A DNA stretch of 56,669 bases, the filler included, from Sphacelaria rigidula (lineage: Eukaryota), in the NCBI GenBank assembly GCA_964200075.2. It is 7 parts of 7 records of this genome, joined end to end, with 100 filler letters (N's around TTAATTAATTAA, not from the genome) between each part and the next. Parts side by side here need not be neighbours in the genome. Positions count along the whole stretch, not along the records: positions 8,111 to 16,120 come from CAXNAA020012654.1; positions 16,221 to 24,230 come from CAXNAA020012655.1; positions 24,331 to 32,340 come from CAXNAA020012656.1; positions 32,441 to 40,450 come from CAXNAA020012657.1; positions 40,551 to 48,560 come from CAXNAA020012658.1; positions 48,661 to 56,669 come from CAXNAA020012659.1; 1 more part is not named here. The stretch is one strand, 5' to 3'. Both the position numbers and the translations under genes were made by a program. Positions 1 to 56,669 of the stretch are shown here, in pieces. The notes under the pieces are model-generated. The model did not search any database. It was not told the DNA's origin and saw only the letters and a program-made list of their open reading frames with translations. Numbering within the stretch: the first letter of the stretch is position 1; the number at the start of each line of letters is the position of its first letter.

Positions 1-140
1 ACACGCGACGGCGCTCCGCGCTTGGTGATTGAGTGCGAGCCTGGTCCGGCGAAAACCCCGCGTGCTCCGTCCTGGCTTTGTAGAGATGCGAAGCCAATAA
101 TCTTCTGACTATGGCATGCATGACTATGAGCACACACACC
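1..140 (-). repeat. Partial copy of dispersed G-run-punctuated repeat (family G)
   Basis: Reverse complement of ~15745-15875 (TACAAAGCCGGGACGGAGCACG core). Confidence 0.8.
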
Positions 141-358
141 CCTCCCACTACCCCTGCACCACCCTCGGGCGCCCAAAATGGGCCCATGTCGAAATTTTGG
201 ATGTGGTGTAATTTTCATGTACATGCCACCCCTTACAATACACCAACTTGATAAAACACAATAACCCGTATATCTACAAGCCAGGAACAGGTGAAGCAAG
301 CCTGCTGTACGATCAAGTATAGACGTATCTTCGAGAACAGCTCCAGGCTGCTGGTTCC

Positions 359-568
359 TCATATATTTCGGCGCCGCAGCATGGGTAGCGAGTCGCATGA
401 ATCCCCGCCATTTCCTCCCGCCCCGCTTCGAGAATCCGATAAGTATCCCCTCGACGTTATCTTCTCGTCGCTATGGAAAACCCAGTGATGCACTATCCGT
501 CGCACGATGCGCTCGGCAACGAAAGCCGGCACAGGGGTTGCTTCGATCAATGCCATCATCTCCGTCAC
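359..568 (-). CDS. Probable last exon of the PKD2-like gene
   Basis: gtgcag|GTG; VTEMMALIEATPVPAFVAERIVRRIVHHW...RRRNI-stop, phase 0. Confidence 0.5.
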   Translation of the reverse strand: MTEMMALIEATPVPAFVAERIVRRIVHHWVFHSDEKITSRGYLSDSRSGAGGNGGDSCDSLPMLRRRNI

Positions 569-3500
569 CTGCACGGCGGAGGGGAAGAGATGTGCGACAC
601 GTTGATCGGACAAGAGCGGGACGTCTTGTCGCTGCTGTCGTACCTGTTCTGCGCATCCCCTTGAAAATCCATGGGAAAGGATCGGTTCGTTCACCTCGAA
701 GTGGTTCGGTGACTTCTTTCTAAGCGCAGCAGCTCCAGCCGCGAAAGGAGATTACGGTAAATGTTGCGTCGTGCTCCCAAAGCGTCTGCCTTAGAAATGC
801 CATCAAGACCCACAAATGCAGTGGCATAGAACCCTACACCAGAACAATCAAAATGGCATCACAAAATGTCAGCGTAGTCCGATTTTCGAGTACGTGAATA
901 TTCCTCCAACCCGTCGCCAATTTTCAGGGTTGAGACACACTTGGTTTCAAATGCGAACCATTGCACTCGAATCTTCGAAATGGCAAGACAGTTCCGGGGG
1001 CTTGCCAGCGTGCTTTGCATGTGCTCTTGCTCAAAGTCGACGACATTGATGCCGATTTTTGATCTACCAGAGCATGTCTTACTCAGGGCATGCTCTGCAA
1101 TCCGTTTGGCCGAGAGTACTCGGCCAGCCTTTGGTTGCGGTTCGGGTTAGGGCTAGCCTCAGGGTTTGACAAAAGCAAGCATGTGTCAACTATGGAATGT
1201 AGAAAATATGATTAGGTAAGGGGTTGGAACGGAATTAGTTCCGACAACAACACGTTTGCCTACCCCTTCCTGACACAGGCTACAAGACGGCAATTCAAAG
1301 TGTAAAATGACTCGGAGTTAAGGTGAGATCAACGATCCTGGAACTCCTTCACGTACCGTGATATATCGGGGACAGTTGTACGACAGCTGTCGTTCCACTA
1401 GCGCGGCCTTGAAGGGGTCCGGCCTCCTCACCATCACCACAGGGAAGCCGTCCACACCGATTACCCCGGTCGGTCCTTGCAAGGCGACTTTGAGAGAGGG
1501 TCGCTCAGAGAGCACGCGTCTTCTGCCCACTCTCCACCGCAAGTAGCGGCCAGCCCACCGTACTCGCGTCTGCCAGGACAAACTGCCCAAGAACGAGTCA
1601 TGTACGGGGATAGGGCCAAGGATCGACTTTGGGTGGACCGGGGGGTGGTATATTCCTCACTCTCAAAACACAAGTGCTGTGTTTCGCAACTTCAAAGGGT
1701 GAAGGGCGGGGTCTTTGATCGGGAGCAAGTCCGGTCGAAGCAAAAACAGAATGTCCTGAGTCCGGGAACAAGAAGCGAAATTCAGTGGGATTATACGGGC
1801 ACAGCGGATGGTGACGAGGGCACTCCCTCAGCCGACTGCTACTCACTCTCCCTTAGCTTTTGACTCCATCAACAGCTAACATCGTTTTCCCACCTTAAAG
1901 TGTGAGTTATGAGGGGTCGAGAGATCAGGCATAATGAAACCGCGGAGTTCGCTGAATGCCCGAACGTCAAGTCACACCAAGTGCACGTATCACGATTCCG
2001 TTACTTTGCCATCAGCGAGTTGGGTGACATTCCATTGACGGCATTCAAGGTTGGGAGTGATGCTACGGTATGGGTGCACAAATATTTTCTGAGGTTGGAA
2101 TTGTTAGGAGCCCCTCACCTCATCCAAAATACGACTGTTGAATAATGTGGGAGTACGCCAGGATGATGATTCTAATCTGCCAGGGATATCCCGAATGAAA
2201 TTTCGAACGGGGATGCCTTGACCCATGTTCTTGTGCATCTAGAACCCTTAGGAGCCCCTGATTCAGACAAGATTTTTCGCAAAAAGTGCGCCCCTACCGC
2301 AGCATTGCTCTTGGGCAATCACGGAACCTTCGGCGAACATAAGGCCGTGTGCGGCATTTTCTCACAGTGTCATCCCCACGAAGGCGGTGAGCGCCTGGAA
2401 GATGGTGTCTTCGTCTCGCATGCCTACCACGACTCCTCGATATGCCTGTCACAGAGGTGCAGGGACAGCTTAGCACGAAGCTGTGTGGGATCAGCAAGCA
2501 GGAAGTACGTTGAGATGGCCCCAAAGCAAGAGCGTACATAACATCGAAGAGAAGTAGTACGCAATCACCAACCGACATCACTACTCCATTTCCTCTCGAT
2601 CGATGCACCATTAGGTGCGCGCGCGCAGCGTTCGAGGTCGCCACAGGTACCCAGTTGATCTGATTAGAACGGCGTCGGCCCTTGAAGAAAAAAAACACCT
2701 CCCTGACATCTCAGGGAACGACAAACGCCTATTTCTCGTGAACACGAACCGACCACGCCAAACAACACCCAACGACGCGCATACATCCTCCCCCCATTGC
2801 CTTACATAACCCACCTCGAGAAGAATAGCAACAACCACGTTGAGCAGCAACACCACGCCTAAAACCTGGTAAAAGACCACCAGCACAACGCCAAGCTCGG
2901 GTTGTACTTCCAGGATCTCGGGATAGAAGCTCTCACCCTCTCCCAGAGACACCCGAATCATGCTCTCCAAAGCATCCCCCAAGCGCGTGAAATGTGCAGA
3001 GCCTTTCCCAACCAGTAACCATGTCACTTCGACGAACACAGCCAACACCTGGAGTGCGGACACCACATATTCGGCTAGCATTACATATAGCATTGTTTTC
3101 GTTCAACTCGCATCATGAGCAACGTGCCTCGTTTTTGTCCGCTCCGACATGCGCTGCTGCCGAGATAGTGTTTGCTATTCCTTCTTTGTTTTCGCCTGAT
3201 GCTATCTCAGTAGTACGGAAGCAGGGGCTGGGGCGAGAAAACAAGACAGCTATCACTGTGAACTCTAAATAGGCAGAGTGATAGATCCGCCGCAGGTCTG
3301 TGTTACTCTCGTATGGGAATCCTGTGTGTTTTGTGCTAGACTATCGAAAAGAGAAGTGAATCGGCGCACGTTCAACCGCGCAAAAGACGAGAGGCAGAAA
3401 AATAACGTTTGGGATTCCTTGCTAGTTTTTGCTCATGTAGGTTTCTTACTTTACGAAGATCATGGACGCTGAAAGGTCTTTGATCTTACGTTCCAATAAA

Positions 3501-6500
3501 AGCATATATGTAAGGAACATGCATGTTTTTTTGAGGTGAGCCTCAAATTCCGGACCAAATAATTGACCACTCGACACCGAACTATCTGCTGCCGAAGAAT
3601 GTACTGCGTTTGAATGTTGCTTTCATGTGCAACGGATCGTTTCAGTCGAGTAGTTCGTCACGGCGTGGTTCGTGGTTGAACACTGGTTATTACTCCCTTT
3701 CGTGCATGGATCCAACCACAAGATCATGGAGGACTAATTGAAGAGTAACGCAAATGAACGGAGAAGATGATAACTATTTTATACCAACGAAACCTGATGG
3801 GGCATAGATAGCACGATGCTGACAACCACCCGGCCGCCAATAATTTACGCACCACGCGGTATGCAGCACGCGGAGGGCTGATGTGATACCTAGCGTAAAT
3901 ATGTCTCCTTTGTTACTGCTGCGTCCCAGGGCTAAGACGCGCAGAAGACCATAATATTTTCAACTCAGCGGCGACTTCATCGTTCGTGTCACTACACCCA
4001 TCCACTGATGAGGCGAATAAGCTTGTAATGCAACCGATGAGAAACGACGAGCATATTCTGCTATGCGCTACCACCGCGAAGAGAACGCTACAGCACAACG
4101 ACTTCAACTCTTGGTAGGCATCCATTTCACTGCGCGCTCACGAAGACATGCATTCGACGGAGACTTACAGTCGCTATCCGACGTGCGTGAAACCTTCGAT
4201 TTCGCTCAGCGGGTGTCTCCGACGAATCTCCAAATTCTTCTCTCTTGGGCGTACGCCTAAGTCTACATGTACGCGCCGTGGACCAGGACCGGGGCAACAA
4301 ATATCGGCAACATCGGCGTTCAATTTCATTCATCTGCGGCGGGGGGGGGGGGGGGGGGGTACTCATTTGTTGCTTGCCTTCGTCGTTTGACCTTTGATCA
4401 CGCATCTCTTTCGAGACGGGATATCTGCGGGGGCGGCGGCCGGGGGAAGATCCCAGGGCGTTGTCTAGCCATTCACTCACCAGTAAAAATACAAACAGAA
4501 GGTGGCCGAGGTTGGTACCCGCTCCGCTCAGCGTATCTGTCACGATGCTCATGCGCCTGTGAAATGTCAATTTCTGCAAAACCACCAGAGCAAAGGGAGG
4601 CGGGGTGAGGCCTGCGGGGCAAGCCCGTGGGTATTGCAAGTGCGGCTGACGCCAAAGATCTTGACGGCAACTCAGCACACCTTGACGCGGAACATTTTGC
4701 GACTGCACCGTGACGGCGACCGGATGCTGATGGACCTGAATGGTACGCAGAAACGTCAACGACGGGGGTACGCACGTTTTCAACTCGATGCACGCCTTAT
4801 GTCAACTGTATTTCACCTGGAACAGGAGGCGATAGAGCCCCACCAAGGTAGTGGCGAGGAAGAGCTGCTTGTAAACACCAGCGAAGAGGGCGAGCTCATG
4901 TTGCAAGAGGATCCCCCTCACCAGCTGCACGTCAATACATTGAAGATCATCGAAAACAAGATCGGAAAAAGATCTACACTCGTGTATGTGTGAAAGATCC
5001 GTGCAAACTGAAGCTGACCCGAACGTATGCAAACATGTCGACAACAAGTGAAAACTCAACAGGAAAAAGCACTCCCTTGAAAAAAAAACTCAAGTATTCA
5101 CGTGTGTGTAAAAGCACATATCAAAACGTGTGAAGCAGATTTCAAAACGTCAATCACGAAGGGGTAAAACGAGCGTACCCCATGGGAAGAGGCGACTCGA
5201 GTCGAACGATTTCGATACTTTCGACGCGATGCGCCGTTGACCCTCAGCAGTCCTTCACTCAGCTCATCTTTTCTTGAATTGTGCAGCCAACTTACTCTCG
5301 CCATTTTATGGACACACATGAGCATGTAGCTTTCAGTCACCGCATGGCGACAGCGGGCATTCGGGAGGTCGGACGCACAGCTAGTACAGCGGAGGTAGGG
5401 AGAGCATTCGATGGTCACTGCCGTCATGGCGTGGGCAAGCGAAGAAAGAAATTACTATCCCGCGGGCATCTGATACCTCACCTGGTCAAGTGGTTCCGAT
5501 CTTTGGTCTGGGACATTCAGTTGCAACTCGGTGTCAATGGGAATGTACCCTATAGTCGCCCATCCCTGAGTTAAGTCGAAAACGAAGGGCATATCGCAAC
5601 GACCAGACGCCAATTGTTGGGAAAACGGAATCGGTCTTGACGCAACGTCTTGCGGTGGCCTTGTGCCAACGGTGTCAGCGACGTTTTCACTCAATACTTC
5701 GCACGTTCCACACGCCCTTGTTGACTATCGAACCACCACGTTAGAGCTCACCCAACTAGGCGACGCAATGAACAAATGCAGACACATCGACACAATCACA
5801 CACTCACCATCCAAAAGATCATGTTGAAGATGATCAGCACATGGAACGTGCAGCCACAGCAACAAAGCCGTTTTCGAACTGAGGGGACAGTCGCGGGCGA
5901 AAACGAAGACGGTCGAACAGACGGACATGCGGCAAGAGTTTCGGCGATGTTACCCGGGCAAGTGAATGGGCAAACAAAAGCGGGAGAGCCCCACAGCCAA
6001 ATGATGAATGAAAACTGGAGGTGGGCCGTGTGAAGTCAAACGCTATCACGTACAACTGCAGTGCGCTCTGCCCCAAACGGAGGCGAAGCGAGTACCGTGC
6101 CATAACTAAGCCAGCACATCCACACCGGTAAGTTGAGGGGCCTGTCAGCCAAGCGAGCCGGACCGCGGGGTACGTTTGAGACCAGTAGTGGGAAAGCCGC
6201 GATGGTGAGGTTCGATGCTGCTGGGCAAAGGGGGTGGTGAGACTCAACCCCCCTGGGAGACCAAAAGTTAAAATTTATCCGTTAGCTGCCGGGACCCCGC
6301 CAAACAAACTCGCTTATATTGCTGCCTGAGTGGTGATATCGCCCGACGCTATCGCGGCGTGCTGCCGTTCGCGGTGCTTATGCAGCATGCTTCGTTCTTG
6401 ACAGCACCATCGAAGTGCCCGTCTGATTGCGGCAGCACCTGAGACACGTTGGAAGCTTTAGACTTCTGAATTCACAATACTCACGTCTGGCTTTCACTCT

Positions 6501-7715
6501 TCTGTTCCTGCGGAACTCGCGGAAGTCCCCGAACATCGTGCCCAACGCAACCACCGTGAAAATGGCTGCCGTGATTCGTCGCGCCCTGATGGAACATCAG
6601 CGGTAAGGAGGCATGCGAAACAATAAAAAAACAGCGATGCAGGTGTCCTTGTATTTTGCAGAAACTGTCCATCCTGCTCGATCTCGCTGTATTTCTGCTG
6701 ATCCAACGCACATTTGGCGAGGATACCCCCCTGTCTACTCACACATGCTGAGGAAAAGTCAACGGGACTTCGGCGCTACAACTCCTGTGGACTCACAAGG
6801 CGAATCTGTCCAGCCACATGGCACAGCTGAATGCCTCGGAGGACAAAAGAATACAGATTTTGTCCTTTAGGAATAATAAAACGGTCACGGGACGGGTGAC
6901 AAGTCACCTGTCTCTGTCGCTGTCGAAGGTGGCCGTCAGAACGTACGACGTCACGCTATCTTCTACGGTCACTTCGCCACCTAATTTGGGGGAACCAGGG
7001 ATATTCAAACGTGCCGCCATGACCAGATTGTATGCCCGGATAGCCACGAGATGACGGTGCCGATCACAGTGGGCAGGGGAAAGTTAGGGGTTACAGTGCA
7101 CCCTGATGGTTTCAAGGTGTGTTAAATGTACAGCCGGCAAAAAATGCAAACCCAGAGCTTTGCTTCTGGCAGTGAATCGATGAGCGAAACACATCACAAT
7201 CGCATCCCCTACGCTTTTCCTTACTACTGTGTGCAAGGGATGGTGAACAGTGTACCACGATATGCTGAAACGCAGAGAGAAGCAGACACTATGATGATAG
7301 ATTGCTTGTATTATCTAGCACTCGGGCCTTTGATGGCATCAAGACAGGGTAAACCACGAAACACGCATGGAGGCCGACTGGGATTCGTGTTCGTGTCACT
7401 CTTAATAATTCCCCCAATAATTGCCCGTAGTGCGTACGCAGACGACATGGTCCAACGATGGCGGTTTCTTCCTGCGATTAGGCACAACATGATGCCGTGA
7501 AGAACCCCTGTATGATGGACCGTACAAACACAATCAGCTTAGCACTCGCAAAAACAGACCGTACCGCCTGAAAACTCGAAATCGACCAGAACGTGGCCGT
7601 ACGCCGTCCTCTCGTGGCCGTTGAAAGTAAACAGCTGAACCGAAATGGAGTGTGTGTTGTTTGCCAATAGCTCCAGGTCCTCCAACATTAACAAAGTGCA
7701 GTATCCGAAGTTGGG
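359..7715 (-). CDS. Polycystin-2/TRPP-like cation channel, 5'-truncated spliced gene. Exons: 7565-7715, 6908-6980, 6485-6585, 5808-5878, 5482-5565, 4817-4924, 4481-4573, 2815-3048, 2380-2445, 1357-1569, 359-568
   Basis: All 11 exons have an AG acceptor, all except the terminal one have a GT donor, and phases join with no stop. The joined protein has PKD-channel motifs: NNTHSISVQLFTFNGHERTAYGHVLVDFEFSGGGEV (cf. TRAxFIDFxxYNxNxNLFxxVxLxxEFxxxGG), S4-S5 KLTFHRRMSIVTDTLSGAGTNLGHLLFVFLL, pore/S6 FTRLGDALESMIRVSLGE...ELGVVLVVFYQVLGVVLLLNVVVAILLEAY. The junctions of the last three exons are less certain. Confidence 0.85.
1357..1569 (-). CDS. Probable C-terminal exon of the PKD2-like gene
   Basis: tggcag|ACG...ACG|gtacgt; 71 codons, phase 0/0, open; no recognised motif. 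Confidence 0.5.
2055..2310. mobile_element. Sola2-like MITE in a PKD2 intron
   Basis: Imperfect TIRs GAGTGATGCTACGGTA / reverse complement GAGCAATGCTGCGGTA; GAG...CTC termini; 4-bp TSD TTGG (2051-2054, 2311-2314). Confidence 0.75.
2380..2445 (-). CDS. PKD2-like exon (post-S6)
   Basis: tgacag|GCATAT; AYRGVVVGMRDEDTIFQALTAF continues ILLE-AY as in PKD channels; donor position (gtgggg) is tentative. Confidence 0.6.
2815..3048 (-). CDS. PKD2-like exon (S5-pore-S6)
   Basis: ctccag|GTG...GAG|gtgggt; 78 aa including pore helix SMIRVSLGE and S6 LLLNVVVAILLE. Confidence 0.88.
4481..4573 (-). CDS. PKD2-like exon (S4-S5 linker/S5)
   Basis: ttgcag|AAA...CTG|gtgagt; KLTFHRRMSIVTDTLSGAGTNLGHLLFVFLL. Confidence 0.85.
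4817..4924 (-). CDS. PKD2-like exon (S4 helix)
   Basis: gtgcag|CTG...CAG|gtgaaa; LVRGILLQHELALFAGVYKQLFLATTLVGLYRLLFQ. Confidence 0.7.
5482..5565 (-). CDS. PKD2-like exon (S3-S4 loop)
   Basis: actcag|GGA...CAG|gtgagg; GWATIGYIPIDTELQLNVPDQRSEPLDQ, phase 0/0. Confidence 0.7.
5808..5878 (-). CDS. PKD2-like exon (S3 helix)
   Basis: cctcag|TT...TGGATG|gtgagt; RKRLCCCGCTFHVLIIFNMIFWM. Confidence 0.65.
6485..6585 (-). CDS. PKD2-like exon (S2 helix)
   Basis: catcag|G...AGAC|gtgagt; ARRITAAIFTVVALGTMFGDFREFRRNRRVKAR. Confidence 0.75.
6908..6980 (-). CDS. PKD2-like exon
   Basis: aattag|GT...GACAG|gtgact; phase 1 to phase 2; GEVTVEDSVTSYVLTATFDSDRD. Confidence 0.75.
7565..7715 (-). CDS. PKD2-like exon (end of TOP/polycystin domain)
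   Basis: ctacag|CCC...GGCG|gtacgg; PNFGYCTLLMLEDLELLANNTHSISVQLFTFNGHERTAYGHVLVDFEFSG. Confidence 0.85.
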
Positions 7716-7858
7716 CTGTAGCACGCAATGGTGGAACAAGCGTGTACAGCAGGGATATGGGCATCAGCGCAAACAGCAAACGGTATCGATGGGTGACAGG
7801 AGGGGAAAAAGTAGGATCTAGATACGAATCGTGTTTACAGCAGTACCGAACGCCATGA

Positions 7859-8010
7859 GAGTGATGCTACGTTACGGGTGCAATAATATTTTCTGAGGTT
7901 AGAATTGTTAGGAGCCCTTGATCTAATGCAAAACACGACCTATGAAAATATGTGAAAGTACGCCAGGAGTACTACTCCCATGTGCTGGGGATATCCCGAA
8001 TGGATTTGCA
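7859..8010 (+). mobile_element. Copy of the Sola2-like MITE, truncated by the contig end
   Basis: Aligns by eye with 2055-2200. Confidence 0.75.
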
Positions 8011-8110
8011 NNNNNNNNNNNNNNNNNNNNNNNNNNNNNNNNNNNNNNNNNNNNTTAATTAATTAANNNNNNNNNNNNNNNNNNNNNNNNNNNNNNNNNN
8101 NNNNNNNNNN
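8011..8110. other. Artificial contig linker
   Basis: N44-TTAATTAATTAA-N44 (stops in all six frames). Confidence 0.98.
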
Positions 8111-8263
8111 GCGCCCACGTATCCCGGAACGAGTAGACTGGCGCCCAGAATAAATGGGACGACAACACACACACACAGTAGTGTTCACCACTTGGTCGTA
8201 TAGAACCTTCCCGGAATTTTATTACTTGATTTGAGTGTAAACACTGATATTCGGATCTTTAGC

Positions 8264-8445
8264 AGGGCTGACAGCCCTAACTGCCCCTCGCGTGCGCAGA
8301 ACGCGTTTTCGTCAAAATCGGCGCCTGCGGCGGCGTTTTGAGGTCTGCCAACGCCACAGTTTGCCTAGGGAACGCTTCACACACACCTCGCCCGAGGGTT
8401 CTCCGTATGCCTTGGATTGGGGTTAGGGTTAGGGTTAGCGTTATT
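8264..8445 (+). mobile_element. MITE-like repeat with internal TTAGGG tract (family T), partial
   Basis: Starts GGGCTGACAG; homologous to 11862-12040; contains GGGGTTAGGGTTAGGGTTAG. Confidence 0.65.
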
Positions 8446-9344
8446 TTAAAAAATATGTTTCCGAGAAATTTCGTCATCGACCAAGTGGTGAAGTTGAAGA
8501 TCGGAGCGTAGCGGGATCTGCGGCTTGTGGGACGGGTACGAATGTGAATAATATTGGCTAATGTGAGAGGATTGTGGAGCGGTCGATGTAACAAAATAGA
8601 TCACAGAGGTTGAGAGCCAAGCTTGGGGCAACGGGAAAAGACGGGCCGGCAATTTAGCTTGAATTGTTTCTCTTTCCTTTGTCCGTCCGTAAAAAACAAG
8701 CGGAAAAATTATGGACGATTACAGGCTACAGGCGGGTGTTCGCTTTACGCCGAGCACCGCCTATATTTGTGTACGAGAAGCATTGTTCCGAGTTTAACAA
8801 GGATGTCGGGATGTGGGTCGATCCCATTCCAATTGTGTTCAAGATGCTCAAGTCCATGGCTTCTTCACAGGCGGAGGAGTTCAGACACAAGTCCGACGAC
8901 AAAGCTACTGCCGGACAAAACAAAGAAACGAGATATCTGCATTCACGTACGGGCGATGCGCACGGCATTCGGCATTTTCTTACGAAAGGGTTTGACAGAC
9001 GGCAGTAAAGGCCGGTAGCGCGTAGAGGCTTCTATGTCATGACTACAAAATATTGAGGACAAGACTAGTTCAAACGCTCCAATCTACGACGCTACATGGA
9101 AGGCCGACAAGGGCAACCTGCGGGCTCAAGTCCTCACTGCCATCAACAAGGATCTCGAATACATGATGACCACGGGCGCAGGGTCAGAAGCGACGTAGTC
9201 GTATCCTCATTTTCCCAAAGGCCCGCCTTCAACCTCAGCTGAGATTGATACAGTGCCGCCCGTGACGGAAGCGTCTTTCGCACGCACGACGCGAGCGTTG
9301 GATACCGTCAGCAGTACAGCTGCAACACAGATCAGATCAGATCA

Positions 9345-10160
9345 GTGCTATCTTTGTCATCGTCTTTGGCCACTTACGAGGGAGATTTCAAGATGTGGAG
9401 ACAGTGGCGCAGTTTAGCGGTGGGCAAGCCCCTTTTGATAGATATTTCAGAAGGAGCAGAAGCAATTGCTGTGGAGCTGGGTAAATTCTTGGCGTACCTA
9501 TTTTTTGCAATGGGAAATAAACTATCCACCGCAATCGGTAGGTTATCCGCTGTGCAGTATTTCCACCGCTGGGTCGGAATTGAATTGCCACTGCGGCACC
9601 ATTTCTTGAGGACAACAAAAGCAGGTGTGGGGCGTGAGAGTAATTTGCGAGCCGAAGGCAGCCGCATACGGCGCCCCTTAACATGGGTTATGCTGCAACG
9701 GGGCCGCGTGTTGGCGGCAGAATGGGGAATGGGCGGCCAAGAGTTGTGGTAATGCCTATGCATATCATATTTTTTCCCCTGTGCAGACCATCAGAGTTAT
9801 TCGCGTACAGCAACGAAAAAACTCCACGAGAATTTCGGTCTAACGAGAGGTGACATCGCCTTCAAGCGGAACGGCATCCAATGCGTGCACATAGATTATC
9901 AACACCACGCGGATTGGGTGGAAGTACGTCTTAAGGCAACCAAAAGCGATCAGGGTCGAAAAGGGGCGATGATGCTCAGATAATGCATGCACTAATTAAC
10001 CGGGAAACACACAGCCACAGACGGTGGGTCATTTATTGGGAACAGGTGGGGGAGGCTTTGAGACAGTGCGGGAACTGATGCTGATGCACTCAACCCTAGG
10101 CGCCGAAGTACCTTTGGCGGGGTATCCATCAGGAACAAGGCGAACAGTGTGGACGGGACA
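9345..10160 (+). pseudogene. Tyrosine recombinase relic of a DIRS/Ngaro-type element
   Basis: GNKLSTAIGRLSAVQYFHR...RRPLTWVML, then across a stop and frameshifts LCRPSELFAY (catalytic R), LTRGDIAF, ADWVEVRLKATKSDQGRKG; the C-terminal H-x-x-R/Y region is not seen. Confidence 0.85.
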
Positions 10161-11436
10161 TCCAAAAACGAAAAAAAAATCAAACATCCCAACTTCAAAC
10201 ACTCATCATTATTATTATACCATACAGAATATTTTCATCACATATTCGGGACACTTTGCATCACCCCAACGAGGAGCCTAGCCCACGTTTCCGGTCGCTT
10301 GACTCCAGGGTTTCGACAAAGGTTTCCTAAGAAAAAGACAGCTACACAAGAAGATGCGGTGTCTGAAAGGTATGTATGTACCCACCTGTGATAACACCTG
10401 ATCACGTTCCGCCTTGGTAAGCTGGCCATGCTCTACCATTCCCTTAATCTGCAATAAAAAAAAAGAGGGAAAAGGAGAAGAAAAAAAAAATCAATCAGAA
10501 CAACGTTTTCTTGAGACTGAGCAGTGAAGAGCGGTCAATTAGCGAATGAATCGTTTCAGTTCCGAAATGCCCCTCCACAAGGCCCAATATGCTTTCTGTA
10601 GTAGCTCGCCACTGAGGCCCTTGATATCCCCGAGTAGGATATCGACGTGTAACTGTAAGCAAACGCCAATGATAGAGGCAAAGAAAAGCACACACGGGAT
10701 GAAAAATTGGCCAAGTTGAAGTGAATGATCAAAGCCACTCTCGACCAGCGCTCTACTCTAAATCCCACGAAAACGTCGTTTCAAGTGCTTGACCCTCCAT
10801 TGTGGAACATCACTACTCGACGTACTCAGCATGACAGAATGGTGCTGTTGGAACAACCCTGAGGGCTATTACGAGCCTTTACACTGCGAGCCCTCCTCAG
10901 ATGAACTCAGATGGACTGTACCACATTTGAGGTTCATTTTTTATTTATTTATTAACATGTGGACATTGGGCATTTATCTGCATTGAAAATAGTCCCGAAT
11001 AACCCCTGTCCGGTTTTGACCCTGCAGTCACTCGCGCACAGAGTCAGTACGTGTGCTACACGTCTCCGTTGGATACAACGGCATAAAACACACACACCGC
11101 GCCATCGCTCCCCATTAAACACAGTCTACTGCACGCTCCTGATGCCTCTACTTGGTGCTCCACAACAACAGACAGTGTCAAGATATGCCGGCACCACATG
11201 AGGGGCCACGCAGGCGGCAAAGACCACGAGCAGAGTAAAGAGCACCTTAATTTGTGCCCATGTTATTATGTATGGTTGAATTCTCACGATCAAAATAAGA
11301 AATACGGCTGGACAGCGAAGTAGTCCATCTGTAGGGGAACAAAGCGACCATTTTGATAGTGCTGATTGGTCAGAACGGTCGCTCTACTCCTCTCGGGCCT
11401 CGTTCCCGGCTCACAATTTTCCGTGGGAATCTTTTT

Positions 11437-11694
11437 TACGGGTCGGACGAATCAATGATTCCTCTGGAAATTACTTGGTTTTAATGCAATCGATTGGTGC
11501 CGTATGAATTCATCCTTGGGCTTTGTTGTAAGCGTTGCGAGATAGGTACGCGCAACCCAGGCACGTGGAACGCCGAGAACATTGCGTGGAGACCTTTTTG
11601 ACCAGCGGTCAACTCTTTTCTATCGGTCAAGCAATCAGGCCTGAAAAATCGTGCATGTGGTGAATCGAACCGGCGATGATTCGTCCGAACCGTG
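11437..11694 (-). mobile_element. MITE family A copy (CA-N6-GGAC termini)
   Basis: TIR TACGGGTCGGACGAATCA ... TGATTCGTCCGAACCGTG; homologous to 14602, 27418, 56014; TSD not readable. Confidence 0.8.
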
Positions 11695-11861
11695 GGAAAA
11701 CTTTCAAACACACATGGTTGACTTGGTGAGCCTTTGGTCTCTTCTGCGAACAGGCCCCCACCCCCCTGTCAAAAACAGTAGAGTTTACCGGCGTTGGCTA
11801 CAAATGTCCATGATTGATGTTACTTGACTCGAATCTCTACAACAAGAATGGGAATATTAGT

Positions 11862-12159
11862 CGGGCTGACAGTCCCGTGCGCTCCTCGCGTGCGCAGAAC
11901 GCGTTTTTGTTGAAATCGGCGCCACAGGCGCCGATTTGGGGTCTACCAAGGCCGCACTTTGCCTGTTTAGGGAATGTATGTACCGCCCTTACCCAGGGCT
12001 TCCGGATATGCGCTGGGTTGGGGTTAGGGTTGGGGATAGCGGTACTTGTAAAGTCGTGTCAACCATGGACACTTGTAGCCCAACGCCGGTAAACTAGTCT
12101 CGTAAAAAAGCACACCCTCGCACACTGAAACGCCCGGATGTCCCCGGACTGTCAGCCTG
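11862..12159 (+). mobile_element. MITE family T with telomere-like tract
   Basis: TIR CGGGCTGACAGTCC ... GGACTGTCAGCCTG; internal GGGTTGGGGTTAGGGTTGGGG. Confidence 0.7.
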
Positions 12160-14601
12160 CGGAACTGTTGCGAGGCGACGCTTGCTGCCTAAGGGTTGAC
12201 CAGGTCAGGCTATAGATCAATTTAACATTGACTACAGATTACTCCAGACATCCAGCGTCGAATTCATGTTTCAGCTTTTTTTTGTAGAGATTGGGGGGGG
12301 AGGGACTATTCTGTTCCCAGATAACGTCGAGAACATTTTCAGAAATTCTCCCCGATAAAAACGATCCCACTATTAACCGGGATATAGTTAACCGTAAGAC
12401 CGCAAGGGTAGTCCATCTGAACCACGCATACATTTTTCAAGTGAAGTTGATGCCGATTCGACAGATGAACTACTCTTGTCTAAGGGTAAATAAATGTACT
12501 GTACTGCATGAGCATAAGCTTGCGCCACCTGCACACACACATTTCCATCGGAAAGTACACTGTGTTTTCCTCAAAACGGTCAAGCATCGGAACCAGAAAG
12601 GAGGAGCGTACGAGCTTCGTGCGCACCAGAGACTGAAGCCAGGCGATCTTCTGTTCCATAACGTCCGGGTCGATGTTATCATAAACGTCTTGCTCCTCAT
12701 CCGACAACATTTGCATTTTCGTAAGCTTGCCTTCAGCTTCCCTATGCCTGTGAGGGGACATGGGAAACATCGTGAAGAACGGCAAAAAATATATATGACT
12801 ATACGAAATGGAGGGCGTGAAGGATTGTGAATTGACTTGAGAAACTGAATAATTTTCCCGAGACATACCTGGATCATGACAATGGACTACACAATCTGGA
12901 TAATGACAATATATTACATTGTCAAAAGTGTACTGCGTACATTATGGAATTGATTGTCTATCGCAATGGACGCAACAGTCGATGTTGCATGCAGTTCACT
13001 TGTCCAGGGTGTGATATCTCCCGCTTGATGCTGCCCGTAAAATCCACAAGAAATTGAGTGCCGCCCGGATGTAGCCATTTCGGAACAGTTTACATACATT
13101 TTTTCTATGTACAAAAGTAATAACCTTGATTCATCAAACTCTGGATGACGTTTAGCAACTCCCACAGAGACAGCCATGGTTGCCTGAAGCGGCAACACAC
13201 AGAGTTTCATGAGGGTACGACAGACGGGAACGGTTCCAACTCAACTCGAATCACCTCACCTGAGCATGACAATACATACTGTATAAGGCATTCGAGTCCA
13301 GCTTACCCTAGATACTCTACACTCAAATAATCAAGGTCTTGTTTTCTAAACTCGAGACACTTCGGCCATAACATAGGAGTAAGACCCGGCAAACTTTATC
13401 CAAGTGATTAAGTCCACCCATACTGAATCCAAGTGATTTAGCATTTGCAATAGTGTGCTTAAGTGATTAACACTACGCACACGCAGTATTTATTAGTACA
13501 CGCAGAGGATAACGGCTACAAAACGTTGTTGGTGGAGTGGTCGGGTTTTACCGTACATCACGCTGCCCGAACGCACCAGACCCCGTGGCCTATTACAACA
13601 GTGGAACACGGTCCGTGCACATATGAATCCTGGATAATGACCAAAACCATCACACGTCACCTGGCAACAAAGGAGTTGAGATGCCCTGAAAGTCGCTTTT
13701 TTTGGTTCCAGGAGCATACCTGTTCACAGAAATGATGACAAATATAAAACATACACGAAGAATCCTGTAAACATGATCATCACGATCATCACGATCATCA
13801 TCATCATCACCGTCCACGTGAACACACTGACAAGCAGCACTGTTTTAATTTTCAGAATGGGCGCCACGTGCATGTGCGTTTGGTAATTTACTTTTCACTA
13901 TTGTACGCGATACATTTTTTTACTATGTAATCTATTGTCCAGGGTGTGATATTTTCGTGCATCCATAACCCATTTCCCAACCAACCATTGTACCGTCTGA
14001 AGACTACACAAGGCGGCACTGACATCACAGTATCTCTTGCGACCTTCCGAAGGTCAAGACCCAGGCCCTGTACCTTTCTTTCCAACCACCCAGTCTACAT
14101 GCCAGCAGTGCATAAATATATTTACGTATCTACATTTAGATTTATTTTATTTTCTTCGAGTACATACTGTACCGAACCCTGTGATCAGTGATTCACCACC
14201 TCTGTATGGCCCGAACCGCTTACTAACAAATAACCCCAAGCATGTCAACCCGAACCGTCATCCCGAACCTTTCAACCCCGAGACCGTCCTCCTCCAATCT
14301 CCCATCCGGGCTGTGGTCATATTCCTCACTTGGGGTATCCAGTCACGCACCCCCCCCTTCACTCCGTCCCACCTATACTCCGAGCTCCGCCCTGCAAAAC
14401 TTATCCACTCCAAGTCCACGTCGCATCCCTACACGCGAAGTACCCCTTACACCGAGTGAAAACCCACAACGTACACACACCCTTCGTCCCGCGTGAGACA
14501 AGCTACGCCCGCTCACCACAGGCCTGCCTGACTTAACTTGTATACCCTCTTGCATTTCAAGTGGGTCGGAGGTGCAAAACAACGAACCGTGTACAACATT
14601 T

Positions 14602-14824
14602 CACGGTTCGGACGAATCATCACCGGTTCAAATCTCCGAATTCATGATTGCTCGAAAGAGGGAAAAATCTTGGCAGCTGGTCCAAAAGGTCTCCGCGCAA
14701 ATTTTGCGTCATTCCACGTGCCTGGGCAGCGCGTACAAAGCCTAGGAATTGATGCGTTCGGTACGAATCAATTACACTAAAATCAAGTGATTTCCAGACG
14801 AATCGTCAATTCGACTGACCCTTG
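14602..14824 (+). mobile_element. MITE family A copy
   Basis: CACGGTTCGGACGAATC ... AATTCGACTGACCCTTG; near-perfect 8-bp TSD CAACATTT/CCACATTT. Confidence 0.85.
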
Positions 14825-15649
14825 CCACATTTTGCCATTGCGTCAAAAACCCATGGAAAAGGTAGACGACAGCACACGCAAGGTACCGAGGGTGTGTTGG
14901 GTAGGGATTCTGCTACACTTGGGTATTCTGAAAAACCGAACTCTAAACCACCGGAAACTTGAGTCCAGTATTGAGGTCGTACTCGACACTACCCAGATAT
15001 AGAGTAATGCGACATTACCAACCTTCACCCAATAATTGGGTAAAGTTTGGAAATGGGACCATCGCAACACAGAAAAAAAGTCGGGAGAGTAAATACCCGG
15101 GTATTCATCATACCCAATACACCTTTGCGAGGTACGTAGAGCGTGTCTCTTGGAATCGGGTTTTGTACCTTTTCTTGCACCATTTCCTGAAACGTGTCGA
15201 AGGTACAAACGGCTGCCATGTACTCTGGAGTGGAGAGTTTGGAAGATCTTGCCCGCCCTTTGCTAGCGTCTCCCGCTTCAGGTTCCACCAACTCTATATG
15301 CGGGAAAACCTATAAAACCGTGTCGACGCAAGTTTGCGGCGGTGGGACAACGTCAAAACTCGACCACTTGGCATTCTTGTGACCACGGTTGGATTCGTAG
15401 GGGATGAATGCTACAACCAACCGACCAAGCAATCACCAATCAAGCAAGCGAGCGAGCAATCAATCAAACACGAGCAGTTGATGACAATAAAATGCAAGCA
15501 AGCAATCACAATCAATCACAAAAAAATGATCATAATCAATCAATCACTTCAAATAATATATCCAAAAAGTCGCAGGGAGCGAGGTGTGGCATATCCGTTC
15601 AATTCAGGTAACACACGCAATTTTTCTCCCAAACCCAGATTGGGGGCGC

Positions 15650-16085
15650 GCGGAGGGAGGGGCATACTCATTTATTGCTCACCATAGTCAATTGACCATT
15701 GGCCACACATCCCTTTCAAGACGGGGGTGGGGAGGGGGGGGTGTACTCATGATCATGCATTGCCATAGTCATGAGACTGTCAACCTCGCATCCATACAAA
15801 GCCGGGACGGAGCACGCCGAGTTTTTGCCGGACCAGGCTTGCAATCAATCACCGAACGCAAAGCGCCGCGGTGTGTTCGGCGAGTCGCATGAAGGGTGAG
15901 CTGCATCCTGTTAAGATTGTTCGGCCTGAAGCCTGCTGATCATCTTGCATTTGGATGACAGCCTCCAATGAGTTGCTTCATTTTCTGGTACTGTCACTTC
16001 CAGAGATAGCCACGACATTTACACTGCCTCTCATGGGTGTCTCGAGACGGGGGGGAGGTGATGGGGGGGGGGGGGGGGGGGGAGC
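15650..16085 (+). repeat. Longest copy of dispersed family G
   Basis: Homologous to 1-140 (-), 4345-4420 (+), 31590-31980 (-), 39505-39735 (+). Confidence 0.8.
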
Positions 16086-16120
16086 TCAGTTTGTGTTGGT
16101 CTTGGTGGTGTGAGCATGGA

Positions 16121-16220
16121 NNNNNNNNNNNNNNNNNNNNNNNNNNNNNNNNNNNNNNNNNNNNTTAATTAATTAANNNNNNNNNNNNNNNNNNNNNNNN
16201 NNNNNNNNNNNNNNNNNNNN
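16121..16220. other. Artificial contig linker
   Basis: N-run with TTAATTAATTAA. Confidence 0.98.
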
Positions 16221-16727
16221 TCGAGAGACTGGCATCATCGATGTTACCAGCATGTACCCAATTTCCCATGTTGTGCCTAAAGGCCGAGCTGTGGAGAAAA
16301 TTCGTCTCTTCGTCTTGCCTGAGTTCCTCAATGATGCGAAGATCAATTTCTCTCTGGCTCTCTTTCTGGACAGCACGCGCCTCTGTGCGCTGAAAAACAT
16401 GTCCTTGAAAAACAGGGCAATAATCCTGTCACCGCTACTGCTGTTCTCTGTCACACACATGCCCCCAAGGACGGTGCTACGGCAAAACCAGATAGATCCA
16501 ATATGAACTTAGGGGGTGTTATTCATCGTCGATTGTCCACCACCCCCAACCGGGCGCTTGACCACACGCCAGTTGGGGGGAGTGCACGAGAGATCAAACA
16601 CTTGTGAAGATATTCTTGACGTGCAGAGTAAAAAACGATACCTATGGTGGTGACCTAACTGTTGTTAGCATTGTGCAGAGGGGTGCGTCAGCTGCGATCT
16701 GGAGCTTTCGTTGATCTACTCAACTGA

Positions 16728-17360
16728 CTGCCTCCCGTCTGCACAGTAGAGCGTCTGCCTATAGAGGTCACAGTGGGTAGTGTAACATGTCAACAAATAC
16801 CCAAATTCGGAACACCTTTGGGAAGAGTTCGTTTTTTCAAAGTACGTCGACATGGTTGAAATGACTCCACTTACCCGTGGGAAAGTGTCCGCTTTGGGTC
16901 CGTTCAAACGTTCGAAGATAATGCGAACAGCACTTTGAATCTTTCCTGGCATTGGAATCTGCCAATCAGTACAGTACCATCACAACTCGACAATTTAACG
17001 TTCTAATTAGAAACCAACGGGCATCAAACTATTTGCAGGTAAGAAGACGGGCATTTTCATAGACGAGAAACCCTGTGTTCCCCCGTGGGGGTTACATCCG
17101 GTCTGAAAACCTATGCTGTCCTTTGAAACTTGGCGGGCGGACGGGGTAGCCGCAGTGCTGTTCGCCACTATCTTCGAACGATTGAACGGATCCAAAGCAA
17201 ACACTTTCCCTCGGGTAAGGAGAGTCATTCCAACCATGTCGAGGTACTATGAAAAAACGAACTCTTTCGTTTCCAAAGGTGTTCCAAATTTGGGTACATA
17301 ATAACATGTTACACTACCCAGTGTCACCTCTTTAGGCTGACGCTCCGCAGACGGCAGGAG
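16728..17360. mobile_element. Foldback/long-TIR element (~200-bp inverted arms)
   Basis: ~16730-16935 is the imperfect reverse complement of ~17153-17360, around a ~220-bp spacer; TSD not identified. Confidence 0.75.
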
Positions 17361-18504
17361 ATATGAATCGGTACAAGCAAGGTTTGGTGCTGTACTAGAC
17401 CGTACCATAACCTGCGGGACAGCACCACACCGTGCAGGAACATGTGGTGCCGTATTGCATATACGCGGTATACGCTTCGTATTGCCTCAGTTTTCATGCA
17501 TACAAGTTTGGCTCGGGGGAGTTATATGCTGTGAGCTGCGATATACGCGTTGCTTACAGCGCGAGCTAGGGTGTGCGTTTGTGCGTGTTTCGTACAGTAG
17601 AATGAAAGAGAGGCATGCAACGTGCAGTACAGACAGCATAGGACTCTCTGCACTCCTTCCTTACAATGTGACGTGGAAAGGACTTGAACAACGCACGGCT
17701 CAGTAATGCCTGCACTGTCCATGCCCGTGCGGCACCAGCGGGTGGGAATGGCGGTGGCGGCGAAGGCCTGGGCTTCACCGCGTGAATCAGCGGCTGCGGG
17801 ATGCCGGCGGGTCGGCGAAGGTATTATTTTCATTACCTCCCCTTTCGGCGAACGGCATCGACACTGATTGCAGAAGCTGCATACGCGGAATAGCTCGCTC
17901 AAAAAATACATCGCTTGGCGAGGAAGCGGACTGGATACTAACAACTGAGGGGTGAAGTATGATGCTTGTACCGGAACCAGGCTGGAAGGAGACACCGAGG
18001 GGAAAAGACATAACGCCTTTGGCGGAGATATGCCGTGTGCCAACACTGGGGGGACAGAATGAATAATCTTTCCCCACTCGGGGGTTCCATAAACATTTCG
18101 ACTTCTTTTGTACGTGAACATGACGCTACAGTAGCCGTAAACACATCATGCGCCGGTGAAGACATTAAGTTGTGGGTGAATTAACTCGGCTGCTGAGGGA
18201 AAGAAACTCCATAGTGGAAGAAAAAACAATTACGCCTGTAGCTGAACGAGACTCTACGGGAGTAGGGGAACAACCACTCAAGCGAGCATGTTTTCGGTTA
18301 TGGAGGTTTTTGCTTAACACGTATTAGAAGCACAAAGTACTGACCCATATAATGACAAATCAGGAACTCAATATGCAACTCGTCGCACTTCTGAGCACGA
18401 AATCGTGAGTTTTATTCCATCCACCGTAATTTCTCAATCGTTTTTTCTGTCAGTACCATGCCCATGCTGTATGGAGTATATTGTATGTGCGCCATAAGGA
18501 ATCA

Positions 18505-18745
18505 TCCTACGATAGGGGGGGGGGGTATTTGGTTGCACGAAAAAAAGGCTTATAAGTGTGTCAGACGACCTACCACACTTGCGGTGCGCTTGTATTTGGT
18601 TCGAAACGATGTCAATCGGCATGAATAAGAGTCACGTCTCTATAACAAGCTCATTCGAGCAACCGTTGCTGCTTTTAACGACGATTTGACCTGGAATTTC
18701 GTGCAACAAATGGCCCAAAATAACCCCCCCCCCCCTATCGTAGGA
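18505..18745. mobile_element. MITE with TCCTACGATAG(G)n TIRs
   Basis: TCCTACGATAGGGGG ... CCCCCTATCGTAGGA; its left part recurs at 32252-32340. Confidence 0.7.
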
Positions 18746-19606
18746 AGACTCTGAGGCTGTACAGCATAATAACAACAATGAACAGTACTTGGAGTGACGA
18801 AACCCCGTGAAGCGTACTGTGCGGCGCGAAAAATCCATACAGCCAAATCCCCGCGACAAACACTGCAGTGTCCCTGAAACCCTGTGAAGCGTACTGTGTG
18901 GTGGAAGAAAACACCCTACAGCTAAACCCCCGCGAAAAACACTGCTCAGTTTCCCTGAACCGTGTAGACGTGCCCCGCAGGGTGCTATCTGTCCACGTGT
19001 GCAGTTAGTCCCAGGTGAAATCTCAGTTTGAGACTACCTACCGCATTTACTGGGAGTACAGTACCACCACCTAGTATTACACTCATTACCGCAAGAGGGG
19101 GCTCGCATGTCAGACACGTTATCCATACTCCCTGTCGTATAGTAGGAAGCACCAGTATCAGTAGTCCATTCCTCCCTACCATCACTCTTCGTTGATACAC
19201 TACCACTATGCAACGTAGCGTATCCCTGCAAACGATATCCCCAAGCCGAAAACGCGACTCGCCTTGCGGAATGGAGTTTGCCACGCACAGTTGCGGATGC
19301 TCCGATGTAGGAGCATCGGCAGGTGGAGATGCACTGGCCAGGGGGGCTGAAGGCTCATGATGCTGTTCATGTGGGTCGTGGTAATACGACACTGGTGCTG
19401 GAGATGGGTGCATTGCTATCTGGTACGGGATGGGATGTGCTGGTAGTGAATGCAGCCTGGTTATGGAGGTCGGTGGGCGTCTTGAGAAGGATATCGTGTG
19501 TGCTGAGGGTGTCGAGTGCTTTGGTGGTGTTTGGGATAGGTTGATGTGTAGTGTGCACTAGGCGGTTGGTATGTGTGTCGTGAGTGCTGTGCTTGGTGTG
19601 ATCGGA

Positions 19607-19951
19607 TTTAATGCGTGAGAGGACCGCGTGCTTAGAGGACTGCGTGCTTACACGGGTGGCAACTGAGATGCCTGCAACCTCAAATTTGGACGTTACAGAC
19701 CTTGTGCAAGATCTGTAACGTCCAAATGTGAGGTTGCAGGCACCCCAGTGGCCACCCGTGTAGAGGACCGCGCCGTAGATCAAAACACCTCAGGATCGAC
19801 GTTTTTCAAAACCAATCGGGCTAGTCTATGCAGATACCAGGCCCCTGACCCTGACCCTAGCCCCAACACTAACCCTGACCCTAACCCTAACCATAGGGAT
19901 GTTCAAATTCTGATGCCGTCCTCTAAGCACGCGGTCCTCTCACGCATTACA
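19607..19951. mobile_element. TGT...ACA (Ginger-like) MITE with CCCTAA-like tract
   Basis: Perfect 32-bp TIR TAATGCGTGAGAGGACCGCGTGCTTAGAGGAC (19609 and 19949); flanks CGGA/CGGG; a shorter relative lies at 23908-24024. Confidence 0.8.
19651..19760. mobile_element. 110-bp hairpin MITE (Tc1/mariner-like, TA TSD)
   Basis: 54-bp arms with 5 mismatches and a 2-nt loop; TA on both sides; removal restores GTGCTTAGAGGACC. Confidence 0.85.
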
Positions 19952-21629
19952 CGGGGACGGGGACATCAGAGACCTCGGATATGTCGCTGGATGGCTTTGC
20001 ACGCAGTGATCGTAACCTGTACCGTCGACACCATTCCCATCTAATGGGGTGAAGCCGTCATCGGTGGCGGGATCCTCATATTACTTTGTACAAAGTTGGC
20101 ATGAGGGTAAGGGCTTTTGGATAAGTAATAACAAGAGGAGGGGTTTCCCCGTAATGTGTAGCACGCTATTCCGGGCGTCTGAAATCTTGATTGCATCGTC
20201 GGCGGGCGATCAACATTTTTTCGCCCGTCACCTCGTGCACGGGAATCATACCCCCTTTCATAGCATTCATTACCTTGGCATGAATGGCACGATGGAGAAT
20301 GGTAGGATGGGTCGGTGGAGGGGTTTCGGTTTCGACGTGGTGGAGAAGGAGTTGGATGGAGTTTCGGAGAATGGTTTTGATGAGATGGAGCGCGGTACCG
20401 GCGTGGGGGTGAAGAAGCAGTGGGTTGTTGGTTTGAGGTGTGATGCCCACTACAATCTGGGCAGCATTCTCAGCATCGACGCGTTGAGTGATGGTGTGTT
20501 CGAGGTGTGTATTTGTCCTTCATGTTTCATGGATCGGAATCGTGGTTGTAGGGGTGGTGACCGTTGCAGCATACATCAGGGTTGCTTCGCCTTTTGCCCC
20601 CTTCCCCCACTGTTCCGTCATCCCACCAATGCGTCACCGTGGGAAACACTTTGAGTTGCGGCGGCAAGGGCACGATTTTCTGGTGGACCTACCCTGCTTC
20701 TCGATGAATACAATTCGGCGTGCGCAGTTTTGATGGTACGTTCTAGCGTCGCAGTGTCTATTTCAGGCATTGAAAGCAACATGCCTCTTGTAGAATGTCA
20801 AAACCCGATGACAGGTTGATTGACTCGATTTTATTTCATTTTTATTTGCCTACTTTCATTTGTCGCACTTCTACTGACCACCCATGGGTCCAGCCATGGT
20901 CGCATGATAGACGTACCCAAGAAAAGCAAAACTGAAACACTCGCAGACGACGGACACAATGCCTGTTGGCTTCAGCCTCAGGAGTCACAACACCATATTG
21001 CTCTCTTTTGTGTCTCATCAGGTTCGCCCTGCTCGAAAACCCTGGGGGCGACTCACCCAACCCTATCTCAAGATATGTCCATTCTTGTTGTAGGTGAGGT
21101 TTCTGTGCAATCGGGGAGACACTGAAATACTGAATAAAACAATCACACGACTTGCTTGCGGATCCCGGAATCGCGAGATACACCACTATCTGAGGAGCTG
21201 TGACCTTGTCGATGATGATGACCCAAGCTTGTTGAGCCTTATCTACTATGACATATTATCCAGTCTGTCCTCTGAACTCCTATTCGGATTCGTGAAAACT
21301 CGAATTAGTATCTGTGAGAACCGTGAGTCGAAACACTTCGCTTGCCGGAAATACGCGTACATTTGAATGTGGAATACGCTGAACTTAGATTCAAGGGTTT
21401 CCCCTACCTTTACCTACCCGTTCGAGGGAGCAATACTGGTATGATTAGGTACTCTCACAATATGTTTGTCGGCTCTCTGTCCGTCCATGCGTTGGTTATA
21501 CCTCTCGGCATTGCTGAACGCCATATCGGCAACTAATGACCGAACAGTCGTCGAGAAGATTGCGTAACGACCGATACCGCTGTCATTACGAGACCCACGA
21601 AGCCCAAGTGGAAGTGAGGAGGCTCTGCG

Positions 21630-22535
21630 ACCACCTCACTTCAAAGCGACGGGTCCGGGTGGGCCACCTCCTGAAATCTTGAGCTTGAACGGGATGGGGA
21701 GGCGTCGGAGATGATATACCATTTTCACAGCAGCGTCTCTGCAGTTTGAACATTTGGCAGGCTGCCTCAGGAAAGGAAATACGTCACCACCAAGGTGCTG
21801 CACAAAAAAAAAGGAGCCGACTGTGGTAACTACGGAAATATTCCACTTGTAGCAAATGCTGCTCAAGTGTTCCTCAAAACCGTAGCCAACGGGTTATGTA
21901 ATTTTCTGGGAGGAAACATATGTCTTCCTGGAAGAGCAATGCGGAGTTGGGCGCCAACGATCGACCACAGACATAATGTTTGTATTACATCCTGGACGAT
22001 GGATTCCATTGCCGAAACCTGCACTAGGTACAGTGTACAGTCTATTGTCTATCGCGATATACGCAATAGGCGACACTGTACGCAGTACACGTTTTGACAC
22101 TTCAACTATTGTCCGGGGTGTGTTGTATTACGCCGACTTCAGGAGTTGGGTTGGACGAGCAACGTCCTACTACACAGGTACTTTCTCGATCTGCAGAAAG
22201 CCTGCGATTCCGTAGACCGCACGCTCCTGTGGGAAGTGCTTGCTCCATTCGGAATCCCGCCGCGAAAGATAACAATCATCCGTATGTTCCACGACGGCAC
22301 GCGATCTCGTGTACATCTAAATTGTGGTGAACTATCAGCGTGGTTCCACCTTTGCCAGGGATTCAGACGGGGTTACGTTTGGAACCTTGATCGATGTGAT
22401 CGCCAATCGGTTCGTGGCGGACACAGTCATCGCCTTGGTTTTTCTAGATGATGCACCAGGAGGTGACGACGGTGGACCCCTGGAAGAGCCGTCGCTGGAA
22501 ATAGTGCGACGCGCGGTGTGGACAAAAGTGCGACG
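21630..22535 (+). pseudogene. RTE-clade LINE reverse transcriptase relic
   Basis: KATGPGG..., LHKKKGADCGNYGNIPLV, LPEEQCG...RSTTDIMFVL|RRLQELG, FLDLQKACDSVDRTLLWEVL, IRMFHDG, CQGFRRG; frameshifted. Confidence 0.9.
21988..22122. mobile_element. MITE family C inserted in the LINE RT
   Basis: 8-bp TSD TTGTATTA; right end reads CACACCCCGGACAATAG on the minus strand; excision restores MFVLRRLQELG in frame. Confidence 0.85.
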
Positions 22536-23369
22536 CTGATGTGAACATTCGTGTTCAGACACCTGCGGTGTTCACTCCTGAGACAAGGTCAGCATGAAGC
22601 TGCCTGCGCGAACCTCTGCAGTCACCTGCCAAGAGGAGTACCACGGTTCCCACGACTACCATATTACTCAACACATTACAGTGTCAAACTGACGCCAAAA
22701 ACATAACACGAAAGGGAGAAAGAGCGGATACCTTGAGGGGAAAGTAATACACAGAACTCAAGGACAAGCAAGAGAGGCTCTATTTTGCATCCATCATGCC
22801 AATATATAATATATGTAAATGTAGCACATATTTGCTGCCGCCCGCAATACTTGCACGGTGTGCAGCAGGTATTTTATCCCACCACGCTGAACCTTCACTC
22901 TTCACTCCTACTTGTGGTACCGTTGTGCGTATTCGAATGTTCACCCCTGGAGGCTTGGAGTGTACTCTTGTGCCGTGGACTGGCATAGGCTTTCTCTACC
23001 CTCCTCTCATGCCTCTACTCTCACCTCATGTGTTTGCCCATTCATTTGTCTGCTTACTCATGCCGGGCGAATTATATCGCAGATTGGTGTTCATTGTCTC
23101 TCCGTGTTGCTGCGGTGTCGGTCAGTTGCATCTTCTGTTGAATACCACCCGTAAAATTTACCGTTATTGACGCCGAAGATGCGTGATATTCGTTGCGTTC
23201 AGCTAGTTTCGATACCCGCCCTCGCCACACTCTTCCTTGTTGTTGTTTTCTTCGTTTCGCTCTGACGGTCGTGGTCGACGTGGTCGTCGTCACCATCGCC
23301 TTCGTTTTGGCTGTCGCTCGGTCGATGTGGTCGACCACCGAACGACGACGGCGATGACGACGACGACAG

Positions 23370-23475
23370 GTATTTCGTGGTTCAAGCTGGTGGTCGCAAC
23401 TGCCTTCATCCCCATCGGGCTTATTTTCATCATCTTGTTGTTCCGCGCCCGGAATGCCTTCGAGATTCGCGCAAG
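23370..23475 (+). CDS. Isolated exon encoding a transmembrane helix (possible 7TM protein TM1)
   Basis: gacag|GT...GCAAG|gttcgt; ISWFKLVVATAFIPIGLIFIILLFRARNAFEIRAR. Confidence 0.45.
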
Positions 23476-23907
23476 GTTCGTGTTCTTGATGTTTATCTTG
23501 CTTTTGTACCCGATACGCCAGGCCGTGCCGCAACCGCAACAGGCTAGTCAACACAGAGGGTGTGGATTACGTCTAGGTACGGTTGCCCTGCTGCTCACCC
23601 ACATGTAGTACAGTGCTGGAAATACACGTGATACTCAGAAGGACGGAAGTGCCCCAACGCGCAATAGACTCTGGCCGCATCGAATGGTTCCTCATGTAAC
23701 TTAAGTCCTGTCGAGTGGTTTAAGATATTGGCACCTTTATTAGCGCCTCTATCATGAGCGACAATGTGAGCTTCCAATACCGCCTCTCGTTCTTTGCGAT
23801 CATTTCCTGGCGATCGGCAGAGGTTTTCTTTTCTGTGTGGCATTTCGCGCTCGCTCATACTGCGGATGATGACTCCAAGATCCATCGCCTCGAAAAATGT
23901 GCGATCC

Positions 23908-24024
23908 TGTAATGCGTGAGAGGACCGCGTGCTTAGAGGACCGCATCGGAATTTGAACATCGATCCTGCGGTGTTTTGAACTAAGGCGCGGTCCTCTGAG
24001 CCCGCGATCCTCCCGCGCATTACA
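23908..24024. mobile_element. Short TGT...ACA MITE related to 19607-19951
   Basis: TGTAATGCGTGAGAGGACCGCG ... CGCGCATTACA. Confidence 0.75.
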
Positions 24025-24163
24025 GACACTACCTTGCTGTTCAATGGCAGTCCATCCACTGCTTGGGAATGAAGACTCTTGACCAGGACAGTGCGCTGCT
24101 GCTGATAAGTTCGTTATACTCCGCCACAGTTGAGCGAAAATCAGCCATGTTTGGACAGTCACC

Positions 24164-24230
24164 GAGTGATGCTACGGTAGGGGTACAGAAATAATTTCTG
24201 AGGTTAGAATTGTTAGGAGCCCCTTCTCTC
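24164..24230 (+). mobile_element. Left end of the Sola2-like MITE at the contig break
   Basis: GAGTGATGCTACGGTAGGG...TTAGGAGCCCC matches 2055-2114. Confidence 0.75.
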
Positions 24231-24330
24231 NNNNNNNNNNNNNNNNNNNNNNNNNNNNNNNNNNNNNNNNNNNNTTAATTAATTAANNNNNNNNNNNNNN
24301 NNNNNNNNNNNNNNNNNNNNNNNNNNNNNN
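24231..24330. other. Artificial contig linker
   Basis: N-run with TTAATTAATTAA. Confidence 0.98.
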
Positions 24331-25987
24331 GGGGGGGGGGGGGTGTTGTGGGGGGGGGGGGGGGGGTTGGTGTTGTGTTTGGGGGGGGGGGGGGTGTGGG
24401 GGGTGGGGGGGGGGGGGGGGGGGAATGCGTGGTTTGGAGCTTCGTAATGAGGATCAGTAGAAGCCTTTCTAGCCCTAAGGACCTCAGAGGATTTCGGAAC
24501 GGTTTTTTGCAGGCCATTTACTGGCCCACGTTTGATATTTGTGTATTTAAATTTTGTGTGGGACCTCAATAGGGCATAATGAACTAAACAAAAGTGATCA
24601 GTATTTTTGTTCTTCACTGGTTTGGAGCGTTTTAGTATGGTAACGACCATTTTTTTACGAAAACGCCCGAATCTTCTCCCCAAAAAGATGAAGGCTATTT
24701 TTTTTCAATTTAGTGTACGTTATCCCCGCGTGCTACCAGCCTTGGCTTGTTCACATCCCCCTCCTCACGGAGATTTTGCTGCTGCATGTTGCAGATGAAT
24801 GGGGTTTGAATGTCAGCTAAGATTTTCAGCTCCTCAATGTGAGGGCTCATATTTCCTACAATTTTCAACATTTTGAAGGAGAATGAAGTCAAATAACGCA
24901 ATTTTGCTGGCCTCCGGCGGCGCTTCCGCGGGACCCCCTCACCAGCCGGGGGGAGGGCGTTTGCGGTTTCACTTCGCCGCTCGCCGCCTATGTTTTCCAG
25001 TTAATCTGTGAAGCCGATTAACTGGGGAAACATCGGTGTACCGGCCTCTGGCGCGGCCAGTTGAAACTTAACTGGCCAAAGCAGCTAGCTAGTTCACAGG
25101 CCTACAAAATACAAATGATGACCACTACTACCATCTGCACGCAGCCTAGATGATGGCCTTAGGTGTACAAACTCCCAGGATTTTTTCATAGACCAAGGTG
25201 GGACTTTGAAAACTGACTTCTCTGAAGAAGTCACTGGGGAAAGTCGTCCGTCGGGAATTTTTTCAGTGGTAAAGAAGGGGCCTTAATCGTCGCTAATTTT
25301 GTGCCGTGAGATGATGCGGTTTACATACCTTGTTCAAAATCGGGTGCCATTTGGATTTTGAACGAATCCCAAAAAAATGGCATCATTGTTTTTTTCAGCG
25401 AACAAACTTATGCAGCTTGGGATTAATGATTAGTACGCCCACGAACGTCGTCGAATTGATGTAAAATGCACCAAGAAAAACCGTATGCCCCAGGGCTATC
25501 AATTGGAACACCGCGCCTGAGCAGCGAAGCTGCACAGCGTGCGGACAAGAGTCCATTATTTTTGCAGCAAGCACGGGCCGCCCCCAACCCTCCATATCAC
25601 TAGGCGTTGCCTCCCTTTGGAGCAAACTATGTGAAGCCCATGTAAGACCGCGCGCCACGGCAGAAGTTCTTTCCATGCTGATGTTTTTTCGCGCTTAATA
25701 TGCTTTATTGCGCAATTATTATGTGAAAATGCGATGTGTCCCGTGTGAACATTGGTCGGGATGAACCGCCAATTCCTTGTAAAGCAAAACGTCAAGAAAA
25801 GTATCGAAGCTCGAGGTTTTTGTCTGAGAACCCCTCCATCACAGAAATACGCGAATCGCCCCGAACCTAATATCAGTCACGAAACTGGATAGCTTGAAGA
25901 CATGTCCGAGCCGTGATGGCAATGAGTCGACCCCAGCCGAAGGGGTGTTCCAAAATGATGCAGTGAGCTTCGAGACACGTTGCTATT

Positions 25988-27075
25988 CTACCCCATGTCG
26001 ACCCCAGCCGCCTCAACCACCGCCGCAAAGTCCGGAAACGCTGCTAGCCGTTTGGCATCATGCAATCGCCACAAAAATCGCACAGGTCGTTCGCCAGGCC
26101 AATGGTCGGCGTATCCAAGTCTCCCGCAGAACACGTACGGCTCGTTAGGGAGCCGGCAGAAGAGTAGCACTGTGTCGCTACCGCCTGATGGCGACTGTAT
26201 ACATGTGAATGTTGGAGCAGAAATTTCTGCAGCATTGTTTGTTGATGACGACTGCCGTTGGTCATCGCCAGACGACGCGAGCACAGGTGCTCGAGTAGCA
26301 CCAGCTGGCTTTGTTGCCAGCAGCTGTTGTTGGTCTCCTTCGCTTATTTCATCCCCTGTTTCACTGGCGCGGCTGTTGCCGCCGCTACGGCTAGTCCTAG
26401 TGGTTCTTAATGATGAAGCTGTGTCTGGCGTCTCGTCGGCGACAGGATCTGGAGTATCACCCCTTTCACCTTTTGCTCTTGTCAGTTCTCTCTCCGTTAG
26501 TGCCTCGGCATTCCCCGCCTTTATTACGGCCGGATGTTTTATCGGTCCAGCATCATCGTCCACCAACGTGTCTTCAGCCGTCTCGACGTCGCACTCGCTT
26601 CGTATGCCGGCCGTCATCTGAATACTCCTAGCAGGACCACTACTCCCGCTGGTGTCTGTAGCGGTCGCAGCGCTACTACAACGCCACTGCGAGGAGGAGG
26701 AACCTTCGGCTCCTGATTGCAGCAATCTCCTGACCGCGGCCGTCTCTGCAGTCATTCTACTGCCGGCGAACCACGTCATTCGCAAACCTCCGTTCGTCTG
26801 CGGCCCTCCTGCGCCGCCGTCACCGCCTGCGCTCTCTTCAGCGTCGGTGTCGACGGCCTCATCGCCACCAGTTCCGCGCTCCTTGTTCGATGCCGTCCTG
26901 CCACCGGTGGTGATGGTGTTGGTCGCAGCAACCGCTGTAGGCATGCCATCAACCTTGCCATCTCGTGCCTCAAGTCGAACCGAGCATTTCCGACCTTGGC
27001 CTTTTTCCGTTCGTGCTACTGGTGGTAGCCCGTCCCTCGTTCGCTTCCCTGGTGACACACAGAGTTCTTGTGCTT
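25988..27075 (-). CDS. Terminal exon of the DUF3427-like gene
   Basis: Long open frame (ORF 25988-27058) with an acceptor at 27076 and a TAG stop. Confidence 0.85.
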
Positions 27076-30000
27076 CTATCAGAGAAAATAATAATTAGCA
27101 TGACACGGGAAAAAGTTGGATCGTACGAACTGTCACGGACTCCGGTACGAGGTAACACATATTCTGTGTGAAGCTTAATTCAAGCCAAGACTTGAAAACG
27201 ACGGACCTGAAGCGTCTTGCTTTTATTCGCCTGTTAAATCGGCGTCATGTTGACCTGAGAGTTGACTCAAGGCGTCCATCTGTGGACGCTGAAAGAGCAA
27301 ATAAGCTGTTACTCCAGATACGAGTATACATCAAGGTTACACCTCTGCAGGACTTACCCGTCGACATGTGCGTGTGTCCCATATTTACGATCACAGTTGT
27401 CATATTTCGAACGGATCCACGGTTAGGACAAATCATCACGACTCCAATTCACCAAATTCACGATTTCTTCGGCCTGACTGCCCGAAATGGAGAAAAAACT
27501 TGATCGCTGGTCAAAGGGGTGTCCACGCAACTTTTGCGCCATTCCACGAGTCTGGGCTGCGTGTACCTGAGTTGCAACGCTGCAATAAAGCCTAGGGATC
27601 GATTCGTCACGAGTCGACTCATTATACTAGAACCAAGTAATTTTCAGACGAATCATTACTTGTCCGACCCTTGAACGGATCCAACAGAAGAAAAACGAGT
27701 AGGCTCACCTAGTTCCGTAGTCTGCTGAGGTGCCGAGTTCCCCGAAGCGTCGCAGTTGTAGGCGCCATTTCCGTCCTCGACCACCGTTCGTTCAAACAAG
27801 TTGGTGTAATCGCCACCTTTGTCTCCAACATTTACCCACAAGAATATGGCGTTTTTCCATTCAGTTATGCCCGACATCCTGCTTGCGAGCAATAGGTGAA
27901 AAAGGAAAAAATACGAAGCGGCATCCGGTGTGTGTGTGAGAGAGAGCAACATTACCAGACACGAAACATGAGGGCATAGCCTAAAACGAAAACGTGAAAC
28001 ACAGGCTGCTCACGTAATGTCTTGTAGCGAAGAAAATTACGCGTCTCATGGCGTCACGATTGCACGTTAAGTGTACGTATACCGTACTAGACTTCGGCCA
28101 CATGCACTACTAGAGTGTTCACACTTGAAGGAAACGACAACGGGTACGCGCTATATGCGTAAGCTTTCGACTCAGAAGTCGATTAAAGCACTCCAGAGTG
28201 ACCGTTCTGGCGAATCCCGCCCACTGAACGCTGTGGAATCCGGCCGATGCACTGCCGAAGTGCGCATAAAAGTGGACGGGTCAGTGTAAAGATGCCCTGG
28301 ACAAAATGTGCTACGTGAGGTACCCTTTTTTGGTGTGGGACATAATTTTCAAATCCTGTGCTAGCATACTGGAGCTACATCTGAAAACTATTTTCATCTC
28401 ATTTCACGAGACATCTGTTTGGCTGACGACGATGGGATCTTCACGCACGGCAACTTCATGTACACGTGGCTGTATACTTGCGTGTGCGTATTCATGTATA
28501 TAAATCTTGTGCTCCACAACTTGAAGTACATGAAGTCCGTCAAAGCAGTCTCGGGTTTGTTTTTCCTGCCTTAACCCTCGAAATTCTGGATTTGTTTAGG
28601 GTTGGAACACGTTTTGCTGACCACGATGGGGTCTTCACCCACGGCAACTAAATGTACACGTGGCTGTATACTTACGTATGCGTATTCATGTATATACATT
28701 TTGTGCTCCACAACTTGAAGTACGTGAATTCCGTCAAAGCAGCCTCTGTTTTTTGTTCCTGCCTCCATCCTCGAAATTCTGGATTTGTTTAGGGTTGGAA
28801 CACAATAAATTGCGGGGAATGGTCAAGTCCATCGGTTGCACTTGCAGTGTAAAAAGGATCAGTCGTGCGGAAAAATAGCCGAAATGTGGTGGTTGTGGAA
28901 AAAAACAGTTTCTGCAAAATCGCGGCGAGGGGGTCCGGCGAGATGTTGATCATTAGTCTGGATATTCTTCAGTAATATTCGCTGCAGCGTTCATGTCGGC
29001 TTCTAGTCGAGTCATTTTTCGCTGTTCTTCGAGACCTTCTTATAATGTTTTCCGTCCCCTTGCGCCAGGTACGTCTAATTGGCTACCACAGGTAGCGTCG
29101 CGGTGGAAGACTCCATGTGCCACCATCGAATAACCAAGCAGAAAACGGCTGTATCCAGGACCAGAATTTCTCAATGTTTTCCCCACTCTTCACCCTTTTT
29201 GTGCAACCGTGGACGCATAGGGCCTGGAAAAAATTAGATAAACTGCGTTTCGCGTCAGATGTGTGGACTCTTGCCGAGGAACATTGTCACCATAGCAGCA
29301 GCCGCATCGTTTTTTGCTAGACCTTGCCGCAGGTCGTGCTGGCGGCGCATCAGTACGTTTGAGAGGCCTGAAGACTTTTAGTTTGCTTCCAAAACCCGGT
29401 GATTCAGACGGAGGCGACGCTGAACTGTGATCAACAACTGTTTGATCACCAACAGGAGCGTGGTCGATCGTGATAACACCGTCGGGCTACGTTCACGTGG
29501 TACCTTGAAACAAGTCAGTATCCGTCGACGATGTCGACAACCGCCCACAAGCCGCTGTTATGATGAAATTGAATTTAAACATTGAGTGGAGAGTAGACTG
29601 TTCGACTGAAATGATCAAGGTGCAACTCCGTTGAACGTTTGACGTGAGACTCGGGCGAACAGGGTGGGTCTACAGGTGGAAGTTGAACATTCTAGTTGGA
29701 AGCGGAACAATGTGCTTGACGTTAAAAAATCAAGCCCAAGGCGACGTTGGTTTTGGGCCTTCGATTGGAAGGTCTGACTCGGAAGTCGACCTGAACGTCT
29801 AGTCTTCACGTGAAAAGCAGGGAGCTCGAGTGACCGTCTGACATCTATTGCGAAAGTCCAACTCAAAGGTCAAACTTCCGCGTAGATGCAGTCTTCACTT
29901 ATAAGATCCAGGTCGAACTTTGCGCTTCACTCGAAGTCTGTCCTAAACCAATGACATAGGAATTGAGTGCTTCACCGAAACGTTGCGGGCTTTTTGGCGC

Positions 30001-30728
30001 TTGTACTGGTGAACGCAGATTTCATTTTCGGAGGCCCGCGTTTACTTGACCCGATTGTTTCTCGCCGCAGCTCATGTGAACCGTGTACATTAGCTGAGTT
30101 CTTAATAGGATTTTCTGCGTAAAGCTCGACTTCTCGACGAGTGCGGAACCAATCTGGTTCCCAAAGGTATCCTCGAGTGCCTTTGCCTTCGCCTGCGGAG
30201 TGATACCGCCATGTGCCGGCTGGCTTGTCGGTATGCGAAGTAAATCTTATTCACAGCGCTTGGGCCTTCACGCATCTGGCCGCTGTCCTACAACGACCAA
30301 TTGCACGGACCAGAATCAATGACACCTGAGAAGGAACTTCGGTGCTTATGCAAGAAGTCACCTGTAAACTCGCCTAGATCCTGGGGTATCTGTTTAGCAA
30401 CCCTGTTCACGCTGTACGCACCTTGTTCAACTATTACATAACCTACGGACACCATGAGATGCGGATATCGTTCACCAGCAGCCACATGTGCAGAGAAGCG
30501 CCCAAAGAATGTTCGTTATGATAACGACATAGCAGTTCAGTTGCAAAACAGAGGATGTATGTGTACGGCTTTGCACTGCTGCGTACCAGCATGCGTTTCC
30601 TACTGTACCTGCTGAACTTGGGTGGAACTGTCTTGGATGAAGCCCCCATGACCGCATCCTTGCCGAAGGAAGGAAAACGCCTCCCGAGATATCGCTCCAT
30701 CAGCAATGCCACATCGCATTCCAGGTTT
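25988..30728 (-). CDS. Spliced gene (5' incomplete) with a DUF3427-like domain. Exons: 30609-30728, 27709-27878, 25988-27075
   Basis: Phase-consistent junctions (AGCAG|gtacag ... cag|GATG; CTAG|gtgagc ... gatag|AAGCA). Conserved-looking blocks: LGRRFPSFGKDAVM, PKFSRMSGITEWKNAIFLWVNV...DYTNLF, GGLRMTWFAGSRM, VLLFCRLPNEPYVFCGRLGYADHWPGERPVRFLWRL. The domain name is from motif recall, not a search. Confidence 0.8.
27418..27673 (+). mobile_element. MITE family A copy in an intron
   Basis: CACGGTTAGGACAAATC ... CTTGTCCGACCCTTG; perfect 8-bp TSD AACGGATC (27410-27417, 27674-27681). Confidence 0.9.
27709..27878 (-). CDS. Internal exon of the DUF3427-like gene
   Basis: aagcag|G ATG TCG...GAA CTA G|gtgagc; MSGITEWKNAIFLWVNVGDKGGDYTNLF... 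Confidence 0.82.
28422..28803. repeat. Tandem duplication, ~195-bp unit x2
   Basis: GCTGAC...TAGGGTTGGAACAC repeated from ~28422 and ~28616. Confidence 0.85.
29000..29980 (-). pseudogene. Probable KDZ (Kyakuja-Dileera-Zisupton) transposase relic
   Basis: Frameshifted blocks in KDZ order: KFDLDLI, GGCRH, AMVTMFLGKSPH..ETQF, VHGCTKRVKSGENIEKFWSWIQPF (cf. GExxExxWS). Confidence 0.5.
30609..30728 (-). CDS. Internal exon of the DUF3427-like gene
   Basis: cattag|A AAC CTG...AGC AG|gtacag; NLECDVALLMERYLGRRFPSFGKDAVMGASSKTVPPKFS. Confidence 0.75.
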
Positions 30729-31589
30729 CTAATGGCAAAGCAGCAACATGGGCGGGTGGGGAAGCAGATTGGATGTACGTATACTACAACGACGCAGTCT
30801 ACATGAAACGTACTACTGTTCACAAAACGTCTTCCTCAGCACAAGCCGCTGGCAAAAAGGACCGCGCAGTTGACCAAATTATCTCGAAACGTGCGACTGA
30901 CGGAGAGAGTGATGACTCAAGCGTTCGCTCTCTGTACTGTAACAGCCAGGCGCTCACGTCTTTTGGTATGATTCGTACCGCCCTACAGCATTCATTACTT
31001 TTTTCGCTTGCTCATTTTCCGATCATACCTCCTCTCAACCGTTCCCCGTTCCGTAGACAAGTCCGTCCTCTCAAGGAATCGATCGGCCCAAATTCATCCC
31101 GGTAAATACCTGACATTGTCATCATCAAGGACTGGATCAGCACCCCGCGCCTTGCCGACTTTCCGTCAATGTTCCACAAGCACATGCACGATGTACACTC
31201 GCGTGTGGAACTCCCCACTACAAAGCAATAATAGCTTACATATGCGCCATCAATACTCAAACGATTTCGCATCATAAAACGCACAACTCAACCAGCAAGT
31301 GGCACAGCACAGGCCAAGAACGCGACACCACAGGAAAACGACGAAGTTTGGAAATATTTTGGGTGACCGGCCGAAACCGTAACTCTCCAAAGAGGGCATG
31401 ATACAATTGTACGAAGGAGGCATTTACGTTTCTGGTGCGCTTCAAAATAGTCATGTGAGGGGTCGCCGACGTCTGCACTTACCGCAGACTAAGGTTAACC
31501 CCATCCACGAGCGAGGTACCACGTAACAGGCGAGGTAACACCGGCAAACAGATTATTTGAAAGAATGAGATTCACCACCCCTCAAAATG

Positions 31590-31980
31590 GTGAGACGCCC
31601 ATGAGGAAGTGTGAAAGCCGTGGCCGCCTCTCGAAGTGGCGATTCCAGAAAATGAACTAACTCATTGAAGGCTGACATCCAAATACAAGATAGTCAGTAC
31701 ACTTCGGGCCGAACAATCTTGGCAGGATGCAATTCACTCTTCAAGCGACTTGCCGAACACATCACGGCGCTTCTCGCTTGGTGATTGATTGCGAGCCTGA
31801 TCCGGCGAAACCCGGCGTGCTCCGTCCCGGCTTTGTAGGGATGCAAGGGCAATGGCCATATGACTACGCCATTCAAGATCTTTAGTACACCCCAAAGGGT
31901 CTTGCTCCGTCTTGAAAGGGATGCGTTGCCGATGGTCCAACGACTGAGGCAAGCAACAAATGAGGACGCCACCCCCCCTA
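31590..31980 (-). repeat. Family G copy
   Basis: Reverse complement aligns with 15655-16050. Confidence 0.8.
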
Positions 31981-32340
31981 ACCCCGAAACAGCGCTTTGC
32001 CTTACCTAAAACTGATCATGACCGATGACATTCTCTCCCGTACTGACACTTCTTTCGTGACCTTCGCCAACTCTATACGCCCACAGTGGTATGTGAAATC
32101 ACCCTTTTGCCTCGATTTTGAGGTGACGGACTCAGCAGCGAAAGCCGTTTTCGCCCAGAGCCGCGAGCGCACAGAGTTGGTCAAAGTGGCTGATGGGTCA
32201 TTGACATGATCGAGGGGCCATGGGCCAGAAAAACGTCATTGGTCAGAGCCATCCTACGATAGCGGGGGAGGTATTTGGTTGCACGAAAAAAGAAGCTGAT
32301 TAGTGTGTCAGACATCCTTCCACACTTGCGTTGCGCTTGT

Positions 32341-32440
32341 NNNNNNNNNNNNNNNNNNNNNNNNNNNNNNNNNNNNNNNNNNNNTTAATTAATTAANNNN
32401 NNNNNNNNNNNNNNNNNNNNNNNNNNNNNNNNNNNNNNNN
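32341..32440. other. Artificial contig linker
   Basis: N-run with TTAATTAATTAA. Confidence 0.98.
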
Positions 32441-32819
32441 AAGCAACTACTCCATGCAGTACACGAATTAATGAAAGGCGTGTCTTGTTTTGTGAGGAAG
32501 AGAGAGAGAAAAAAAAAAAACGGTTATCATGAGGAAGGCGTGTGGCAGGGTAGACAGAAACCTACGGGGGAGATTGTCGTTGGAGATATCGTCCTGATGC
32601 CGAAGGGCTTCCGAGCCTCGCTATGATTCCTACTGTGATATGTGGGCAAGAAGTAGGTCAGACGTGAACGTGATCACCGTTGGGTGACCAGCTTCACGCC
32701 ACAACCAATCGCAGAAGCAGCCTCTCTCTATACTGTGGCATTGAATAAACACCTCATGTAAATTTTAGCTACCTGCGGTCAGTGACCGTGCATGCTTGGC
32801 AAAACCCATTAATTTCGGT

Positions 32820-34035
32820 ATTTTCTGTCATGTTACTGCGTCATGTGTAACATATTTCCAATAGATGCCTTTGCACTTTAGTGCTGTTTGCATCTGCCGG
32901 TAATACATGACTGGGTACTGGGACACTGTTCGGTCCACGGGCGTCTGGCTTATTTATGCCCGGGTTTTGGGATGTCTTCGGTTCCGCTGATACCGGAGTA
33001 GGACAAAGTCCTCGCGTTAGTAATAAAGCGGTGGGTATTAAGTACTTAACCTGTGAGCATTGTGCTCTTTTGGTGAATCATCGTCAAAATGATAGGGTTG
33101 GGGACTGGACCAGTATCTACTGACAGTATTCCTGTACCGGCAGTTTTCCTGTACTGCGCCAGAGGCTGCCAGTACAGCCAGTACATACGCATCTTACAGT
33201 ACGTCCTATAGTATGCCTCCTAAACCACATGGAAACCCACCGAAACTGCGCCGCATGAGAGGCAGGAGAGGAGAGAGGATGAGAATAGGGCACACACACA
33301 CACACACTAGAGGGAGACCACAGAATCGATGGACCAATATGTCACTAGCAGCAGCAGGTCGTCGGCTTCAGACCCGACCCGCCGCGACCTCCAGCGAATC
33401 ACGATTTTCGAAGTTTTTCTCTGGGTATAATAACAACTATTTGAAGAAGAAACGTTTTCAAACCCGGGCAGACATCATCGAAGTGGCCCAAAATCACCCA
33501 AAAAATAGCTTCTAGTGAAGCCAAATCGCGTAAAAATACGCCTCCGGCAGGGCGCCTCCGGCGGGGCCCCCTCACCAGCCGGGGGGGGGCGGTGGTCGCG
33601 GCGCAGCCGTGAATACGCGGCTTCTCCGCGAGAACAATGTACTGATAGGACCCAGGAAACTGGCTGCGGAGAGCAGCCAGTTTACCTGGCACTGGCGCGT
33701 AGCGCCAGTCCCCAACCCTACAAAATGACCCTTGATCCTTGTCATTTTGTGTCATACAACTGTGTCAGTGTGACATATTTCCATTAGATGCAATTGCACT
33801 TTGGTGCTTGCTGGCTACATCAGCTGGTTATACATGACTGAGCACTGGGATAATGTTCGGTCCACGGGCGCCTGGGTTATTTATGCCCGTTTTTGGAATG
33901 TCTTCGGTTCCGCGGACACCAGAGTAGAACAAAGTCCTCGCGTTAGTGCGGTGGGTATGATGTTTTTCATCCTGTGAGCATTGTGGTCTTTTGGCGAAAC
34001 ATCGTCGAGATGACCCTTGCTTGCTTCTTGTCAGC
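32820..34035. repeat. Tandem ~290-bp direct repeat x2, first unit split by a hAT MITE
   Basis: 32820-33092 resembles 33745-34013. Confidence 0.8.
33093..33720. mobile_element. hAT-type non-autonomous element
   Basis: Perfect 16-bp TIR TAGGGTTGGGGACTGG and perfect 8-bp TSD CAAAATGA. Confidence 0.92.
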
Positions 34036-34339
34036 ATCTAACCACGTTGCGGAGAGGATATCTTCCTTTGTACCCCCGTCACCGCTGACATGCTAGATGT
34101 TATTCCATTCATGTCTGTATTGATCTAACGTCGTTTCATGTGTAAGTCTCACCGATTTCCGAATTGTAACCCTAGGCTACTACTCAACCCTTGAGCGTTT
34201 TGCTAGGAAGCTCGAACAGTCTGTTGAACAGTCACTCCCGTTTCCATTTTCACGTATTTTTGGATTTCGGATCTGGTCATGAGCACGCCGCTAACCCATT
34301 GATTGTCATGACGGTATTTATCGATTAGATGTATACATT

Positions 34340-37300
34340 ATGGTACTTCGTCGGCTCCGTAGGTTAGGTCGGCTGCTGGGCCATAGCCTTTAGTAGTCTC
34401 GACCGATGTTTATAGTTGTGAAGATTTTTCCGTAACCCAACACTTTTTGCAACAACGTAACGCTCTATTTTAGGTCAAGTTTCGTCTGGTTCGTCCATCT
34501 CTGGTAGAGGTATCCCTTTGCCTAAAAACGACTCGCCCAACTTATCGAAATCCGGTGCTGGTGGTGTATTTCTAGGGTGATAATTCTTCAAGTGAGCGAG
34601 GCGTACTGACACTTCTTTAGAGTCGTCGTCTATTTTGATTCTGTGCACAACCAGCGATCGCCTCTCCCGTAGAGTGAAAGGTCCTCTCCATGGTAATTGG
34701 ATTTTCGGGTCAGGCCCTTCTGAGTTCTGGTATGGTCGATACAGGAGTACCTTTTGACCGGGTTTGAACACTGGGAACGACTTTCATTTGTTGTTTTTTT
34801 GTTTTCTTGCTCCTTCGCTCTCTCCCGTAGAGCTTGTCTCGCAAGTTCAAATACCGACTGTAATTTTTCCCGTTTTCCTTGGAAATTCCTTGGGTGTTGC
34901 TGCTTGGCTTTCCTCAGGGGTGCCGAGGATGATGTTAACTGGTAATCTGGGCTATCTTCCGAACAATAGAAAGTACGGTGTCTCCTCTACAGTGTCGTGA
35001 TAGGATGTGTTGTACACCATTTGGATGAACGGAATCATGGATGCCCGATTTTTGTTTCCAACCGACATATCCATAGCTAATATCGCGTGATAGTGGAGTG
35101 GACTCTTTCCAACACTGAGTTACCTTGCGGGCGTAACGGCGTCGTGTGAGTTTTATTGAAACCCAGCTCTTGTTGCAGTGCGTACATTAGCCTGTTTTCA
35201 AATTCGGCTCCTTGGTCGGAATGCAGTTTTTCCGGAATGTCAAATGTAGTAAATAAACACTCTATCAATGAGAGTTTTGGCTATTGACGTAGCCTTTTTA
35301 TTCGACGTTGGAATGAGCAAAGCATTCCTTGTGAGGTGGTCCATTATGGACGGTACATATTTACATACTTCCTCTGTTTCATGAGTCTGTGCAGTTATGG
35401 ACGTTTAATCGTTCGGGTGTTTCAACGCTGACGATCATCCTACAGTTGGGCTCGTCAGAGAAATAACGCGCAGACAAAGCTGACTAGGAAAAAGAAGAGA
35501 ATAAAAAACTTGTTTTCACTTCTAAAATTATGTCAACATATACCTCATTTTGGCCCTTTTGGTCCACATATACCCCAATGTTGACTGATTTTGGACGTTT
35601 TTACGCCGAGCACTCGCGATTACATGCTGAAAAATTGTTAGATGGAGCGTGCGTAGGTAGGTTAACGTCATGGAGATATTCAAGTCAGTGGTGGTTTTGC
35701 GGCTTTCACATTTTTTTCACAATTTTTCGCGATTCCCGGGTCTCCTATGCTTTACTGGGAAAAAGAGCGAAAAATGGCCATACTTTGACCGACCTACTTT
35801 TTTTCGGCCGCGATGCTGCACGGGTCAAGCGCCCACGTTGTAGAAAGAGTGTTGTTTCTAGCTCAAAAAAAGCCAACGAACACAACCAAAAAATCGAAAA
35901 TCAAATCGGACATTGTGAAGGGCTCGTAAAAACATAACTGCACATACTTATGAAACAGGGGAAGTAGTACTTCAGCGTTTGACATCGAAGCCGTTTTGTA
36001 TTCGACTAGGTCTACCCGACACTTTTTCGTATGGCCGTTCTACCGGAACACGTCCCTTTGGCAATTTCGGCCGGTTGTGGGCCGTTTTTCGGCGTCGGCA
36101 ACCCTGACATAGGGTGTGTACTCCAGTGCTTGCTCTTTTTGCACTTCTTTGCGGTCGACTGGCATGAAGACGTTCGTGGCGCTTACGCTTACTGATTTCA
36201 CAGTGAACAGCTCTCTGCCAGTTCGTACCGGCTTTCAATCATCGACCCGCTTAGCTGATATTTGAAACTGGCGTTGTCGTGAGAGGGTGTCCTGAATGAC
36301 ATGAAGTTTCTCTGATCTGTGTCTGACCGTGAAAGTCATACGATTGTGAAGCGATCGCCCAAACGGCTCAACATGTTGCTCGTATCTTACATTGTATACA
36401 AATATCGAATAGCTGCATGATCTGTTACACACGTCAAGTGACGGCCACATAAGAACGGTCTGAAATGCCGCATGGCTAGTACGACGGCATACCATCCTTT
36501 CATGGTGGGTGAGTAGCGATAATGAGCGTCGTTGAAACGTTGACTGAAAGTATGCTACGACTACATCATCGTCGTCTTTCTTCTGGGACAGATACGCTCC
36601 CGCGCCTCGGTCTGACGCATCGGCATTTATCGTCAAGTCTTCAGTGAAATCTGGAAGATGAATGACGGGCTCCTCGGCCATTAATTGTTTGATTTTATCC
36701 GGAAGCCTCATCATGCTCGGTATTCCAGAGTTTTGACATTTGTTTCGCCGCTTCTTCCTTCGTAAGATTTACCGGATCTACATATCCAGGTGCTAAATCT
36801 AAACTAGATGTGACCGGATGATCGTTCAGGGGGATTTTAGACAGTTTCGATTTGTAATTACCAGTCACTGCTTATAAATTGTCATGTATTCTGGCAGCAG
36901 GTTGAACATGTGTCACGTGGAATGTGACGTTACCGTTTCATTGGGGTACCGCGCAGAACGTAGCCTGATATGAGTCTCAAACAAGTTGAGCTTCATTTTC
37001 GACGATTATTTACCCTTTTCCGGTGTATCGCTTTTTCGACGGCTGTTATAAAGGCTGCTTGGGAACCAACTCCAATCGTGTTCTTGTTCAGTTTCTGATT
37101 TATACTCGTACATACTTTCACGTCACAACTGGGGGCTGTTTTGGTGCCCCACCGGAGGAGTTACTGTATTGACTAGAAAACCCGCTTTTCTCCGATATCT
37201 TTCACCAGAGGGTTGGCATTGTTTCTCCATTGCAAGGGTACTGAGATGTGAAACATTGAACAATCTGCAGTTTTCAAGTCCTCTCAACTTTGTGAGCTGA

Positions 37301-37900
37301 AATGCGGCAAGACCGTCCAATACACCTCCTTCTTTTGCTTGCTAATTGGTAGGGAATGACAAGGTAGCGCATTGGTAGTGCATTCGCAGCTTGGGTGGAA
37401 TGTTTTGAGAGTTATTTCGAGTCGCCGCGTTTCCAGAGGTTGGGCTGCTTGATCGATTGCCGAGCCTATTGCACTATGGTGGTGAGAGATGGGTTGATAA
37501 GTGTGGCTTCGCTGCCTGACTACCCATGCTAGTGGAATATAATGCACGCTGAGGGGCTAATTTCGCGTTCCGCAGAGACATGACTCCTGTAACCTCTCAA
37601 CTCGAATTTTGTCCTCATGGCCCATACATTTCACCTGCTGTAGCGTTTCTCGGAGGACCCTTGTGTTTCTGGTGTCGGGGCAATCGGTTCTCGTTCTTTT
37701 CTTTACTTCTACGGCCTGCCTTGCCTGGGGTTTTTTCTGGTGTCGCCAACATGAGGAAGGCGTGTCGCAGGGTAGACAGAGACCTACGGGGGAGACTGTC
37801 GTTGGAGATGTCGTCCTGATGCTGAAGGAACTCCGAGCCTCGCGACGATTCTGTCTTGTGATATGTAGGCAAGAAGTGGGTCAGACGTAAATGTGATCAC
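34340..37900 (-). pseudogene. Degenerate Ty3/Gypsy (chromovirus-like) element
   Basis: RNase H PVIHLPDFTEDLTINADASDRGAGAYLSQ; integrase PEKLHSDQGAEFEN...TTPLRPQGNSVLERVHSTI; GPY/F-like PWRGPF; chromodomain-like KGYGPAADLTY; RT not recognisable; boundary above 36714 is approximate. Confidence 0.88.
35368..35964. mobile_element. Stowaway/Tc1-mariner-like MITE inside the Gypsy pol
   Basis: TA|CTTCCTCTGTTTCATGAGTCTGTGCAGTTATG ... CATAACTGCACATACTTATGAAACAGGGGAAG|TA. Confidence 0.85.
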
Positions 37901-38662
37901 CGTGGGGTGGCCAGCTCCTCGGGGGATGCAGAGTCGTCCTGAGATCCGGCTGATCCTGGCATCGCCCCGAGTTGTCTAGTATCGTTGGCATTACGGGGTC
38001 TCGCTAATCTGGTCATTTCGGACCGTTCCTACCTTGTACCTGCACGCGCTGGTTCTTCATCCATGTGTGGCATCAATCTCTGATATGTCACGGCAAAGAG
38101 GTGCCTCCCACATTATTACGTTTTGTACCCTCGGGGACCAATATCCGACCTTTGGATGATGACTGACTGGACAAATGGTTGGCAGCAATACTACCTACTT
38201 CAACGGGGTTGTGGATTAACGAAGAATTAAAAAAAAAGAGCGTACAGACTACAGTACACCCAGTATAGGCAATGGTTGTGACAGCGAAAAAACACCAAAA
38301 ATGATATTTCTGGAGCAAGCATGTACAAGAAGTCTTTTTTTCAAAAGGCCCCAAGTTCAGAGGGTTCGAGGCGACTTTCAAGCTATCCCACACCCTGCTA
38401 CGCGTGGCACAGCAGGAGCGAGGCTGGTTTGAGCGCAATGTACTTGCGGCAACTCATAGCTGTCTGGTGGATTCAGCACAGCAAGTAATCGGCAGGCGAC
38501 TCTAAGACAGTTGCTTAGACAGTTGTAAAGACAGCGCAAAATTGCGACATGCCTGCTTGAAACACGGCAAAAAAAATCTGGGCGGGTGAGAGGTAACAAA
38601 ATGTGCTTGAGGGAGGAATGAAGACGTCCACAGTGGGGAAAGGCAAGCATCTTCACACGTAT

Positions 38663-38816
38663 GGATCATACGGCACGAATCATACGACACGGATCATACG
38701 ACACGGATCATACGACACGGATCATACGACACGGATCATACGACACGGATCATACGACACGGATCATACGACACGGATCATACGACACGGATCATACGAC
38801 ACGGATCATACGACAC
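38663..38816. repeat. Minisatellite (GGATCATACGACAC)x11
   Basis: 14-bp unit read directly; first two units slightly variant. Confidence 0.95.
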
Positions 38817-39504
38817 GAACTGCTCCCGAAGGAACGCGATCATACGGTACCGGCTGGAGTGTGACATACCCTGGCCGAATGTGAAGATTGAAAAAATACG
38901 AGCAACGCTGGCCACACTTGGCAAGTAAGGAACATACTTGTTCAGCAGTGAGAGGGAAAGATACTTCCCATCATAATGTTGACTTCAACATGAAGAATAG
39001 AAGAATAGTGCAGGGCAGTGCCGGACGGTGCAGAGGACAGTGAGGTAAGCCTTACTGTAATTCCACAACAGCGGGAAAAAGTGCTTCGGATGTGACAATA
39101 ATATGACAGTATATTATAGTCGGGGAGCTGTTCCGAAGGTTATCCTGACGACAGTACAGTCGATGCAGACCAACACTACTCAGCACAGCACAGCACAGCT
39201 CAGCTCAGCTCAGCCCAGACTAGACGAGAAGTGTACACCTTGGCACCCCCGACTGGTGAAGACTCGTTCTATGGTAGGCCCCCCACCCGCGCCATTAGGC
39301 AGCATTTGTTTCAAGAATAAATGGCCGAAACGCGCATGGAGATAGATGATGGCTGGTTCAGGAACCAGGTCTTGGATGAAGAATGCATATAGTTGGTTTC
39401 AGGAACAGCCCTGAATTTTTTGGAAGAATGCAGGACCAGCACGAATAAACGCCACGCCTGCAAGAACCTCAAGTGATACATTTTGCCTCAGTTCCCATTA
39501 AACG

Positions 39505-39735
39505 TTCCTGGGGGGAGGGGTACCAATGACGCATCATGCCGTAGTCATGAGACCATTGACCTCGAACCCCTATAAATCCGGGACAGAGCACGCCGGGTTC
39601 TCACTGGCCCAGGCGCAATTATCAAGTGCAAAGCGCCGTGATGACTTCGTCGAGTCGCATGAGGGGCGAATCCTGCCAAGATTGTTCGGCCCGGGGTGTT
39701 CTAATTATCTTGCATGGATGACAGCCTTCATACAC
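39505..39735 (+). repeat. Family G partial copy
   Basis: Aligns with 15730-15970. Confidence 0.75.
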
Positions 39736-40059
39736 TTTCGACGATAGCCCTCCCAAAACCAGCCCAAAAATGTCCCGAAAAAAATGATCATACAGCGCCC
39801 GGTGTTTGGGTTCAGGCTGCATGAAGCGCCTCATATGGGCGACATTGGCGAGAACGACCCCACGCGTGAAGTTCCAGCTCCTCGTTGTGCTTGGCTTTTT
39901 CCATTTCGATTTACGTGAGACTTTTACCAGGCACTTTGCGGGGGGGGGGGGGGGGCTATCGTAGAAAGGGTCCAATGAATTTTTTTCTTTCTGGGATCTT
40001 CCCTTCCCCCGACCGCCCCGGGGTACGCTGCCNNNNNNNNNCTGGTTTTTGCTTTCCTT

Positions 40060-40091
<32 letters not shown>

Positions 40092-40450
40092 TTTTTGTTG
40101 CCTTTGGCGGGGGTGGGGGGGGGGGGGGGGGGGGGGGGCTATCGTAGAAAGTGTCCAATGAATTGCTTCATTTCTGGCATCTTCACTTCCACCGACAGCC
40201 ACGGGTTACGCTGCCTCATGGCTATCTCACAATTTAAACACCACGTAGTAATATCGGTTGTTGATTATGCCCTTAGTCGATAGCTCTGCGGTGCCCACTG
40301 CTGTGTGTGTCTGTATCTACTCTGCTGTCCTGAATCCCTTGGGCTCTTTTTTACTTTTCTTTCCTCCATTTTTTCTCTTTTTTTTTTTTTAGGTCGGCCA
40401 TCTCTTTCTGTGATTTGCTTTCGTTGTCTTTTTTTTATTCTTTTTTTTTT

Positions 40451-40550
40451 NNNNNNNNNNNNNNNNNNNNNNNNNNNNNNNNNNNNNNNNNNNNTTAATT
40501 AATTAANNNNNNNNNNNNNNNNNNNNNNNNNNNNNNNNNNNNNNNNNNNN
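40451..40550. other. Artificial contig linker
   Basis: N-run with TTAATTAATTAA. Confidence 0.98.
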
Positions 40551-40839
40551 CTCTCCCGCGCTGTACGGGTAACACCGCATGGGTAGGCGCAGAGTACATG
40601 CGCAAAAAGAAAGCACGGCGCGACTTGTACCTTTTTGTTCAAGGCTCGAGAATTATGGATTTTTTAAAGGTGCAAACAAGACTTGGAAATATCGAAACCA
40701 CAACGCAATACGCCAAAACGAACCCAACACAAAAACTAGACACAAGAAAATACACACTGACTCAACCCAGCAGCCACCTCGTCGCAGTGGGTGCGCAAGC
40801 TATCGGGCTAACCCCTGACTTTCTGTTCTTGGTTGTTGA

Positions 40840-43100
40840 CCCGTCCCCTTTTTTCGGGGCTGGTCAACACTTCCCCCGTTAGGCGGCCCGATAAGCTGCG
40901 CTCCTTCAAAACGTTTCTCAGACCGTTATCGTTAGCTACGTGTTCGTGCCTCCGAAACGAACTGTCAATTCCCGAGGATATCGCGGTTAACATACAGTGA
41001 CAAGTGGGTAACTCCCACCTCGTCAACATCTTATGAAAATGTTGAATAGCAGATAAGTATGATCACACTGTCGAGCTCCGGTTCCCGTGGCATAAAAACC
41101 TACTAGCCATGACCGTAGTAAGGGGGGTAGGTCATTGCAGATAGCCCTCCATCTTCTCCTCGTAAAAAGGCCTGCTCCCCCCAAGCTTCTCTCCATTTTT
41201 TGCCCATGTCTCGAATTGCCCCGTGTAACCCTTTTTGGTACTACTACCTACGGACGCGGGAGCTAACGTTCGCACTAGCCCTTGCCATCAATTCAATGAC
41301 CGTGTTGTTCTCCTGGTGAGAATTGACGAGGACAGAAAATGGGGGGAAGGGAGGTATGGTGCCAAACGGGGCGGCGCAAGTGGCGATTGTATCCTTTGTT
41401 AATTCATATCTTCATTGATGACTGACCACAACTCATAGTCTAGTCGTCTTTTCGGCAGCGGTTTATTTTCGGAGGTCCACGTCGAATATAGGTTTCCCCC
41501 GGGGACCGATGTCGTAATATTTCACGCCCTGTTCTCCTGTCAGTTGAACTTGTCCGCAGGCCATCTCGGAATTCTGTAGGTCAAGACAATGGTCAATACC
41601 TCGAGTGTGTTCTGCTATTGGACATCATCCAGATGTAATTTCCATGCGACCGACGATTTTATTGAGGGAACCAACACGTCTGTCTTGAACCCCACATTAC
41701 TTCATCCACGATATTGCTGAGGCGTTGTCGCCCCGTATCAATACTAGTTCTCCCGGTTTTGTGGCTTTTCCCCTCAGACACATCTGGTTAACGCACGCCG
41801 TCATCATTATACCGCACGATTCTACGAGATTGATGGTGATGAAACAGTTTTCTATGACGTTTTGCTTTTCGGACTAGTTCCGACGTGAGAGCGGGGGGAA
41901 AGGTATCCCCAGAGTATCTTCAACTCTGGGCAGTATCGTCCAACAGCACTGGAGCTGGCGCCCGTAAAATAGCGTCGTGAGGCCGGGCTATCTACCTGGG
42001 AAATCAGGGAGGCGCTCAGAGCTTCTCCTTGGTCAGGTAGTTGATGATCGATTGCTAAGAGATGTCATCATGGAATTTCCACCCAAGCTTCATTTGTTCT
42101 CTTCTTGTCCTGTTTTCCACAACTGGTTCGATGTAGACCGGATACTCGTAACAGCTGCCAAACAAAACAATTCACCGGCTCGGACAACCTAGGTGAAGTT
42201 CCATAATTTGTTTTTGGCCACACTCAGGATGTCAGCGACGGAAGCATGCGACCTGTCCTGGGACCATTCGCGTTTCATCAACTCGCGTTTTTTTTTTTTA
42301 ATGGTTTAGATGGGTACAGAAATACGCATGCTGTGAGTGTTGATCGTGTACCCCAAAGCCTTCGCAGGGGTATCCCAATCGGCACTTTTACTGGGTGCGA
42401 TGTCGAACGAAATTCATGATGATGCGGACCTCGTTGGTGACAACTGCTCCTAGTGGACCTACTCGTAAATGCCTAACTTCTGGGGCCGTTGATCGGCTAC
42501 CACCCAAACATCAGTTCCTCCTCGCGTCTCCCGTTGTTTTTAGACATGTGGGGTGTGACCGTCGATACTACTGTGGTTACCAGATTCGAATGCTCGTCTC
42601 AACTCCGGTGCAGTATCTGTCGTGTCTATCGGTACACCGTGTTCAAGTATGTTCGTAAGTTTCTCTATTTGTGGGAAACGTTCTACTTCTCCAAAATGGT
42701 GTTGGACTTCACGGAAGTTCATCGGTGGTGACACCAGAGTGCCGCCGAGCCTTCCCGCTACGTCTCCAAGGTTCCAATTGTACTGTCTCATGAATTCTGT
42801 GCATGTTGTTGCCATTTCTTCAATGTTCGCAAGTACGTCTGTTTCCGGGAAACGTTCTACTTCTCCAAAATGGTGTTGGACTTCACGGAGATTCATCGGC
42901 GGTGACGCCGAGCCTTCCCGCTACGTCTCCAAGGTTTCTGTTGTACATTCTCAATAATTGTGTGCATGTCGTTGCCATTTCTTCATGTGTTCGCAATATG
43001 GTTTCAAAAATGTTTTCGTGTATGTATTGTGACCCTGCGCGAGACGTTGAAGACGTCGACCCGTCGTTTACTTCTATCCTACTCAAGTTTGTTCCGTCCA
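40840..43100 (-). pseudogene. Internally deleted DIRS/Ngaro YR-retrotransposon (RT N-term, RNase H, YR N-term)
   Basis: HGVPI...SGNHSS; LRVGPLGAVVTNEVRII; PSKSADWDT..ALGYTINTHSMRISVP; TINLVESCG; LIRGDNASAISW; GNRSSTV*SYLSAIQHFHKMLTRWELPTCHCML. Confidence 0.88.
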
Positions 43101-43116
43101 GCACTTTTGGAGGGGG

Positions 43117-43826
43117 TTGACAAGGACATGACCTCGTTTTGTTTTTGGGGGGGTACTCGTACGCGGTTCGGTTGACCCATTCTGAGTCTGCACTCGGCGT
43201 GCACTATTACTCGAGTTTTGTCCCGACTGTTGACGCCGGGTGACAAGGAAATTGCCTCGTTTCTTCTTCTCTCTGGATACTAGTACGCGCTTCGATTGAC
43301 CCATTATGCGTCTGCACTCGGCGTGCACTATTACTCGAGTTTGTCCCGACTGATGGCGCGGGGTGAAAAGGAAATGACCTCGTTTCTTCTTCTCTCCGGG
43401 TACTAGTACGCGCTTCGATTGACCCCTTGTGCGTCTGCACTCGGCTTGTACTAATACTCGGAATCTGTCCCGACTATAGACGGGAGGTAACAAGGAATTG
43501 TCCTCGTTTCTTCTCTCCCGGTACTAGTACGCGCTTCGATTGACCCCTTGTGCGTCTGCACTCGGCTTGTACTAATACTCGGAATCTGTCCCGACTATAG
43601 ACGGGAGGTGACAAGGAATTGTCCTCGATTCTTTTTCTCTCCGGGTAGTGATACGCGCTTCGGTTGACCCATTCTGGGTCTGCACTCGGCTTGTACCAAT
43701 ACTCGGAATCTGTCCCGACTTTAGACGGGAGGTGACAAGGAATTGTCCTCGTTTCTTTTTCTCTCCGGGTAGTATTACGCGCTTCGATTGACCAATTGTG
43801 GGCCTGCACTCGGCTTGTACCAACAC
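43117..43826. repeat. Tandem array, ~124-bp unit x~6
   Basis: CTGCACTCGGC anchors at 43188, 43312, 43435, 43556, 43680, 43804. Confidence 0.93.
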
Positions 43827-45236
43827 TTGGGCTTGTCCTAACAAGTACGCTTATCGGGAGATGGTGAAGTGTTGTTGATTTTCTTACCCGGTATATGGCA
43901 CATCGTACACACGGCATTTTGTTTTTTCGTTTCTAGGCTACTATTCTCCTGTTTCGTACGTCGGTTGGGCATGGGTTTTCACTATGTTGTCGGAGTTGGG
44001 CAGGGTCGTACGGGTCAGTTCATTGGCTCTCACCAGTTGATGTGTTGCTGCCGATGTTAGAGGCTCGACGCCGTGTTTTTCGTCAATGTCTCAAGTCTCA
44101 AGCAAGGTGTCCTGCCTACTGGCCTATCTGCCTTCCAGGTCGGATCCATGTTTTGGGGCGGTGAACCTGCGGGCACGATGTGGGGAGGGACGGGTTGTAT
44201 CGACCTGTACTTGTACCGCTATGCGTCCTGACATTGCTATGGAACTCATGCGAGAGTCTATCCTGACCGATTGACGAAGCCTGCTATCCTTCCGTGTACG
44301 ACTGTCTCTTTTATACTCGCTGCGTCAGTACTTCTAGCCTCACCGTGAAAGAAATGAGGAGTCACCGACCCAGGTAGAGGTGCTCCAGCAATATACTTCT
44401 ATCCCCGTCCAAAAGTTAGTATCATGACACTACAGGATAGAACTGTGGGCACGAATCACATAGCTGGTTTCAGAGATGATCCATCCGTGCAATATACCCT
44501 GATAACAGTACAGCAGTTCACACTATCCCCGTCGCAGATCAAGCCGTCTTCGCAAGGTTTTAGCGCACCACCTTATCGTATCAGCTACAGAACAGGGATG
44601 ATGAGTCTGGGCACGAGGCGTCTTTTTCGTTGCGAAAATTCAAAACATCCTCCACATCATGACCTTTTCTTTTTTTTTTCAACTTCGACAGGACGGCACT
44701 GCGTGCCGACTACTGTTTTTCGAAACACAATATCAGGACAGCAGCTCAGGCAACTCTGTCGGAGATTTTTTGTTTTTTTTTTGCTCGGTCTGGACACACC
44801 ATAGTTATGGGGGTTTATGAAGGCCTTACCAACCAAAAATCCGTTCACCACAAAATATTAAATGGACGCGGGGGGATATTGAAGACGAATTGAAAACAGC
44901 ATGGACTGTTCGGACCTCTGCCGAACCTCTGCCGAGCATAACACATGCCCCATCCCAAGTTATCTGGGTGAAGTATGCGACAGCTTTTTTTTTTTTCTCC
45001 TTCGTGCAGTCCTCGAAACAGGAAGCAAACCGGACTGTGGCACTAAACAGACCCCCATACACACCCTAGATCTATTCAGTGTGGCGGCGGAGTTGCTCAA
45101 TTCGCCACGGCGGATCCGAAAAGCCCTAAAACGTTGCAGGTAACGCGTTTTCAGTACATCTCGTGTTTGCTCTTGTGTTTGATGCAGCGGTTTGCCAAGT
45201 GCTGCGGCCTCCACCGCACGCGTCACGGAAAGCTGC

Positions 45237-45237
<1 letters not shown>

Positions 45238-45279
<42 letters not shown>

Positions 45280-45410
45280 GTTTTATTAGTTTTATTAGTT
45301 TTATTAGTTTTATTAGTTTTATTAGTTTTATTAGTTTTATTAGTTTTATTAGTTTTATTAGTTTTATTAGTTTTCGTAGTTTTCGTAGTTTTCGTAGTTT
45401 TCGTAGTTTT
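45238..45410. repeat. Compound microsatellite (TTA)14(GTTTTATTA)10(GTTTTCGTA)4
   Basis: Read directly. Confidence 0.95.
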
Positions 45411-46999
45411 GGTGTGTGGGAAGCGCATGCATCAAACCGCAGTCCAATCCTCTGCTTCGTTGCCGAGAAAATAGAGTTGAAAGATAGCATAACATACTGC
45501 AACGAGACGCACAACAACACGAGCTGCAGCTTTTATCCTCCTGTTAAATGTTCTTTAAAAAAATATTCATGTCCCCAGGCGTTCCAATCGTTGCCCAATA
45601 TTTAGCAACGGCGGGCCAAAACTGAGGTCATATTTGGGTGGGGGAGGGGGGGGCATCACTTCCGTGTTGCGTAGAGCTCCTCGGGGCTGTCGGTAGCGGT
45701 GGGCATTGCCGTGTGGGTGTCAATTTTTGGGCGCTGAGTATTGTGTGCACTGTCAGGGTTAGACCGCGGGTGCTTCGCACCGATCTTTCTGAAATCCAGA
45801 TTTGCACCCCTCTTTGGAGCTTTTAACTTGCGATCATGACGTGGGTACAACGGGCATGATATGCCCAACTGAGTCAACAACTCATGCAAATAGTACTGAG
45901 GAGTTGGGGTAATGTGCTATCGGTTGGGTGTACCTCTACTCCATGTATACAGGCGTGCTGCATTGGTACTTCTATCCTCACCAAGTAGGGTAGGGCGCCC
46001 GGGCCAAGTCGAGTTGTTCCGGTCATGCCCACCGATCTGTTGCGCGGGTCAGTGAACGAAGATGCGACACAACAAGCTCTTCTCCGGCCGTGCTTGATAC
46101 AAAAAGCTTTTCGATCGGCCCCCTCGCTGAGCAGCAGGCCCCGCACCTACCGGCAAGCCTCGGCGCTGGTATCGCATGTTCCTCCTCCCGCCCCCCTCGC
46201 TCCCACCCTCACTGTTCCTTGACTGTATTCCTCACCGACCCCTGTTGCTGAATTATTCTATTTTTTCAATTTTCACAATTGGGTTCGTTGGGTCTTTGGT
46301 GTAGTCGGCGGATTCAACTCCCGTTGCCCTCGCACCTCCTGCGGTGGTTGCTGCTACCCCTGCTGCACCGGGGTGGGTGACATATCGTCATGGAAACCTA
46401 CAACTCGTGTCCCGCGGGCAGCGCAGCTCAGCCTGTTGAGGGAAGTGGCTATTGAGACGCCGATCCCGACTCTCTATCGGTGGTGCCGTCCTTGTCTGGG
46501 TGTTCGCGCAGCTTCTGCCATCTTGTGTTGTACCCAAATTGACTCGAACACGTTCGAGAACCACCACTTGTACTGTACTTGACTGTCTTGCACCTGTGCC
46601 TGTCCGTTGCCTTGCTCACTATTGGCGAGCGCGGAGTGCATTTTGAGCTTGGGGACTGAACATAACTGAGCGAGGGTGGGCGGATGTGCATTTTGTTCTC
46701 TCACAGTGACCCCTACCATCTTGCTGTGTCATCATCCGCCACTCCGTGACCTGATCCTATAATTCGTCATCCGTCAACACAAACCTCGGATTTCTTCGAA
46801 ATCCTACCTTTCAGCTCATGACATCGACCACGTGGCATTCGGAACAGAAAAGACTAAACCCTGAAAAGTTGGCCACAGTCTACACCTGCGTGGTAAAAAA
46901 ATAAAAACAAACCTGGGGTTTAATCGTAAACAATCCAGTCGTTCTCGTTTTTATCCCTGAGTTCTGATTTTGTTTCCCGAAACTCTCAGATATGTCGAC

Positions 47000-48491
47000 G
47001 CGTCGGGTGGTTAATACATATTGGGCGAGCGATATGATGGCACGAGAGAGGGTCAACATATATTGTGCCATCAATATGTCAAGTCTCGCGACATGCAATA
47101 TATATCGACCGAACAATACATCACAACACGCGCCACCTCAATATATATTGGCCGAGTGACACGTTAGTGCGGTAAGGCACTAATATACATATGTCGAATA
47201 ATATGTTGGCTGCCACCCGAGGTCAATATATATTGATGACTCAATATATATGCTCAACACCCGAAGCGCCAGTATATATATTGCCGTCTCAATATGACGT
47301 GCGTCAATGCGTCCGACATATATTGGGCGGACAATACACGAGGAAAGGGACGGTCACAATACACATTGGTGTAGCAATACATTTTGATTTTCAACATGTA
47401 GATTGGAAAGTGTATTGAAATTGGTATGATGGGCAGTTCTATATTCGCGGGCGCCATTGAAAGATGTATCATTACCACATGCCGAAAACGCTCAATATAT
47501 TCCTCCGCGAGCGTGTTCAATATATATTGGCTGCACAATAGCTATGCGATGAGCGTGCACAATATATATTGGGAAAACAATACGTTTGCATGGTTTGCGT
47601 TAAATATGCATTATGGTAACAATATGTTACACTCGCTTCGACTCAATATGTATTAACACTTCAATACATACATGGCCAGCATGCACAATATATATATTGA
47701 ATGCTTTATTCCCGGAGCAAATGCATGTCCAATATATATTGTCATGCATCACTTCACGATCATGACACGAGAAATATATGTTGTTACTTCAATGTCTCCG
47801 AGGACATCTCAACGCAATATATATATATATATATATTGAAAGGATAAAATTGGCGCTGTCTCCAATACGAAGTATTGGTATCATTTTGGAACATATTGTA
47901 TTGTCCAGGGTATAAGCAACACAGCACCGGCGACCCCAGGGGTACCAAAAGACGCATATCGACCCGCGTCTTCTGTTGTCGTGATGTTTACCAAAGATAT
48001 CGTACATGCTGTAAAGGGATGGGCGACCCCGTACCGGTGGCGAGATATAGGTATCAGAATGCATATATACAGGGTCGCCTCTTCTGCCACAATATTTTCC
48101 GACCAGTATATATATATATATTTGAATATCAAACGAATTCGACAACTCTTCGTAGCAATGCACGCGAACTTCTGCGGCCCTCTTCGAAGCTTTTCCCGAT
48201 CTGCACGGGCTTCGGCATCCACCACGTCTGGATCTTTCTTAAAGTGTACACCACACCTATAATGTCCAATATGTATTGACCGGCAAATACATTGGCACCC
48301 ACTCAGACCCAATAATATTGACCGGTCAATGTGTTCTTACCAATGCGACTTTAATATATATTGGTCGTACAATATGCCGTCGCCCACACCGCCCCAATAT
48401 ATATTGATGGGACAATAATTTGTGTTCAACCCCACGGTACCAATATATATTGGGTGAGCAATATGTATGCAGTCCCACATCAATATATATA

Positions 48492-48500
<9 letters not shown>
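47000..48500. repeat. Irregular array of the palindrome CAATATATATTG and variants
   Basis: Exact 12-mers at 47139, 47224, 47518, 47560, 47730, 48395, 48441, plus many degenerate copies. Confidence 0.85.
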
Positions 48501-48527
<27 letters not shown>

Positions 48528-48560
48528 TGTATGTATGTATGTATGTATGTATGTATGTAT
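48499..48560. repeat. (ATGT)n microsatellite at the contig end
   Basis: Read directly. Confidence 0.95.
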
Positions 48561-48660
48561 NNNNNNNNNNNNNNNNNNNNNNNNNNNNNNNNNNNNNNNN
48601 NNNNTTAATTAATTAANNNNNNNNNNNNNNNNNNNNNNNNNNNNNNNNNNNNNNNNNNNN
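48561..48660. other. Artificial contig linker
   Basis: N-run with TTAATTAATTAA. Confidence 0.98.
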
Positions 48661-49149
48661 ATGGTGCAGTAAGTAATATGTAGCACTCTACCGTTGCGTG
48701 ACGGCGGTCTCATTGAGAGGTACCGCACTTGCTTTACACAAGGAGACGCTATCGCATCAAACCGGCCCGTGTTCGGCAAATACTCACCCTCTGGGTATAC
48801 TTCAATATACATGAAATATACTGTACGGGAGTACAGTAGGGTTCATTTATTTTCGTACTGTACTGTCTATAAATATACTAAACAACAGTATAGGGGCCGT
48901 CACCGCTTGAAGCCTGGAACGTATTGTGGAGAGGTGTGCCATGCGCTCATTTCACAGGTACTCGCGAGTGTGCGACGTGCGACGCCGACGACCTGCTGCT
49001 TTAAAAAGAATGCACGCAACACACTACATACACGTGCGGGGGCCTACAGTAACGCTCTAGTTACGGGCAGCTATCGATGCTGCGGTTTTCATGTATGTGA
49101 TGACACTACAGACTGCACAGGCACCTTCGGAAAGGTCGATACTATAATT

Positions 49150-49620
49150 GTACCCAGTATACACCGGTATTTCGAGATGTCAATATCTACCGCACCCGCT
49201 CGATCGGGTTTTTTCGAATGTCATACCTACGATACCCACGATACCACGATGTCTCGAGGTTTCGATACTTACCTACCGTACTCGCCCAGTCGGGTATTTT
49301 CAAAAATCGTACCTACGATATCACCGTATTTCGATATTTCATTACCCATTGTACCCGCTAAATCGGGTATTTTCCGAACTCATACCTGCGATATACATGA
49401 TACTACGGTATTGCGCTAATTTAACACCTACCGTACCCGCTCAATCAGGTATTTTCCAAACTCATAATTGCGATACCTACGATACCACGAGATTTCGAGA
49501 TTTCAATACCTACCATACCCGTTCAATCGGATATTTTCAAAACTCATACCTACGATACCCACGCAAACCACGGTATCGGACACCCCGAGAAATACCGGGG
49601 ATATATCCGGTAAATACCGG
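49150..49620. repeat. Degenerate ~80-bp tandem array rich in CGATACC/TACCG
   Basis: ACCCGCTxxATCGGG anchors at ~49194, 49280, 49353, 49435, 49517; a related unit at ~50510-50665. Confidence 0.8.
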
Positions 49621-51572
49621 ACGCGATGCGATACCCCGGGTGCAGCAGCTGGTCCCAACTTACGCAAAGGCTAGAAGTTGTCAGGGCAGGTACGTCTTGT
49701 TTTCACAAGTAGTATATACCCAGATTCCCCCTGATTTTCGTGTTCGGATCAATTCGATGAACTTATTTTCATGTGGACTGATGTTCTGGGTAAATGGATA
49801 CAAATATTTTTTCACCGGTACGATGCTGTACATTGTTTCATAATTCATGAAGATGAACATCATACACGATAATATTCCACGTGCATACAAGCAGAGAGAA
49901 AAAAGGAGAAGGAGGACAAGTAACAAAAAAACGTGAGGGCTCGCAGGAGGCATCCAAACTAGATAACGAGGTGCCAAATTACCAAATAAATAACCTGGCA
50001 TATAGCATAGATATGCATATATATGCCGTTATTACTGCGCCATTGCCGGGTGCTCTATATGAAAAAACACGATCACATGGAGAGGCAAACTCTGCCCTTG
50101 CGTACTACTGTACGTCCCCTTGCGTACAACTGCAACACCTTAGTGCCACAAATTACAGCGCTACCCCCTCGGAATGAAAATCTGACCACAGTATTCAATT
50201 TCAAATTTTCCCTTACTGAGTACTCTATCCTCAGAGTGCTCTCGTCCCTGCACCCACGTCAACAACCACGAATATCACCACGCGGTACTCATGATCGATC
50301 CATGGATTGAGTGTCTCACCCTGTCAGCTGATTGCAACATTTCAGCTGAGGATCATGATGGGGTTCTGTGTGCTTTGAGGTCTGCAGGTTAGCGTTGTGC
50401 GTTGTGTGCGTGTGGGGGTGGGGCTGCCCGCCTTGGGCACATCAATAACTTGATTGCCGAACTTGCACAGGGATCTCAAACGCTTTTCCGCACTGCCGGA
50501 TGGCAGTTTTGAAATCGGTACAGAAGGTAAGGCAGGTACCCCGTACCGGTATTTCGGACATCTCATACCCTACCGATACCGACCCAATCGGGTATTTTCA
50601 AGTGTCATACCTACGATACCCACGATACCACAATATTTCAAGATACCAGCACCTACCGTACCTGTTCCTTTCGCAGTCAGTGAACACCGCTAAGCGAACG
50701 GCGTTCACCTTTTATGTTCCCACGGAATAGGCGTTCGTCTCAACTGGGGAACGACCCTTATGTATGGAGAGGTATAGATGGGTCAATCAGGTTTGGTTCA
50801 GCGATTCCTGCCCGCCGCGGGTTGGCGCCGAAGGCGCAAAGGCGGATGGTGTCTACCCGCAGTAAAACATCATGTTTCGACGTCAACACCCTCCCATGGA
50901 TGACATACCTTCGTGTTTTTGTCGCTAGAAAAAGTGTGGTTGAAAAAAAAATGTCATCGCATATGTCCACCGCGTTCTGCTCCTAGTTGGCATCCACGAT
51001 TGTTTTATCATTACGGCGTGCCTTCGCACATCATTTTTATATGGGGAATGTACGGCGAAAAAGGAAGAGTCAGATGTGATTAGCCGTGATTTCACCTATT
51101 TTGTATTAAATTATTGTTTGCGCACATTTGTCCGATCTCTGGAACCCGTGGTCACGTATGTAGGCTCGTCCTTCCACTACCGTTCCTGCTCTTCAGCTGT
51201 CGTGGCTTATTTTGAAGCTGGTTCAAATTACGACCTATTTCATCGGGGTTTCTGTTTTCCACCGAAGGTTTCGATCCAAATATGATATGCTAAGACACGG
51301 CCTTAGTGGCGAGCGGAGAAGGAGTGAAAAACAGTAAAGCCAACCTTTTTTTTATCAAAAATGCGGGGGAAAGTCACGAAGAGGTGATGGACCCCTAGCT
51401 TATAGACTACCACGCCACATACCATCCGTCCACATGATCATGCAAACTAGTACACACCACTCATCGTTGGCTACGGTTGCAACCCTGCAGCATTGAGCAG
51501 GAGTTGAGCACAGGGATGGATGCACTGCAGTAGTTGCGTATGCTGTGTGTACATTTTGTCGGCGAAAACTTG

Positions 51573-52762
51573 CACACGTCGGACGAGTCATTACTCGTCG
51601 AAACGAGTGCACTCGTTAATGTTTCTTGAAAACACCACGAGTACGGCTCGTGTGCTCGAGTTATTTATTTGTCTTCACCAAGACCGAAGACTCGTGTACT
51701 GGAGTCATGATTTTTTCCACCACGAACAATTACTCGAGTGCTAGACCTATGAATTTTCTCCGCCACGAGCAATGACTCGAGCGCTCGCCCTACTATTTTT
51801 TTCCACCACGGGCAATGACTCAAGTACCCGCCCTATTATTTTTTGCCACTACGAGCAATGACTCGAGTACTCGCCCTACTAATTTTTGCCACCACGAGCA
51901 ATGAGTCGAGTGTTCGCCCTGTATTTTTTTCACACGCCGGACGAGCACGAGTATGACTAGTGGCACTCACACTCGTTGGGCTGCTCGTTGGCGGTAAAAA
52001 TTGATAGGGTGAGTACTCGAGTCATTGCTCGCTGTGAAAAAAAATAATAGGGCGGGCACTCGACTCATTGTTCATGATGAATGACTTGGGTGGAGTAGCC
52101 AGCAATCCGACGAGCAAATCATTGTAATGAGCCCTTCGACGATCTTGAACCTAGAATCTCCAAGTTAATATGCATGTCTGCACATGTGCAAGCGTCAAGC
52201 TCCAAAGTTAGTTTTCAGTTTATCCAAGCACCCCCACACACATAATGATCAGAGTTTTACCAAAGCAGCGGAGAGTATCTCTCGAGTAGTACATTTACAT
52301 TTTATTAGGGCGAGCACTCGAGTCATTGCTCGCTGTAAAAATATAATGACTAGAGTACACGAGTGCTTGCTCGTTCTTGAAAAAAATGACTCGAGCACAC
52401 GAGTCATTGCTCGTTGTGAAAAAACTGAATGACTCGAGCACACGAGTCGTTGCTCGTTGTAAAAAGAAGCGATGACTCGTTCACACGAGTCTTGCTCGTT
52501 GTGTTTTCAAAAACGTCCACGAGGGCAGTCGTTTCGACGACTAGTGACTAGTCCGACGAGTGATTTTTTTTCACCACGAGCAATGATTCGCGTACTCGCC
52601 CCATCAATGTATTCCCACAACGACCAATGACTCGAGTACTCGCCCTCTTCGTTTTTCTTCACCACGATCAACGATTCTAGCACTCACCGTAATACTTTTT
52701 CTCACCACGAGCAGCCCAACGAGTATAAGCCACGATTCATTCTCGTGTTTGCCCGACATGTG
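51573..52762 (+). mobile_element. MITE family B (outer copy) with ~43-bp internal repeats
   Basis: CACACGTCGGACGAG ... TTTGCCCGACATGTG; perfect 8-bp TSD AAAACTTG. Confidence 0.9.
51931..52562 (-). mobile_element. MITE family B (inner copy, inverted, nested)
   Basis: CACACGCCGGACGAG ... CTAGTCCGACGAGTG; 8-bp TSD ATTTTTTT. Confidence 0.88.
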
Positions 52763-55351
52763 AAAACTTGACTATCTTCTTTCATCGTAGGGACCAGGGT
52801 TTGAACGGCGTGGTGAGATGGCCAACCCCCTCGCGGACGCGGTCATAGACGCAATGCATGTACAAAGCTGCGCGTTGTCTGAGTCCTTTTCACGTCGCAT
52901 TGTGGGCAGAGAGAACAGACGGTGCTGCCGTGGAGGTTCTGCATGTTGCCCGCTCCTCTCTCACATCCTGCTGCACGAAACATGCAGACACGAACTCAAA
53001 ATACACTGCATTCAAACAGCGCAGACAGTACGGACTGTCCGTATTGTTCACAAACGGCCATATACCGCTTCACGAATTTCACCGTCCTTTTCTGATAGAA
53101 AGCTTGAAGATTCGCTTCGACCCAAATCGAGTTACAATATCGAATTTCGCTAAAATTACTTGCCATCGCTCTTTTTTTCGATGGAAAAATGCTGCAAGAC
53201 ACTCACTCAGCACGTTATGCCGTCGGTGCGCGAAGTGCCATAGACGCCTCCATCAAAGCGCGTTCTCGATGTCGAGACGGCCACCAAGTGCGTCGACACT
53301 ATGCTCAAACGCGGTGCGGAATTTACGAAATAGACCGATTTCAACGGTTTGGTGATTGCGGCGTTTTTTACATGTATTTTCTGTCGAAAGCCCTAGTGAG
53401 AGCTCCTAACCCGTTTACAGTACTGCCGTTGCATACGAAAGAACTCGTATCTTTTAATAGTGCTACGCGCTCGGGCCATGTTTTTGTCAAAACAAGTGAT
53501 ATCGAAATGAAGGTGGGAGCTCATACGCACAAAGTAAAGATGACAAACCTCGGGGGATGGAATCCAAATTTCGTCCATCCAACTGGTGATAAAAGTCCCA
53601 TGACACCAGCAGGGCGCGGCAGCAGTATTGTGCTACGATAGAAGTAATTTTCTGTCGAACCGCGGGTTCGCATTCACATATTGTCTCGTCTTCGCCGTTT
53701 CTGTGCTATGGCATGAACACTACCTCTTGCCTTCGTACTTCAGCGCCCATCTCCCACACCAAATTATGTTCATGCCTGCCATTCCGGCGATAGAATGTCG
53801 TGGCCGGCGCACGTTGTGCGTGCACCGCTGTGATGCACACTGCATCCGCGCCACACCTTCGGAGATGCACACGATACTCGCGCTGTTTTTTTCTCTCTGT
53901 CTTCAATATTTCGTTGCGCTCACCGTGTCCTTGCCGCGCCCGTCACCTTTGACCCTTGACTCCCTGTGCAGGCGGCCTTTAGGTCAAGGAAATCGCTCGG
54001 AGCACATGGACGGAGGGTGCAGATACCTCGGCGGGACTGTTTCACCGCGGCATGCCCCGTCCTGTGGGTCGGGGATGGAGAGATTCCGTCGGCGGTACGC
54101 GAGGCTTCCGCCTGGCTGTGGGATAGGGGGTTGTGTGAATTTGCCAGGCGTCTACGGAAAGCCTCCATGCTGTCGGTGTGAAGGATGTAACAACTCCGTG
54201 ATAAATGGACGGAGGGGGGGGCGGGAAGTTAAACCTCACTTTGGATCCACGATAGTCTGCCCCGCCGGAAGTTGGGGTGACGGTTCCTACCCGCCTGTCA
54301 CGAAGAATTTTAAATCCTTCTGTGGTGGTGGTAAATTCTTTGTCTCCACATGTCGGCGCCGACGCGTTGTGGTGTTGGGAGCGGCAGCGATCCGTGAGGA
54401 CGGCTGCTGTCGGGGTTTGCGGATGTGTTGCGCTCTACGCCGTAGTATGGAGTCGTGTGATAAATTCGGCGCATATCGCACAACAGGTATCCTTGTTTGG
54501 CCCACTGAGTCGCGGACTTGGGTCGTGGGTTCTGGGTACGAGGCGCCTCGTATTGCGTGGTTCAGTTGTCCTCTGTGGCGCGGTGTTCGGCGGGCTGATT
54601 TGTTTTTGTCCTCCTTCTCGGCTTTCTCGTATTTTGTAGCCTTCCTCAGTGTGTGTTCTTTGTTGTCGGTGTCTGTGATTGTATAATATCTTGGTCTCTT
54701 GGGGGCTGAGTGTATGTGGTTTATACCTGTGGTAGTGAGGTCTACACATATGCCATCGTTTGGATTTTCGGTCTCATGTTTTGTTTTAATTTTTGCCATA
54801 GGACTTGGGTTTTGGTGCACGATGATACGCGCCGAAGCGACGGCGCAGAGACCGTTTGTTTAACGACGACGTTTTTGCGTTGCCTCTACTTGATCCTTCG
54901 AGGACCTGTGCGAATATTTCAGTAGCAATCGTTCCACGGTCCGACCTTTTTCATTTGTGCACTTGTGGCATCCGAGTGTTCCCGTACCGTGCTTTGCTGC
55001 GGCACGCACGCAGGGTCACGGTCTCTCCACCCGGCGGTTACTCCGCCGACGGGCGAGTGATCCTGGCGCGTGTTCAGATGTTTTTTAGATCAGCTTCTGT
55101 GACCTAAAAAATGACGGGGGTTCAAGTGGTTGGCGAGCATCCGTCTCGCCTTCGAAGCTCTCCACTCATCGACTGGCGACAACCGGATGTCTTGTGACCG
55201 GTGGGCGACTCTCAGACGTGGACGATGCGGATAATTTTCGGGTATGCATCGATGGGGCTCAGTGTGCCGGCTTGTTGTCGGCTGTGCATTATTCTGGTGT
55301 CGGTGCAATCCGGCGCCATATTACCATAACCGTGGGAGGTACTTCTCATTC

Positions 55352-56135
55352 AAAATGCCCCGCCCCTCCCGGACGACTAAAGCAAGCAAAAAATAAGGAC
55401 CCCCCCCCCCGGCGATGGGTCCCTCGCCGTAAGTGGGATACTTGCTTTCATCCTACATAAAGTGCGACAACCAATCAATCCAAATCAATCATCATAATTC
55501 GCCCGCTGTGGTCAACGTCTCTAATCCAACGAAAAATTACAAGTGTCGGGCTAGTTAACGATTCGTCTGGATATTACTTGGTTTTCGGAATTGATTTCAG
55601 CGTCACAACCTAGGTACGCGCTGCCCGAGGCGCCTTTAGCTTTTGACGCTCTTATTATACTGTGTACAGAGTACTAGTGTCAATTAGAACATGATCATAC
55701 ATTGTGATGCAAGCGGAAGATAATGAACTATATTCAGCGTTCCAGGCAGGGAAGATGGTGCTGATTGTAAGGTGACAAAATCCAAGCGAAGTGGCCCTCT
55801 CATGAAAAATGCCCCGCCCCTCCCGGACGACTAAAGCAAGCAAAAAAGGAGGACGCCCCCCCCGCCCCCCCCCCCCCCCCCCCCGGCGATGGGTCCCTCG
55901 CCGTAAGTGGGATGCTTGCTTTCATCCTACATAAAGTGCGACAACCAATCAATGAAAATAAATAATCATAATTCGCCCGCTGTGGTCAAGGTCTCTAACC
56001 CAACGAAACATTACAAGGATCGGACTAGTTAACGATTCGTCTGGATATTACTTGGTTTTTGGAATGGATTCGTACTGCACGAATCCATCCCTAGGTTTTT
56101 ATTTCAGCGTCACAACCCAGGTACGCGCTGCCCAG
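55352..56135. repeat. Local direct duplication (55352-55631 and 55806-56135) that includes a MITE A end
   Basis: AAAATGCCCCGCCCCTCCCGGACGACTAAAGC... occurs twice. Confidence 0.88.
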
Positions 56136-56268
56136 GCACGTGGAATGACGCAAAAGTTGCGTGGAGACCTTTTGAACCAGCGGTCAAGATTTTTCTCTTT
56201 CGAGCAATCAGGCCTGCAAAAAGCGTGGATTCGGTTATTCAAACTGGCGATGATTCGTCCGAACCGTG
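56014..56268 (-). mobile_element. MITE family A copy
   Basis: CAAGGATCGGAC ... GATTCGTCCGAACCGTG. Confidence 0.82.
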
Positions 56269-56518
56269 AAAAAACTATGGCGATGGTGTCAGCCATCTTG
56301 CCCGCAGAAATAATTGCATATTTGCACTGAATCAAAACGTTCATAGCGAAAAGCAGATTCGAGCAAATTAGCGTCGGGGAGACCACCCCGTTCTATTTCA
56401 GCAGTATCGGTGATAGAGAACAGGGGGTTTGAAATTTTGCGGTAGCAGGTATTGTTGAGGATGGGTCGTGAGAACCTGCATAACAATCGCAGTAATTATA
56501 AAATATAGGTGGCCGGTC

Positions 56519-56593
56519 GCCCCGGTGGCTCAGTTGGTAACCTCGTAACCTTCTTCTTCTGATGGTTGAGTAGGGGGGTTCGATTCCCGGAGT
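56519..56593 (+). mobile_element. tRNA-derived SINE head or tRNA pseudogene
   Basis: Pol III A-box TGGCTCAGTTGG (56526-56537), B-box GGTTCGATTCC (56577-56587), partial acceptor stem CCGG/CCGG; no clean anticodon arm. Confidence 0.65.
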
Positions 56594-56669
56594 GATCTGG
56601 AATCTTGTCTCACACCATGCCCAACAGTGGAGAGCGACTATGTCGTGGGTACACAAAGTTCGACTTAAC

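Follow-up and report, generated by a model that had tools for sequence, protein, structure and literature searches.

Window composition and element families

The stretch of Sphacelaria rigidula DNA analysed here (the window, 56,669 nucleotides) consists of seven unlinked 8010-nt pieces, with spacers of the form N44-TTAATTAATTAA-N44 between them. The initial annotation had given the coordinates 11437-56268, a span that crosses six of the seven unlinked pieces. An exon in the window is 99% identical to a protein labelled Sphacelaria rigidula by NCBI, in keeping with a brown-algal genome. When the 130 open reading frames (ORFs) of at least 95 aa were compared with Pfam, only two matches stood at or above the curated cut-offs:

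2614-3102: Ion_trans/PKD_channel exon, Pfam match at or above the curated cut-off
36238-36768: RT_RNaseH, Pfam match at or above the curated cut-off

In the ESM Atlas the channel exon retrieved its family alone and no informative taxon. Three weak matches below the cut-offs in these ORFs (DUF7541, Peptidase_C98 and DUF3792) do not represent DNA-transposase domains. The window also holds 329 ORFs of 58-94 aa, 150 of which gave no Pfam match; a further 150 ORFs gave a single weak rve match, and four ORFs of the 58-94 aa class, at 55803-56668, lay outside the scan. In all, Pfam detected no DNA-transposase domain among the ORFs scanned across the 56 kb. Searches of the window with Rfam (gathering thresholds) and ARAGORN returned no RNA genes. 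A spliced-leader motif, looked for as a sign of dinoflagellate origin, had 0 matches, and that origin was rejected. A KDZ relic had been proposed at 29000-29980, but when 58 ORF fragments (35 aa or longer) from 28175-31102 were searched at E<=0.1, none matched KDZ and none exceeded a curated Pfam cut-off.

Three families, A, B and C, were confirmed as real elements. Family A comprises four full copies and one partial copy, with a full length of about 255 nt (223-257 nt) and pairwise identities of 68-79%:

11438..11694, plus strand: A1, left tip damaged (ACGGGTCGGAC) and reading ACGGG; flanks alike at 1/8 positions, no target-site duplication (TSD)
14602..14824, minus strand: A2, 223 nt with internal deletions; right end CAAGGGTCAGTC
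14594-14601 and 14825-14832: TSD of A2, CAACATTT/CCACATTT, 7/8
27418..27673, minus strand: A3, 256 nt; ends CACGGTTAGGAC / CAAGGGTCGGAC
27410-27417 and 27674-27681: TSD of A3, AACGGATC, 8/8
56014..56268, plus strand: A4, flanks alike at 4/8; left part within a 474-nt tandem segmental duplication
55540..55631, plus strand: A5, partial, left 57 nt and an internal piece

The partial copy A5 originates from the segmental duplication 55400-55596 / 55874-56070 and is no separate insertion. The tips of the family are CAAGG and CACGG, the consensus left end being CAAGGGTCGGAC, and the heptamer ACGAATC reaches 7.8-15.7 per kb in the copies against 0.39 in the window. With 4-5 occurrences in 56 kb, family A may be a high-copy MITE.

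Family B consists of two copies, one nested inside the other:

51573..52762, plus strand: B1, 1190 nt with B2 and about 550 nt when B2 is removed; ends CACACGTCGGAC / CACATGTCGGGC
51565-51572 and 52763-52770: TSD of B1, AAAACTTG, 8/8
51931..52562, minus strand: B2, 632 nt, in opposite orientation to B1; ends CACACGCCGGAC / CACTCGTCGGAC
51923-51930 and 52563-52570: TSD of B2, ATTTTTTT, 8/8

Tandem repeats of 43 nt lie inside both ends of B1, whose repeat array is the insertion point of B2; in this family the arrays begin about 60-90 nt in. The subterminal regions are asymmetric, since beyond the terminal inverted repeat (TIR) the two ends differ in type. ACGAGT occurs at 12.6 per kb in family B and at 0.55 in the window.

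Family C is represented by one 135-nt copy and by partial copies, and CAATAG is concentrated in the former (22 per kb in C1 versus 0.34 in the window):

21988..22122, plus strand: C1, 135 nt; ends CATCCTGGAC (N4 spacing) / CACACCCCGGAC
21980-21987 and 22123-22130: TSD of C1, TTGTATTA, 8/8
12864..13013, plus strand: C2, like C1 in its interior and its right end (CACACCCTGGAC); no TSD, and a left boundary that is uncertain
13890..13948, plus strand: C3, family C-type right end CACACCCTGGAC

The C-type ends annotated at 13013 and 13948 are both present and share the same right end; a 3.7-kb element starting at 10237 may have C3 as its right end. Family A (223-257 nt) and C1 (135 nt) show the features of MITEs, which are short, non-coding, bounded by TIRs and TSDs and present in multiple copies, and no Pfam domain was found in ORFs overlapping family A or C elements. 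Family B, at about 550-630 nt, is better termed a non-autonomous element than a MITE.

A fourth family, D, has TAGGG termini and is separate from A, B and C; within this window, its ends are of the canonical hAT type:

33093..33720, no strand assigned: family D element, 628 nt; 16-nt perfect TIR TAGGGTTGGGGACTGG; perfect 8-bp TSD CAAAATGA
24910-24959: family D fragment

Target-site duplications and the shared end signal

Perfect 8-bp TSDs flank four insertions of families A, B and C (A3, B1, B2 and C1), A2 being flanked at 7/8, which leaves one or two TSD-supported copies per family. We scanned the window without bias for CA..TG ends whose TIRs match at 9/14 or more and whose flanks of k=7 to 10 are perfect. 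At k=8 six matches were obtained, namely A3, B1, B2, two internal repeats of B and one segmental duplication; at k=7 there were three, all weak at 9/14, and at k=9 and k=10 there were 0 in the window. True elements were recovered only at k=8. Paired ends are alike for about 12-14 nt, after which the similarity stops. The target preference of Ac-type hAT elements is nTnnnnAn, a pattern that none of the six TSDs fits (five from A, B and C and one from D, a small sample).

The initial annotation held that the three families share CA-N6-GGAC ends together with 8-bp TSDs. Most of this stands: 12 of 15 ends carry CA with (C)GGAC at positions 8-12, hence GGAC at positions 9-12, an A follows at position 14 in 14/15, and four TSDs are perfect. 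It does not extend to every end or copy, as one C end has N4 spacing, one B end reads GGGC instead of GGAC, and two A copies (A1 and A4) lack a TSD. Some partner ends had also been misassigned; they are in fact CACATGTCGGGC for the right end of B1, CATCCTGGAC (N4) for the left end of C1 and CAAGGGTCAGTC for the right end of A2. CACAC opens three of the four ends in family B and likewise in family C.

The CA...(C)GGAC signal is common to the three families beyond chance. Three random 20-mers starting with CA shared any 4-mer at one offset in 112 of 400,000 draws; the families have a 5-mer in common. Over positions 3-20 the best cross-family identity is 13/18 for A-B (null share 0.0015), 11/18 for B-C (0.012) and 10/18 for A-C (0.023). 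Families A and B have TCGGAC[G/T]A[A/G]T[C/T]A in common, and their subterminal heptamers are one base apart (ACGAATC and ACGAGTC). The interiors are unrelated, as first described: after removal of the terminal 20 nt on both sides, cross-family blastn gave no match at E<=0.01. By itself CA-N6-GGAC is no signal, since its 34 matches in the window compare with 30.8 +/- 5.5 expected and show no enrichment. Matches to CAC-N5-GGAC at 18044, 25535 and 25904 were considered as element ends and rejected, having neither family similarity nor a TSD.

Superfamily assignment

The hAT terminal consensus is YARNG. Family D at 33093 has the CAG/TAG-like kind of tip that is canonical for hAT; in families A-C, YARNG is matched by a single type of end, the CAAGG of family A, and not by CACGG, CACAC, CACTC, CACAT or CATCC. 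From this mismatch it had been argued that CACAC fits no hAT. However, the autonomous hAT-2_Ec32 of Ectocarpus (Repbase hAT-2_ESi) has CACAC-GTGTG termini (PMC12477816), so the YARNG rule is not strict, and the terminus is in part already catalogued for a known family. Its likeness to B and C is a comparison over five terminal bases only; it has a brown-algal host, a 21-bp TIR and an 8-bp TSD that its curators 'assumed' (PMC12477816). It differs in being 8.9 kb long and coding, whereas A, B and C are non-coding and measure 135-1190 nt, and in its CACAC start, as against CAAGG / CACGG in family A.

An undescribed transposon system had been suggested, but the 12-nt TIR, the 8-bp TSD and the asymmetry of the subterminal repeats correspond to the textbook hAT layout (PMC3942097). 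According to the same paper, hAT elements have 10-25-bp TIRs and 8-bp TSDs, with 12-bp TIRs in BuT2; the TIRs of about 12 nt and the 8-bp TSDs found here fall within this description. The short Drosophila elements related to BuT2 resemble A-C in their 12-bp TIRs, 8-bp TSDs and non-coding nature, and these hAT MITEs likewise keep their outermost parts while interiors are unrelated or deleted (PMC3942097). Compared with a new transposon system, ordinary hAT-type cut-and-paste is the better fit. What the elements themselves show is where they begin and end, how long their TSDs and TIRs are, the repeats just inside the termini, and ends that are more alike than chance allows; the assignment to hAT is indirect, since no transposase lies within the window. 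On balance we regard it as somewhat probable that A, B and C are non-autonomous elements mobilised by related transposases, most likely hAT. The original proposal of one transposase lineage for all three is borne out to this extent, as the ends are alike beyond chance and related transposases making 8-bp staggered cuts are the most likely source.

On this hAT-type reading, A, B and C would be old, non-coding, MITE-like cut-and-paste DNA transposons, and autonomous elements elsewhere in the genome would supply related transposases in trans. Each end would have three parts: the CA tip, as the site of cleavage and strand transfer; the TIR of roughly 12 nt, closing with (C)GGAC; and inner family-specific repeats, ACGAATC in A, ACGAGT(C) in B and CAATAG in C, which are presumably transposase-binding sites. 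Integration would proceed through an 8-bp staggered cut that leaves an 8-bp duplication. The superfamily would most likely be hAT, and more precisely the lineage of brown-algal hATs that ends in CACAC (Ectocarpus hAT-2).

Alternative sources of the transposase

We consider it unlikely that A, B and C descend, as first proposed, from KDZ elements (Zisupton/Dileera-type) as non-autonomous forms. KDZ elements, among them Zisupton and Dileera, have 8-bp TSDs (PMC12730594 and PMC11588098), are abundant in brown algae and form the dominant 8-bp-TSD group in Ectocarpus, with 8 families and 6403 copies in 1.8% of the genome. Their termini there were curated as complex and tandem-repeated (PMC12477816), which recalls the arrays near the ends of family B; A and C have simple 12-nt TIRs from which terminal tandem repeats are absent. 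Unlike A-C, KDZ elements are giant (9-30 kb) and their TIRs long or complex, being long or of low identity in Ectocarpus (PMC12477816) and 236 bp in Cryptococcus KDZ1 (PMC11588098). Ectocarpus KDZ termini are mostly GGG-type (GGGGA, GGGTG, GGGGG, GGGTC or GGGGC) or else CAGTA, and never CAC (PMC12477816). Kyakuja elements have CA..TG termini but 7-bp TSDs and no TIRs (PMC12730594), and the supposed relic in the window had no Pfam match. There is likewise only a small chance that the three families are moved by transposases of a brown-alga (stramenopile) specific clade that makes 8-bp TSDs and is not canonical hAT, be it the 'P-like' lineage of Ectocarpus, considered a likely new clade/superfamily, or a KDZ offshoot with minimal 12-nt TIRs. 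Under this view, at the same low probability, recognition of the ends would be bipartite, with the CA tip and an invariant (C)GGAC at positions 8-12, the heptamer specific to each family coming next.

P elements obey the terminal rule CANRG, and TSDs in the P superfamily are 7-8 bp. Both family A ends fit CANRG. P-1, P-2 and P-3_Ec32 have CA..TG ends with CAAGG-CCTTG termini (PMC12477816), the CAAGG tip being like that of the family A consensus left end. That family A, and perhaps A, B and C together, belongs to this brown-algal 'P-like' lineage, which its curators regard as a likely new clade in Ectocarpus, is nevertheless quite unlikely: the Ectocarpus elements have 7-bp TSDs and 36-39-bp TIRs (PMC12477816), compared with 8 bp and about 12 nt here, and the B and C tips CACAC, CACTC and CATCC lie outside CANRG.

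It is improbable that A, B and C are served by unrelated partners belonging to different superfamilies and share GGAC by coincidence or hindsight. Family C is the least firmly linked (best identity 10-11/18, with one differently spaced end), and on its own the motif is no commoner in the window than chance predicts; against this, random triples rarely share even a 4-mer, the 8-bp TSD and roughly 12-nt TIR are common to all families, and A and B agree at about 12 further positions. It is very improbable that the families represent a superfamily or clade with 8-bp TSDs that is new or unclassified, marked by a conserved bipartite end of CA tip and GGAC at 9-12. The TSDs are off the hAT target pattern and the window holds no classifiable transposase, but such an argument builds on absence in 56 kb. 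The 12-nt end is absent from the Ectocarpus family table, which gives 5-nt termini only, while each structural feature is already typical of hAT and a brown-algal hAT with CACAC termini exists (PMC12477816). CACTA/EnSpm was excluded: the Ectocarpus members (CACAG / CACCC termini) have similar CAC tips but a 2-bp TSD (PMC12477816), and TSDs in this group are 2-3 bp against 8 bp here.

In the literature we found no family-level TE description for Sphacelaria, only plant and insect papers on searching for brown-alga hAT MITEs, and nothing relevant on YARNG/CANRG or on hAT-2_ESi / hAT-2_Ec32 / hAT-7_DR. To our knowledge, curated brown-alga transposon libraries are essentially those of Ectocarpus alone, and families A, B and C are a useful annotation for such libraries. 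Their shared 12-nt end is a simple handle for finding the autonomous partner. Were the partner hAT-2-like, a hAT lineage rare in Ectocarpus would have amplified MITEs in another brown-algal order; were it not hAT, the end signal would help to define a poorly characterised 8-bp-TSD clade. Either outcome would be an incremental step in transposon biology. Other points weigh against hAT. The family A ends (CAAGG / CACGG) are nearer to the Ectocarpus P-like CAAGG than to CACAC. In Ectocarpus, hAT is a rare group that covers 0.05% of the genome, compared with 1.8% for KDZ, which also makes 8-bp TSDs.

Three element families and their common end

Mapping of the N runs divided the window into seven pieces of ~8010 nt with N44-TTAATTAATTAA-N44 spacers between them.

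Pieces and spacers of the window
1-8010, 8111-16120, 16221-24230, 24331-32340, 32441-40450, 40551-48560, 48661-56669: pieces
8011-8110, 16121-16220, 24231-24330, 32341-32440, 40451-40550, 48561-48660: spacers

Because the window is made of separate joined pieces, families A, B and C (small non-coding elements sharing a CA...(C)GGAC end) are spread over six unlinked pieces, and features on different pieces have no physical linkage. The initial annotation had placed its transposon system at 11437..56268; the elements are indeed present in this span but it is not a single locus. The claim that three families share an end and 8-bp target-site duplications (TSDs) stands, except at the left end of C1 (CATCCTGGAC, with N4 spacing), the right end of B1 (CACATGTCGGGC) and the right end of A2 (CAAGGGTCAGTC).

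Copies of families A, B and C and associated features
11438-11694: A1, full family A copy, left tip damaged, TSD 1/8
14602-14824: A2, full family A copy, TSD 7/8
27418-27673: A3, full family A copy, TSD AACGGATC (8/8)
56014-56268: A4, full family A copy, TSD 4/8
55540-55631: A5, partial family A copy
55400-55596 and 55874-56070: tandem segmental duplication, 474-nt period, 93% identity
51573-52762: B1, perfect TSD AAAACTTG
51931-52562: B2, inside the 43-nt tandem array of B1, perfect TSD ATTTTTTT
21988-22122: C1, perfect TSD TTGTATTA
~12864-13013: C2, C1-like interior and right end
13948: third C-type right end

Family A is a repeat of ~255 nt with four full copies and one partial copy, A5, which arose from the segmental duplication that copied the flank and left 57 nt of A4. 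Long poly-C runs border this duplication. The family A copies are only 68-79% identical to one another, indicating that the family is old. Family B consists of two copies at one place, B2 being nested in B1 in inverted orientation, and the tandem array of B1 resumes beyond the insertion. The left end of B1 aligns with the right end of B2 over ~80 nt and its right end with the left end of B2 over ~75 nt; these crossed alignments indicate that family B has two unlike end types, and its inverted repeats are limited to the first 12-14 nt. A possible 3.7-kb element, single copy and with a C-type right end, lies at 10237-13948 and contains A1, C2 and a repeat bearing telomere repeats. The perfect 8-mer ATATTTTC is found on both its flanks, in register only if two extra left-end bases precede CA; alternatively, this single-copy region possibly has ATCACA..TGTGAT ends and a 6-bp TSD.

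CA was found in 15 out of 15 ends, GGAC at positions 9-12 in 12 and A at position 14 in 14. The bare CA-N6-GGAC motif is not enriched in the window (34 matches vs 30.8 +/- 5.5 expected). We scanned the window blind to GGAC for CA..TG ends with at least 9/14 matches in the terminal inverted repeat (TIR) and perfect flanking repeats. With 8-mer flanks this gave six matches, namely A3, B1, B2 and three others accounted for by internal repeats of B and the segmental duplication; 9- or 10-mer flanks gave none and 7-mer flanks three weak matches. A TIR-first scan agreed and added a fourth kind of element. The best cross-family identities over positions 3-20 were 13/18 (A-B), 11/18 (B-C) and 10/18 (A-C), with null rates of 0.0015, 0.012 and 0.023 among random CA-starting 20-mers. 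Any 4-mer was common at one offset to three independent CA-starting 20-mers in 112 of 400,000 trials, whereas the actual match across the ends is a 5-mer, CGGAC. The interiors are unrelated, as first reported: after trimming 20 nt per end, no cross-family blastn match was obtained at E<=0.01.

Coding content and search for a transposase

The window looks eukaryotic and gene-poor, and Rfam and ARAGORN detected no RNA genes in it. When the 130 ORFs with lengths from 95 aa upwards were searched against Pfam, matches reaching curated cut-offs were restricted to an ion-channel exon and an RT_RNaseH remnant (36238-36768); three more fell below cut-off, with no transposase domain among them.

2614-3102, minus strand: exon of a polycystin/ion-transport channel gene (Pfam and protein identity)

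This exon shares 99% identity with a protein labelled Sphacelaria rigidula at NCBI (55% with a Laminaria digitata protein), and the source was consequently treated as a brown alga. A further 300 ORFs of 58-94 aa, covering the rest of the window except for four such ORFs at 55803-56668, gave a single weak rve match belonging to an LTR-retrotransposon remnant. No DNA transposase was thus found by Pfam among these window ORFs, so the autonomous partner is not nameable from the window. The Kyakuja-Dileera-Zisupton (KDZ) relic proposed at 29000-29980 was not borne out: at E<=0.1, none of the 58 ORF fragments (minimum length 35 aa) spanning 28175-31102 matched KDZ or scored above the curated cut-off of any Pfam family, and the translated ORFs of this region look unlike coding sequence.

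Candidate mobilisers

The common 12 nt make up nearly the entire TIR, and a dense short repeat particular to each family follows immediately on its inner side: ACGAATC in A (7.8-15.7 per kb vs a window density of 0.39), ACGAGT in B (12.6 vs 0.55) and CAATAG in C1 (22 vs 0.34). The subterminal repeats of A and B differ by one base, and TCGGAC[G/T]A[A/G]T[C/T]A is common to their ends. A, B and C would be non-autonomous cut-and-paste elements moved in trans by related transposases cutting the target with an 8-bp stagger. These transposases are somewhat more likely hAT than not. Short TIRs, asymmetric motif-packed subterminal regions and 8-bp TSDs form the classical hAT layout, which the elements match. 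However, the target pattern of Ac-type hAT, nTnnnnAn, fits none of six TSDs, and no transposase was seen in the window. The hAT TIRs span 10-25 bp with 8-bp TSDs, those of BuT2 being 12 bp, in the text available from PMC3942097. The window also holds a canonical hAT-type non-autonomous element whose interior is unrelated to those of A, B and C.

33093-33720: family D, 628 nt, 16-nt perfect TIR TAGGGTTGGGGACTGG, perfect 8-bp TSD CAAAATGA
24910-24959: family D fragment

The objection that CACAC fits no hAT is contradicted for brown algae by the Ectocarpus library table (PMC12477816, supplementary file 1), which lists hAT-2_Ec32 with CACAC-GTGTG termini and hAT-1_Ec32 with TTGGC termini and 8-bp TSDs; the likeness to hAT-2_Ec32 covers five terminal bases only, and hAT is rare in Ectocarpus (0.05% of the genome vs 1.8% for KDZ in the same source).

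KDZ is an unlikely mobiliser. Its abundance in brown algae, the tandem arrays of family B and the equal TSD length (8 bp also in the parts available of PMC12730594 and PMC11588098) speak for it, but its ends look unlike those of A, B and C in tips and TIR style: KDZ-1 to KDZ-5 and KDZ-N1 are tabulated with 8-bp TSDs, tandem repeats and GGGG-, GGGT- or CAGTA-type complex termini (PMC12477816). Less likely still is the Ectocarpus P-like clade, P-1, P-2 and P-3_Ec32, labelled 'likely new clade/superfamily' by the curators in that table; its CAAGG-CCTTG termini fit the CAAGG tip of family A, but it has 7-bp TSDs and long TIRs (36-39 bp). That A, B and C have unrelated partners and share the motif by coincidence is improbable, and a truly unclassified clade is the least probable mobiliser. 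CACTA/EnSpm was ruled out by TSD length, the tabulated Ectocarpus EnSpm having CACAG / CACCC termini and 2-bp TSDs (PMC12477816).

No family-level transposon description for Sphacelaria was found in the literature searched, including the available text of the Phaeoexplorer preprint. On present evidence A, B and C are new families of a known kind of element, Ectocarpus termini being compared at five bases only; the same termini may already be in Ectocarpus library supplements, Repbase or Dfam.

Other repeats in the window

The ~600-nt element at 35366-35966 is a Tc1/mariner-type MITE and adjoins the LTR-retrotransposon remnant (rve 35080-35280, RT_RNaseH 36238-36768). Assembly or sequencing artefacts may explain the long poly-G/poly-T runs that lie beside the edges of pieces and a 9-N gap (40033-40041).

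Further repeats
35366-35966: 34-nt TIRs (91%), TA on both flanks
16049-16097, 24331-24441, 40046-40155, 40348-40454: poly-G/poly-T runs
16749-17345: long-TIR structure, ~600 nt, arms of 76 and 101 nt, 86-89% identity
38635-38845, 45210-45425, 43091-43838, 49159-49596, 47097-48406: satellite/tandem arrays (units 14, 9, 123, 82 nt) and ~54-nt dispersed AATATATATTG-bounded repeats
8209-8451, 11807-12052, 1104-1169: TTAGGG-like runs in a repeat family of pieces 1 and 2
19609-19949: element with 35-nt TIRs (97%), internal 56-nt palindrome and degenerate CCCTAA telomere-like run

Follow-up and report, generated by a model that had tools for sequence, protein, structure and literature searches.

The brown alga Sphacelaria rigidula has an intact spliced nuclear gene whose product, from its colinear alignment with a compact relative of modelled structure, appears to contain one complete SRA-type β-barrel. 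With some caution, we lean towards the view that the protein is a non-catalytic, stand-alone SRA-type reader, closest to bacterial DUF3427, that flips and reads a modified base.

Gene structure and transcript-like contigs

The window, that is, the whole stretch of 56,669 nt analysed here, holds the gene on its minus strand. A frame of three exons (30728–30609, 27878–27709 and 27075–25988) is open over 458 codons and closes with one stop. The features are as follows.

30609–30728, minus strand: exon A, 120 nt, acceptor CATTAG and donor GTACAG, sequence read directly
27879–30608, minus strand: intron 1, 2730 nt, GT..AG, joint found in three of three RNA-like runs and not in run X5
27709–27878, minus strand: exon B, 170 nt, coding for MSGITEWKNAIFLWVNV..GDYTNLF and, beyond it, the first part of insert 1
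27862–27794, minus strand: block 1, EWKNAIFLWVNV..YTNLF, read in frame
26780–27793, minus strand: insert 1, 127 aa, coded by 27793–27709 and 27075–26780 with intron 2 between
27076–27708, minus strand: intron 2, 633 nt, GTGAGC..GATAG, interrupting the coding region of insert 1
25988–27075, minus strand: coding part of exon C, 1088 nt including the stop
26720–26779, minus strand: block 2, MTWFAGSRMTAETAAVRRLL (MTWFAGSRM..RRLL), with the putative stacking Trp (26773–26771), a conserved Arg and a helix
26171–26719, minus strand: insert 2, 183 aa, between the helix and the VLLFCR strand
25991–26170, minus strand: block 3 and C-terminal helices, VLLFCRLPNEPYVFCGRLGYADHWPGERPVRFLWRL..VDMG, predicted core β-strands of the barrel
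25397–25987, minus strand: 3′ untranslated region, its extent being the reach of the transcript-like contigs

The helical N-terminus of the domain (NLECDVALLMERYLGRRFPSFGK...PPKFS) is encoded by exon A, which ends two bases into an Arg codon; by tblastn, this exon is 70–72% identical to Ectocarpus P0011 and P0012. Exon C completes insert 1 and continues through block 2, insert 2 and block 3 to the C-terminal helices and the stop at 25990–25988. A sequence-only reading had described an intron-containing gene of compact motif blocks at 25988–30728. Every block it quoted is present on the minus strand, including VLLFCR..EPYVFCGRL..RPVRFLWRL at 26170–26063, and both ends are exact, 25988 belonging to the stop codon and 30728 being the first base of the upstream exon. 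Its estimates of about 125 and 185 aa for the inserts come close to the 127 and 183 aa measured.

The introns are borne out by runs X1, X2 and X3, all from a single study and available as contigs, their RNA nature being a guess. Contigs of all three bridge both introns: 27075 is followed directly by 27709, with 633 bases left out, and 27877/8 by 30608/9, with 2730 bases left out. Both joints have GT..AG borders on the minus strand. Neither joint is present in run X5, which has DNA-like coverage over the whole stretch. Contig pieces extend over 25397–27075 (X3) and 25489–27075 (X1), and pieces at 30608–30730 in X1–X3 cover exon A. The recovery of the 5′ exons proposed in the sequence-only reading did not succeed: tblastn and motif scans located none anywhere in the window, and the X1–X3 contigs carry a further 599–958 nt 5′ of exon A that do not fall within 24600–32300. 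The neighbours of the gene are an ion-channel exon and retrotransposon remnants, and a depth table places a very high-copy repeat at about 27170–27683, in intron 2.

Retrotransposon remnants 4–6 kb upstream, high-copy repeats in intron 2 and upstream, and the absence of the 5′ exons from the window might suggest a decaying fragment, derived from a mobile element or virus, instead of a working host gene. We find this barely credible, given a frame open through three spliced exons, the transcript-like contigs, orthologues conserved in brown algae and beyond, and the lack of any relative in viral contigs at the sensitivity used.

The protein family and its relation to DUF3427

Fourteen brown-algal orthologues were found, including a 573-aa Ectocarpus “conserved unknown protein”. 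Pairwise, the three blocks are 78–88% identical among the 14 sequences and the inserts 23–25%, a contrast that points to constraint on the gene in brown algae. A profile of these orthologues retrieved 631 of 1.84 billion proteins at E ≤ 0.001, of which 322 pass E ≤ 1e-10. Judged by the identity contrast and by this 631-protein family, the pattern of blocks and inserts exceeds chance. Many members are compact, at 119–170 aa, and do without both inserts. The window blocks are colinear with one such member, P0051, to which BLASTP aligns exon B (E 7e-10, residues 45–69) and exon C (E 1e-16, residues 96–142; E 0.004, residues 76–100), with 56–57% identity in the blocks. Insert 1, between YTNLF and MTWFAG, consists to 60% of G/S/T/A/D/E with one aromatic residue, and lies in the hairpin joining the Asn strand and the Trp strand, where P0051 has six residues. 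Insert 2, between RRLL and VLLFCR, is 64% G/S/T/A/D/E with two aromatic residues, at a site of five residues in P0051; its length varies across the family, from 45 to 182 aa in the 14 brown-algal sequences.

Other ochrophytes and Bathycoccus have members too, and the family is broad among protists, so that the idea of a protein domesticated in an alga, as the sequence-only reading had it, is too narrow. Neither Pfam nor NCBIfam recognises this protist family, and those parts of the literature on DUF3427, on SauUSI in eukaryotes and on Ectocarpus SRA domains that were available to us describe no eukaryotic DUF3427-like family. Relatives share an N-terminal helix motif (S.YE..R..NI.RN...L..LGL) and a basic linker. 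The orthologues have no other Pfam domain; the protein is stand-alone, and no enzymatic partner domain was seen.

The proposed kinship with DUF3427 fails in a plain HMMER search of the window protein and emerges when family profiles are compared. The window ORFs gave no Pfam match at E ≤ 10, PF11907 and the SRA families included; the window protein does not reach the PF11907 gathering cut-off of 27.7 bits, and none of five brown-algal orthologues matches PF11907. Among 45 relatives, one matches it at E ≤ 0.01 (18.9 bits); among 130, twelve reach E ≤ 1, the best at 1.3e-5. Of the Pfam families, PF11907 is nevertheless the only one to recur among the 130 members, and SRA is absent from the 25 families listed for them. 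Since the window protein has no Pfam score, it represents a remote branch and is not a formal member of PF11907. Profile–profile comparison, made with the family profile and not with the window protein alone, gives a positive result. In hhalign, two family alignments (A2 and A4) match the C-termini of 29 Bacilli DUF3427 proteins with a probability of 96.3–96.4 and E of 1.2–1.6e-9 over 96 columns, compared with E of 0.4–0.47 for the control in which the bacterial alignment was reversed. With a brown-algal alignment that keeps the inserts, the match weakens to E 0.21.

Conversely, the eukaryotic profile found matches in 21 of 401 and in 4 of 401 bacterial genomes. The four bacterial matches that were scanned are all PF11907 (46–105 bits), and two matches come from DNA that also carries PF11907 matches. 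The closest ESM Atlas clusters are likewise DUF3427 (scores 0.96 and 0.95). The family profile found no SauUSI or SRA chain among PDB sequences at E ≤ 10. Together, the profile–profile homology and the fold of a relative, described below, support a DUF3427/SRA identity at the family level.

Predicted fold and the putative pocket

Folded with a 130-row alignment, P0051 gives a model with pLDDT 95.8 and pTM 0.90. In Foldseek, the only match at E ≤ 0.001 is SauUSI, 7clg_A (8.7e-5). VIA-align also places SauUSI at the top (residues 803–953, Z 13.0, 2.7 Å over 127 residues), followed by SUVH5 (Z 11.4), SUVH6 (11.1) and UHRF1/2 (about 9–9.6); among the matches listed, the 46 with Z of 7.5 or more are all SRA-type, after which Z drops to 4.8. 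The only insert-bearing brown-algal orthologue modelled, that of Ectocarpus, reached a pLDDT of 35; the fold of the window protein is thus inferred from a relative 56–57% identical in the blocks. The SRA-like fold anticipated by the sequence-only reading is therefore upheld through the compact relative and not through the insert-bearing one.

Some PUA-like domains bind RNA, and DUF3427 had been grouped with PUA-like domains in the sequence-only reading. The protein could then read modified RNA and not DNA, in the manner of EVE, YTH and other PUA-like domains. We judge this to be very improbable. A structure search independent of Foldseek returned 15 of 48,161 chains at Z of at least 5, and all 15 are SRA-type domains of DNA-binding proteins. 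Moreover, no EVE, YTH or ASCH domain is found among the best 50 entries of either VIA search, an absence that is not proof and leaves room for a distant relation.

We return to the SRA-type reader of DNA. Residues were mapped to the SauUSI pocket by sequence–profile alignment, not by coordinates, with offsets that reproduce the published SauUSI numbering. Mapped in this way, three of the five pocket positions keep their character in the 130 eukaryotic sequences: the equivalent of Phe841 is W or F in 127, that of Ile842 is V in 124, and that of Trp868, the stacking Trp, is W in all. The other two are changed. The Tyr831 equivalent is I or V in 105 of the 130, compared with Y in 22 of 29 bacterial sequences, and the Asp858 equivalent is N in all 130, where 27 of the 29 bacterial sequences have D and the other 2 have E. 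In exon B, the pocket equivalents are the Ile of SGI, the Trp (27838–27836) and Val of FLWVN, and the Asn of YTN (27802–27800). Met829, which SauUSI inserts into the duplex, aligns with a small Ser or Ala. A hydrophobic and aromatic pocket, whose loss would have told against the sequence-only reading, is thus conserved within an SRA-like fold. The two main pocket residues flank insert 1, which could influence the pocket.

From the gene structure, the homology, the relative's fold and the residue conservation, we infer the following. Most likely, the barrel would bind double-stranded DNA and flip one base into a pocket walled by residues of four motifs, namely Ile (SGI), Trp and Val (FLWVN), Asn (YTN) and the stacking Trp (MTW), where a modified base would be read. 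The two G/S/T/A/D/E-rich stretches are probably disordered, lineage-specific expansions of two surface loops that would leave the barrel intact.

The same observations bear on a distinctly unlikely alternative, in which the barrel is a scaffold or protein-interaction module that holds no flipped base, and the disordered loops and N-terminal motif are the functional parts. It would suit a stand-alone protein with no enzymatic partner domain, in which the large inserts account for roughly two thirds of the visible part and the DNA-inserting residue of SauUSI is not conserved. However, invariance across the 130 sequences, drawn from distant protists, falls on the pocket equivalents (N and W) and on core residues, and it is the inserts that are poorly conserved and variable in length.

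Candidate ligands of the predicted base-flipping reader are 5mC or 5hmC that is rare or of foreign (viral) origin, or some other modified base. According to the accessible parts of a 2026 paper (PMC13076208), brown algae lack DNMT1, DNMT3 and DNMT5 and have no DNA methyltransferase other than DNMT2, in agreement with the reported lack of typical 5mC in Ectocarpus that the sequence-only reading mentioned; the obvious endogenous ligand is thereby removed. In the available text on SauUSI (PMC7913695), Asp858 makes base-specific hydrogen bonds with cytosine and Tyr831 contacts the methyl group. The base-contacting Asp is shared by the bacterial and the plant or animal domains. Given the reported loss of the three DNMTs together with the change of this Asp to an invariant Asn and of Tyr to Ile or Val, there is no need for the ligand to be 5mC recognised in the classical manner.

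It is tempting to go further and propose that these changes re-tuned the pocket, with fold and flipping retained, for a base other than cytosine: a thymine or uracil derivative such as 5-hydroxymethyluracil, 6mA or a damaged base. We regard this as possible but unlikely. The altered positions are the very ones that contact cytosine and its methyl group, the Asn is universal in the eukaryotic set, the gene appears constrained in algae without DNMT1/3/5, and ScoA3V, according to the parts of PMC6765204 available, has a PUA-related domain that prefers 6mA. On the other hand, reasoning alone suggests that an Asn side chain can pair with the N4/N3 edge of cytosine as well, and the family also occurs in Bathycoccus, whose lineage has DNMT5 (PMC10538959), so that 5mC is available there. 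In addition, nothing covered here documents a different modified base in brown algae.

Known counterparts and implications

The closest known counterpart of the predicted reader is the target-recognition domain (TRD) of SauUSI (PF11907; PDB 7CLG), a type IV restriction enzyme of Staphylococcus aureus; the TRD spans residues 806–953 and has an SRA fold in the text seen (PMC7913695). The order of blocks is shared with the algal family. SauUSI, however, is about 950 aa long and combines a PLD nuclease and a helicase with a coupler, whereas the algal protein has no enzymatic domain, is encoded by a spliced nuclear gene, carries inserts of 127 and 183 aa and has Asp858 replaced by Asn and Tyr831 by Ile or Val.

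The top bacterial matches to the eukaryotic profile (41–42 bits, covering 105–126 of 161 model positions) are DUF3427 proteins of the McaZI group with a PD-(D/E)XK (NOV_C/DUF3883) domain, in which the spacing from Asp to Trp equals that from Asn to Trp in the algal family, 11 residues. Proteins of this group bind 5mC and 5hmC DNA and restrict phage T4gt, as far as the source seen describes (PMC6765204). They have a C-terminal nuclease domain, an Asp at the base contact and a place in defence islands, none of which is found for the algal protein; the domains of its orthologues and the local neighbours show no nuclease or helicase fusion and no defence neighbourhood.

Eukaryotic SRA (YDG) domains take 5mC or 5hmC out of the DNA duplex by base flipping (PMC7913695, in the part available, and PDB entry titles). 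Those of SUVH5, SUVH6, KRYPTONITE and UHRF1/2 have a fold in common with the family (Z from 11.4 to about 9); they differ in that there is no Pfam-level sequence match and in that the algal protein lacks SET, RING, PHD and UBL partners.

Through this family, eukaryotic nuclear proteins are connected with DUF3427, the sensor of bacterial type IV restriction. The results give the family a name and a fold, and its universal Asp-to-Asn substitution is the place to seek a change of specificity. A bolder and doubtful proposal is that an unnamed ochrophyte and green-algal family, descended from a DUF3427 restriction sensor with Asp replaced by Asn, reads a mark other than classical 5mC. If so, DNMT-less brown algae may sense non-self DNA, such as methylated viral DNA, or an undescribed endogenous modification, and recruitment of effectors would fall to the expanded, putatively disordered loops and to the N-terminal motif. 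Brown algae are reported to have lost DNMT1/3/5 yet keep a predicted base-flipping reader with invariant pocket positions and transcript-like contigs, which offers a handle on whether any base modification, endogenous or viral, matters in these organisms.

Gene Organization and Genomic Surroundings

The coding pieces of the gene were located by a stop-to-stop scan, by reading of the sequence, and by tblastn with Ectocarpus proteins, and their borders were set from contig joints. The exons and the conserved blocks that they encode are as follows.

Coding exons and conserved blocks of the gene, with the basis of each assignment
30728-30609, minus strand: exon A, 120 nt (tblastn and contig joints)
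27878-27709, minus strand: exon B, 170 nt (tblastn and contig joints)
27075-25988, minus strand: exon C, 1088 nt, with the stop codon at 25990-25988 (stop-to-stop scan, tblastn, and contig joints)
27862-27794, minus strand: block 1, EWKNAIFLWVNV..YTNLF (sequence)
26779-26720, minus strand: block 2, MTWFAGSRM..RRLL (sequence)
26170-26063, minus strand: block 3, VLLFCR..EPYVFCGRL..RPVRFLWRL (sequence)

When joined, the three exons give 458 codons with a sole stop at the end. The two introns, of 2730 nt and 633 nt, are both GT..AG on the minus strand. The sequence-only reading had described motif blocks split by two inserts, and all of the blocks are indeed found in the window, separated by 127 and 183 residues. 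Insert 1 is 60% G/S/T/A/D/E with one aromatic residue, and its coding region is interrupted by intron 2; insert 2 is 64% G/S/T/A/D/E with two aromatics.

That the gene contains introns, as had also been claimed, is borne out by assembled contigs. About 27% of the words sampled from 25900-31000 occur in four coded sequencing runs, which is about the exon share of that stretch. On 24600-32300, a single contig in each of the runs X1, X2, and X3 spans all three exons together with the 3′ flank of exon C, and each of these contigs contains both exon joints. Run X5 covers all 30 bins in the manner of genomic DNA and has neither joint. The splice evidence consists of contigs rather than reads, and X1-X3 all come from one study; the RNA label of X1-X4 is the tool’s guess (“RNA?”), and no listed run with the stretch is recorded as RNA.

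The X1, X2, and X3 contigs carry a further 647, 599, and 958 nt, respectively, 5′ of exon A, sequence that lies outside 24600-32300. It follows that upstream exons exist. As for the proposed recovery of the 5′ exons, neither motif scans of the window nor tblastn queries with the N-termini of four brown-algal proteins placed any exon for the N-terminal 172 residues of the Ectocarpus protein, helix motif included.

Two segments, at about 27170-27683 (inside intron 2) and about 31539-32300, have very high summed contig depth in all four runs, from tens of thousands to 1.8 million versus about 60-70 for neighboring DNA in X5. Loose ends and odd joints between the two are numerous, and they seem to share a high-copy repeat.

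The surroundings were scanned with Pfam using 83 window frames. From the 87 frames that reach 110 aa, the 7 within 25959-31102 were removed, and 3 shorter ones at the retrotransposon were added. Only three items stand out, as follows.

Pfam matches among the 83 window frames
2614-3102, minus strand: Ion_trans/PKD_channel (polycystin) frame, 25.9 and 23.2 bits, just above the cut-offs
36238-36768, minus strand: reverse transcriptase-associated RNase H, E 2.4e-12
35077-35280, minus strand: weak integrase core, E 6e-4, under the cut-off

The first probably belongs to a cation-channel gene as one of its exons. The other two are part of LTR retrotransposon remnants with broken frames on the minus strand at 34475-36768, upstream of exon A and possibly inside a long 5′ intron. 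No viral or defence-like neighbors were found by Pfam among the 83 frames, and a tblastn search of viral contigs with P0051, a compact relative, and the C-terminal 70 aa of the window protein found no relative at close-relative sensitivity.

Paired N runs (44 + 44, with 12 bases between) recur with a period of 8110, at 8011-8110, 16121-16220, 24231-24330, 32341-32440, 40451-40550, and 48561-48660. They resemble fixed-step masking or scaffolding rather than natural gaps, and one pair is 1.6 kb upstream of exon A. There is a separate 9-base N run at 40033-40041. A proline/glycine-rich low-complexity stretch at 24331-24440, which reads PPPPP in one direction and GGGG on the opposite strand, adjoins an N run.

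Relationship to DUF3427 and the SRA Fold

Plain Pfam searches of the window ORFs and of five brown-algal orthologues gave no relevant match, with PF11907, the DUF3427 family, in none of the five. Among 45 relatives, one matched PF11907, at E 0.001 and 18.9 bits, where the cut-off is 27.7. Among 130 members of the wider eukaryotic set, 12 matched at E ≤ 1 (best E 1.3e-5), and PF11907 was the sole Pfam family matched by more than one of them; an NCBIfam scan of the same 130 found nothing recurrent. The PDB was also searched by sequence, with the relative P0061 and with both the family and the brown-algal profiles as queries. At E ≤ 10, neither SauUSI nor any SRA chain was retrieved; the lone match, to MMTAG2 (E 1.2), is not significant.

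For comparison at the family level, a true DUF3427 set was drawn from one bacterial class, in which PF11907 scores over the cut-off in 59 of 201 genomes. The 30 best PF11907 matches, less one with an internal stop, make up the bacterial alignment, in which each of the 29 is represented by its C-terminal 300 residues. By hhalign, the eukaryotic family alignments match these 29 sequences with a probability of 96.3-96.4% and E 1.2-1.6e-9 over 96 columns, and the reversed bacterial alignment, used as a control, gives E 0.4-0.47. The insert-bearing brown-algal alignment gives E 0.21. Thus, of the HMMER/HHpred check suggested earlier, the plain Pfam part fails for the window protein, but the profile-profile part holds for the family.

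The eukaryotic profile also finds bacterial proteins directly, in 21 of 401 and 4 of 401 genomes of two phyla. The four bacterial matches scanned with Pfam all proved to be PF11907, at 46-105 bits, joined to NOV_C (a PD-(D/E)XK nuclease) or to a helicase domain, and two matches sit on the same DNA as PF11907 matches from the bacterial class above. In the ESM Atlas, P0051 is nearest to DUF3427 clusters (0.96 and 0.95) and next to bacterial SRA clusters. In an earlier screen, how DUF3427 relates to the PUA superfamily had not been settled (PMC6765204).

As to the fold, a PUA/SRA-like structure was recovered for a compact family member but not for an insert-bearing one. The AlphaFold model of the Ectocarpus protein P0011, built with the 14-row alignment of brown-algal orthologues, has a mean pLDDT of 35 and is confident at the N-terminal helix 44-62 alone. 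P0051 has 154 aa and is 56-57% identical to the window protein in two aligned blocks and 40% in the third; its model, built with 130 rows, reaches pLDDT 95.8 and pTM 0.90. In Foldseek, its sole PDB match at E ≤ 0.001 is the Staphylococcus aureus type IV restriction enzyme SauUSI (7clg_A, E 8.7e-5). The best VIA-align match is SauUSI residues 803-953 (Z 13.0, 2.7 Å over 127 residues), and the target-recognition domain of SauUSI, residues 806-953, has an SRA fold (PMC7913695). SUVH5 (Z 11.4) and SUVH6 (Z 11.1) are next, with UHRF1 and UHRF2 at about 9-9.6 and the modification-dependent nucleases TagI, ScoMcrA, AspBHI, LpnPI, MspJI, AbaSI, and PvuRts1I at 7.5-9.4; among the matches listed, Z falls to 4.8 after this SRA-type group. 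A Foldseek-independent search of 48,161 chains found 15 with Z of at least 5, all of them SRA-type.

Insert 1 takes the place of a six-residue turn between the Asn-bearing and Trp-bearing strands, and insert 2 that of a five-residue link from a helix (PV.QRLL) to the VLLFCR strand, a site that varies in length across the family. Two loops of the domain are greatly expanded in the brown-algal lineage. Given their amino acid composition, their low conservation, and the poor confidence of the Ectocarpus model, we infer that the inserts are probably disordered.

The Putative Base-Binding Pocket

The modelled 5mC pocket of SauUSI is lined by Tyr831, Phe841, Ile842, and Trp868, with Asp858 making base-specific hydrogen bonds and Met829 entering the duplex (PMC7913695). 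The bacterial alignment is conserved at the SauUSI offsets (Y at 0, F at +10, V/I at +11, D at +27, and W at +37), and therefore the hhalign columns were taken as pocket equivalents. This mapping is one of sequence profiles (MAFFT/hhalign) rather than coordinates, and hmmalign of the bacterial matches aligned too few residues at the pocket columns.

Residues aligned with the SauUSI pocket in 29 bacterial and 130 eukaryotic sequences
Tyr831: bacterial Y 22/29; eukaryotic I/V 105/130; window Ile (SGI)
Phe841: bacterial F 29/29; eukaryotic W/F 127/130; window Trp (FLWVN)
Ile842: bacterial V/I 29/29; eukaryotic V 124/130; window Val (FLWVN)
Asp858: bacterial D 27 and E 2 of 29; eukaryotic N 130/130; window Asn (YTN)
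Trp868: bacterial W 28/29; eukaryotic W 130/130; window Trp (MTW)

A hydrophobic/aromatic pocket is thus kept across the 130 eukaryotic sequences, the point on which the DUF3427-like interpretation had been staked. The predicted polar contact and methyl contact differ from those of SauUSI, universally so in the eukaryotic family. Whereas SauUSI has Met829, the family has a small Ser or Ala at the aligned position. In the two best-scoring bacterial proteins, the Asp is 11 residues ahead of the Trp, which is also the Asn-Trp spacing in compact eukaryotic members. The best-supported mechanism, and the one toward which we lean, is that the domain would flip and read a modified base in DNA.

Family Distribution and DNA Methylation

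With the C-terminal 89 residues as query, a word-indexed search retrieved 14 proteins, one of them 98% identical and another the 573-aa “conserved unknown protein” of Ectocarpus siliculosus. In the 14-sequence alignment, pairwise identity is 88%, 84%, and 78% in the three blocks and 23% and 25% in the inserts. Among the 12 sequences that are N-terminally complete, insert 1 is 82-127 aa and insert 2 is 45-138 aa, the latter range rising to 182 aa when two N-terminally truncated sequences are added.

When 1.84 billion representative proteins were searched with a profile built from these 14, 631 matched at E ≤ 0.001; of these, 322 reached E ≤ 1e-10 and 25 reached E ≤ 1e-30. Many matches fall in three separate stretches, and since some such proteins have merely 119-170 aa, the same blocks exist without inserts. 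The typical member, of 280-340 aa, has an N-terminal motif, S.YE..R..NI.RN...L..LGL, then a basic linker and the C-terminal domain. The helix motif matches no Pfam family; in the Ectocarpus protein P0011 it corresponds to residues 44-62, the one confident segment of that model. Most full-length members (P0030, P0032, P0044, P0077, and others) begin with it and continue with a basic stretch, RRS.R..P.Y. Its only leads in the ESM Atlas are weak (scores of 0.77-0.79), one being a cluster named WD repeat-containing protein 76. P0038 (461 aa) looks like a tandem double module, i.e., motif and domain, then motif and a partial second domain.

The taxa named in the sources are Ectocarpus species, Chrysophaeum taylorii, Epipyxis, Phaeomonas parva, and Bathycoccus prasinos; therefore, the family is not specific to brown algae. 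The sequence-only reading’s view of a reader domesticated in an alga is too narrow for a family that is widespread among protists.

Its remark that a brown alga lacks typical 5mC agrees with a 2026 comparative study, in which brown algae are reported to be without DNA methyltransferases other than DNMT2 homologues, and DNMT1 along with CG methylation of about 80% is reported for the sister lineage Schizocladia (PMC13076208); the study makes no use of the term SRA. A Saccharina methylome gives about 1.4% methylated cytosines (PMC6916402). Mamiellophyceae such as Bathycoccus have lost DNMT1 and have DNMT5 (PMC10538959). Thus, the family is found in 5mC-bearing lineages as well as in one reported to lack the enzymes, and in the latter the blocks are still 78-88% conserved.

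The hhalign match, the fold of P0051, and the pocket residues argue for the DUF3427/SRA interpretation first proposed, and they support a view of the window protein as a stand-alone eukaryotic member of a branch that is remote within the DUF3427/SRA readers and formally outside PF11907. Because of the invariant Asp-to-Asn change and the retention of the gene in DNMT-poor brown algae, the ligand may be other than classical 5mC.
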